64,000 bases of DNA, taken from contig NC_092671.1 of assembly GCF_964355755.1 (NCBI RefSeq), forward strand, positions 1,922,001 to 1,986,000, in the 5' to 3' direction. The notes below the pieces were generated by a model. That model ran no database searches and was not told where the DNA came from. It saw nothing but the letters and a program-made list of their open reading frames with translations. The position numbers and the translations under genes were made by a program. This document shows positions 1 to 64,000 of the stretch, in pieces. The DNA comes from Antedon mediterranea. Lineage: Eukaryota > Animalia > Echinodermata. The stretch's first letter is position 1; the number at the start of each line of letters is the position of its first letter.

Positions 1-74
1 GATAGAAATGGCAGTAACAATACTTTTGTATTTTTCAGCAATCTCAGTACTTTAGTCTACATAATGCTTTATAC

Positions 75-3000
75 CTTTGTTTATTTTGTAGATAGTACAA
101 TACCCCTAATTCATTCAATGTTTTTGCTAATTCTGGTGTGTCTGGTCCAGTAGCTAGTTCCTCTAGCTGCAAGGCACGTTTCTGTAATATACTACCATTA
201 CCATGTGTTGTCAGTTGAGGTGGTTGAATCTTCCGCTTCAATGCTGCAACATGCTTTTGTAGTGGTTCTGCCTGATCATGTCTAAAACAAAAGGAAATAC
301 ATAAATATTATGTACATCCTTTAATGTGTTACTGTGTGTATCATATTCTGAAGGAATGCCAAAAATACTTACTTGTTTTGTTTACGATACAAAAACGCCA
401 AAGACTCAAGAACCTTCACCACCGACTCATGTTCGTTACCAAAAGCATTTCCATTGATGTCCAGAGCTTGTTTAAAGTAGGCCTCAGCCGTAGCAAACTT
501 ACCCCACTGTCCGTGTAGGCCTCCAAGGAGATAAAAACACTGTGCTACACTGGGGTGATCAGGATCGATTGATTCCCTCACTTCAAGAGCTCGATTAAGG
601 GGAACCACAGCCTAGGAAATAAAAAACCACAATACTGTTTATTGTATTTACTGCACTTTTTATGTATAAATCAATTTGTAGTCTATATTCATTTCCTATA
701 CTTAGTATTTAATTGATTTATTTGGGCATTAATAGCTGTTTTTGAGTTTAGCTTCCTCATTTTAAAACCTAGTATCTGTGTTTAATACACATTAAATCCT
801 CAGGTTCATTTGTAATAATTTTACCATTATGCAACAATAATAATACACGTATCTACATTCTCACCTGATTTAGAAGGCCCAAGTCCTTTAAAAATATTCC
901 CAGCATTTCATACATATCTGCAATGCGAGGCAATGTGTACACTCCACCTAGTTCTAAAGAAAAATAATACAACTTGCATTCAAAAAGAAAGACTTTGATA
1001 AATACATTGGTAATGCAATCCAAGTATAATCCCACCCCCTATTTTTTAGCCCCTAGGACTATGCCTGTCATATACAGTATGGTAATAATAATTTAACAGA
1101 TTTCTAAAAAAATATTTTTTTTAATGACTCACTCTCTTCAGCTTTCTTAATTGCATTGAAATACTCTGTTGCCATGGCAGTTTTATCATATCCTGCGCTC
1201 TGCCAGTACCCAATAAGTTCACCACACCGCCCTCTGGAGTACAACAGTTGAAACACAAACAGATCACTAATGCATGTTTTAAGTTTTGCCATGTCGTCTG
1301 TTTGTAGGATCAGCCACGGCAACTCGTCTACAACACGACCAGTAACATATCCCGGCCTAGCATACACAGTTAAAAGTAGTATATATAATTGAAAACTGTC
1401 ACACTGCATAATCTTCTCTAAAGCTTTGTCGTATTACTACCATATTTGAGCATATCACTACCATATTTGAGCATATCACTACCATATTTGGGAACACTTT
1501 TTTTTCAAACTAGTTTGATAGTGTAGACAGAGCTTTAGGCAATGTAAGAATCATAAGGCAGCTCAGTTAGAATCTTAAAACCTGCACTAGATATATATAT
1601 AGATATATATAGATATATATATATTTCAATCAAAGAGATTAAGTCACTCTAACCCAGCCCAATACGCCTAAATTTGTAAACTAATTACCTCAAAGAATTT
1701 GAAAAATAATCAAGCAGCAGTTGATTGGCGGAAGAAAGTTCTTTCTCGTGGACACCCATACAGTAGCGGATCTGAACGGCTTCCATAACCTTACATTAAT
1801 ATAAAGATTAATTACATAAAATTAAAATATAACTCTTTTTTGTATGTAAATTGTATTATACAATTTTTTATTGTATAAATTATTGCGTAAACTTTGACCA
1901 AGTATATCTTAGAAACATCTGACTTCTATAGACAGTGGTGGAAAGGAATACGAGCATGTAAAGTACATTTGCATATATAATAGATAATACACCTGTGTTA
2001 ATATAAACTTTGTTTTTGTTTTGGTTGTATGTATTTTTCTTTAGCTGTTATTGGACGCAATTCAGTTTTTAACTGCCATGTCTTTAGCATAAAATGTCAA
2101 CATCAAATATAGCGTCCAACCTGTTCATGTGCAAATGATATCAGTCCAGCACGGTAGTTTAAAACATGTCTATTGATGAGGTCATACAACAGAGGTGACC
2201 AGAATATCCATGTCAACTCTGGAATTAGATGGAATAGCTCGGATTCTGCAATGCCATTACGGGAACAACACATTATTTGCATTATCTAGAAAAATAGAAA
2301 TTAAAATGCATCAGTGCTTTTATTTAAAGATGCAGTTTCATAGCGAAAGATAGAAATGTTTGAAAGTTATTATTAGTTGGGTTATAATTGTAATGTTTGT
2401 CTCCCAGATATTTGTTGGAAACAAGTTGAGTTTTCCCCCCAAACTTTTACAGCTTATTTTGGCATAGATATCTGGAGTTTTTTGGTGTTTTTATAATCTT
2501 TTGCTAAATAAAAGAAAGATATTTGTAATAATATAAACTGTAGCTAGTAGATAGTATTAACTATATATTGTGACTATAGGCTTGCTTTTGCTCTCAAATT
2601 TAGGTATCAATACTTAATTTACCAAAGACTATGAAGTAATTACAGTACTTGAATGTACATTAGAAACAATATGTTACTACACAGATTCTATGTTGATATA
2701 AAGTTTCAGTATACCACGTAAAGTTAGTTTTGAAAAGAACTGTTGAGTTTTTCGAAATTTCGATCGGTGTACTTTGATCGTCTTCATATCAACATATTGA
2801 TTTTGCCATTCAAACAATATACATAGATTCTGTTTACACACCCTTTTCAGTAGGCCTCTATTAGACACGCCCTCATGCTCAATCTCTAACGTCTCAAGTA
2901 CGTGTCTATACAGTTCAATTGTGTCGGCATACTTCAGACACGCTTCAAGTTTCTGGTCCAAGTCCATCATTGTCTGATTAAAATGGATCAACTCATCAAT

Positions 3001-6000
3001 CAGCACCATGATGTAGAGAGGTAACCGCGTACTAGGCATTCGGCAGTGAGATAAAAGACGAGACTGCTGCTCGCTGGATAGACTAAAGTTTTTGATATTG
3101 CACTCGGCACGGACAAGTTCTTTGACATGCTTTGGGGTTAAAGGTTCAAGGTGAAGGGTTGGCCATGATCTGAAGAAAGAAAAATTAGACAGTTAGAAGA
3201 ATTGTTTAATCCTTTGTTAGTTTGAAGTGAACTTCTACCATCAAAATTGGTATCGATTGAAAAACGTTTTTGAAGAGTAAACAAAGGTACAGTATAAGCA
3301 GTTTTACCTCCATGCTTGAGGACGGGCATCAGCACTAACCGATACAATAACACGAACATCAACCGGAAGAGGATCTAATAACCACTGCATATTAGACTCT
3401 GCATTCTGAAAATATGATAAATATAAATAAAAATATTTATTTATAAGTCTTCATTACTACATTAGTTTTTATTTTTCAATTTTTCAATATATTAAAATAA
3501 TTTATATTTTGATTGCTCACTTGTAATTGTTCCATGGAATCAATAACCAAGATAATTCCTCCAGGAAATTTGGTTGAAACACGCTCAAGCCACCTTGGAA
3601 ACTCTTCAAGGAGTCTAGCTGGGTCAGAGGTTAAAGTTGGAGGCGAAGACACGTATTGTAGAAGCTGCAAGAAATTATTATTTACTAAACCTTAAATTTT
3701 AAATTAATTCTATAGTTCATTAAATATACATTAGAACATTATTGAATAGCTTTTCTTCTTTTTTTCTTCTTTTTCTTCTTTTTTTTTATTCAGAAGTTTG
3801 TAAGAGAAATATACATATTATGTATTATGTAACAAACTAAATAATTAAATATATTTATTAATATTTCAAACCTGTGTTGTCATTCTCCTAATCATGTTGA
3901 CAGAATCAGCACTGCATGTTTTTGACGATCCTACAAAATGGTAAAGAATGAGACTAGACCTTGCATGCTTCTGTTGCAAAGATATCCACTTGGCTAGAAG
4001 CAGTGACTTGCCCGAACCAGATGGCCCACAGATCAGATATGGTGGCAATGGCCCTGCTGCAATCACATGATCATTCAATCTTTCATAATGCTTAAAAAAT
4101 CAAAGAAATTTACGGATCATTTGAGATTTGCTCACTTATTTGACAAAATTATTTCATCACTATCATAATTGTCATTATCATACATACTTTTTCAAAACCT
4201 AGCTCACAAGTTGAAACCAATGCCAACTCAAATATTTCCAACTGTTCTGCATTACTGTAAGCATCCCACGTTACGTTTGTATCATTTGACCCTATACTTT
4301 GCAATTCATGATCCACCATTTTACCATTCTTCTCTTCCATTGGCAAGCCAAGTTCCTGAAAACACGCATATAGGATTCGTCAAAAACACAGCTAGCCAAC
4401 TTTGTTTATAGACAATTTTATAAGTAATCTAATAACTAATTAGATGTGGACTTTAATAGAGCAATGTCTATTTCAGGAAACTAAACATTCTTATGCTCTG
4501 TCTACACTATCAAAAAAATAACTACCCTATTTGGGAACATCAATACCATTTTTTTTGTCAAACTAGTTTGATAGTGTAGACAGAGCTTTATGCAGATAGC
4601 TGTGTTCTGATAACATCCTTGTACTGTGTCGCATAGACTTTTTGTTGGTTGGTGGAATATATTTGTACACAAACTCACTAATCTTAAAAGTCTTGTCAGC
4701 TCTCTGTATGCTTCTTTAGCCCCTTGAGTTGGATCGTCATATTTATCAATAATCTTACAGCGCCCTCTTTCATGCACAAGCCGCTTCATTTCGCAAGCTT
4801 CCTTGTTATTACCTTTACAACTATTGGGAGAAAAAAGGTTATTTTTACTGAAATGCGGTACAAACAGAAAAAGGTCTATTTATCAGACTGTGTCTTGCCG
4901 AATATTTTGGCACATATGGCATTTCATACACATAATACTTGTGTTCAAAAACAGAAAAAAATCGAAATGCCAACTGGTGGACTAACATAAATAACTAGAA
5001 GAACAGAATAATGATTATGTTTTAGACAACGCCATGATTCAATGTCTGTGTTCTATTCAACTGATTTACCAGGTGCTATATCTGATCTTACATATATACA
5101 AAAATATAGTTATGGCCCATGATCAGACCTCCCAACTTAGACAATTAAATATCAGAAAAAACACAGAAATATTGGGAGAGTTGGAAGGTCTGCATGAAAT
5201 TAAATTATTGACACAGATTATATTTATTACTTTTTGTAGGCTGGATTTCTGAAGCAGAAAATAGCTGGTCTTGCTCCAGGATTCATGTGATGTGCTATGT
5301 TATATTCCTCTGCAGTAAATCTGAAGAACAAAAAGTAATACACAATTACAATAAAGCCATTAGTGTCAATACTTTATAGTACAAGTTTTGGTGCTTAAAT
5401 ATTGTCAATAAATAAAATTAAAAAAATAATATTTATTGGTCCATCATAAAATTTGTTGGAAATTAATAGTAAATATATACTATTAAGCTCCTTCTACACT
5501 ATCAAACTAGATTGACCAAATATGGTAGTGATACGCCCAAATATGGTAGTGATATGCCCAAGTATGGTAGTGATAAGACATCATCGTGTCCATATATTTG
5601 ATAGTGTAGAACATAGCTATCATAATGGTTTTTAAGCAGATTTCCACTGTAGCCCTACCATAGCATGACCGTATCATCAGTCAGCAATCAGGGTGATACT
5701 GGCTGTCATTAACACAGAAATAAAATGTTTACCTGTCAGTATGGCCACCTAAGAATGCCAAAAACATTGTAGCCTGTTGCAGTTGTCTTTGGCGCACCTC
5801 ATGTTGTACTACAAGTTCATCGTCTGTCATTTCTTTACAATTGTCCGTTCTTAAATGAACAAGAAGAAAAAAGCGTCCTTCCATTTCACAAAGTTGTTTC
5901 AGCTTTGCTTCGTATTCCTAAATATTAAAAATTATAATTTAATAAAATTTGTATTGGGTATATGTACTTAAATAATAAGTATTCATTTAAGTCAATTTTT

Positions 6001-7702
6001 AAGGAATTCCCTTAGGTAGTAGTATATCCTTTCAATACTAAGTAAATCATTTCCCATTAGCCTTAGTGTGATTGTTGAGCACAGGCTCTCAAATATATCT
6101 GCAGTAAGTATTATCATTGATGGATTACAGTTTATATAAATGCTATTTTCAATTTTTTGATTTTTAGGAGTTGTAATTATTGTCATGGTTTATATATTGT
6201 CCTTTGAGTGATGTTTCCTTGTTATTGTAAATTGATTTTAAAAGTAATTAACCATTTTAAATATATCAACTTCGGCTTGCATGTTGCTAGGAGCACTCAA
6301 GTAAACAGTAATGACACGAGATGTAACTTCTTGATAAAATGGTGTCAACATACTTGGAGAAATTCCACCTATCAGAAATAAATAAAAATTCTCAATAGCA
6401 CCACTTTTTTACTCATTTTTTTTTAGGAATTAGGATTAATATTATTTTAATACTTAATTGGAGAGCTTTTTAATAGATTATAAATTTGACAAATAAACAC
6501 ACCATTGTAACTATTTACAAATAAACTTTCATTATCGACCGGATTGTATGGATTGTCTGGCCCTCTTGCGTGTAAAGATTGTAACTGAGTTGTACTGCCG
6601 AGCGAGGGCTCACTTTCTACAGTTGTCCACCAATCACCTGCAACAAAAACGGCAGAAAAAAAAATTAATTTAACCTGTTTTTTTGTTTTTTTTAAAGGGT
6701 TTGTTTATTATAATTTAGCCCAAGTAACCTAACCCAAAAAATTGTTTCTTTCCCCAATGTTCCATACCAAGTGAAACAACATACCATTTGTATCCACATT
6801 TGCTGGACTTGGGGATTTTAAACTAATGTGAGGTAAATTTGAATTTTGTAAGGTCACTTCTAGGTCACGACGAGATTTAAGCAAATCTCTTATCTCACTC
6901 TCTTTGGTTTCTCTGAATATCTATAAAACAAAAACAAAAAACATTTATAAGATGGAAACTTGAGGGAAAAAATGGGTGGCATAGATATAAGGATAACTTT
7001 TGCCATCATAAGAAAAAAAACTATATCTACCTTGAAATTATGCTGGACCTTGTTGCGATCTTGTTCAAATATATTAGCTCTGACCATGGCCTGATATTCC
7101 GAGTCGCACGCCAAGTCTCTTTCAACTCTCAATTTATTACAGGTTTTTTGAAGAGCCTATAAAATAAAATAATGTACAAAGAATTATTACAGAGCAATGT
7201 AATATGTAAAAAACGTTTATTTAATAAAACATTTTAATTAATGCTGTCTTATAAGCTCTGTATACACTATATCAAACTAGTTTGACAAAAAAAGTGTGAT
7301 GTGCCCAAATATGGAGGTGATATGACATCATCATGTCCATATGGGCACATCACATTTTTTTGTCAAATTTTAATAGTGTAGATGAGGCTTTACTTGTAAT
7401 TCTGCTCTTAAACGTCTATTCTCGCTTTCAAGTTTCTTCTCCTTTTTAGCAAGATCTGCAACCTCTGTTTGTTTACTGTACTTGTAAGTTTCAAAATCCC
7501 TTCGTATACGATCAAGCTCGGTATTCTCCAATTCCACGGATAAGGCTGACCTCATACTAGCTCCTTTGCCCTTGCGTCCAAGCGTTAATGAGCCAACTGA
7601 CGGTAGAAGGGTTCTACGAGGTTTGACCTCTATTGGTATCCTTGTTACCACCCCTGTGTCACCGGCCTCGCCCCTTACACTAAAGGAGCTTCCTGTTCCC
7701 AT
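75..7702 (-). CDS. NPHP3: Nephrocystin-3 (3'-partial, multi-exon; continues beyond left edge)
   Basis: Phase-consistent GT-AG exons read manually: 7394-7702, 7031-7156, 6785-6920, 6503-6637, 6253-6368, 5733-5917, 5231-5320, 4679-4820, 4188-4355, 3872-4090, 3521-3664, 3308-3405, 2842-3169, 2121-2285, 1689-1789, 1133-1356, 865-953, 373-611, 75-281. N-terminal myristoylation motif MGTGSS; coiled coil ([15 protein letters not shown]...[23 protein letters not shown]) matching my recollection of vertebrate NPHP3; P-loop GPSGSGKS; kinesin-light-chain-type TPRs ([31 protein letters not shown]). Confidence 0.93.
1419..1537. mobile_element. MITE family A (TIR AGCTCTGTCTACACTATCAAAC; TAA/TTA flanks, PIF/Harbinger-like)
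   Basis: Right TIR GTTTGATAGTGTAGACAGAGCT; internal 21-bp CATATCACTACCATATTTGAG repeats. Confidence 0.8.
2700..2815 (-). mobile_element. Degenerate Penelope/retrozyme-like repeat with damaged hammerhead core
   Basis: Minus strand reads ATGAAGA-CGATC(aaagtacacc)GATC-GAAATTTCG, lacking the first C of CUGANGA; a similar sequence recurs at ~20305-20450. Confidence 0.45.
4494..4590. mobile_element. MITE family A copy
   Basis: Both TIRs present, internally deleted. Confidence 0.8.
5484..5619. mobile_element. MITE family A copy
   Basis: Degenerate TIRs, three internal 21-bp units. Confidence 0.75.
7252..7391. mobile_element. MITE family A copy abutting an NPHP3 splice donor
   Basis: TAAGCTCTGTATACACTAT ... 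TAATAGTGTAGATGAGGCTTTA. Confidence 0.8.
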
Positions 7703-8354
7703 GTTTTGGTTTTTTTATGCCTTTTTAAAAAACGTTTTCTCTTTTTTGTCCATCTACAGTTCTGTGGAATAAAAAGGTATTACTGTAGTAATATTAGGAA
7801 CATACTCCCAGATCGGTAAAATTATTCCATTGACTACCAAAATTTAAGTTTCAATATTAACCACCATTTAAGCTGTTTTTTAGTCTCATTCCAAAATTGT
7901 TTATATCTCTACCAAGCTACCTTCTTTGTTTTCTACTCTTATTCAGACTCCACCCTGTCTCCCTTTGTTATATTTTTTTTATTCCTGTCCACCCAGGCAG
8001 CACTTATTATTATTATTTATTGCCAAAAACCAGATACAAACAAACAAAAACACAGAAACTAAGGGAGTAGGCAGGAACCTAAAAGTGAACCTAATCACTA
8101 TAACAAGAGTTCAGGTTCCGTACTCCCAAAGTAACAACAATGATATATAATAAACTATATAAAAATATTTAAATAACAAATAGACGAATCAACAGCGTCA
8201 ATATAAAATAAACGGATAAAATACATTATAGTCGATTCAACAAAGTCAATATAAAACATGTGATTTAAGTGAATTTAAAAATGTTGGAAAACTGTCTAAA
8301 ATTAAAGAATTTTCCAGCTTTATACTATATGACGTTATCCAAATTCCTTCACTT

Positions 8355-8391
8355 GCACTGATGAAGGGCTAGTGTTGCCCGAAAGCTTTGC
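8355..8391 (+). ncRNA. Minimal type I hammerhead ribozyme (Penelope-like element pLTR type)
   Basis: GCA-CTGATGA-A-GGGC(TAGTGTT)GCCC-GAAA-GCTT-TGC: complete catalytic core, stem II, palindromic AAGCTT stem III, 3-bp stem I. Confidence 0.75.
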
Positions 8392-8959
8392 TAACTTTTC
8401 TGGCTATTTTACTTCTTGTTTTGATTTAGCTTTTCACTTTTATTTTTTATCTCTATTGAGATCCAGCCACTGATACCCACAGCATTGTAATTTTTTCAGT
8501 AATTTGCCTTTGGATTTATATATATATATAACATACACTGTAAACAAGTTTACTATTGAAATTGGAACTAAATAAGTCTTTTCAAAATATTTGTTGTAGT
8601 ACATATTATGGTAATGGTACCTGAACAATTGTCATCCAATAAATAAACAGTTATTAGGCCTAGGTTCTATTGCATTATTTTCAATCATACCAATCGATTA
8701 CCAATTAATTTATACTAGTTAGGCCTAGGCCCTAGTTCCCGAACCAAGCCAGTCCCCGTCTGTCAGGATGTATTAGTAGTATACTAGGCTAGGCTTTGTT
8801 TGCGGAAGGCCTAGCTAGCCTAGGGTAGGCTACTACTAGCCTAGAGTAGTAGTAGGAGGCCTAGCCTAGTAGCAAGAGCCTAAATTAAACTAGCCTAACA
8901 CTGCAGGGCTATTTACAGGTAACAGTGTAATAAAAATACTATTAAATATTAGCACTTAC

Positions 8960-9100
8960 ACTTATCAGTTTATATTTTTACATTTTATATAGAATAAAAG
9001 GAAAACATGTTTACAATCAACCGCAACAAAACACCACCATAACACAGAAAGTTTTTTATCACCAAAACATTTTTGAGCATAAACAAAATTGTAAAATGAT
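8960..9100 (-). other. NPHP3: Probable non-coding first exon of NPHP3
   Basis: GTAAGT donor on minus strand at 8954-8959; acceptor of first coding exon at 7762-7763. The 5' limit is approximate. Confidence 0.5.
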
Positions 9101-9290
9101 GCGTTTAATTAGTTAATACAATCGTGCCAATCCGTAACTTTATGAAATTTATTTGTAACAACGTCTACTGGTTCCCGAGCTCATTGATCTCTAAAGTTGC
9201 AAGGGCGACCCCATCGTTAGACAACATTTCGCGCGCGGTCATTCACACATAAATTTTACAATTGTTATTCGCGAAGAAAGATAGAGAGTA
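9060..9290. promoter_or_regulatory. Bidirectional promoter between NPHP3 and the + strand R-SNARE gene
   Basis: CpG-containing stretch between two outward-facing GTAAGT donors (8954-8959 minus, 9390-9395 plus); CCAAT near 9127; X-box-like GTTGCAAGGGCGAC at 9196-9209; E2F-like TTTCGCGC near 9227; forkhead-like TAAACAA near 9080. Confidence 0.6.
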
Positions 9291-9389
9291 GAGTTTCGGA
9301 CGATCAACAGTCTGTTTATTGAGCGGCAGGATCAAGAGAGTTTATAGATATCGGGAGAAATTTATGTAGGAATGGGAGTATTGAGCTAG
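9280..9389 (+). other. Probable non-coding first exon of the + strand R-SNARE gene
   Basis: Purine-rich stretch ending in CTAG|GTAAGT; downstream polypyrimidine acceptor TTTCTACAG ending at 13907. The 5' limit is approximate. Confidence 0.55.
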
Positions 9390-9628
9390 GTAAGTTAGTT
9401 GGTTAGTATTCATTGGTTTACTATTTTCTAGGGCCTGGCCCTAACTAATGTTTTTGGATCAACCAGGGAAACCGAGCCGACGACAAATCCCACCACCCCC
9501 GCACTGTTTGCATGCAGTGCTTCTAAACTTTTTTACCACCACATTCACCGGCCGGCTAAACAATGTTTGGCCTACCTTAGAAATGATCTTTTTCTTAGCT
9601 CTAGGATCTAGCTAGGCACGCCTGCTTC

Positions 9629-9880
9629 CTGGGGGCGGATCCAGGATTTTTATCAAGGGATTTATATAATAATGATAAATCATGATGTCAAAATGTAATT
9701 CATTTTTTTAGGTGTCAAAAGGGCCGGGCCGGGGGAAGCATGGATGAATCCTCCCGGGATCTTAACCTACCTGGATCCTCCCATTCGTCCCTAGATTCGT
9801 CCCTGGATCCTTCACATCCCATTATCTCTCCCCCCCCCCATTATCTTTCCCCCCCCCCCCCCCTTCACCTCCCTGGATAT
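9629..9880. mobile_element. Small GGGGCGGATCCAGG-type (hAT-like) MITE; related decayed copies near 30455-30640, 53138-53210, 56930-57057
   Basis: GGGGCGGATCCAGGATTT start and repeated CCCTGGATCC ends. Confidence 0.5.
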
Positions 9881-10249
9881 TCTGGTTTGTATGTTCATGA
9901 TCTGAATGATTTGTGCTATTTAAAATTGTGCAAGGATTTTTAAAGATTTTCTTGTGCAATTTGAAATCATTTATAAAATACCAGGGAAGTCCTGTTTTTG
10001 TGTGCCACCACCCTTCCTTAGCCTGGCCCTATCTAGGGTCAAGTTCATGTGCACATCGCTTTGTTAATGTTTGCACATGCACTACAAAAGCACATGCCAG
10101 TGGCAAACAAATGTAATGAAAACAAAAAACTTTGGAATTTGTGTGCATTTATGGAAGCTATATGCTTTTTAAGTTATTCGTGGTAGAGTGAATCTGGTAT
10201 TTTCCCACCCAGCTCAATACAATTATACACTGAGCCTTTGTGATGCACT

Positions 10250-10680
10250 AATTATACCAATATAAGCACTAATAACGTAAATTGAGATATAATTGTCAGA
10301 AGAGGTGATGCACTAAATGCAAAAGCTGCACAAATCTGCAATTTAGAATTTCATATTTAAACCATATGAAATTAAAAGTTGAACGAATAGCTGAGTGAAC
10401 CAGAGCCATTAATAAAGCACTAAGTAGTATTAAAAGGTTGGACACGATAGATGCATTGCAGCATTATATATCTCCCTGGATTTTGATGAATAAATTGTCT
10501 GGTCTCGTAGGAATACATTCAATAACAATCAACTATCTAACCAGACATGACTCTTGTATAACAGCTATTCTGCTATCCAGTATAATCCATTACATGAATT
10601 ATATTGCAATTGACCGGCTATTGTGCATGTTCAATTTGACTTTCTACATAGCACTTTACATATGATTCTGTCTACCAAGA
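10250..10680 (-). mobile_element. Possible highly decayed CR1/L2-like LINE reverse transcriptase remnant
   Basis: Only faint motif traces (VIQESCL resembling VPQGSCL); weak. Confidence 0.25.
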
Positions 10681-12274
10681 AGAACTAAGATCTTTTTGCA
10701 GATGTATATTTTTTAAGGAAAGGTTTTTATGCGGATCCAAGTGGTTGACATCTGGTGAAAAAATAGAACTGTCAATGTCATTAGGTTATTAAAATTCAAG
10801 ACTTATTTCACAATTAACAAATCCTACAGTATTTCAAAATCCTGGGCCCACCACTGGTTTTGATGTATTTATATATATTTATTATAAATAATTACTCTAA
10901 AGTACTGTAATATTCATTCTGCAAATCACATGCATACTTAAGTTTCTACCATTGTTGAAAAAACGATAAAATGACAGCCATTAAAATTCATGTTTGATTG
11001 TTAATACTGTAAAATTTATATTTTTTACGATATTACAATATTTACATATAGTATACAACAGCATATTGTACTTGCTTGCTCCTATTTGAATGTCACTTTT
11101 AGTCTATAAAAAATCACTTAGCATTTATTCTAATTAAAATATGCTTTCACTTCTCAATTCCTAATTTATTTTGTGCCACAGATAATACAGTATTTAATAA
11201 TAAGGAACACGCTGTAATTTGATGAATTTCCTTTTTAAGTATAATTCACAAGTCTTAACCATTCATGCGTGTAATGATTATAAATATTATTCTAACTCAC
11301 TTAAAAAAAAAAATCTATTAAAACACATTGTACAGTTAATAACAATTTATTGATATTTTACTTACTATACACAAAACATACCTGTATTTTGTTATGAATC
11401 ATAATTAAACTTTGTACACTCAACATGGATGTATTGTATAGTATCTATGTATATATCCACATACTGTAGTACTGTTGGGTGGTAAAAAAAAAATTCACAC
11501 AGGTACCCATTTCTTGGGTTGGAGCTGGGAGGTTGAAATTTGTATTGGTGTCCCACCCATCCATCTTTGGAACTATTGCATCCATGCTACATAATGCTAC
11601 CATAAGGTCAAGTTTAGTACATTTTCATTCTCTAATCACCTATTGATTTTTTAACCCCTGTAGCAAAAACATGATTAAATGTATTGTATTTAAGATAGAA
11701 CTACTGTACTGTATATGGTCAAAATTCAAAATGTTGTACAGTAGGTTGTTTTATTTTTTAAACATAATTTGATGAGTCCCTGTCCTATTCACATCACTTG
11801 GCTGTCGTCTAGTTGTCACTCTAGCTTTTATAATATGTCTATTATAGACAAAGTAATCAACACAGGTCTTTTTCAAATAAGAATTTGTATATTATTTATG
11901 TATACAGTAACAATAGAAATTCATAAGATAATGAAGACATTGTTAGTATTCATCAGGGAAATCAAAGACTTGATATTGATGGTGTGTAGTTACAATTTAT
12001 TTATTGTATTAACTTATGTTACAAGGATTTACCTGTACTTTGGGAATACCCAATTAATTTGCGTTAATAAGGAAGCGTTCTATGAGAAGACCTAAACACG
12101 TTGTATTGTTGTTCAATGTCTGGGTCTAGATTTCACCAAAACTGTATTTAAGAATGCCTCGAGGATGCATGTCGTATTGTCTTCAGAAGTGCACAGTAAA
12201 TCTTCTGTGTCTGCTTTTATAATTTAACTTTTTTTTAGGGTAACATTAATTAACAAATATTATAATTTTTCCAG

Positions 12275-12475
12275 GGAACAACCAAACTAAATGGTATAGC
12301 CAAAAAAACAATACAAAACTACTGTATGTTTCCTATTAAAAGAATACGACCAAACCAAATGGTATAGCCAAAAAAACAATATAAACACTATTGTATGTTT
12401 CCTATTAAAAGAATGCAACCAAACCAAATGGTACAGCCAAAAAAACAATACAAACACTATTGTATGTTTCTTAAT
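12275..12475. repeat. 67-bp tandem repeat x3
   Basis: CCAAACCAAATGGTATAGCCAAAAAAACAATACAAACACTATTGTATGTTTCC repeated. Confidence 0.9.
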
Positions 12476-13954
12476 CCAAATAAATTCAGATTTATCAGAC
12501 AGTTATATTTTATATCAGTTTTTTATAATGAAAATGTTTCCTGTTTGTCTGTCAATTTAAATGATTATAATTGTGCAATTTTTGTATCTCGTAATTTATC
12601 TTTTTTTTTAATCTCTCAAATCAACTTGTTTTTCCTAATACTACTGATATGTAGCAGGTGGCATAATGAAATGTACCGGACAAGTAAACTAACTACTTAC
12701 TGAAGACTTTAGCGATAAAACGAAATATAGATAAGTACCTGTACGTCCATAAAATGAAATAAGTTGTCTGATTTTAAAAGCCTTGCGCCGTGGGCATGGC
12801 ACAAGTGGGTCCTTTCTTTATATTTGTTTCACTTGAGTAGACGACATAATTGCAATATAAATATATCAATATCAAGTCAAGTGCAAGAAGCCTAAAAAGG
12901 AATGTTTGTTTTATAGACTGTAATTTTCTCATATTTCTACCGTTTACTTAAAATTGGCACATAGTGTATCTTGTGAAGGGTAATGAGACCATTTTAGAAC
13001 CGGGGCTCTTATTGACAAACCCACCCACTGCCAACTCCTAAAGCCCAATGTCAATGCCGTAATAACACACATAATATATTTGATATGCAACACTTTAGTT
13101 TTTCAAGGCATACTGTAGGATCTTGTGAGAGATAATCGTTGACCACTCCCACTCCTCTTCTTCCCTTCTAAGGTTTAGCCCAGGCTTAGGCCCAATGTCA
13201 ATAAGCTGCAACGCATACGCAATACATTTTATATGCAACACTTTCAAGTGTACTGTACGTATTTAATATGCAGACACCTGGTTAGTATCCTAATGATTAT
13301 ATTAATTAATAGGTGTACAATTGTTACCATTAAAACGGAAAAGAGTATTAAATTCAAATCTTGGCTTCTGGCAAGTGAATTATTTGGTTACCTGTATGAG
13401 ATAGATTTCTGACATACTCAATTTAAATAAAGATTTATTAAGAATTAATGTATATGATTCAGCCCCAAAGGTACAACATCTAGGTCTATGATACTCAATA
13501 CTTTGACAGGGTTTAAACAAACAAAATTAGTACTACCGTATGTGGAGTCATTAAATTATTTGTGAATTTTCATGCTAGATTCACATGCCTGTAGATTTAT
13601 AAAATTTGTGTCAAATTCTGACTGTATATTTATAAACTTGTATTTACAGGAAGTCGTGTAATAGTTCAAAAAGAAATAAATTTATATTGACGGCACTGTT
13701 TAGTAGAATGTTTTGTACAGCTTCAGATTTCCCTTCATTGTGTAAGCCAAACAATGGTACAAAAGGCATTTAAAGTCACATGCTCTGATGCTCTGCTTTC
13801 GTGTATAAATATTGTTATATTCATGCTGTGAACAGTATTGTACATCTTTGAATTATCTATATTTGTCATTTAAAACAAGTTGTTTGTCTCTTTTTCTATT
13901 TCTACAGTATACTGAAGCCATCTGCCGTGCAGGTAACCTTTGACCTTATTCATT

Positions 13955-16900
13955 ATGGGTATTATGTGTTGTTGCTACGTAAAAAAGAATGATGATTATG
14001 AGTCGTTGGACCCAAAGTCGGCAGAGTCTCCAGCTGAGCACCACAAGTATGGTACGTTAGAATCCGGTGGGTCGGCCAGACCACCTGAAACCAAACGCTA
14101 TCAATACCCTAAATCACCACTTAGACAAAAGTTTAGTTCGGATTCAGAACAGAGGTCAGTTAGACATGTCAGAGTTCATGTGTCGTCGTCTGATTCTGAT
14201 GAAAGTGACGATGATTCACCACCACCAATACGTGCTTATTCAAGTGCCCCAGCAAAAACCGATAAGCAGAAGAATGCGGCACCAATTACCAAAGAACACG
14301 CCCCAGTTGTTGCAAGCCCGTCTATCACGATTGAAGGTGAAGAAGAAGGATCCCCGAAGACTGTAGCTAGTGGCTTAGCCAGCATCTTCAAGCCTGAAGA
14401 TTCAGCAGTGTCGGAAGGAACTAAAACAGCTGAAGGAACTCGTGTAGATGCCGAAGGTGCCTCAGCTGCTGAGTCTACTGATCCTGAAGATTCTACCGGA
14501 GGACATTCCAATGTCTCTGGTAACCAGAATGGCAGCCTGGACAGCTTAAATGGCAGTGAGAAGAAGACTAAGAAGTCCAAGTCAATGGTTAGGAAGGTTG
14601 GATCGTCAATGAAGCGGGCTAGTAGAAAAGCAAGCAAATCAATGCAGAAAGGAATGGCTAAGATGTTGCACCCTAACAAGAGTAGAGACAGCACTGAAAC
14701 TGACGGTAAGAATTAAGATACTTAAATCAATACTTAATTAAAGAGGTATTGTCCTTCAAAAACATGAAAAATGAAGATTAATAAAATCAGATTTTAAATA
14801 GGCCATTTTGCAGTTTTAATAACAATTTAAGTATTTTTTGCTTTAAATTACATTTTCAGGCAATTATTTTAAATCCAGTTTTTGGTCAAAGTGAATAACT
14901 ATTAATGTGACATTAAAATGGCATATTAAAACAATTTTTTTTAGTTTAGGGGGACAATATATCTTTACGTCAATTCACCAAAAATCTTCTAGAGTCGACC
15001 TGTTTCGTAATTGAGCATTGAGCAGAAAATGTGTTTTGTTAAATAATTATTAAATAATTATGTCACTACTCGCACATGAGCCTGATAGTTAAATCTAAAA
15101 CAAGAAACACAACGATGAAAAAAGTATCACTTTCTACTGAAATATTGCATTATTTTAAAAAACAGATTGTCTGATCTCTCATAATATTTTAACCATAAAT
15201 TTATTATTATATTTCATTCCAATTTATATTTTTTATTCAATGCTGAAGTTATTTAGTCCAATACGTGATATTAAAATTCTTTCCGTCTTAGAGGTTGTGT
15301 AATAAAAGTTAGCAAAGACAGTAATGCCTAGTAGAGATTAAAAAGCACTTTACCCCGTAATCCTCAAAATGAGGTGTCACGTTTAAATTCTAATTACATC
15401 ACACACTTAGATCAAATATAAATTTTCGAACTTGAAAACAATATAATATTAATGAGTCTATAAATCTACAATCACAACACAATAAGAAGATTTGACTGAC
15501 CATGGGTGACTTGACTGACCGTGGGTGACTTGACAGAGGGCCAAGATTTGACTGACCATGGGTGACTTTGACTGACCATGGGTAATTTTCCAATGACTAT
15601 GGACTGACCAAGATTTGACTGTGGACCTTGTGTGACTTGACTGACCATGGGTAACTTGACTGACCAAGACTTGACTGATTATGTGTGACTTGACTGACCA
15701 AGACTTTACTGACCAAGACTTTACTGACCAACAATGAATTCATTTATTCTACAGTATTAATGTGTTATAGTGGCAAGTAACTTTAAATACCTAAATACTG
15801 CGTTCAAATCCAACTTTTTTACGAGGCAATGAAGCGTGGGAACTAAACTTCCAGAAATATTTATATAACCTTATAATAAATTTAAACTACAGTATCACTT
15901 TCTGTTTAGATTTCAATTTGAAAAATTTGCAATATAATAAGTTTTAACTAACAATATTTAATATATTTAGCAGTTTCTCATCTTTACTCGTCGGGATAGG
16001 CTCCATCTTATCAAAGAATCATTGATGACCTCTCTTGGACCTGATTGTGACCTCTGATCAATAAATAACTACATTTCCTGCAACAGAAGTGTCCTACTGT
16101 ACTTAGCCCAAAATTGCTAAATAAAAGAGAATGTGGTTTATGAGGAGATGCTTTAGAGTAACACATTTTGGGCTTATATTAGTGATATTTATATATTTAC
16201 AGTGAATAACAATGTGCATTAATACGTATTTAAAGATTTCTGATGATAATGATATTATTACTTAGTTATTCATTCTACAATTATTCAAACACATAATTCA
16301 CACATATCTGATTGTCTGTCGTTTGACATGGTGACAAACCTCGTTTGACATAACCTCAAAAGACTAGTATAATACTATTACTATACAATAGAGTTATTAC
16401 TATAATATGTTGATTACACTATTCTTTAATAATAAGCATTAAAAAGCTATTGTTTTTGAGACAATTAGATTTCCACATTTTAAACATTAAAAATGAAAAA
16501 AACCATGCAAGATACTAATTAACCATATGGTAAAATACAGTTTAAAGTGTGTATGTGTGTGTGTTTCATTTCACATAATGGTTTATAGGGAGTGGTCATA
16601 AACAGATGGTTTAAAAATATAAAAACTGTCATCTCATTAAAAAATATAATAATCTTGGCTTGGCCTGGGAGTGTGCTGTAGTCAAGTACCTTGTGGTAAA
16701 TTGTATATGATATTATTATTAGGCACTTTTTACAATACTGTATGTGAGTGGTGATTGTGAATAGCAGTTCTTGTTCTGATAAAGTCATCACCCAAAATGC
16801 TTTACTGTACATGACATATCCTTTTTTTCATTGATTAATCCTGCCACCAAAATTGTCAACATTTTGTTGTATAATTGGTAAAATGTTCCTAAATACACAG

Positions 16901-19900
16901 TTGCAAGTAAACAGTGCATGTGTCCGTATGTGTGTTCTTTAAGGGTCTATAGCGGCAAATCATCCGTTTATTTCAAAATAGACTTAAATACAGTATGTTT
17001 ATAATCAACTGCATTTCTGCAAAATTTAAATGGTTAATTTATTCACATTGTTATTTTTTTACAACAGAAAAAGGACCTAAAACAAAGTATTATCCACAAA
17101 TTGAAACTGAAATACTTTGAAACAATTTCATTAGGATCCAAATTGATGAATGTTTGCAATGTTTCTACAGATTACTGATTGGATCAGCAGAAAGTAACAT
17201 TTTACTCTTAAACTAAAACACTGTACTGTATCTTAATGAAACCAATCATAGTTTGGAAGATAAATGAAAAAGAATAATTCATGATTAATTTTAGTACACA
17301 GAAGCAGTCTTTTGTTATTAAATTATTTATGACAATGACTGTAGGATAAACTAGATCTTAATTAATTGTACAGAAATTCTGTACATTATTAAATATTAAT
17401 AGCCATAGAACGTACAGATCACCGTACTTCCAAATGTTTGTGGTCCCAACGCACGTACAATTGGTCGTAGTCCATCGCAGGTCCAAATTGCCGTCCACTA
17501 CAAGTCCAAATGGTCGGGCTCCACTGCATGTTTAAAGTATTAATTTGACCATTGGGTTACTGTAACTGATTACTAGGGAATTGTTATTAACTCTGTTATT
17601 ATCATCTACAGTTGAATCTGTGCGGACAACCATTGTAAGCTGATACTCCCCATTAAATGGATACGCATTTAAAAGCCTGTTCACACTTGTCTCCCTATCT
17701 ACCTACCGTAAAGCAGACACTTTCTCTAGACCTGTCTGTGTTAATAGCGTTTATCATAGATGGTATAGCAACTTTTTTTTGTATCTACTGTACTATAAGC
17801 CCCACCTCTTGAGAGCACGGGCTATTGTTAGTTTATCCAGGTAAGCTAGGCACAAATAGACTTATGACATTTTTGTACTCGGTATGATCTTTAAACTGAC
17901 TTTTTAATCTGTATGATATTATACTCTAGCTATAGTAATATAATAGTTCTATGTCTCATTTATAAAATATGTATTAGATCTAGATTGATTTGAATTTTAC
18001 GCACATTCAAAAAAAAAAATTTCATAGAAAAATGGGATTGGTAGTTATTCACGTCCTGTTATTTATAATCAACTTGAAGTTTTTATATAATAAATAATTG
18101 TAATACACAAAATACAGTAAGCAAGGTCAATTGTATGTATAAAAGGTCAACACTCCTTATTTTCATAAGTGATATAAAGTAAGCATTCAAGTATAGATAA
18201 TAAATATAATGAATCAGTGAATTCAAACAAGCAAATGAAAATAGACACCTGTAAATAGACACCTGTAAATATCTGTAAACATAACAAGTTCTAGTATTTG
18301 TTGTTATGTTTAGAAAAGGATATTTTAAAAGTACTTTCAACTCAAAATAGATCACAATTATTTCTCTCAAACCTCCTCTGACAAAGTAAAATGCACTTGT
18401 AAATGCTTATTGATAATTAAATTGTTTAAATACTAACTTTTTGTTTTTATTTTTTATTTAGATTTTCATTTTCATATAAAATTCCCAAGAGTGCTATGAA
18501 TATGAATCAAGATATTTAATTATTTTTTACAATTATTAAAATAGCATCTATTTCTCTATTCGTTATTTGTGTTATGTGTAAATGATTATTATATAAATTA
18601 TGGTGGATTAAAATATGACGATTGCAGAAATCAATTTGATTTCAACTCGCATAGATAAATCTGTATTAATTGAACGATAGAATGGATTACAAATGATAGT
18701 ACTGTAATAATTTAAGTATGCAATTTGGCATGGACTGCTAGTGCCGAGTATATACTTAAGGAAATCTGTCTAAGGGGGATCTGATCTAAAGGCAAGGTTT
18801 ATAAGAATGTTTTACATAACACATTCACTATTGATAATAATCAAATCTTTAATAATGGAGGCTCAAACAGTATGTGTTCTTTACGAGGTCGTATAGAATT
18901 TTAATGCAAAATTAAAGATTATGATAAAAGTAATGATGAACATTAGAATAGAAGAAGCTGGTTAAAGATTTATTTTCCCCAAAAATAATGTTTTCACTTA
19001 TAATATAAGAAAACAAAGAAATCCAATGTCTGAAAAACAATTTGACTATTTTAAGATTGCCTTTTGCAATTTGATATCTTTTGTTTTTGTTGTTTTATTA
19101 TCTTAATTATGCCAAGCAAAACAAATTTCCATTTTAAAGTGGACCAATGTCTTGAATCAATCGATGCAATGTTTTTTCAAATTCAATAACTATACTGTAT
19201 GTGACATTGAAATATTAAAATATATATCTTTAAAGAAGTTACTATGAAATAGCAACAGCTTTTAATACTACTATACAACAAAAAGGTTTGAATAATTTAG
19301 GTAGAAATGAGATCATCATCGGTCTAATCAGAACTAAATAATTTCTAGAAACCAAACCTTTATGAGGTTAATTAAAATTAATGTTGAAAGATAGCGTTTT
19401 CTGGCAACAAAAAAAAGTTGGTTTGTTCACAACAATATCACTGCTGATGCTCATAAGAACAGCAATCTTCTTCCACGTTACTATTTCCTACCAAATAATA
19501 ATAATAATAATATAGAAATAATAACATTTATATAATATACCCTTTAAAAAAATGTTATAATGCAAATTTCAACCTTTTACATAGGTTAGGCTTATGACGC
19601 CCTAAAGCTCTGTCTACACTATCAAACTTTATGTGACAAAAAATAGTCCATATGGAAATGATGATGTCATATCACTACAATATTTGAGCACATCACCTTT
19701 TTTTGTCAAACTAGTTTGATAGTGTAGACAGAGCTTAAGATACAATACGTGTAATGTAGCAATATTAGCAACATTTATATAATTTACTCTTCTAAAAATG
19801 TTATAATGCAAATTTCAACCTTCTTATTTTTTGACATAAATTTAGTCTTATGACTTAAGAAGATAATTAAGAGAAAATACGTGCAATATAGCAATAGTAT

Positions 19901-22900
19901 CACTTTCTATATGATTGTATAATTTTATTATACATTTCAAGGATTGTATTTGTTTCAATTTTTTATATTACTATAATAATATGATGAAATATGAGTCTAG
20001 TAATAATATTAATCCTTACAGTGGCTAATGAGGCTTTACGTACAAGAGACACATGGCAATTGAAAACTATTCCTTTACATCGTCTTGTTTTGTGTCAAAG
20101 TTTGGCGATACAAATATACAATAATGTGGTTTTTTTTTAAGCTTGGGTACAGGCATTAATTTTCATTTCATTGACATTTTTATTCCTAAACAATAAAAAA
20201 ACCAAATAATATATATAGCAATAAAATAGGAAAATGGAATGGGATACAAAATAAGCACAGTATGCTTTAAATGTGTAACCCTAAACAATTACTGTAAGAA
20301 TACAGTGTGTATACCACGTATAAACAGTTCTGAAAGGAACTGTTGATTTTGCTTGATGTTTTGATCAATATGCTTCAGGAGTGAGCATACCATATGTGAT
20401 GTACCACAAACTTTATATCAACATATTTGATTTCGCCATGCAAACCTTCAAACAATATAGAAATCCTGATGAAGAAGTATGAATTTATCTTAAAATTGTC
20501 AGGTTAAATACAGAATTTTTGAAAATTTTACCATATCTGGGGACACTTGTACACAAGAATGGGGTTGTACACTAGAATGGGGTTGTACACTACAGTGTGA
20601 ACTCCCCTACTGGTAAGAAAGCGTTTATTTTCAAGAAAACTGCAACAAAAATGTTCCAAAATTATGACAAATGGGGGAAATAAATTTGTTGCTTAAATCT
20701 ACTGTACTTTGAAAGAAAGATATTACTTTTTCTGAAATCAACTGTTACAATTATTGCAGTGCAATTATAACATATTAAAGTGCGGCAAGATTTATTTAAA
20801 TTGCTGTCTGTTCTTGTAAAGTGCAGAGAACTGATCTTGAATGCATCTCAAGTCCATTATGTCAGTCATTAGGTTTGACCTTTGACCCAAAAAAGATTTC
20901 AGTTCTTGCATCTTTAAATTGAGTAAAACGTTACTTGTTAATTTTCTTTATAAGATGTGACAATTTTTATTTTAAAGGCAAGTGTAACAAAAATGTCAAT
21001 GATGAATTTTTTAAACCAAATATAAATAATATGATAAATGATTTATGATGGCTATACAAATGTATTCATACCTTTAAATATGATATAGAAATAAATATTC
21101 CAAGTATAAATATAGGGGCAGTCCAATAGTTTTTAGATAGGGTACTAACCTTACCACAACATCAGTACCAAAAGTTCATGAATGTAATTTTACCCACTTT
21201 CAAACACTTACTATAGCCAAAACCTTGTATTAAACTTTTCCACCCAGTCAAATTTGAACACAGTAGCCACCCAAGAAATCTCTGAGTACCTTACATCTAA
21301 TTTAATTGACATGTCGTTCTTAGGTCGTAGGTCGTGTGTGTGTCTTAAAGTGAAAGCTACCTACTGTTTTTTCTCTCCCGCCCCTTCTCTCTGAAGGACA
21401 CTCAAGACTTGTGGATCCATGTACATTATATAATTAACTCAGTATGATTCATTACTTACTGTATAGGTCTTAATATAATCATTTCATTTCTTTATTTTCA
21501 CAATACTGGCATTTTAAAACAAAAATTAAGATTCTTTCTTTATTTCCATTTATCATACACAATCATAAACATACATAAATAATCATAGTACAAAGAGAAA
21601 AAAAAAAAATGGATTGATTTATTTTTTTAACTGTGTTAAACTAGAAGGCATATTATCATATTATAGTATTATCAATTGTACAGCGCTTTTAAAAGCGCTA
21701 TATAAATCCAAATTAAATTAAATAAAAAAATATTGTAAGAAATTTAATAAAATCTTTTCTCTATAAGTATAATAAGATCTTTATACTTTCATTACAAGAG
21801 TCTAAACATTGGAATTGACATTCATTTTGAATATGTTATTGAGCATTTTAATTACGCAAATGGTAAATTATCAAGTAGTATGTATACATAACTATGATAC
21901 ACAACACAATACTTCTATTTTTAGTATGCAGATTAGATGTGCTGTAGTACACAATCTGTGACTGAAGGATTTTGGCCGCATTATCATCATATTCTGACTT
22001 TGTTATTTTATTGTATATTTCTTCCGCTTTTTTATTAATTGCAGACAAAAGCAATGCACAACACAAAGGCCAACAAGACAGTGATGATGATGAAACGGAG
22101 TGGAGTCGAGGTAATTAAACAAACCTATTTATGTTTACAGTACGTGACCACGGACATGTGTTCATAAACAAAGTGTTGATTAATACTACTGTATATGTAT
22201 TGTTTGTAGGTGTTCATCAACACTCAACATTCCTGTCAGGGCTCGCAGAATCCTAAAATATTTGGTTGCCCTTCGGGCAAGTAGGTTTTGGATTTTGGTT
22301 GCCCTCATCATTTTTTTACTTGCCCACTATTTTAGCTTAATTTTAACGTTTTATACCGCGACTGCACCGCGAAAAAACGTCGGTAAAAAACGACTATGCT
22401 TAATACACTGTGGTGTTTTTTTCGATGGATTTTAAAGTAGTGAAAACAATTTTTCAAATTTTTTCAATTACACAGTGATGTAGGCCGATCTTTTAAGAAC
22501 ATTTTACAGTAATTTATTTTCTCATACGATCCTCCGTACAAGAGTTGCGATTGTTTAATTAACATGGTGTCAGGCCAAAATTAAAAAATATTTTAATAAC
22601 TAGGCCAAAATTTAAAAATAGCTTGTTTCCGGTTGAGCGCCCGGGTGGAATTTTTTTCAAAAAAAAAAAATTCTACCCGCAAACATTTTTGGGGGAATTT
22701 CCCCTATTCATCAGATTGCGTAGTAGTAGTAGTAGGAGAGGACTGTCTACATCTTTTTGTATTTCATTATATATAAATATTACGTGTATTTACGATCCAT
22801 ATAAATAATAATTATTAAGGTACGATGTTTAGCGTTCACAGTTGTTTCGTTTAGTTTCAAACAATGCGATCAAAAAAAGGCATGTGAAGCCAGGCCCAAC

Positions 22901-25900
22901 GGGTAAAGACCCTAATACAACAGCAAGCACTTAGCAGCACTAAGGCGCGGACGGAGAACACAGGTTACAAAAACAATTTGTTTGTAGGCCTTAACTACAA
23001 CCATGGATTAAAGAATAGAAGGATATGCATCGACGTGAGATCAAGGGTTCCTTGACTCTCGCCGACAGACCGCGGACCGCCCACAATGTTACAGTTTAAT
23101 TAACCGCATGGTAACAACGAAACGGTCGCGTGCCTAATATATTGTTTACTGCACATGTGCAACGACATTTAACCTTGTTGGCTACTACGCTTCTTTCGCG
23201 CGTTCTTTGGTGGCATGATGTTTGTAGATGGTCAACTATTGACTATGTTGGTTTCTGCCGCGATTGATCTACGCTAATGATTTTTTTATGATGATTAAAG
23301 TAGCATTTTATGACCTGTAGTAGCCCTACATCTGAGACAATAACTATTAGTTGTCTCATTTGTTGTAAAATTACAAAATCAGCAAGAATGCTAGCCTAGC
23401 TAGGCCCAGGCCTTGTACTAACTAGGCTAAACTGGGCTAGTAAACCCTATGATTTGCCGACATTGATACTGCCTAGGTAGGCCTAGGCTAATCTTAAATA
23501 CTCACCGTTGTCTTACTTCTTGTGTGAATAATAATAATAGGTAGGCCTACTTCGTTTGTTCGTGATCAAGTTTGCCCTGCGTGTACTTTTCAAAACGACC
23601 GCTAGGTAACGAATCGCAACTATACATAGCCAGCCAATCCCGGATCAGGGATCGCTGTTTTCATTCAATTAGGCCCGGTGATTGGATGTGATGTGGATGA
23701 CATAACCACTAGCCAATCACCAGGCACTACAGTTTAAATATAATCACATCGATAATTAAGGAGATTTATGAAGAAACCACTGCTTAGCCATATATTAAAA
23801 AACACGATTGTTGTATGTCTGAACACCGGCCACGCTAACAACATACATGGTCAAATGCATAATTTAATATTCTATAGATTAACGCAATTTTTAATGACAG
23901 AAGATGGCAGGCAAATAATGATAATTCAAATATAAAAATGGCATATTTTATTAATATTACCAACTACCTAAAATTACCAGTCGTAAGAAAGTGAACTTTT
24001 CGTAGTCCGATTGTGATGAAACTAAAACAGAATTATTCAGCAATATATGTTTGTTATCAATTAATCATCGACGCAGACATGTCAATAGAACATTCAGACT
24101 GCGCATACGATTTCTACATGGTTACGTTTTGGTCTCAAAAAATGTAACAGTTGATTCGCAGCGTTTTACAGAGGGCCGCGGTTAGAGACACGGAGTTCAA
24201 TGAACGTGTTTGTTTGATTGGCAGCAGTGCTTTAGTATAGGCAAGCGCGTTGTAAAATCGTTTGATGTCACCGTCGATGCATATCCTTCTATTCTTTAAT
24301 CCATGCTACAACTATTCATACACAGAGTGTTAACCACGGTAAAAAATCAAGCCAATGACATTATGTTGTAGAATATAAATTATTGTTATTTTCCGAGTTT
24401 CGATTTCTGAAGCTTTTTTGTTAGTATAATCCATATTCATAAGAATTCAAAACACGGACGGACGCCGACCCCTCTCTCTCTCTCTGTTTAGCCTTCTGCA
24501 CGTGTATTGTGGACTATACCATTTCCTTGAGTTCGGTAAAAACGCGTTTGTTAATTTAGTGTACGACGTCGTTAAACAAGATTTTTCGATGATCTGTCGG
24601 CTGGATTATTGAGGTGGGTGCGATAAAATATAAATATAATATACTTCCAACGATCTTCGGGTTGAGGTACCGGTTTAACTTTAGTACTAAAAGTTGACAC
24701 CCCTAATTTTACACGTATAATGGAATGGACTACACCATGCAGGAACGCACATGGTATTTTCATATCAGAGGGTGCGTGTACGTCAAAAGGAATTGTTTTT
24801 CCAACGACCGATCCTTCGTACTCACACGTACGACGACGTCGTGTGAAATTTCTTATCAGAGGGTGCGTGTGCGTCAAATGGAATTGTTTTCCCAATGTGT
24901 ATTGAATCGCGTGTGTTTGTTGATCGGATCGGCGCGGCGGGAGGATAGGCTGGCTAGGACAAGGAGTGCGTGTAATTTTTTTTTCAACGAAGGCGGCTAG
25001 CTCGATTATTGAGGCGGGGGTGGTGCGACTTTAATACTTTCAGTGACCTCCGATCGAGGAACGTTTTTAGCTTTATTATTAAAAGTGTACACCCCTGTAT
25101 TTTAATGTACTATCTATACCATTATTTACCACGCACGGCGGCCGGGACGATATTGTTTTGGTTATATAAATATGTTCGATGTTTTCTCTAAATGCGTTTA
25201 GGGAAATCCCCTTGCAACGAAGACAGGCGATAGTTTTGCGTCTCGTCCGATATTCTTGACATTATTTTCTATCTACTTCAGTGGTTTTTATTGTGGTAAA
25301 ACTCGGGAAGGGCACTCACGGCCAACACAAAAAAAAGGGCAGGCCAGTAGTGGCCGTGGGTGCTATTAATTTTCGAGGGCATTGAGGCCAACTGGGAGGG
25401 CACCGACGGCACTGGCCGCGGTAAAATTCGAGGGCTGTGGTGTCCTGAAATCCCTTGAAAACGCTATGTTATTTCTGTTGGTTACGCTTCGTTGCACGGC
25501 ATTGTTTGTCATCGATCGAAGATGTGTTCCGTTTCGTGAATGAATTCACGTGGGTTTACTTTGGGAGCAAAAACGTTTTGCTTCTATTGTGCAATGAAAT
25601 TCCGAAATCAAGCTATTTTGCGATATTTAAAATGTAGTGGCCTAGACATGGCACTAATTATCTTACAATTATTTAATAGATATATCTAAAATATTGCCTA
25701 TAGAAATGTAGGCCTCCTAGGCCTAAAAAGTTTAAACAAAGTACTTATGAAGGTGATGAGCTTGTAACGCGTTGAAATCATAGGGAAGAAAAAAAAAACA
25801 AACATCAACTGACGTCCGTCTACGTGACGTGAAACAATACGCATGCGTATAGCAAAAAACCTCACAGCAGCTGCCGTACGTAGTAGGAGCACATGGGTAT

Positions 25901-28900
25901 GGTGTGTGGAGAGTGCGGGCTTGTGGAAGTTTACTTGTTGTTTCAGTAGAAGCTCGCACAGGTTGGATAAAAACAACCATCTGCTCGCACAAGTTGGTGA
26001 TTGAAAACAACACAAGGGAACTGTGCCGAATTGTGGTGAAAACCACGTGCTCCGCCAAGTTGGAGTTTTTGAAAGTTGAACTCTCGGCGATACCCGAAGA
26101 AGTGTATTATTTTCAATGTTGATAATAAAAAATATACTGTAACTATTTAAGTATTCAATGTATTTATTAAATAAATTATTAGGCCTATTAAATTTATATT
26201 CTGTAATATTTATTAAAAAAATGGTAGGCCTACTTGCCTGTGTTAAAAACATCGGCCGCCGCCTATTTGGCACAGACAAAAAAAAAAAAAAAATTACGTA
26301 TCTATTATAATTTAATAATATACTGTATTTTCAATACAACTGTACATTTGAACAATAATTACAGTAATTCAGCAAATTATTTATTACACACAAAATACAT
26401 AACATGAATGTAATTAAACATAGGCCTAATCTACTATCAGGCTGTAGGCCACATAATTAATACTAAGTAGTAGATTCAGATTTTATTACCACCATAAAAT
26501 GATGTCGATAATTGAGAAAAACAAAAACATACTAGCCCCTATTTTATTTGGTTTATAGTATAACTAGGGAGTTGTTAATTAGAAACTCCCTGGTATAATA
26601 ACTTCAAATAAGTTAAAAGCCGAGAGTTCAACGCTTCCTATTTCGCGATCAATGGATGCCGCAAGAGACCGCGTGCTATATGACAGACCTGGAAACTCTA
26701 TACGCAACGACTTGATACGCCCGACTGCATAGAAACACATGTTTTGGCTCCTGGAGATAACGTTCCATACCACCGAATTCCGATCCATACATTTACTTAA
26801 CAAACACTACACTGGTCTCGACGTCAAGAGAATTCGTTCGTGCGCGACTATTATTTTCATTGTTACAGTTTTTCACAACCCCTGTAAAACATCGTGGACA
26901 TTTTCGGTGATTTTAAGAGGTTGCCCGTCGGGACATGACATGTTAAATTTTAGTTGCCCGACGTATTTATTTGGTTGCCGCGGGACGTCGGGCAAGCGAT
27001 TCTGCGAGCCCTGCCTGTGTATTTATAAACACTACCTGTGTATTACTATCACTTCATTAACACTACTCTGTGTTTAACACTACTATGTGTTTAACACTAC
27101 TACGTGTTCAACACTACTACGTGTTCAACACTACTATGTGTTCATTAACACTACTATGTGTTCAACACTACTATGTGTTCATTAACACTACTCTGTGTTC
27201 AACACTACTATAGTATGTGTTCATTAACACTACACTATGTGAGCATCAACACTACTATGTGATCATCAACACTACTATGTGATCATCAACACTACTATGT
27301 GTTCATCAACACTACTATAGTATGTGTTCATTAACACTACTATGTGATCATCAACACTACTATGTGATCATCAACACTACTATGTGTTCATCAACACTAC
27401 TATGTGTTCATCAACACTACTATGTGTTCATCAACACTACTATGTGTTCATCAACACTACTACGTGTTCATCAACACTACTACGTGTTCATCAACACTAC
27501 TACGTGTTCATCAACACTACTACGTGTTCATCAACACTACTACGTGTTCATCAACACTACTACGTGTTCATCAACACTACTACGTGTTCATCAACACTAC
27601 TACGTGTTCATCAACACTACTACGTGTTCATCAACACTACTACGTGTTCATCAACACTACTACGTGTTCATCAACACTACTACGTGTTCATCAACACTAC
27701 TACGTGTTCATCAACACTACTATGTGTTAGACCAAGATTTATGTGTGTAAATAAAGGAGATTGATTACCAAACATTTTAGTGGACCTGTAGCTTAAACCA
27801 ATGCCAGGGTCCAGGGTTCAATCCTGACCTAATGCAAGTGTTGTCTCATCATTCGTCATCACTCCCTAAGCCTCAAATGGAACTTGATTTATATGATAAA
27901 TATAAAATACTTTATCCATCCTGTAATTGGCGAGTTGCTAGCTGTTGGATGCGTATGAAAATATTTAACAATAAGTGAGTTTTCCTTAATAAGCGACGAT
28001 ACATCAATTATTGTTTAAATGTCTCTTATACTACGTTCCTTCCAGTTTAATATTAAATTTTAAAATCTTTAATCTCATGAGTCATAACCTTGTTAAAGGC
28101 CTTGTAAAGCCACAGTATTTATACACAAGTAAAACTCATCCACATTGCATAAGGGTTAGTGTACCCTGGGTTTTGATAAGGGACGATGCTAAAGATTGAC
28201 TGAGTCACAGCGGTCATTGTCCAGTACCATGATTCAATGAATTGACTACAGTAGGATAAAATGAAAAGGAGTTTGTATTGAAATTAGGTCTTCACTTGAC
28301 CCTTGATTTTTTGTTCCCATTATTATTCACATATTATATAATATTATTCAAGTCATGTTAAATAATATCTAACCACTTAACTCTTGAGCTGTCAATTTTA
28401 ATTTAATTAAACTGGAGTCTGTAATCTTTGTACTAATGATGCTTATTCTAGTTAATATTTCCCACGAGATGGTATCACTGCTATAACATGCTATGTACTT
28501 GTGGACTATATGCAATAAAACAATAAAATTAATTCAATATTGTAATTCATACTTAATAACGATCATGTATTAAATTACAAATTATAATGTTTACAAACTT
28601 TACAAGCGCATAAACAAAAAACATGCCATGAAATTAATTAATTTTAAAATAAATTTTAATCCAATAATATTCTCATCATTAGAAATATAAAAAAAAGTAT
28701 CTAAAATACTACCACAATACAATAGACCAGTCTTCTTAATTGGGCAACCCGGTTTACATGAATAAATAAATATATTTTTTAAAATTAATAATAAATAATA
28801 TTAATAAATAATAAATGTTAATATAATAACAGTATACTACTGTAGTACTATTTGTAATACATATTTTATTTTTGAAAAAAAACGGAAATGGTTAAGTAGA

Positions 28901-31900
28901 AATCGAAGGCATTTGACCAACATTTTGATTGAGTATCTTGTGGCCTCTATATGCATCCTAGCGGAACGCTTGTTAATGACGACATAAACACAAAATTTAT
29001 CTGCACATGTGCAGAATAATTTAAATGTGCTAATTACAGGTTATGCAGCAGGAACGCTATCTGAATCATATGTAAAAAAAAAATCTGCATTATTTAAGCT
29101 GATATGTCTCAATTCACTGTGACGATGTATTGATTTCAAGCACGCTAATAATTTAGCCCGTGAACCAACCATTTTGAGCCTGGCTAAGATTCTGAAGCTG
29201 CAGGGAAGGAGATGGTAGCGGTTTGATAGCTTCATATTGTAATAGTAGTTAGCAGTCACAATTGGAAACTGTATTTTTGGCGTTTTATGCGTTGGATATG
29301 GGAGGATTAATATCAGATCAAACGGATCAGACAGAGATTACAAGTAAATTTAGTTATCTGTATTTTGACAAATTATAATCAATAGTAGGCCTATGCATTC
29401 ATGGTATTACTTAAAGAGTGTTTGTAATGTTAATATCCCTATGTTTACCAATGATGTATAATATTTGTAAATATCAGTAAACTGAATTACAGTAGTTTAA
29501 TAAATTGTATTTTGTGTCAGTATACAGCTGTGCCAATATTCATCAACTATTCTTCATATAACCACACATTAAATAATAACATAAATAAATATATCAGGTG
29601 GTCTAATGGTAAGATAATAAACAGAATCTCTTTTAAGATGACTTTTTTCTTTTCTCTACCGCTAGTTCGAATATTTTCAAATTTTTATTTTTCAGATTTA
29701 CTACTAACAATGTAAACATTGAAAGTAGAGATTTGCCCTTTAAAAATGTCATCATTTTTGTGACATTAAGAAAATTGGAAAAATTGTCTTTAAAATTGAT
29801 ATTAACTCATTGTGATTCTACCTGTATTCTTATGTGTTTTTGTGTCAACATCAATGACATGAATGATAAATGACATTAATATTCAATCCTTGTAGATAAC
29901 ATGATCCTATCTTTTATTAATGTGTTAATTATATGTCTATGAATCATGTATTTTCTACTCCCACAACAAAAACTGAAATTACTGCTACAAAATTTTAAAT
30001 TACATTTGCCATTTTTCCATCATTCTCTAGGGCTTTGATGCTTGCTTTAAAATTGTAACTGTAAATTTTCACATTGTAAAAAGAAATTAATCAAAAACAA
30101 TTTATGATACATTACATGTTATGACTACATATACATTGCCATGTCATTTTGTTTGGGTATTCTTCTCAGAAACAATTATGTAGTGCTCATTGTCTTTAAA
30201 AACTCATTAATTGTCTGACATACAGTGCAATATGAATCAAGCCTTCTCGCTGTGTTGAATAAATTGAAACGAAAATGTCATAAATGTAAATGATTCTCTT
30301 CAATCGAAGAACTCTACTTTCTATTGTTAAATTCGGTATTCATAAAGGCATACTCTGATGACGCAGTGAAATTTATTACGATTTCGGTAATAAATGTTTT
30401 CAACCTTTAAATCTTGTGCATCACATGGCATGATTATGTAGAGTACAGTCATAGGTAGATCGGGGATGATAACCGGCCTAGCAACACACCTCCTTTCCCA
30501 CCGCCCCAAAATTTGGAAATGTACAATGCAAAAGATTGGACATTACAGTAGGTTCAGTTCAGCACTTGTTTTTACCGTTTTTAGGCCATGCCCCTCTCTT
30601 TTCCTCTTTCCCCTTATTTATAAATCCTATCTCCGCCACTGAATCAGATATTATATATGGATTAAAATATATAAAACTACAGTTGCATATATGTATTATT
30701 GACATTGGATGAGCGGGTGGAACTGTTTATGTAGCCATAATATTGGCAAAGGTTCGAGCCTCACTCGCTCCATGGTTCTTATCGGATAAGGACTATAAAC
30801 TGTAGGTCCAGTGTATACAAAATGCTCATGTGCACTTTAAAGAACATAGTTTCATCTTTGAAGAGGTTACCGCAGTGTACTAGTTCACACAGCCACTACT
30901 TGAAAAGTAGGCCTTCTTTTAGTCCTCCTAGTTGATTGTGGAAATTACAATGATGAAGATATAGATTAAAACGGTATCAATGTATTATTGCTTGTGTCCA
31001 TATGATTATGACATTCAAGATTATGGCCATGCAGGATGAATACAAACATACAGTACATGCTTTAAAGTAATAGCATGTTTCCGTTATTTTATTGGTCAGG
31101 CATTCTACTGTAACTAATTATGTTGGTGAGATTATATTGTTTCACATTTATACTTTGAACTTTGTCTTTTCCTTGTTTACAATTTATAATTTATGTATAA
31201 CAAATATTGATGTATTGTTATTGTAATAACAATGTCTACAGTTAGCTCTCCCAATACCAAACTTTTCTTTAAAGGTTCCAAATTCTTCTTTACCATTAAA
31301 AACGCATTTAGAATACCAGACTTTACAGAAAACATATATTGTTGTCCCACAATATAGGCTAGCCCAAAGGTGTATTGGGAGAGTTGACTGTATATAAAGA
31401 TCATATATTATACTAACATTAACTTCATTTCATGTATAGATGATTCATCACTGGTTACACCTACTAGCCCAATGTCACCTGCCAACTTATTGCCCGAACC
31501 ACCTAGCCCGAGATCCCCACGGTCCATTTCACCAGCTCATAGCCCAATATCACCCGGTCGTCACAGAACAATGTCATACGGACGCAGAAGTCCTTCATCA
31601 CCATCTGCGCATCAACCGCTAACGAGAATGAGCTCCGATAAAATGCAGTCAAAATATGCAAGAGGTAGTGTACATTTTATGCCATTCCAATATGTGGTAC
31701 CACAGTATATGAATGAACCAATCAGCATAACTTCTATGACTAACCTATTTTCAGAGTAAGGCTCTGTCTACACTATCCAACGTTATATCCATATATGGAC
31801 ATGATGATGTCATATCACTACATATTTAAGCATCACATTTTGTTGTCATACAATGTTTGATAGTGTAGACAGAGCTTTAGAAATCACAATGTCGAATGGT

Positions 31901-34900
31901 AAATACACTTTGGTAGCACATTCTCAATGCTAAGTCATTACTAATCTTTATTCTTTGGTATATCATAAGAAATTACACTTAAATTACTCCTTGTGTTTAA
32001 AAAAGCAACATGCCTTACAAGTTTCCTACATGTGTTTTCTTTTAATAAAATCATAAGGTGTAGATGACCTATGTGCAAATGTACACGTTGTCGATTTTCC
32101 ACTAGATGATTTAGTCAGCTTATACACATGCCCATTCATTCTTCCAAACACCTCTCTACGCATGCATGCAAGCTGACGCTTTCAATTCGCACAAACAAAT
32201 TTTTCAAGTGGAATATTGTCTTAAGAGCGCCCCCTTAATGCTTGTATTTTAGAATTGCACATCAAGATATAAAGTTTTCTAGTTTGTCCCTATAACATTT
32301 TAAGTGATAAATTATGTATTTTGCATTAAAATAACACTTCATATACATTTTAAACATACATAGATGTAACATAATTCTGTGTAATATAAACTGCAATGCA
32401 ATGTCACTATTTACACTATCATCATCGCTGTCGTTGTTGTCATCATAGTACTATTTTATTAAGTGTTGTCTTTATTTATTTCAAGTTATCCATGTCAAGT
32501 CAAAGGGCCCCAGAGGGCCAATAAAACCCCAAAAAACAAAGTTAAAATATAAAGACAATACAAAACCCATAATGGCAACCTAGCAACCACACCTAACTAT
32601 TCCAGGCACCTCAAAATGTTTCAAATTTGATTCCAGTTTTAAAGCAAAATATTTTATATAACAATGACTTTTTACTGAAAGGAATAAATAAATAAAATAT
32701 ATCAATATACTATAAATCTTCATTAATTCACAACAATTTTCCTGTGATAGATGTCATGGTAAATTAAAAAAACGAAAAGAAAAAAAAATTGAATGACTTC
32801 ATAAATATTAAATTATAGTTGAATTTTATAAAGCAAATTTGTCTTGCCATTGTTGATATCAAATGTCCTCTCATGGGTTTATTTAAGTCTCATTACAACA
32901 TCATAACAAATGCAATACATCATATATGTTTATGGAAATTTATTCAAATAATATAATCAGTTTTCAATTTAAACACTCCCTAGTTGTAGATTAAAAATAT
33001 TAGTATTTTAAATTTAAATTGAAAAAGAAGTTATTTATGGTTATTGTTGCGCATACATAATTTTGAAAACTGGTTACGGCATGTTATGGCATAAAAGGCA
33101 TTGGTTCAAGACGTGTGCCATGTTACCATAAGATACTTTACTCTCATTTTACCATGTTGCCATAGTATCTAAAGCAAGGTACTTTACTTTCACAATTAAA
33201 AAAGAGTAGGGGCCTGGGGCCGGATTTATCAAACTTGCTTAGCAAAAAAATCGTCTTAACTTTGCCCTAAATCCTTGATTTTGCTTAAGTCAGATTTATC
33301 AATATATCTAAGCAAAAAAATTTGCTTAATTTTGTCTTAAATCTAAGACGAACAACACCCTGCCTTAAGATGAAAAATTTCTTTCTCTATTTCAAATAAT
33401 AAAAATATGGAGATAAAATGTTATAGCGCCACCATCGCTAAGAGAAAAAAGCTAATGCGCACACGTAAGCAAGGATTTTTCGTCTTAAGACATAATTTGC
33501 TGCCCTCTAGAGTTTAATTTTGTGCATGTGCAAAGTAAAATTTACCTAAAACAATTTTTCTGCTAAGACATTGCTAAGACGGTTTGATAAATAAGATTAA
33601 GTTATTTGCTTAAGCACTTCTTAAATATTTCAGCTTAAGCAAAAATATAAGCAAATATTGATAAATGCCAACCCTATACTCTGAGAGACGGTCTTGTACT
33701 AAAGAGGTCGTCACCCAGTATTAATGTTTTTAATGATTTTGAATATAAACACAATATTATTTTGTTAATTTCAATGAGTGGAATTACCACTGCAATTTCT
33801 AAACACAATTTTTTTGGTGAAATCTTATTTTTTAGAAAGAATGTTGGAGCGAGAGAAACAATGGAGTAAAATAGAAGCTGAGGCAGAAAGTAAAGAAGAT
33901 GTACAGAAGACAAGTGCTATTGGCCAGGCATTAAATGTAAGTCACCAGATAGATGACTGTTCTTAGCGGAATTTGACAACATAATTTACGTAAAAGGAAA
34001 TAAAGTATGATTAAGAATATCTCATTTTTCGTTGTTATGCAACCCTCCTAATTATTACTAAAAGTAGCATAACAACGAAACATTCATTTGTACTTACTTT
34101 TAATTAAATTTGTTTCTTTTTTTTCTCTTGCTTTTTCAAAACACTCCTCTTGTGTGAGCGCCCTCTATTATCTGGTTTTATTTTATTGTAACTTGTCAAT
34201 GTTCAGGTGCTCATAAGTGCTAATTCTGTTTAATAATAAAATAGTAAAAAGATAATAGGATTAAATCATGTACTTGTGATGTATGAATAATGTATATCAG
34301 GATATAGGATTCAGTAGATTAGCATACTAATGTTAAATTCATTAGATAGATAGTACGCTGTATGTATTAAAGCAACCTGTTAGGCATGAGTTTGCAATCG
34401 TTAAATTTTCTTTTTTCTTTTGCCGCCAAAATATTAGTAATCTTCTAATATTATTGATTGATTAAGTGTTGTTTTTACCAAACATGATTTCTTTTCACTT
34501 AGTGATGCTGTTTACTAACCCTGTGGGATGTTTTTTAATACTCTTGCATTAAATTTGTTCAAATACCAAGGTTATAACTTTAAAAAACAAGTGGACCCAT
34601 CACTCAAGTAATTGTATTAACTATCACTGTAGATATTCCATATTTCCATGTGTGGTGTAACACTAACAGGGTATATACATGATAAATAGATGATGATTGA
34701 TGTTCCAATAAATTATTTTTTTCAAAGACAATATTATTTTTTTTTAAACTTCTTAGGTTCTTACAACACTTATGAATGTATTAAATATTTGACAGATAAA
34801 ACATCTTGTTTACATAAAATGGACATGTTGAAACATCTGCTCTGCTCATTATACAGAATAATAAATATAATGCAAAAGATATGTCTAGAAGAGAGAGTTC

Positions 34901-37236
34901 TTAAGACAGTGGAACCGTAGTTAGCCATAACATTGCCAAGTGTTTTGAGGCTCACTCGCTCCATGGTTCTGGTGGTAGAACGAGTCTTCTCGGATAAGGA
35001 CCAGTGTAGACACTTTTAAAGAACCTAGTACAAGTAAAAAGTCCATTCTGGACCATTCTACCCTTCGTTGTGCCAGCTTGATTGGAGTAGTTGAGCTGTA
35101 GCTTAGTGGTTAGCATGCTTGCCTTCCAATTCCAAGGTTCAATCCTGACATAGTGCCAGGGTTGTATCTCACATACCCTAAGCCTCAAATGAGACTTGGC
35201 TTATAAGCATGAACAAATTAAAAATAGTTTATCCATCCTTTAATTGGCGAGTTAGTTGTCTGGCTGCTTCAAAGTCTGAAATTATTCAAAATAAATAATA
35301 ATTATAAATAATGTTACAAATTCAGAAATAAAGCTAGGTGTTGCATACATGTACATCGTATTAGATATTAATTTCCGTTTTTAATTTTCTTTGGACTTTA
35401 ATCTTATGTGGAGGCGTAGATTACATTCATTTCCAGTTATAGCAGTTCTCTTGTGTCGCCTATTAACAATTTCGCACATTACAGAGAGACAGTTTGAACA
35501 CTCTGTAAATATAGACCTATCCTCTGCAACAATAATCTTTCAAGCATTACGTATGTTAAGAATGTTGTATCAAATGTTATTTTTCTCTTATGTTGTGAAG
35601 AAGGCAAATGGTTCTTCTCCAGGACAACACTTTTATTTTATAATATCAGGTGAAAACTGACCGCCTGTCTCCCTAACAGTCTGCTCCCTAAAGCCTGTTT
35701 TCCTGTCGACGTTATTCGACGCTATCGTTAACAATAATCGGCGATTACCTGCTGACGTTATCATTTCAACTTGATCGTTTGGAAACGATCGTCGTTGAAC
35801 TGTTAACAATCAACGATGATAGCGTCGAATAACGTCGACAGGAAACAGGCTTTAGACTGCCACCAAGGCTTTCACCTTTGACCTTTCTGGGATGCTACTG
35901 TACACCCCATCCCCTCAGATGTTGAATAGTGAATTGTGAGCAACTCCTAATTTATCCCGCAACTGAACCTGCACAGCAAAATATTAATTCTGTTCAATTT
36001 TTTACCTGGTAAACATTCATCTGGTAGGACCATCTTTTTTTAGGGGTGGTTGTTCGAAAAAGATATAACATTTTCTTGATGATTTTTAAGTTTCTATAAT
36101 TTAATATTTTTATAATTAATAATAAACATAAACATTTATTTTTAAAATGTTACTATAGTATATAATAATCAAATATTTTTTTACTGTGTATGCAAATTAA
36201 AAATATGTAAATTAATTAACCTATATAATGTTGAATTTGAAAGCACGTTTCAGTATGTGAATTAATTAGCTGTGCTTGACAGCACGGCCGTAGAGGATTG
36301 AAAGAACGTTTCAACTATTATAAGATAATTCTCTTAACAATCTTCTTTTTTATGTACTAAATCAACAATATCAAATAAGTTATAGTATTATTTAAACACA
36401 GAACTCAATTATTTATAGGTGATTAATTTAAAATTGTTGGAATTTGTATCTGTATGACATTGGTAATATAAATGATAAAGATTAATATTGAAGAATTTTT
36501 CTGTGAGAATTTATTACAGCCGATTATCAGTACTGTTGTAAATGTACCCAGTATCATAAGCAATGCGTTTCACATGTGCTCCCTGTATCATACAGTAGAT
36601 CTGAAACTAACCATTACGCTCTGTCTACATAACTAGTTTAACAACAACAATGTGATGTGCTCAAATACGGTAGTGATATGACCAAATATGGTAGTGATAT
36701 AACATCATCATGTCCATATAATTTGGGCACATCACATTTTTTTGTCACATAAAGTTTGATAGTGTAGACAGAGCTTTAACCTTCCATGATACAGTATACT
36801 GTACTGAGAATCACATGTATATTAACGGTTATCATCTTCTGTTAATGACGTACTCAATTTTATGAACGAATAATATTGTATTTTGTGTTTTATAATATAT
36901 AGTTATTTTTCTATACTGTTTGTAATTGTGCCTCTTTTACTTTTAATTATATATGTATATTGATTGTAAACAAACGTTATCAGCCAATGGCTGCTGTTTT
37001 GTACGTGTTTTTAAACCGAAATAAATAAATTTTAAAAAAAATTTGTATTAGTAGTACATCATGTATATTTATTAACAGAATTGATATTGCTGTTTTTTTT
37101 TTAGGCGGCTTATGAAAGAGGACAGAGACTAAAAGAAGTAGAAGAGACAAGTGATGCAATGCGAGAATCTGCGTTTAGTTTTGCTGAATCAGCTAAACAG
37201 TTAAAAGAAAAGAAACGAAAAAGCGCCAAGTATTAA
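13955..37236 (+). CDS. N-terminally acylated, transmembrane-less R-SNARE (synaptobrevin/tomosyn/amisyn-like coiled coil) protein, ~424 aa
   Basis: Exons 13955-14705, 22045-22110, 31440-31664, 33836-33936, 37105-37236 join with matching phases (1,1,1,0). Starts MGIMCCCYVKK; Ser/Pro/acidic disordered middle; ends AIGQALNAAYERGQRLKEVEETSDAMRESAFSFAESAKQLKEKKRKSAKY*, which has the R-SNARE ERG zero layer and heptad pattern. Confidence 0.8.
14742..14964. mobile_element. Short Kolobok-like MITE
   Basis: TTAA-AGAGGTATTGTCC ... GGACAATATATCT-TTAC termini. Confidence 0.55.
15488..15732. repeat. GACTTGACTGACCA minisatellite (15-21 bp units)
   Basis: Directly visible tandem units. Confidence 0.9.
19603..19738. 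mobile_element. MITE family A copy
   Basis: Perfect TIRs AGCTCTGTCTACACTATCAAACT. Confidence 0.85.
20305..20505. mobile_element. Second copy of the same repeat plus another decayed hammerhead-like motif
   Basis: ATACCACGT...GAAAGGAACTGTTGA...TATCAACATATTTGATTTCGCCAT shared with 2710-2810; CCTGATGAAGA...TCTTAAAATTGTCAGG at ~20465-20503 has AAAA in place of GAAA. Confidence 0.35.
22237..27013. mobile_element. 4.8-kb non-autonomous TIR DNA transposon (hAT-like termini) with nested insertions
   Basis: Perfect 16-bp TIRs CAGGGCTCGCAGAATC (22237-22252, 26998-27013); subterminal GTTGCCC/GGGCAAG repeats; flanking CCTGT duplication (22232-22236, 27014-27018); richer in CpG than the host intron; no recognisable transposase ORF. 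Confidence 0.85.
23002..24305. mobile_element. Nested 1.3-kb non-autonomous element, P-element-like
   Basis: Perfect 34-bp TIRs CATGGATTAAAGAATAGAAGGATATGCATCGACG; 7-bp TSD CTACAAC (22995-23001, 24306-24312). Confidence 0.85.
27025..27728. repeat. 20-bp minisatellite (TCAACACTACTACGTGTTCA)n
   Basis: About 35 units, degenerate on the left and homogeneous on the right; explains the three overlapping repetitive ORFs. Confidence 0.97.
29298..29343 (+). CDS. Probable alternative first coding exon (MGGLISDQTDQTEIT) of the + strand R-SNARE gene
   Basis: ATG at 29298, 46 nt to GTAAAT donor, phase 1 compatible with the exon at 31440; MGxxxS myristoylation consensus; would give a ~167 aa isoform. Confidence 0.55.
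30705..30920 (+). mobile_element. tRNA-derived SINE (partial second copy ~34905-35035)
   Basis: B-box GGTTCGAGCC followed by CTCACTCGCTCCATGGTTCT...CGGATAAGGAC, shared between the two copies. Confidence 0.6.
31757..31879. mobile_element. MITE family A copy
   Basis: Both TIRs present. Confidence 0.8.
33213..33674. mobile_element. Unclassified MITE with GCTTAAG-rich internal repeats
   Basis: Termini GGGGCCGGATTTATCAA ... TTGATAAATGCCAACCC; many inverted CTTAAG/GCTTAA units. Confidence 0.6.
35092..35265 (+). mobile_element. Second tRNA-derived SINE family (other copy ~27785-27950)
   Basis: A-box TAGCTTAGTGG, B-box GGTTCAATCC, shared CCCTAAGCCTCAAATG and TTTATCCATCCT.TAATTGGCGAGTT. Confidence 0.6.
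35690..35854. mobile_element. MITE family B (AGCCTGTTTTCCTGTCGACG TIR); related short copy at 41586-41667
   Basis: ~35-bp TIRs with TAA/TTA flanks. Confidence 0.75.
36617..36778. mobile_element. MITE family A copy
   Basis: Both TIRs and internal repeats. Confidence 0.8.
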
Positions 37237-37384
37237 ACCTGGCAAGTGAACATTCAACTGGAGGATGGAGGAGGTGCCTTAAATGGATGGTTGGCATCCA
37301 GCATACCTTATTGGTAGATAGATATAATGGAGCCACTCATAAATATTGTAATGTACATGCCTTAATGGTAGATTTTGTAAAAGA

Positions 37385-37810
37385 CATATTGGTAGTTTGT
37401 GAAGGTTATGCCCCATGAAGGTTCCACTTCAATGGTAGATGATGGGACACGCTCTTACTGGTGGATCCGATTTAGAAGTCCCACGTCATTGGTAGATGTT
37501 AAGACACACTCTTACTGGTGGATCCGATTGTGAAGGTCCCACCGCATTGGGTACTTTTAGGTCATGTTTCTGGCAGATCCAATTGTGAATGTTCCACCTC
37601 ATTGGTATAGTTAAGACACGCTCTTACTGGCGGATCCGATTGTGAAGGTCCCACCTCATTGATAGTTGTTAGGACATACTCTCTCTAGTGGATCCGATAA
37701 TGAAGGTCCCACCTTTTTGGAAGATGTTATGATACCTTTCTGGCGGATCCGGTTGAGAAGGTCCCACCTCATTGGTATAGTTGTTAGAACACGCTCTTAC
37801 TGGTGGATTA
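37385..37810. repeat. ~55-63-bp tandem repeat in the 3'UTR of the + strand R-SNARE gene
   Basis: CTCTTACTGGTGGATCCGATTGTGAAGGTCCCACCTCATTGGTAG, about 7 copies. Confidence 0.85.
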
Positions 37811-38106
37811 GTAGTTGTTGCTGGTATGTGTAATTGTCATGCCTTGTAATGGTAACACTTGATAAATGTTATGTTTGTCTGACAGTTGTATGCCTTGTGT
37901 TTAATGCCTTCAGTGGTGAAGATTGATGTGGATTGTTATTGGTTTCACTCTGATCTTGGGAGACATGCCTTACTGGTTGGTGCCGAGTGCTAGGTGCTAC
38001 TTGTCAACATTGTTCCAGCATTATGTTATACCTGATTCACACTTACTGAGTTACACACGCAAATTTGTCACTGGGTAATAATAAATGTTTAAATACTGTG
38101 TATTGG

Positions 38107-38450
38107 AGCTGTCTACACTATTACACTTTATGAACAAGATGATGTCATATTATACCATATTTGGGCACATCATACTTATTTGATAGTGTAGACAGAGCTT
38201 TACTCATTGGAAAAATATGCTTACACACAAGTGTACCAAGGCAACAATTTGTTACACGATCACACTTTATGGACGGGATGATGTCATATTATAGTTTGGT
38301 AGTGTAGACAGAGCTTTACTCATTGGAAAGATATGCTTACATGTAAAAGCCTGTACAGATTACCTTCTCGTTTTAGGATTTTAAATTCATTAATCACAGA
38401 AAAATAGCTTTCACACGGGTGTACCGAGGCAACAATTTGTTACACGATTT
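38107..38450. mobile_element. MITE family A copy plus local partial duplication, in the probable 3'UTR
   Basis: Copy at 38107-38202; partial re-copy with flank TTACTCATTGGAAA at ~38260-38340; GTGTACC.AGGCAACAATTTGTTACACGAT occurs twice. Confidence 0.7.
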
Positions 38451-39117
38451 CTGTACGTGTGAATCCGGTATAACTGTTATGGACAAGATAGGACACTCTT
38501 TGTGTGCATATAATATTTAAAAGGCCTTAAACACAGGAGGAGATATGTAGTGCCTAAAGTACTGTATAGTGTACTGCTTTTCTGTGTTCTTCCATGCACA
38601 TATTGTGTATCTAGATAGGCGTGTTTCTTAATTTTCATTGGATTGTGTAAGGACATATATTTTTACACCATATTGTATTGTAGATAGGCAAATTACCATG
38701 GTATATATGTATATTATTACAGCACAACAGTGGCAACATTTTCCTTAATTTCTCTTAATGTTTTTGTGTTTAAAAAAAAAAATATATAAAAAGAGGAGCA
38801 GTTATATCTGAAATAAACTTCCTGGAGATAAAACAGCACAAATTTAGAGGAAAATGTGATGGTTTGCAGCAGTTTGGTGCTTACCATTGCTTCTTGTACA
38901 CTCTCCCTAGATCAAATTGTCATTCAGCAGGTTTTCATTGGTGCAATATTTAGCAGTGCCTTTTGAAAATTTATTTAAAAGATGTTTTGTTTAAACTACT
39001 ATGTTGATTGATAGATTGCATCCAATCAAATTTCTTTATGTAATTATGTCCATATTTGGGTACTCAGTGGCCATATCAGTGACTATTTGGATAGTATACA
39101 TTACCTTAGTCTTTCAC

Positions 39118-39212
39118 TAATTGGTTGATAGCTGTGATTGGTCCATAGCTGTGATTAGTTCATAGCTGTGATTGGTTGATAGTTGTGATTGGTTGATAGC
39201 TGTGATTGGTTG
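39118..39212. repeat. 17-bp tandem repeat (GATAGCTGTGATTGGTT)
   Basis: About 5.5 units. Confidence 0.85.
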
Positions 39213-40549
39213 GAAGTGGTGCTAGAAAAGTTATCCAGTGGCAATGTATATATTATTAGTTTATCTTGTTCTGTTTGTCACATTTTCTATAATGTCACCT
39301 GTTTATTTAAGTCTTATCTGTTATATTTTAATTCTAAATGCAATGTTGTCTATATATATATACCACCTTAAATAAGAAATGCAATTATTTAAAGTAATTG
39401 AATAATATTACTGTAAATTAGTTTTCAAATATTATATTTGTAAAATTCTGTTACAAAATGTCAAGAAACTGTCCTTAATATTGTAAAATCCTTTTTTTTT
39501 AATCATTGTGCAATTTTTATTTTTATTTCTTTTAAAATATTTAAATAAAACAATCTATTAATAACACTAACCCGAAACATTGTACTCTATATCCTTCTAA
39601 ACCACACTGATGATATTCGGTTGGACCCTTTAGCCATTCAGCAGAACAGTAAACACACATGAAAATTCGGTAGTTAGACCCATTACTTTGCGATGGCTGA
39701 ATGCCGCACGTGTTTATTTATTTATGGCTATGAATTCACTAACTAGGTGGTTGCTTTATTTATTTATTTTCTTTCACATCCAACAGTGATAAATCCGCCA
39801 CTTACAGAATAGTAATGCAAGCAGTGTTGGTAATATAATGTTGTGTATATTCGTGTGATATGAAAATACAAACAGGGTCTAAAGTACTGAGCTCAATTTA
39901 ATGCTTTACATAGTGCACTAACAGAGTTGAGGTAACCAAGTAGTTACAACTATAACACAGAAAGATTCTTGATAAGAACAACTCCAAATCCACTCAGCTG
40001 TAATTGAGTACATGGTTGATATATACTAGGGTGGATAAGGTGATCTAGAAAGGTACTGGCTACTACATAATGCTAAGGCTTAGTAAAAGTAACTCCTTAA
40101 CAGCAAAATAAACATAGGACTACTCGCCTTTAGTGCAGAATATGTGACTTCAGTGTTTGTATAAATGTATATATATATTGTAATCTGAAGATAATAATTA
40201 ACTGTATTCAATATTATTATACAAAAGAAAATCAAACTTGCATTTTAAGCGAGTGTGACATTTTAAGCCAATTGATTTCTAAGTTGGTCCACTTAAGTTA
40301 CCTTAAAGAGTACCTCCGAGTTTAACATTTTTGATGTTTATTTTGAATTTTAAACCTTTGCAACACATATCTCACTTATTTTTTAGTCAGTGGTGAAGCA
40401 GAACAAGCATTGTGTTGCAAGATAAGTGCTATATCATCAATGTTGTACACTGAAATGGTTTTTATTTTAAAATAAACAATAGAAATGTTAAACCTGGACC
40501 TACCCTTTAAGAGAGACAGATTTGTCATAAGGGAATTTATATTTACAGT

Positions 40550-40635
40550 AACTTTAATTCGCACTTTCAAATATGTACTAATTACTTATCTCCTAACAAA
40601 TAATTAGTACATATTTGAAAGTGCGAATTAAAGTT
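40550..40635. repeat. Perfect inverted repeat, 35-bp arms with 16-bp spacer
   Basis: AACTTTAATTCGCACTTTCAAATATGTACTAATTA and its exact reverse complement. Confidence 0.9.
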
Positions 40636-40873
40636 TTAACAGTGGGTAATGTATTCGCAGTATCTTTACTTTAAAGGACCAGTTTCTGTTAAAGGTGTAT
40701 TGTTTGAATGTTAATATAGCAATGTTAATTTATATATTTAGAATATATACAAATATAGTATATATTTTGTATTTGAAGTTGTAGATACATATTTTTTGTC
40801 AAAGTGTATGTGTAAATTGATCGTATATTAATTTGAGATGCATTTTGTATCTGTGTAATAGAATTACAATATA

Positions 40874-41192
40874 CCCTCTATTTGGGCTTTCTCAATTTGA
40901 GTCATACATCTCCGTTTGAGTTCTACTCCATTTGAGTGGTCTTTCCCCATTCGAGTCATACATCTCCGTTTGAGTTCTTCTCCATTTGAGTGGTCTTTCT
41001 CCATTTGAGTCATACATCTCCGTTTGAGTTCTACTCCATTTGAGTGTTCTTTCCCCATTCGAGTCATACATCTCCGTTTGAGTTCTTCTCCATTTGAGTG
41101 GTCTTTCTCCATTTGAGTCATACATCTCTGTTTGAGTTCTACTCCATTTGAGTGGTCTTTTTCCATTTGAGTCATACATCTCCATTCGAGGG
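40874..41192. repeat. 60-bp tandem repeat (120-bp higher order) built from CCATTTGAGT subunits
   Basis: Five units; source of ORFs 40864-41175 and 40892-41206. Confidence 0.92.
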
Positions 41193-41879
41193 GTCAATGT
41201 CATCAACTAACTATGTGGCCTTGTCGTCCAATTACGTGGTTCCCTCAATTTATTGAGTGGTTTCCCTTTAATGGTTTCTCGCCATTCTTTCCTCAAACGT
41301 GATGCTGAAATGTTTTGTGTTGTGAAATAATCTTATTCCCACTTAGACGGTTCCAACTTGGGCGAAACGTAGGCGGGACGCAACTCAGTTGACCGCAAGT
41401 TATTTGTCAAATTACGTGGTTTGGCTGCGTTGCGTCAAAGTGGGAAACAAGTTTGATTAGTCCCACGTATAAGAAGCTAGCTTGTTGTATGTTAATTTTG
41501 TCCTCTCTCTATTATTATTATTAGATCGTCTTGTCGGCTTCTCAAACAGCAACTAACAAACACAAGTTTGTACTGTAATTGTACAAGCTGTTTTCCTGTC
41601 GATGTAACGTTATGATTTGAAATTGGCAATTTGCCGTAACATTACATCGACAGGAAAACAGACTTTAACGGTGTATAACCCAAGAGTATGTAAATCATAG
41701 TATATAATGTATTTATTATAAAAATTTATGTTTATTATTTTTAATGAAATATAAAATTGATATAACGAAATTGTTCAATAAAAACACAATATAAAAATAT
41801 AGGTCAGCTAAAACACTGTATTTGAGAAAAGAAATCCATTGTTCATGTTTTTTATTTGGTTTTTCAGGAATTTAAATTA

Positions 41880-43830
41880 CAGTACAGAAATCACCCAGAA
41901 TGTGACCTTTTTTAAATGCACACATGTGTATGTATATTGCCATAGAATAACCATATGGTGCCATAGGACCACTTCGTGTCAAAAAATACAAATGTCAAAA
42001 TTTGGTCATTTTTCGAGAAAATCCCTGTGCTATAGGGATTTTTTACAAAATCACCCAAAATATGACCTTTTTTAAATTCACTTAATATACACTAATATTG
42101 CTATATGTGCATGTATATTGCCATAGAATAACCAGATGGTGCCATAGGACCACTTTGTTTAAAAAATAAAAATGTCAACATTTTGTCATTTTTCCAGAAA
42201 ATCTATGTGCTATAGTATAGGGATTTTTTTACAAAAATCACCCAAAATATGATCTTTTTAAAATTCACTTAATATGCACTAATATTGCTATATGTGCATG
42301 TATATTGCCATAGAATAACCATATGTTGCCATAGGACCACTTTGTTTAAAAAATAAAAATGTCAAATGTTGTCATTTTTTCGAGAAAATCTATGTGCTAT
42401 AGTACAGGGATTTTATTTCTGGAATATTTAGAATTAAATACCCTGGAGAGATTATGTAAACACCGTAATGATATTATTATTGAATATTCTCCCTCTTAAA
42501 TTAATACTTAAAACTAAATAAAAATACAAGAAACAATGAAATGAAACAATATTTTAAACTTATTTTTAGTTACAAATCTATGTACACACTAAATATATAC
42601 AGAAATGTGGGAAATGTGATTGCTAGCAATGTATATACGGTAGTGTCTGTAGGCCTACAAAAACAATTTAAAAAATGCATTAATTATAATATATCATGTC
42701 TTAAAAGGTGTCTTTATTCTGTATAACATATATTTATATTTTTGTGTCAAAAGTGGTTACTGCAGAATCCATTATTCGACTCTGCGCATGTTTATTATAC
42801 TATAGTAACCATTTATGTCAAAAAATAAAAGGGTCGAAAATCGGCCATTTTTCGAACATTTCCATGTACAGGGATTTTTTCAAAAAAATTTCCAATTTTC
42901 CACTTGTTTATTTTTCGATAAAACTGGTTACTATGGCACAATTGACATGCGCAGAACCCATTATTAGCATCTGCGCATATTTATTATACTATACTGTAGT
43001 AACCATTTATGTCAAAAGTGGTTAATATAGCACAATTGACATGCGCAGAACCCATTATTCGACTCTGCGCATGTTTATTATACTATAGTAACCATTTATG
43101 TAAAAAAATAAAAGGGTCGAAAATCGGCCATTTTTTCAAAAATTTTTCATGTACTTGTACAGGGATTTTTTCAAAAAAAATGGCAAATTTTCGACCTTTT
43201 TATTTTTCGATAAAACTGGTTACTATAGCACAATTGACATGCGCAGAACCCATTATTCGCATCTGCGCATGTTTATTATGCTATAGTAACCATTTATGTC
43301 AGAAGTGGTTACTATAGCACAATAGACATGCGCAGAACCCATTATTCGACTCTGCACATGTTTATTATACTATAGTAACCATTTATGTCAAAAAATAAAA
43401 GGGTCGAAAATCGGTCATTTTTCGAAAATTTCCAGGTACTATAGTACAGGGATTTTTTGGCAAAAAAATGGCCAAATTCGACCTTTTTATTTTTCGATAA
43501 AATTGGTTACTATAGCACAATTTAAATGCGCAGAACCCATTATTCGCATCTGCGCATGTTTATTATACTATAGTAACCATTTATGTCAAAAGTGGTTACT
43601 ATAGCACAATTGACATGCGCAGAACCCATTATTCGACTCTGCGCATGTTTATTATACTATAGTAACCATTTATGTAAAAAAAATAAAAGGGTCGAAAAAA
43701 ATGCCATAGGACCACTTTGTTTAAAAAATAAAAATAACAAAATGTTGTCATTTTCCAGAAAATTCCTGTGCTATAGTACATGGATTTTTTTTTACAAAAT
43801 CCCCTAAAATATGACCTTTTTTAAATTCAC
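41880..43830. repeat. Composite satellite or transposon-derived array: ~180-bp repeats flanking an array of palindromic units
   Basis: AAATCACCCAAAATATGACC units at 41880-42420 and 43700-43830; seven ~88-bp hairpin units at 42745-43675. Confidence 0.85.
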
Positions 43831-44575
43831 CAGTTTTTATTTAATATAGTATTTATTATTATATATTATATAAACTTTATTTATTCACAGTAAAACTCAT
43901 TCAATCAACATTGTTTTTACACAAGTTCGTGATATTTCGTAATAAATGCCTATTAGAGTAGAAATAGGTTCGTAATTAACAACAATCTACGACTTCGATT
44001 TCGCAACAATCTACGACTTATATGACGTCATATGGTATGGAGTTAGACCTACCATTTTCATTTGTAAGTTGACAAAATATAAGTCCAGGTGACAACATGT
44101 GGTTTAAAAAAATCGAAATGGACGATGACTTGTATCAATGACGTAATGCTTAACCTACATAGGAGGCTAAGTCACAGGTCGTCGTCAATCGAAAGCTCAT
44201 TATGGCTTATGTCTCTTATTAATTTAAAAATAATATTTGACCTTTCTTTTCATATTCAGTAAACAGATCGAATTGACTCGTGCTCTAAGACTCCCTTTCG
44301 AATCATTTCCCTTTATTAATCCTTGCTATCATGTCCCACGTGGTTTATTTAAGCACATCAAACATGGTACTGGTAGCCAGTAGTGCGGAACTAGTAATCA
44401 AACTTCCTTGCTTCCACTATATCTCTCTCTCTAGCCTGTGATGCGCTTACTTCCTGATACGCGTACTTCCTGATACGCGTAGTCCGGCTTCCGTGTCTTG
44501 CACAGGATACATCACCACCTCCGTCCGGCGGGTAGCATTCATCATAGACAATTCGTCATCATTTTATATTCTATG

Positions 44576-46207
44576 TCACGTTTTCTTTTCCTTTTTTCTT
44601 TTCTTTGCAAGGTATTTCTGTTCCTCGAGTTCTGCTACTCTTCGCGCGTTTTCTGCAAAACTTAGCGCTTTTACATTTAGTTCGTCCGTTGTGTCTTGTA
44701 ATTTGCCTAGTTTTTCACCTCTTTCATGTACTTTCTAAAAGTAAAATATTGAAACATAATAATTTATAATAAGAGACTGTATTTATTATAAGCTATGTAT
44801 ATAATCATGGTTTTCCTATCTATATTTCTTGTTTGTTTTATACATCGTAAAATGATATAGCATTGTTATATACCAGCATTTATGCTTACACACAAATGTA
44901 AATGTCTTTAACTAAACAATGCGTTGGTATACACTGTTATAGTGTAGACAAACAGTAGGCCGCGCCTGCATAATAGTAGATGGCTACTGTAACAGTAAGC
45001 CTACTAGTACTACCGTGTATTTAATATTCATTTACCTCTAATGCCTCCAACACTACCTTACTCGTGACTTTAGCCTCTAAATCCTTAACTCTGTTCTCAG
45101 CTGAAAACAAAATATAAACAATATATTTTAATAGTTAATATAAGTTAATTTCTATTTCTAAGCGCCTTGTGACCATCTGCTGATTGTTGTGTCATCTGAC
45201 AACATTCACGTTACTATTTTATAGTTTCGTGACAGAGTTATAAGCGTTCGCGCCAATGGGACACGTTGCGTAACGGATGATTAACGGTTGATCAATCGAT
45301 CAATCGATTTATCAATATCTACCTACCTCTCTTTTGTTTCTCATTTTCACGTAACGTTGTGATATCTTGATAGGTCAACTTACTATGTTTCGACTGTTTT
45401 TCTAGATATAATAATAAATTGAAATATAATATTAATATCACAGAATAATAATATTATAGCAATGGGACTGGTTAAAATAATACTTTCAAAAGCAATAGTT
45501 TATAATATGATGTAAATTTCAAGTACTTTAGTGTTAAATAATATTTCATATATCATGATATATATCACAATTCTATAGTTAGCAGGCCTGCCTACGTGCA
45601 TTGTAAGGTTCACTAATTTCCTTCCTAGTTATATAAGTCAATTTCCCAGGTGGTATTGTACCTCTGAGAGAATTGGTACGAACTAATTATTTTCCGACAT
45701 GGTTATAAAACATCTAGTAATGCAACTCACAGATATTCTTTATTGACCGACTCACTAAAATAATGAATAGGCCTATATAATACGATTATGGGGAGGGGTC
45801 GAAAGAATGAGCAGAAAGAATTGGTTTAATATCTTAGTTGATAATAAAAGTGCGAAAAAAAACTTACCGGCTTTGTCGTCTTTCTGCCCCTTTTTATCAG
45901 TTTTAAAATTCTTCTTCAAAAGTTTTTTGAATTTATTCTTACTTTTCTTTCTCTTTGGTTCCGTTTTTTCCTCATTCTCGACTGTTTCGGTATTATCCGA
46001 CTGTGCTGGCGAAGCTGCTTCGACGGCAACGATCGGCGATGATCTACGTTGTTCAACGCACGTCGTTTCAGCTGTAGCTCCGTACGTCATCGGTCGTTCT
46101 TTTCCGATCATAAGCGGGTTTTCATACGTTTCGTCTTCTTTTGTAACACTTTTGCTAGGTTTTTCTATAGTATCCGATTCCGAATCGTTACTACAACAGC
46201 AACCCAT
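44576..46207 (-). CDS. Second N-terminally acylated, transmembrane-less R-SNARE protein, ~212 aa (paralogue of the + strand gene)
   Basis: Exons 45868-46207, 45327-45401, 45036-45100, 44576-44734 (phases 1,1,0). Starts MGCCCS; polybasic segment KRKKSKNKFKKLLKK; ends VVLEALEKVHERGEKLGKLQDTTDELNVKALSFAENARRVAELEEQKYLAKKRKKEKKT*. Confidence 0.82.
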
Positions 46208-48064
46208 AGTGACTGTTCTATTTTATACGTTGTGCTGGTATACAAGTCCTCTGACAGTATAAAACCCTATACGATTAGCTCATACGTTGTAATCATATCC
46301 GGCCCATAGCTTACAAATTATCACGAATTATGGAATATTAATCGGTGAATGGCAATGGTATATTTCCGTTTATTAATCAGTATATATCCCTCCTGTTATA
46401 ACATAATACTCATTTCATAACAATCGCATACCTAACGTAACTCACGTGTTGGTTTTAGGCAGCAGACGTAACAACACAGATTTGTCACAGTTTGTCACAG
46501 TAGGCCTCCTATGTACATTGCTGACTGCACAAAACAACAACAATATTGCCCACAGCAAAATAATATTTTGACACTTAGCACTGATTGTACAACTTGCGTT
46601 CCAATATGACACAAGTTCCTCCCGTGACTTGTATGTTGTAGTACCGTATGGGATATGGCAATAATTCGCTATAACCACTGATAAAACTCTACAAAATACT
46701 CAATTGGTTTCCTTTCGGAGTTGGAACTAGATTGTAGTTGTTAGTTATTGTATTTTGAGCAGCAACCTTTGATTCATTGTTTGCATAAAGCATACGTATT
46801 ATGATTGTATTGTATTCTACGTCTCTCTAAACAGTTCCAGATAGAAGATTATTGACGTCACGTACTATCAGACAGTTTTTGTTTGTTTTTATTTGTTTGT
46901 TTGTTGTTGGCGAACAGGTTTGAAATTTGGTAAAGAGGTTTTTAGGTCTGAGGTCAATGAGCGATTCACGGTTCTCACTAGAGACATAACGCAACGTAGA
47001 CGCGTTGACAATTCACAAGCGATGAAATAATCAAACACGTTATAACTTGTTTTAAGGTTGGTTCGCATCTAGTCCTAGGCCGGCACAACGCTACTTGGAC
47101 GCAGCAATGATGTAGGCACAACCAATGTGAGTTTGGCTTCAACCGGACGCAAGTTTTAAACTTAATTCCTACTAGGACGCAACGCAAGGACGTCAGCCGT
47201 AACGCAAGCAAATTGATCAATCTAAAGCGAAGATTATTCGAACTGTCGCTTGTGATTGGTCAATTCGCCATTGTGGCTAACGGAACAAATAAGATCCAGT
47301 GTCGTGATTGGTTACACTTGTATTGCGTCTACGTTGCGTGTGACAGGAAGGGTGAATCATCGACCAATAACGACGACGGTCGTCAGAACTAATGAGGTTG
47401 TTACAAATTTTCCATTTTCACATTTCCATAAATCTAATTAATTATCAACATTAGTATAAATAACCTACTTCAATTTTAATTAATTATTATTAAATTATTA
47501 TTTTATAAAAATATAGATTTAGCTATTACTTTATTTTATTTCAAATTTATCTAAATTGGAACATTTGTGTTTTTTTAAACAGGATAATTAGAACAATAGT
47601 AAATCATGTCTGTCGCCCTCTATTTTACAAAAGTTTGCTTTCATATTTTTGATTTTTTATTTACTATTGTATGAAATAAAAATGACTATTTAATTGATGT
47701 TTAAATTTTATTCAAATTACCATATACACATACTGTATCTAATATACTGGCGTCATACCAATATGAACAGTTTCTTTCTACTATAGTTCTCATCATCCTA
47801 TTATACAATATATCTATAAATATACGTCAGGCATAGAGGAACTTTAAACCACTCAATACTGGAAATTAACTCACATACTTGCTTATAACCACTGAAATAT
47901 GAGGAAATCCTGAGTAAAAGTTAGGAACTTTATTATTTGTTCATCTAAATTTATTTACACATTTTTCCTGAAACTTGATTACACTAAATTTTATTTCATT
48001 TTTAATCCTAGAACTACTATCCGGACAACTCAGGACAATTGCTCAACTATCCCTAAACATGGGG

Positions 48065-48231
48065 TTAAGCTCGGTCTACACTATCAAATTTTATGTGACA
48101 AAAAAATGTGATGTGCCTATATATGGACATAATGATGTCATATCACTACCAAATTTGGACATATCACTACCATATTTGGGCACATCACATTTTTTTTGTA
48201 AAACTAGTTTGATAGTGTAGACAGAGCTTTA
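48065..48231. mobile_element. MITE family A copy (near full length)
   Basis: Both TIRs present. Confidence 0.85.
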
Positions 48232-48855
48232 GTTATCCTAAATAGGTAATTGTCCAGAAGGTAGTTGTCTGGATACGTCATTGTTATATAACATTTAAAA
48301 CATCAGCATATTTCAGTTTTTATTCACTCAATTGTTTTTTTTTTCCGAATACATTGTGCAATTATTTGTTAAAATTTCATGATGCGGTACTAGATTATGC
48401 TCACCTATCGAGTCAAAAAGTAATTCTGCGCATACTCAGTATTCTTGCATACAGCACACTCTATTGTAATCTTCACTACAATAGAGATAGCAGTAGATAA
48501 TAGTATTAAAATAAATTTCTTTGGTCATAATTACGCTACATAGGGAAAGGGGAGAAATATTCCCAAAGACATTACATAACTACACAGATGTTTGGATTTC
48601 CCAAGAACATTAATAGGGAAGAGAAAATTGTTAAACATACTGTATGTTCAAGACTGTGTGCAAATCAGCAGAGTGTAAAATCCAGATTTAGTGATAAAAT
48701 ATCTTTACAACTAATTGTTGATACATATAAAACAAAACAAAATCCGATTCTAGACAATACAATATAAATATATATAATTTACAATTTTTTATTAATATAT
48801 TTTATATTACACTTTTATTATACCCTGTATTAAATATGCTATTAAAATAGATGGT

Positions 48856-51800
48856 TCAAATGTCAAATACCTCCAACAGCATTGGTGGGATACCTTGAGG
48901 GCAGTCTAATGTGAGAGACATGACGGTATCTGCATGCCGTGTACTAATAGTTCGCAAGTCTGTTATCTGAGAATTGAAAAGAAAGAACATAGTTGAGAGG
49001 TATAACTTATAATAAGAATAAAGTACAATTGCAAAATTACTTTTTAATGTATTTGAGCGTTGTTTTATGGTAACTAGGACAAGACATATTCAGGAACTCT
49101 AAATAAACTAGACGAGCCCTCATCCCCTCTAAAATAATAACTAAAACAGGTATAAATAAATATCTGCAGGAGATCAATAGTTAGTTTTCATTGAATTGAA
49201 CAAGGTTTGGTTTCAGAGACTCATGATTTCTCACCTTCATAAGAATTTTAGCCCAGTAAACTGGAGTTTTTGGTCGAGATTGACTGACGTAATGCTGGAA
49301 TGCTGTCAAAAGCTCATCTTGCAAAACTTCAACAGATTTTGGATTTTTAAGCCCAGGTCGATCTGAAAACAGAATTTAATTTATTATAAAAAAGATGGTT
49401 TTCATGAGTGGTGCAACGGATATGGCTCACAGGCTAAAGGGCCTTTCACACCTGCTCCGATCTGGCAAATTGAATGCCAATTTTTTATTTTCACGGCGCT
49501 CCATGCGGCTATTATATTCGAATCAATTTGCCGGCGCCAGACCGGAACCGTGCCGGAACAGGTGTGAAAGACCCTTAAGCCTAGAGTCGCAGAGATTAAG
49601 GGGCCACAGAGCATAAGCAGCCCCAATGCAACTACCCAGCATTGGAGGGCTCTACACTATAAAACTAGTTTGACAAAATTAGTGTCATTTGCCCAAATAT
49701 GGTGGTGATTTTTAAGCCCAGGTTGATCTAAAAACAGAATTTAATTTTCATGAGTGGTGCAACGGCTATGGTTCAAAGGCTAAAGGGCCTTTCACACCTG
49801 TTCCGATCTGGCAAATCAAATGCCAATTTTTTATTTTCATGACGCTCCATGCGGCTATTATATTCGAACCAGACTGGAAACCGTGCCGGAACAGGTGTGA
49901 AAGATCATTAAAGCCTGGAGTCGCAGAGGTTAACGGACCACAGAGCATAAGCAGCCCCAATGCAACTACCCAGCATTGGAGGACTCTGTCTACACTATAA
50001 AACTAGTTTGACAAAAATAGTGTCATTTGCCCAAATATTGTGGTGATATGACATCATCATGTCCATATATAGGCACATCACATTTTTTTGTCACATACAG
50101 TTTGATAGTGTAGACAGAGCTTTAGGAGTGCTAAACTGGTAGCCTTGTTCCCACCATTTTGTTTAATTACTTTATATAGATTAATTTGTTTAATGATTAT
50201 TTAATGACGTTTCTCCTCACCTCCAGTTACAAGTAGAACCGCCGAGAGAAGCGCGATTTCTGCATCCGTAAGCTTGAGTCTGGACAAACCAACCGCAAAG
50301 TCAAAGATTGGTTCAAGTAGTTCCGCCAGTATGCTCCCTGTAAGCTGCGACCTATCAACTGACAGTCCATTGGACATCTCCAGTGTGTTGGTTGTAGGGT
50401 TGTACTTCTGTGCAATTCTCATACACATTATCTCCATGCAACAGGACTTGAGTAACAGGACTTGGTCTGAATACTCAAGCTAAGGAAAAATAACGAATAT
50501 TTATTGAAATCTATCGAAAGTCTAAACAAAAAAATGTGTGTCTGGTTACCAGTAGGCCTTACGATCTGATGGTAGATCTTTTATGTCTAATGAGTGTCTT
50601 AAAAAAACAAGACAAACTTTAATTACTTCATCTTTCTTATTTACCCAAGGCAAGCAGGTCAGACCTTCTGTAAGCTCACTATGAGTGTGTATACAAAACT
50701 TCCAGGAACAAATCTGCAGATTACGTGTACTAAAACAGTATATACTCTAAAATAAATAAAATTACCATTGCAAAACCCGGAATCTTTTTGGCAAATTCCA
50801 CAATGTTAACAATTGAAGGAGTCATAATTTCAGCTATGTTGATCAGATCGTGATTGTTCTGTTTTGTTGTATCTGGTAGACTGCTCAATTCTGGCGTGTT
50901 CATCAGGTCGTGTGTTCTCTGTTTTGTTGTGTCTGGTAGCCTGCTAAATTCTAGTGTGTTCATTAGATCATGTGTTCTCTGTTTCTCTGTAGGCCTGGTA
51001 TCTGGTAAGTTACTCAATTCTGTATTGAACATAGATAAGCCGTTATTCGGCAAGTCATCCTAAATAAGAAAAAAGAAAGATAGTTAGTTTTATAATCACT
51101 TCCAATTAACCCAGACCATCAGACCACATCATGATCTGTGATGAATAAAATGTGCTTTTCATTTTAGGTAGGTTTAGGAACATGGAAGAGTGGTGAAAAA
51201 TAATCTCTTAGTTTCAAGTGTCTTGCAATGGTGGACATTTTATGTTGACATACTGTATCTAACCTAGCAATTTCACACACCTACATAAAACCTTACATTT
51301 TGTTAACAAATTAATTACAATGATTCATAACACACAACAATCTATGACCTTATGTGTCGCTATATTGAAATAACTTATTTAAGGTTATCTGTTATTGCCG
51401 GCTTAAATGGATTATCTGTTTTAATCCATTCTCTGCATACTTTATATACAAACAAGTTCTTAATTGTGACAACTAAATGTTGCATAATTACGTAACTTAG
51501 CATGTAAATAAATACCAGCCACACAATCAATCCTTAAAAAGGCTTTAAATTCAGCATAAATATACTGGTGGTTTGATACATATAAAGGCACACAATGTCA
51601 AACTGACCATGGTCAAATTGTAATAGATTTTCTTGTGGTCAAAACAGCGCAAGGTCTTAGCCTCATGCGAGAATTCGTTGAGACTGGCATTTGCTACAAG
51701 TTTGGATGCGTATTTAATTTTTTTTTCAATTCATATTTACACCAATATTCAGGCATTAAAATAAGTTAAAAAATCCAAGGCCTATATGGTTTGACGGGCC

Positions 51801-54800
51801 GCTTAGGATCCCTCAACCAGGGGACTCCAGCATTACGTAACTAATTGTTTCAGGTATTTTTTTAATTGGTATATTTAAACATGATTGCTTTTAATAAGTA
51901 AAGTCGTGGTCATCAAATATCTACTATTTGTTGAAGCAAAGTACTTTTATAGTTTTAATATTTGTACCTTTGATATGTTGAAATGCTTAAACCTGCTGGC
52001 AAGTTGACAAGTCTCTCTATGTGACTGACTAATAGCATTTATTAAATCTATTTCTTGTGATGTCAGTCGGTTGGGCGATACTACCGGTTCTCGTAGGATA
52101 TCCTCTTTGTGCCGTCGTTCACGGTTATTTTGTATAAGTCTTCGTTTTGCCTTTCGTTGGTGTTCATTTAAGACTACTGTTGAGACAGAAAAATTATTAT
52201 AAATTCATTACTCATATATTTTTATTAAAACATATAGTTATTCTTATTAATTGTGCCAACATTTTTTTATCTCTCTCAATGCATGTATATAAAAAATAAC
52301 ATATTAATAAAAATAACTAATCTTTGGTTCATTTTAATTTATTTGAGTAATTGAATAAATCTTGGGCTGAAATCTAACCTTAGCCATCAGTGCAAGCTCG
52401 GTTTTTAAAGTTCTGAATGACTAATGATCTGGAGGTTGTGGGTTCGAGCCCCACTCAACAATTACACGTCACGTTATCAAATGTAGATGTACAATTTACG
52501 TCAGCGTAGGACAATACATGTGACCAATTAATATATTTTATTTATAACTTACAATCAGGTGCCATTCCAGTTCGTAAACATTTCTTATATCGACATTGTT
52601 GGCATTGGTTTCTTGTTGATTTGTCAATGACACAGTTCTCGCCCCTCTTGCAATAATACGTCAGATTTTTCTGGATAGTTCTCCTAAAGAAACCCTAAAG
52701 AAAATGAAAAGAACTGACTTTATCTGATCTACTATATAAACTATCTAAATTACAATACTTATGAGTGATATGATTTACAGGACTGATTAAATTATTTGAT
52801 TTTAATGAAGACAAAGATTATAAAATGAAAATTTTAATAATAATGACAATGATGATAAAATGAATTCATTTTAATGATAATGACAACGATGATAAAATGA
52901 TTTAATTTTCATAAAGAAAAAGATGATAAAATAATTTATTTTAATAATAATAATAAAAAAAGATAAAATGATAATAACAATGATGATAAAATTATTTCAT
53001 TTTAATAATTAATTAAAATGATGATAATGATTTCATTTTAATAATTAATTAAAATGATGATAATGATTTCATTTTAATGACAACGGTGATAAATAATTTC
53101 ATTTTAATGATAAAGACAATGATGTACTGTATGATTTCAGGGGCGGATCAAGAATTTTGAATTAGGGCCACACCCACACTATATTATTTACTGTAGTGTG
53201 GCGAAGGGAATTTAGGTAAATGACACCCATAGATGGTCGGAAATGTTACTCTCACATAGAATTCATGATAGTGGCATCTCCTACTAGTCAGGTCAGGCCT
53301 GGAAATGACACTCCCATGTACAGTATCACTCAACAATAATAATATTTTTCTTTCTTTTCAAAAAGATATTGGTTAGCAATGAATAAGATGATAAATAATA
53401 ATTATTAATGATGTTAGTGATGATGCCGATAATGGCATTTATAGAAACCAATATGCATACTTAATAGTTTCCTGCGGCTAAGCCTAATAATGTTAATTGC
53501 TATTATTGATGTCTACATACCTTACATCCTTCACATGTCATACAGCGGTAGTGATAACCAGTGGCGGCATCTCCACACACAATGCAAGGTTCAGGTCCAT
53601 TTGAAAGGTCCATGTAACTTGGAACATATGGTGTCCCTGAAGAAAAACAAAACAACATTTCTATATAGATCAAAGGCCATACCATGGAATTGCAATTAGA
53701 GAGTCAGATATTATTAAAAGAGCACATCCAGAAGAACACATTATTAACGCTGTGGCTAAAAAATGTGATGTGCCCATATATGGACATGATGATGTCATAT
53801 CACTACCATATTTGGATACATCATACTTCTTTTGTCAAACTAGTTTGATAGTGTAGACAGAGCTTAATAGTCAATTAAAAATTTATAATTTCATTTTAGC
53901 TGCAACCCTAGAAATGTCTAAGTCTTGGTTCTCATTAGGACTCAACACAAGGACCTAAGCGCAATTTGCGTTATTTTAAAATCAATGTGTAAAACACTCC
54001 AGTCTAAACTTATCAGCAGTCAAATTATTTCAATAAAAAGGGTATATAGCATTCTATTTAAATGTACAGTATGTGCTGTGTTTTTCTTCAGTCACAAACA
54101 GGTTCCAATCATGAAGGACTAGAAGGAGCTTAGTACACACGGTAAAGCTTAGTGATGCAAACATGATGTTTTTAGTATGTGCAGTATTTCTTTTGTATGC
54201 TTGACTACAAGAAGACAAACACCTCACTCAAGATATCTCTGTGAATTGCGTCTTAATTACGATACATTTTTAAAAATAGACAAACACCGACTCAAGATCA
54301 GAACGTAATCAATGTGAAAACAGATTGGCAGTATGAATGGAACCACCATGGTTACATGTAATACAATAAACATTACATTTGCAGGGAAAGTAAAGATGTG
54401 GAAATCTGTGACAATGATAAAAAGCCACCACTGAGATTAGAACCCAGAATCTTCTGCTTGATATGCTTACATCCTACTATTAGACCACCGTTCAAATGAT
54501 AAAATAAAGATAATAAATATATACGGTATGTCAAAATCTTAGTTGGCCTACAACTTGGCTGATAACAATCAGCTAATTATTGACTAACCTTCAAATTTAC
54601 TAAAAATGGTTGTTATCATTTGAAATGCAAAGATAAAAATAAATATGATTACCTTGTTTGTCAATACATAACAAAATTATATAATTATTAAAATAGCAAT
54701 GATTTATTAACGACAGTTTAATTAATGTTTTCGATAATAATAAAGTAAATAAAGTTGAGGAAAGGTTATCATAAAATGTCGAATTGATTATTAATTTACT

Positions 54801-57800
54801 TTTAACAGTGCCAGGTGTGTGCTAAAATAGATATTATAAAATTGTTTTATTTAAAATGTTTATGAAGATTTGTACAAAAGAACAGGATAAATTGAATGGA
54901 GTAAGAACATAAAGAAAAGAAGGCTGACATGGTATGGTCACCTGCTCTGTTCAAAAAATGAAAACACACCAGCTAAGATCGCACTCGGAGATGACCAAAT
55001 GGAAGACCAAAAACAACATGGATGGCAAACATAAAAAAGGAAACAGAACTGTTCACATGCGGACCTATACACATGCTTGCTCAAGGCATACTGAGTGGCA
55101 AACACAAGTGAAACGTGCAATGTCTCACAGTCACAACGATTAGCGTTTAAGATGATAAAAATGTTACAAGAGCTGGACATTACAAACTTAATAATAATAG
55201 TAATCAACTATTATTATGCTGTTATTAATATTATTTTGATAATGTAATAAATAATAAAGTAAGTGTAGAGGAAAGGTTTTCATAAAATGTTGAATTATTA
55301 GTAATTTAAATTAATAAAAGTGATTTAGATAAAAGGTTAAAAGAGGACATTACAAGGAAACATAATAGCAATAATCTATTATTATATGGGGTTTTCAATC
55401 AATCCTGTCAATATTGAATAAATTTATGTTTATTAAACCTTGGAAACATCTTCTTTTATTATTATCTATCTATTATTTCAATTTCATGACCTTATCAAAT
55501 CCATAATCAGCAAAAAATTGACTAATTCTTTAGTAGGTTGTAGGGACAGCTAGTTTTAAAAAGGGACAAAGCAAGCTTTCAACTCAGTAAATATTTGTAT
55601 GTCACAACATTTATTTGATAATTTTTTTAATTTTTGAATTCTTATCCTCAAAGCTTTTCATTACCATTAAAATTAATTGATTCATCCAGTTTATCTCTGG
55701 CTGGTTAAAAATGTATTCTATGTCTGTAAATTTATTTTAAAAAATGAATAAAAAGACTTAAATAATTTAGATGACTTATTGGTATACAACAGTCCTTAAG
55801 ACTAAGTTCATTGTAGATTGTACTTAAATAACCTCCATGGTCAATGCAATAATTGCATAAGTCCTCAAATACACTAATGGCCAAAGTAATCTGATGTCCA
55901 AGGCTGACCAAAGCAGCTTGTCTTTCACCCTACTGTAATGCAAGCAAATTAAGCCTTATTCAAGGATGACCTAGAATGACCTTGTTCAAATTGACAGGAT
56001 GTTATGTAATATTACATAATCAAAGTTCTGAGTAAATAAAATATCTATTATAATAGAACCTTGAATATAAATGCATATCATTATAATATAATGTGTAAAT
56101 AGCCAACTAACTTTTAACAAAACACTGAAATATTTGGAAACCTGTGAAAATGAGAAAAACAAGCCGCTCCAGTCTAGATTCAAACTAGGAACCTTCTGGC
56201 CAACATGCAGATGCCCTACCATTATACCACTGGGGATTTCATGATATGGTTCAAACTTGATTGAATTGTGACTCTTTAACACTATTGATGTGGTCATAAC
56301 AAATATATGTATTTAAACTTCCAATGAAAAGATTATATCAATTATTAACATTTTGATATGGAAATAGCTTTAAAAAAACAATCAGTTACTTTGAGGCAAA
56401 ATATAAAAGATAACACCGATTTCAACAAAATGATGCTGAGTCTTATAATTCATTAAAAACAAAAGATAAAAATATATTCATCCTTATGACTAGTTTTAAA
56501 TATTAATGCAAAATATGCTTTGATAGGCCTATTTTGACATTCACCCAGGCTACAGCAAGCTTTGCTGGACCTATTTTGACATTCACCCAGGCTACTTAAA
56601 TATTCATCAAGCTAGCAAGGTCTTATGCCTGCACAAAAACACTACAATACCCTTGACATAATAAGTTCTCTGTAACCATGAAAAGCTTCTAAGGAGAAGG
56701 CCACAGATAATGAGATGACTACTGGCATGACTTTTCTAGGTAAATAAAAAGATGACAAATGATGTAGAAATTCACAAAACGAAAGAGTGGGTGTGAGAGT
56801 TTGATGGTAGAGGGTCAAGAGTGGGCATGACAGGGATGGTATTAATTGGTTAAGAGTGGGCGTGACAGGGTATGGTATTGATTTGTTAAGAGTGGGCATG
56901 ACAAAAACAGCAAGATATAAAATCACTGTAGACTGTAGTGTTACAGGATTTTGAAAAGGGAAGGGGAGCCCCCAAAAATGTAAAATGAAGTTCTAAACTT
57001 AGCCTTGTCTTATAAAAAATTAAGGGGAGGCACAGGCCAAATGGCTGGATCTGCCTAGGTTTGACAAGATAGGGTTCAAACTCAAAGAGTTCTGCACAGC
57101 TATCTGTACATACACTTACCAGAGCCTATGCCAAGTTTAAAGACCCCTTCCCTGCAATTTTGGACGTTTTTTGGAAAATAATACATATATATCACTTTAA
57201 AAACATTAAACCATGTCATTCCTTGTTTTAAATGTACGTTTTATGGTAAATTATGATAAAAAGTGAGAAAAAATGCACTACCTAAGTAGCTCGCGGCGAT
57301 CGACCTCTCGTGGACGGTCTTAGGCCTAGCCTGGCTAGGCTTAGTTTTGTAGGCCTAGCTGGTAAACATCGGTAACGTGCGAACATCGTACGCTAGCTAT
57401 ATACCTAGCCTGACGTTGTATAGTTGCTGCATTAATTGTCTTTCTATTTTTGCCAGACTCCGTTGATACAAATTGGGGAAAACCCGGTATTTTCGCTGAA
57501 AAGTTAGGAGTCTTCCATTTGTTTTGACCTCACGATCGATCGAAAAGTGGGCGAATTACAGGTGAAAAACAAAAATATCAATCCGCGCGCAATGCATTTT
57601 GGGATTTATAGCGGGCCGCTATAATTATTAAAATCGACTTATTTTTCACATTTTTAACCGTTTAAAGACGAAAAAAGTTATCGCAATAGGACCATATAGT
57701 ATTATTTTTACATTAAATATAGTTTGTGATCTTAAATTAGATCTAAAAAACGTAGGGAATGGGGCTTTAACTAAGTAGAAAAATCAATGAGACATTTTTT

Positions 57801-58313
57801 TTTTGTCTATATACTATTTATGATAAGAGAAACAAATGTTCAGCAAGGAGTTGGAGGAGAAACAAAACCAGTTATTACTCTAAAAGTCATGTAATAAAAA
57901 AACAAAGATATGTAAAATGTATTGCATTATCTACGAAAACTACAGTATACAGTTATACAAGTTAATTTTAAAGAAAGATTACAAAAGATTGTCACAAATT
58001 ATATGAAGGAGTCCTTCATTTTACTTACTCTAAAAAAATCATAATATTAATATTTTTTCTGGTAAATAATAGCTAAACTTTACTTACACATACCAGTTGA
58101 ATTTGTTGAATTTCTTCGTTTTTTACCCAATACTTTTGGACAAAAATTAATGTGATGTTCCGGAGTTTGAGGGACATCTAGCGAGCTAGATCGTTGACGT
58201 TGAAGTGTTGGCAGAAAAAAACCAACATGGCGCGGGGGATTCTGCCACGGATTCAACTTATACGCAGCGTGCGGAACCATCGGCACATTCATGTTCTCGT
58301 CGTAAAATTGCAT
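48856..58313 (-). CDS. THR: Thyroid hormone receptor (NR1A), ~492 aa
   Basis: Exons 58094-58313, 53521-53636, 52553-52694, 51968-52176, 50766-51059, 50221-50479, 49235-49362, 48856-48966, phases consistent. TR-diagnostic YVPSYMD before finger 1; [33 protein letters not shown]; [13 protein letters not shown]; T/A-box [23 protein letters not shown]; [34 protein letters not shown]; AF-2 PPMLLEVFD. Confidence 0.95.
49342..50047. repeat. ~360-bp tandem duplication in THR intron, including an exon acceptor and a small TIR element
   Basis: 49342-49708 resembles 49707-50047; both carry AAGGGCCTTTCACACCTG...CAGGTGTGAAAGA. Confidence 0.9.
49981..50124. mobile_element. MITE family A copy (partial duplicate at 49648-49708)
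   Basis: Both TIRs present. Confidence 0.8.
52800..53125. repeat. AT-rich ~37-bp degenerate tandem repeat
   Basis: TTTTAATGATAATGACAATGATGATAAAATGATTTCA-like units. Confidence 0.8.
53757..53866. mobile_element. MITE family A, left end truncated
   Basis: Right TIR and internal sequence only. Confidence 0.75.
54855..55130 (+). mobile_element. 3' fragment of an RTE-clade LINE (decayed)
   Basis: Translation [27 protein letters not shown]...PAKIAL...GRPKTTW matches the RTE ORF C-terminal R-x-W-x-GH and GRP-x-x-x-W motifs; contains a stop and frameshifts. Confidence 0.7.
55967..55982 (-). promoter_or_regulatory. Perfect DR4 thyroid hormone response element in THR intron
   Basis: TGACCT-AGAA-TGACCT, i.e. 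AGGTCA-ttct-AGGTCA on the minus strand. Confidence 0.6.
57141..57766. mobile_element. Kolobok-like non-autonomous transposon in THR intron
   Basis: TTAA on both sides (57137-57140, 57767-57770); imperfect TIRs AGACCCCTTCCCTGC / GTAGGGAATGGGGCT. Confidence 0.7.
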
Positions 58314-58782
58314 TGTTATTGTCGTTTATCTTGTTAAATTATAAAAAAATCTTACACTGCTAATAGAACACACCTTGTTGTCACACTTTGCAGAAGTGTT
58401 TTGACAAAGCTGGTAACATTGCCTTATGTAATCATGCAATCAGCTCCCAGGGTATGGAATGTGAAGGGCATGAGTCTCAACAAACACAACTACTGACCAT
58501 GATGTTAACTGACCAATAGTGTTTGACCAGTTGTAAATGACCTTCTGGACATTAGCCTATGCAGTGGCTAAACTCTATTGTCTAGATGATGACTTATTTT
58601 TAATATTTAAATTAATTTATATTATAAACAGGAAAGAGATGTACACATCATAACACCACACACATTATTCAAATACTAATTATTTATATGAATCAAAATT
58701 ACTCGAATTGTGCAAACAAATTAAAACAGCAGCGCACTGTATTTTCAGTATTTGATAAAACCAAAGCTTGATAAACCTGTCA

Positions 58783-58931
58783 AATTTTTTTTTTTTGGTA
58801 ATACCTACATTTTATTTTAATTTATAATATTAATTGCATTATTTATTGATGCATGACTCATGCATCAATAAATAATGCAATTAATATTATAAATTAAAAT
58901 AAAATGTAGGTATTACCAAAAAAAAAAAATT
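58783..58931. repeat. 149-bp perfect palindrome centred on TGACTCA
   Basis: 74-bp arms with a single unpaired central C at 58857. Confidence 0.95.
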
Positions 58932-59278
58932 AATCTGCAAGATGAGACAATGAAATTGCACAAGTTGTTCAAATTACGAATAACAACAAACGCACTGTGT
59001 ATAGTAGGTTTATGGTATGTCATCAATCAGTATTATTACTATTATTTATTTAGTGAAATAAATTACATGTAGGCGTAATTAATACGTAGGTAGGCATATA
59101 AATGAAATTAAGTGACAAGAGGCCTAGACTAGCTAGGAGAGCGAGGTCTAGTCACTCGCTCCTACTCACTAGAGGCTAGGCAGGCCAACTGGCCTTAGGC
59201 CCTAGATAGCAGGCCTAACTAAATAAAGTTTCCAGTGTCAACACCCCCACCCAGAAACTCAAATACACCTATTCTTAC

Positions 59279-59318
59279 CATAACTAGGTCTAGGCCTATA
59301 TTTGGAGATTGTCTTCAT
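59279..59318 (-). CDS. THR: Possible alternative first coding exon of THR (MKTISKYRPRPSY)
   Basis: ATG at 59318 preceded by an in-frame stop; 40 nt to a G|GTAAGA donor; phase 1 fits the DBD exon starting at 53636. It could instead be a 5'UTR exon. Confidence 0.4.
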
Positions 59319-59420
59319 TCTGGATATCTTTTGTTGCGGAAAAATTCAATAAACTTGATGTGAATTGTTCAAGGGCAGCTTAGTACCTCACAATTGAAAA
59401 CTTTCGCCAATCTAAAGGGC

Positions 59421-60334
59421 TGTCACGATAAATATGGTCCGGGGCCAAAATCGGTCCGGCCGGACCAGTTTTGGCTCTAAAATTGTGGCCAAAAGCAGTC
59501 CGCCACTGCCAAAATCGGTCCGGGCTATTCTTCTGTCGATTTTAAATGAATTACTAGGCCTATGATGCTGTTTTAAGTTGTTTATGGCTAGAAAAATATC
59601 CCATGATATATATTAGTAAGTTATCTTGTCGGATAAATACTATAAATAAATGTATTTTATCTAAAAACATGACTTAGGTGTTCACTCATATTTCGGCCTG
59701 CCACACACTCACACGAACGGGTATGAGACGCTGATATTGCCAGCTAGATTTTATTTATGATTGAGACCTTTTTCCTTCCTCAGCCTAATTAATATTGGAT
59801 AATTGTTTTATAATAATTCTATTGAATTGATATATTGATTGATTAACCATAAATAATTAATAAATTAAATTGTTTTTAACATCATGGAGAAACGAAGATG
59901 TTAAAAAAGAACAAAATGGATTAAAAACAGGCAGAGATACATATTGTATACAAAAAGCCTAACAATTAGTACTAATTATTGATGAGTTACTACTAATAAT
60001 GATAATAAAAAAAACAGGCTTAATTTATAATATTAAAATAACAAATAAAACCCCGTAGTTTTCAATATTAATGACTAATCATGGCCTTTTTTTTAATGAT
60101 ATATACATTATGACTCATTTTGCGCACCATATATTTGTAAGACCGGACCATATTTGGCGGCCAAAAACAGTCCTACTGCCCGGACCGATTTTATCCAGGC
60201 CGGACCAGTTTTGGCGGCCAAAATTGGTCCGGCCGGACAGGTTTTGGCAGCCATAAATGGTCCCCCGGACTGATTTTGGCAGCCAAAACTGGTCCGCCGG
60301 ACCGATTTTGGCCCGGACTGATTTTGGAGTGACA
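59421..60334. mobile_element. TGT...ACA TIR element (Ginger-like) with subterminal GGTCCG/CGGACC arrays
   Basis: TGTCAC...GTGACA ends; ~40-bp imperfect TIR containing GGGCCAAAATCGGTCCGG; flanks GGGC/GGCC (near-identical 4-mers). Confidence 0.7.
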
Positions 60335-60482
60335 GGCCTATTATTGTACCACCATTCCAGAGACATGTCCTCAATCATCAAGTTAGATGGTAAAAACCAT
60401 TTTCATAAAAAGGGAGAACAAATATTTTATTTTATGACTTATTACAGCTAAAAACTATTAAAAAACAATATTTATTAAAAAC

Positions 60483-60705
60483 AATTATTTTTACAATTAT
60501 CGTTTTACTTTTTACATGTATTTAATGAAATATCGATTTGATTGAACTAAATTTTTGGGTTTTTTTGTAAAATGGTTAAAATAAGCACACCTTAAATTAT
60601 TTTTACAATTATCGTTTTACTTTTTACATGTATTTAATGAAATATCGATTTGATTGAACTAAATTTTTGGGTTTTTTTGTAAAATGGTTAAAATAAGCAC
60701 ACCTT
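60483..60705. repeat. ~112-bp near-perfect tandem duplication
   Basis: AATTATTTTT...AAATAAGCACACCTT occurs twice. Confidence 0.9.
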
Positions 60706-62259
60706 GTTAAAAATGAATTCACCCGGCCAATGACCAGAAGTTGAGGTCAATTATGTGGTTACGTAATATGCTGTAACGCAATCAGGATCGTATTCATGTT
60801 TTCCTGAGGCGAGTGTTAATTAATGTATTGTCATAATGGAAGTATTAACTCTTCATTTCTTAGAAATTGAGGTCAAGCACCTCAACATCCTGCTATGTTT
60901 GACCATGATGGAGTCTCCATGGTATTTGACTAATTATTTAATCAATAACATTTATTACTTTTTTACCAGAGGGCCACTAATAATATAATAATGTTTGATC
61001 TAGGTCTATTCGATAATATTAATACTTTTTTTTTTATTTCGAAAAAATGAGCCAACAATTATGATTCAATATTTCGAACTTTATTTGTTCAATTTTCAAG
61101 AATAAATAATATTTATTTAGGATGGAACAAAACAAAAAAAACCCTAACAAACAAACCTTCTATTGCATATATTGCCATGTTAATCTCAAAGTACGGCTGT
61201 ACATAAATGTACCGTATTATTAATTTAGTTTGATCTTGAGAATAATGGTCCGGCAATAAACGTTATTTAAATTTGTTTATTAATAAACTAATAATATTAC
61301 GTCAGTAAAGAAGACATTACAAATTGTATATAGTTTTTTGCCAAGTAAGTATGGTTAGTGCTTATCTCCATGGTTAGTGTTTGTGTGAACTGGGGTCAGT
61401 TGGTTAGTTAACTACGGGGGCTAATTACATTCACATCACATATATGATGATCAAATATGAATGTACATAATTGATTTCTCCACTTACAAGAGAATTGTAC
61501 AGAACTATAATAAATGATTCAATGATTACGTCAAAACAATTTAAAAAACATAAAGTCGTCTTCGCGTTTACCGGCGCGAAGTGAGTGCTTTGCAATAATA
61601 TTAACCAAGACCACGCTTTAATTTTTCCTCTCTGCTGCCCCCAACGACATACAATTGAGCAAAGTTTAATAGCCGTAATAACCAGCCGTGTGACAAAATC
61701 TTAATTGTTACAGTGCTGGCTTAAAAATGACGTGGGTGGTATTGTTAATCATATCATTATTTATCTATAGAAAAGTACTAATTATAATTATAGAGGGCAG
61801 TATTATATTTTACAATAGATATTTTTTTCAACACTGATAGATAAGTGAGAGCCCCACCCCACTAGATCTAGACTTATGATTTTTAATTAACCAGACACGG
61901 TTGGAGGTGAAAGCCATTAACCGAATTGAAATAGAGAAATAAAAGCTACTGAACTTAACGTTTAAACGATTGTTTATATAGGCCTGTACAAATAAATGAA
62001 TATCTTGTACTTTGCTCTATGTTTACTACTGAATATTATTTGTACAGATAAACCGGGCAGGTTTCCAAAGACGGTAAATGACCACCATTTCTTTCCCAAT
62101 TGAGCACCATGAGAGAAGCACTAAAGCATTATGAATACAATATACAACCAAATTGATTAGCTAAGCAGGTTGTTAGGACCACATAATACTCAAAACGGGA
62201 GTATTGTAAACTAAGAAAGAGCATAATCCATGCCTGGGACAAGCGTAGTATAATTTGGG

Positions 62260-62575
62260 GATTAACGATCCTTATTTAATATTTTGTAATAATTTGCTTG
62301 AAAGGAATTTAAAAATCTAACAATCTAAAACAACGCGATAGATGTGCGTAATAAGGTGGGGCCTATAGCAAGTTATCATAAAACAACACTCAACAAGAGG
62401 ACGTTGTTTTACCATGCAGAGAAGTTCCTAGTTTCAATTAATACTTAAAATAATTATATTATATTTTGAAAATGTATGATTTGTTAGATTGTTAGATATT
62501 TAAATTGTAGGCCTAATAATTCATTTTAAGCAAATTATAAAAAATTTTAAAATAAAAGAAAGGATCGTACCAAAA
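62260..62575. mobile_element. Degenerate fold-back MITE
   Basis: CGATCCTT...ATAATTTGCTT...ATCTAACAATCTAA mirrored by TTAGATTGTTAGAT...AAGCAAATTAT...AAGGATCG. Confidence 0.55.
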
Positions 62576-63171
62576 TGTTTGTGTGTGACGTCAACCATCA
62601 ATTTTCGGTAATTTAAATAAACACTAAAGACACAATTAATATATTTTAATTTTATTAAACAAAGAGATAAATACAATCTAGACAAATACAATATATTACT
62701 AATTTTATGCGTGACGTAATGTATGTTAAGTTGTCGCCGTAAATAAGTGAGCTACCTATCTTGTTTTGAGGTAGGCCTAATTGGTTAGTTCATCAATGAA
62801 GCTTGAGAGAAACAAAATCATTATTTTGACGTATATCATAATTTTGTTTCAACAAAAATGGTTTGGCTTTAATTGATTTCTCAGCAGTATAGGTAGTTCA
62901 GTAACCTGTAGCTACCACCTGCAACTAGATAATAATTATTAGCCCATAAACAAGGAGAGGAATGGGAAATGATTCGAATATGAGGTGAAGACGGGATCAG
63001 GCTGTTATTCTTGGGCTTAAATCAGCGTTTCAAAAGCTAGGCCGTCTAACTTCGACGACATAAAACAACAGTGCCTCTTAACTTCTGGGCTGCTGTGTAT
63101 GTAAACAATGCTTAAGCCCATCCAACACTATAGTAGGCTGAGTGATAAGCGTTCATTTTATTGTGACGCAT

Positions 63172-63366
63172 TCATACAGTTAATTCATCCATGGGGTGCA
63201 CTTTTTGGAAACACGGCAATCTGGGTTTGATCCGATTTCGTACTGACTTCTGATAAAAGATGTAAACAAGTGGGTTGATCGTAGGAGTAGAACGAAGAAT
63301 CGTGGATGCGATGTAGTTAGCAGTTTCCGATGGCCAGACTGACGCTCGGTTACAGATAATACGCAC
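63172..63366 (-). CDS. Last exon (ECL3-TM7-helix 8-tail) of a rhodopsin-family GPCR; 5' part lies outside the window
   Basis: Acceptor TTTTCCGCAG, then VRIICNRASVWPSETANYIASTILRSTPTINPLVYIFYQKSVRNRIKPRLPCF...*; NPxxY motif, helix 8 and a palmitoylatable Cys. Confidence 0.75.
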   Translation of the reverse strand: MRIICNRASVWPSETANYIASTILRSTPTINPLVYIFYQKSVRNRIKPRLPCFQKVHPMDELTV

Positions 63367-63597
63367 CTGCGGAAAATATAACAATCACACACTATTGAAC
63401 CATCAAAATCAACAAAAGTAATATAAATAAGACATTACAAATGTATCAGTTACAGTACGGTGAAATAACGACAACGTTATGTAATAAGCTTGGTACTAGG
63501 ACGTTACGTACACAACGTAGCGAGACGTACGCAAAACGCAGCGACGTACGCAAAACGCAATTACTTTTTTTCGATCACAGTGATGAGTAAAATCAGT

Positions 63598-63975
63598 TAA
63601 GCTTGGTTCCCACTAGAACGTAACGCAAGGACGTAAACGCAACGCAAGCGTTTTAACCAATGACCAGCGAAGTTATAGACAGTTAGCAACCACAAGCGAA
63701 TAAGCCATCGCTTGTGATTGGTCAATTCACTTGCGTTGCGTTGCGTCCTTGTGTTGCGTCGCTAGTGGGAACCACGCTTAAAGCTTGGTTCCCACTAGCG
63801 ACGCAATCTACGCAACGTAAGCAAATGCCCTTCTAATAATTGTGTTTGGCCCCGTCTGCGTGAAATCAAACCTACGATGTTTGCAGCACTATTGCGTCGT
63901 CGGTTCCCACTTGTGATTACGCAATGCAACACTTTGCGTCAATACGTTGCTGCGTTGCCTTCTAGTGGGAACCAC
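63598..63975. mobile_element. Two adjacent MITEs, family C (GCTTGGTTCCCACTAG TIR, ACGCA repeats); related decayed copies at ~41330-41455 and ~46970-47345
   Basis: GGTTCCCACTAG...CTAGTGGGAACC twice, at ~63600-63779 and ~63782-63974. Confidence 0.8.
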
Positions 63976-64000
63976 TAATTATGGATACCAAGCATTACGT

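Follow-up and report, generated by a model that had tools for sequence, protein, structure and literature searches.

Two neighbouring genes of the crinoid Antedon mediterranea encode transmembrane-less R-SNAREs with a predicted N-terminal lipid tether and a SNARE exon likely derived from tomosyn

Ykt6 is a lipid-anchored R-SNARE without a transmembrane (TM) segment that carries a longin domain and C-terminal lipidated cysteines, and amisyn (STXBP6) has an N-terminal PH-like domain. Amisyn, a small TM-less R-SNARE competitor, is called vertebrate-specific in a title cited in PMC9715400, and tomosyn (STXBP5/5L; PDB 1URQ), which ends in a TM-less R-SNARE, is reported to have no membrane anchor (PMC8377282). 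Melia et al. (PMC2173141) report that a peptide of the C-terminal half of VAMP2 binds t-SNAREs reversibly and accelerates fusion, and envisage that a protein of this kind could control the membrane-proximal fusion switch; the peptide syb(49–96) stabilises the acceptor and is displaced by zippering (PMC5986196). At the opposite end of the protein, an acidic dileucine-type motif preceded by Gly2 and cysteines directs LAMTOR1/Ego1/Lam1 to the lysosome or vacuole (PMC5752196).

The window considered here is a stretch of 64,000 nucleotides of Antedon mediterranea (contig NC_092671.1, positions 1,922,001 to 1,986,000), for which a preliminary description had proposed two convergent, paralogous genes encoding lipid-anchored, TM-less R-SNAREs. 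Gene A lies on the forward strand. Its exon 13908–14705 holds the ATG at 13955 (coding part 13955–14705), ends in phase 1 and encodes an MGIMCCC acylation motif, YxxPhi motifs, an acidic and Ser-rich disordered linker and, at about residues 203–238, a polybasic amphipathic helix. Coding exons 2 (22045–22110; 66 nt) and 3 (31440–31664; 225 nt, Ser/Pro-rich) are both of phase 1-1, the latter closing with an R-x-S-S-x-x-M-x-S-K-Y-A-R motif that is common to urchins; Anneissia isoform X2 is devoid of the segment matching exon 3. The penultimate exon (33836–33936; 101 nt, phase 1-0) encodes SNARE layers −7 to −2, the first four of them degenerate, and ends in SAIGQALN, while the last exon (37105–37236) supplies layers −1 to +8 with zero-layer R386, a basic tail and the stop, and no TM segment. 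Gene B, on the reverse strand, starts with MGCCCS in coding exon 1 (45868–46207), which also contains a YG motif, a disordered linker and a polybasic stretch and ends in phase 1; it continues through exon 2 (45327–45401; 75 nt, phase 1-1) and a penultimate exon with the N-terminal SNARE layers (45036–45100; 65 nt, phase 1-0) to a last exon (44576–44734) with layers −1 to +8, zero-layer R165, a Lys-rich tail and the stop, again with no TM segment. All seven coding introns of the two genes have GT-AG borders. The spliced frames are exactly the Antedon mediterranea proteins XP_071941742.1 (P0001; 424 aa) and XP_071941743.1 (P0004; 212 aa), both labelled 'uncharacterized' by NCBI. The motifs that had been cited for the two genes lie where they had been placed, and the last intron of each is indeed of phase 0 and three codons before ERG. 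Since in-frame stops precede both ATGs, no folded N-domain is added upstream.

Transcript evidence comes from a single run, X1, RNA-like by an automatic guess; as repeats dominated the tables of joints, its junctions were taken from where the contigs lie. The preliminary description had proposed that transcripts join the first exon to the SNARE exons. This is supported for gene B by a 1858-nt contig that lies on 46718–45868 and 44734–43867 with 140 letters between, equal to both middle exons (75 + 65). For gene A, a 1342-nt contig lies on 13906–14703 and is flanked by 149 letters upstream and 395 downstream, which fit a 5′ exon and exons 2–4 (2 + 66 + 225 + 101 + 1), and the last junction has indirect support only, from a contig whose start coincides with 37105 and which has 29 letters left unplaced. 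The 5′ exon, which would be non-coding, is placed at 9240–9389 (forward strand) from X1 and a donor site: besides the 149 letters ahead of 13906 there is an insertion at 9259 of equal depth (24.6), and the single AG|GTRAG donor within 9200–9500 follows 9389, in agreement with the 149 letters. A further contig (33908–34838) points to a possible read-through terminal exon (33937–34838) giving a SNARE-less isoform with a stop after 9 codons; its depth is 12.4, versus 23.3 for the contig starting at the SNARE exon, and it may be unspliced pre-mRNA.

Both last exons reach the curated cut-off of Pfam Synaptobrevin PF00957 (26.4 bits), with 27.0 and 26.4 bits. As to whole proteins, gene B scores 30.5 bits and gene A 23.3, under the cut-off, and the same holds across the family (30.5 and 35.6 bits in B type; 18.9–23.3 in A type), so that the R-SNARE match expected by the preliminary description stands for the last exons and the B proteins and fails for full-length A-type proteins. 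Synaptobrevin alone reaches the cut-off in the Pfam scan, with no other domain. The highest 19-residue hydropathy is 0.56 for gene A and 0.09 for gene B, in keeping with the claimed lack of a TM segment; across the family (9/9 proteins) it is at most 0.71, a C-terminal TM helix is absent, and the stop codon follows the zero-layer Arg by 36–47 residues. The absence of WD40, PH and longin domains from both proteins was likewise upheld by Pfam and the upstream stops and, for type A, by the disordered models. Two A-type models (pTM 0.23 and 0.21) contain neither a folded domain nor beta-structure, and a fold search with an A model returned no match at E ≤ 0.001.

The zero-layer Arg (ERG) is invariant and layers +1 to +8 are strictly apolar at 6–7 positions in all eight family proteins checked, resembling tomosyn and amisyn. 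Layers −7 to −4 are apolar at 0–1 of 4 positions in six A-type proteins, which thus fall short of an unbroken complete R-SNARE motif; the values are 4/4 in the tomosyn-like protein P0018 and in six of six tomosyn-like loci, and 3/4 in three amisyns. B-type proteins are strictly apolar here at 1/4 (Antedon) and 3/4 (Anneissia) positions. By these counts the SNARE motif of type B is nearer to complete than that of type A, the contrast in N-terminal layers being soft given the Antedon B value. Layers −6 to −4 of crinoid A carry charged residues, and urchin A-type proteins have a Pro at layer −2, with the helix of the AlphaFold model broken at 314–319; the intact layers of type A are only −3 to +8 in the crinoid and −1 to +8 in urchins. 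The crinoid A model shows one continuous helix (338–423), so that the N-terminal half of its SNARE might still zipper in a shifted register.

The position of the last intron points to tomosyn as the source of these exons. A search for tomosyn-like loci gave 407 pattern matches, of which 31 were confirmed (19 distinct DNA sequences); the pattern was derived from the family and favours similar sequences, and the loci may stem from few related animals. All 31 encode one tomosyn-type last exon, and in all 31 an AG acceptor lies three codons before ERG. One of them, compared with PDB, matched m-tomosyn best (34.4 bits, versus 20.4 for VAMP4). The penultimate exon is of phase 1-0 and ends in SEIGQAKR in ten of ten loci (SAIGQALN in gene A), and genes A and B share this phase. 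Because the intron before ERG is that of tomosyn, the SNARE exons of both genes likely derive from tomosyn's last exons, in a comparison confined to tomosyn-like loci. Amisyn fragments, frequent among the 44 matches of a representative search, show divergence ahead of GNSILH or past TAHK and continue without a break through ERG, which suggests that amisyn has no intron there.

Sequence similarity speaks less uniformly. Urchin 34-residue cores are identical to tomosyn cores at 18–20 of 34 positions, versus 14–17 for amisyn, and among the tomosyn, amisyn and other cores compared, tomosyn's is the nearest for Antedon A and the urchin members. The cores of type B show no such preference, with 10–14 of 34 positions identical to tomosyn and 11–15 of 34 to amisyn. 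A 34-column tree gave no resolution, with the family grouped in 0% of bootstrap trees. VAMP4, which shares PF00957 with the family, was the top PDB match in four of five family searches, in which it and rat tomosyn scored, respectively, 22.2 and 19.7, 34.4 and 27.3, 18.0 and 13.0, and 25.1 and 25.0 bits; for the last exon of gene B it came third, after yeast Snc1 entries, and tomosyn was not among the matches listed. Unlike VAMP4 and the brevins, the family lacks a C-terminal TM helix, and its long N-terminus is disordered and carries a Cys cluster. It also differs from tomosyn, being without WD40 propellers and the KKWY(Q)F-type tail, with a predicted N-terminal lipid anchor and, in type A, broken N-half layers; from amisyn, in the absence of a PH-like domain (no Pfam match in A or B; A-type models unfolded); and from Ykt6, the lipid-anchored R-SNARE without a TM segment, in the lack of a longin domain and C-terminal cysteines and in a weak PDB score (14 bits).

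Anneissia carries both gene types, and sea urchins carry the longer A type. Outside the SNARE motif, crinoid A and urchin proteins align with a score that none of 500 shuffles reaches, in each of three pairs; as judged from sequence, type A is conserved between the two groups. In three urchin species, gene models include SNARE-less X2 isoforms that end just before the SNARE exon. The relationship between A and B is less evident. Outside the SNARE motif their alignment does not rise above chance (108 and 130 of 500 shuffles equally high; hhalign probability 2.8%), an A-type pre-SNARE profile gives no significant match to B (230 and 247 of 500 shuffles as high), and the N-terminal similarity vanishes without the first eight residues (over four pairs, between 20 and 301 of 500 shuffles as high). 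The claimed paralogy thus found no backing in these alignments, and the shared phase-0 intron, being likely inherited from tomosyn, is no proof by itself that one gene arose by duplication of the other. The two genes nonetheless lie next to each other and match in exon layout, which makes it likely that they are paralogues. A likeness of the KYAR motif to the pre-SNARE motif of P0033 and P0044 found no support (scores −1.4 and 5.4, within the shuffle range of B proteins).

At the N-terminus, the Met-Gly start with a Cys triplet needs to be qualified. The triplet is invariant in all nine aligned family proteins, and Gly2, present in crinoids and Lytechinus, is missing from the S. purpuratus cluster, whose proteins start with MSCLCCC or MACLCCC; P0006, as called, has five residues ahead of the Gly2/Cys motif. 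Predicted myristoylation is therefore not constant across the family. Similarly, the shared YE motif and lysine-rich tail hold for the crinoid proteins, and the urchin proteins are without both. The disordered tether and N-terminal Cys cluster were recovered in both Antedon proteins, clustered cysteines occur in the family at the N-terminus and nowhere near the C-terminus, and crinoid A and urchins have both kept the polybasic amphipathic helix and the KYAR motif ahead of the SNARE. In urchin proteins the Cys cluster is followed by E-P-x-S-L-V, a dileucine-like motif absent from crinoid proteins. The arrangement recalls LAMTOR1/Ego1/Lam1 by analogy only; four N-terminal fragments gave no LAMTOR match in Pfam.

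We consider the chances about even that the family consists of TM-less R-SNAREs, likely born from tomosyn, which a predicted Cys-palmitoyl anchor holds to the membrane and which likely occupy the R-slot of Q-SNAREs without driving fusion. The Cys cluster would be S-palmitoylated, and N-myristoylated where Gly2 exists; the polybasic amphipathic helix would bind acidic lipids, and the YxxPhi and acidic-dileucine-like motifs may select the membrane. On a tether of 150–350 residues, the SNARE helix could bind a syntaxin/SNAP-25-type acceptor in cis and, being unanchored C-terminally, would be unable to pull membranes together. As type A retains only membrane-proximal layers, it would bind the C-terminal half of the groove reversibly, keep the N-terminal nucleation site free and give way to a zippering VAMP, as a placeholder or primer, and alternative last exons without SNARE may serve as an off-switch. 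That such a tethered, tomosyn-born C-terminal half-SNARE pre-structures Q-SNARE acceptors, is displaced by VAMP, speeds fusion and is switched off by splicing is a reading that we regard as rather unlikely. It draws on vC-pep and the syb(49–96) of the stabilised (Delta-N) acceptor, which cover nearly the same span as the intact A-type layers (PMC2173141, PMC5986196); those are laboratory peptides, whereas type A is a natural protein, predicted to be membrane-tethered and splice-regulated. Because the N-terminal half of the A-type SNARE is broken, the term tomosyn-like decoy would suit type B better; with its nearly complete motif, type B would more likely act as a fusion brake in the manner of tomosyn.

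If both types were plain full-length decoys in the manner of tomosyn and amisyn, as in the model of the preliminary description, they would zipper along the whole groove into stable dead-end complexes and only inhibit. Tomosyn ancestry, the almost intact layers of Anneissia B, the continuous helix modelled for crinoid A and the mode of action of tomosyn (PMC8377282) and amisyn (PMC9715400) agree with this; the charged layers of crinoid A and the urchin Pro with its modelled helix break do not, and isolated C-half peptides stimulate fusion and do not block it (PMC2173141). We regard this reading as rather unlikely. Productive R-SNAREs or tethers resembling Ykt6, pairing in trans with Q-SNAREs while a basic tail grips lipids, appear highly unlikely: the Lys-rich tails of the crinoid proteins and the closeness to VAMP4 in PDB searches would fit, but urchin tails are not rich in Lys, and the sole cysteine clusters are N-terminal, placing the anchor 150–350 disordered residues away and at the wrong end of the helix. 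We also think it quite unlikely that the acylated, polybasic disordered part carries the main function, working like GAP-43 and MARCKS, with the SNARE remnant co-opted as a coiled coil for a partner other than a Q-SNARE. The annotated SNARE-less urchin isoforms, the decayed SNARE N-half and the helix and KYAR motif kept in crinoid A and urchins speak for it; yet in all members conservation is highest across layers −1 to +8 and at the zero-layer Arg, the pattern expected of four-helix-bundle packing.

The preliminary description had not recognised this architecture, and our literature search found no description of a lipid-tethered, TM-less, disordered R-SNARE. The family would represent a second design, one without a name that crinoids share with urchins and that the database names 'nucleolin-like' and 'uncharacterized' conceal. 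Joining tomosyn SNARE exons to an acylated, disordered tether is probably one way in which new fusion regulators arise. Sea-urchin eggs provide a classic cell-free exocytosis assay, and the urchin A-type orthologue opens this cortical-granule system to the half-SNARE idea. Should the placeholder reading be true, type A would match the sort of protein foreseen by Melia et al. (PMC2173141). Among minor observations, 34 pattern matches in viral contigs yielded no confirmed family member, and weak Nef matches (E 0.18 or worse) were taken as chance. C3orf49 (PF28264) was absent from Pfam scans of family proteins and no joint mention of it with SNAREs was found in the literature; its ESM Atlas score of 0.81, with 164 shared features, is a lead only.

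Two genes converge in this region, A on the forward and B on the reverse strand, and their products are named only 'uncharacterized' in the databases. P0001 (XP_071941742.1, 424 aa, Antedon mediterranea) matched exon 1 of gene A at 100%, and P0004 (XP_071941743.1, 212 aa), whose accession directly follows, matched the last exon of gene B. Mapped back to the window, the proteins delineate five coding exons in A and four in B, with GT-AG borders at all seven introns, and both are exact translations of the spliced frames; the joining of exon 1 to the SNARE exons proposed in the preliminary description is thus borne out. In both genes, exon 1 ends in a polybasic stretch followed by a phase-1 GTAAG donor, the penultimate exon is of phase 1-0 and the last exon starts three codons before ERG, the tripeptide holding the zero-layer Arg, as had been claimed. 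The last exons reach their stops without a hydrophobic segment, in keeping with the reported lack of a transmembrane (TM) segment. A domain supplied by upstream exons, which would have overturned the proposed architecture, was also looked for; in-frame stops precede both start codons, implying that no N-terminal domain is added upstream.

Five sequencing runs were available, none of them RNA on record, and the RNA status of run X1 is a guess. Contigs of four of the five were placed on 27500–47400 and those of X1 alone on 7500–27300. The splice readings are contig coordinates of a single run, not tabulated joints. The X1 contigs behave like spliced RNA. One of 1858 nt comprises 46718–45868 and 44734–43867 separated by 140 letters, the summed length of the two middle exons of gene B, and a contig of run X2 crosses the same introns without a break (43702–46470). 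Another X1 contig, of 1342 nt, covers 13906–14703, with 149 letters before, which fit a non-coding exon at 9240–9389, and 395 after, which fit exons 2–4 of gene A. A third, at a depth of 23.3 and with 29 letters unplaced, begins exactly at 37105, the first base of the gene A SNARE exon. A fourth (33908–34838, depth 12.4) reads from exon 4 on into the intron; the gene A path thus appears to fork after exon 4. X1 contigs also occupy 37237–42072, ∼5 kb of sequence downstream of the gene A stop over which their depth climbs from 23 to 164; they may represent an extended 3′ UTR, a separate transcript or repeats lying between the two genes. Within intron 2 of gene A, X1 contigs in a more GC-rich stretch at 23752–26960 reach depths of 249–435 (gene A: 24.6); its three long ORFs had no Pfam match, and it is probably a transcribed repeat. 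Short upstream ATG frames, eight in the gene B leader (46208–46718, reverse strand) and two in that of gene A (9240–13954, forward strand), might exert translational control.

Both types recur in the crinoid Anneissia japonica (type A, P0002 and P0003; type B, P0005, 50% identical to P0004), and near-consecutive accessions, on contigs of identical length, suggest that A and B adjoin there as in Antedon. Profile searches recovered urchin type A proteins from Logan (P0006), Lytechinus pictus, L. variegatus and Strongylocentrotus purpuratus (LOC593646), P0006 being 75–80% identical to named urchin proteins. With the SNARE excluded, none of 500 shuffles scored as high as the crinoid A–urchin alignment in any of three pairs; both sides have the cluster of cysteines, YG[AT], the polybasic helix and, ahead of the SNARE, a KYAR motif. 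Logan contigs of 1.4–1.8 kb encode whole proteins of 363–399 aa and are presumably spliced transcripts. No member outside echinoderms emerged from a representative search with a four-sequence crinoid profile (44 matches listed) or from word-indexed, length-limited searches, the last scoring 7992 candidates; the family is so far limited to echinoderms.

The paralogy of A and B, asserted in the preliminary description, is likely, since the genes are neighbours in two crinoids and since both proteins start MG..CCC, carry a YG motif and are encoded by exons of matching layout, but it finds no echo in similarity outside the SNARE, where 108 and 130 of 500 shuffles scored as high (33 and 16 of 500 for B versus urchin) and hhalign aligned CCC alone. 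The SNARE cores share 10–12 of 34 residues.

AlphaFold models of crinoid A and the S. purpuratus protein contain no folded domain. They show a polybasic helix of low confidence (∼217–247) and a C-terminal helix, to which the urchin adds short low-confidence helices, and nothing more. The polybasic helix is amphipathic (as-high shuffles, 1–4 of 2000 for type A and 22–50 for type B, optimistic figures since the best window was pre-chosen). Packing layers were assigned from VAMP2 offsets. That for layer −3, Met46, agrees with PMC5986196. Every member retains intact layers from +1 to +8. At layers −7 to −4, type A has 0–1 apolar residues of four and type B one (Antedon) or three (Anneissia), as against 3–4 in tomosyn and amisyn. 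In urchins a Pro occupies layer −2, where the modelled helix is broken; the crinoid A model retains a single long helix, which counsels caution about a broken N-terminal half. Of the proposed myristoyl/palmitoyl anchor, the Cys triplet is invariant, but the S. purpuratus cluster has Ser or Ala in place of Gly2, making predicted palmitoylation the likelier family constant.

The family is likely derived from tomosyn, judging from sequence and exon structure. A pattern built from the family matched metagenome contigs 407 times, and 31 of these loci were confirmed; in all 31 (19 distinct DNA sequences) an AG acceptor lies three codons before ERG and the last exon ends K[KR]WYQ[FLI]. The one locus tested against the PDB matched m-tomosyn best (34.4 bits; VAMP4, 20.4), and its upstream exons match the tomosyn-like P0018, itself closest to m-tomosyn. 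The penultimate exon was of phase 1-0 in 10 of 10 loci examined, ending SEIGQAKR (SAIGQALN in gene A). Urchin X2 isoforms, which lack the SNARE, end at this same point, just ahead of the SNARE exon, suggesting an urchin intron at that site; 13 hand-picked vertebrate amisyn fragments suggest none there. The preceding exon starts in phase 2 in tomosyn loci versus phase 1 in A and B, so any transfer involved the last two exons at most. Some results speak against descent from tomosyn: VAMP4 equalled or exceeded rat tomosyn in PDB searches with family queries, the gene B core is no closer to tomosyn than to amisyn, and a 34-column SNARE-core tree (34 rows, among them 7 of the 15 tomosyn cores but no VAMP sequence) gave no resolution.

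By their defining domains, tomosyn, amisyn (compared through a review, PMC9715400), Ykt6 and VAMP exclude this family, which is a real, conserved and apparently undescribed variant of TM-less R-SNAREs, with a putative regulator function. Searches of the open full-text literature found no description of a TM-less R-SNARE on an acylated disordered tether and no mention of LOC593646; SNARE catalogues may nonetheless list such proteins without comment. The proteins probably work like the tomosyn/amisyn class. Held at a membrane by its predicted lipid anchor and basic helix, such a protein would place its distal helix in the R slot of a Q-SNARE acceptor, where it would be unable to pull membranes together. 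An occupant of the C-terminal half would act otherwise than a full decoy: for the C-half peptide of VAMP2, reversible binding and faster fusion are reported, whereas the N-half peptide is inhibitory (PMC2173141), and syb(49–96) stabilises the acceptor and is displaced during zippering (PMC5986196). Read against these peptides, type A may be a placeholder or primer that can be displaced, with type B acting as a more tomosyn-like brake, a view we hold about as probable as all alternatives together. The YxxPhi motifs of type A and, in urchins, a dileucine-like motif of acidic type resemble the lysosomal anchor described for LAMTOR1/Ego1/Lam1 (PMC5752196), but profile matching of N-terminal fragments to LAMTOR gave no match.

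P0007, P0025 and P0029, which join ankyrin-like repeats to a C-terminal TM-less R-SNARE (P0025 is so named by its source), are another tomosyn-type architecture. An ESM Atlas query with P0004 returned the chordate C3orf49 cluster (PF28264) with a score of 0.81, no more than a lead to a vertebrate protein that might contain a SNARE-like helix. Pfam places a Nephrocystin-3 (NPHP3) gene at 44–7714 (reverse strand), its first ORF ∼1.5 kb from the inferred gene A 5′ exon, head to head, and the two may have a common promoter. A nuclear hormone receptor, recognised by Pfam through its ligand-binding domain, has exons at 50201–52204 (reverse strand) and may be thyroid-receptor-like. Tandem repeat arrays at 27283–27764 and 40864–41206 cause spurious long ORFs.
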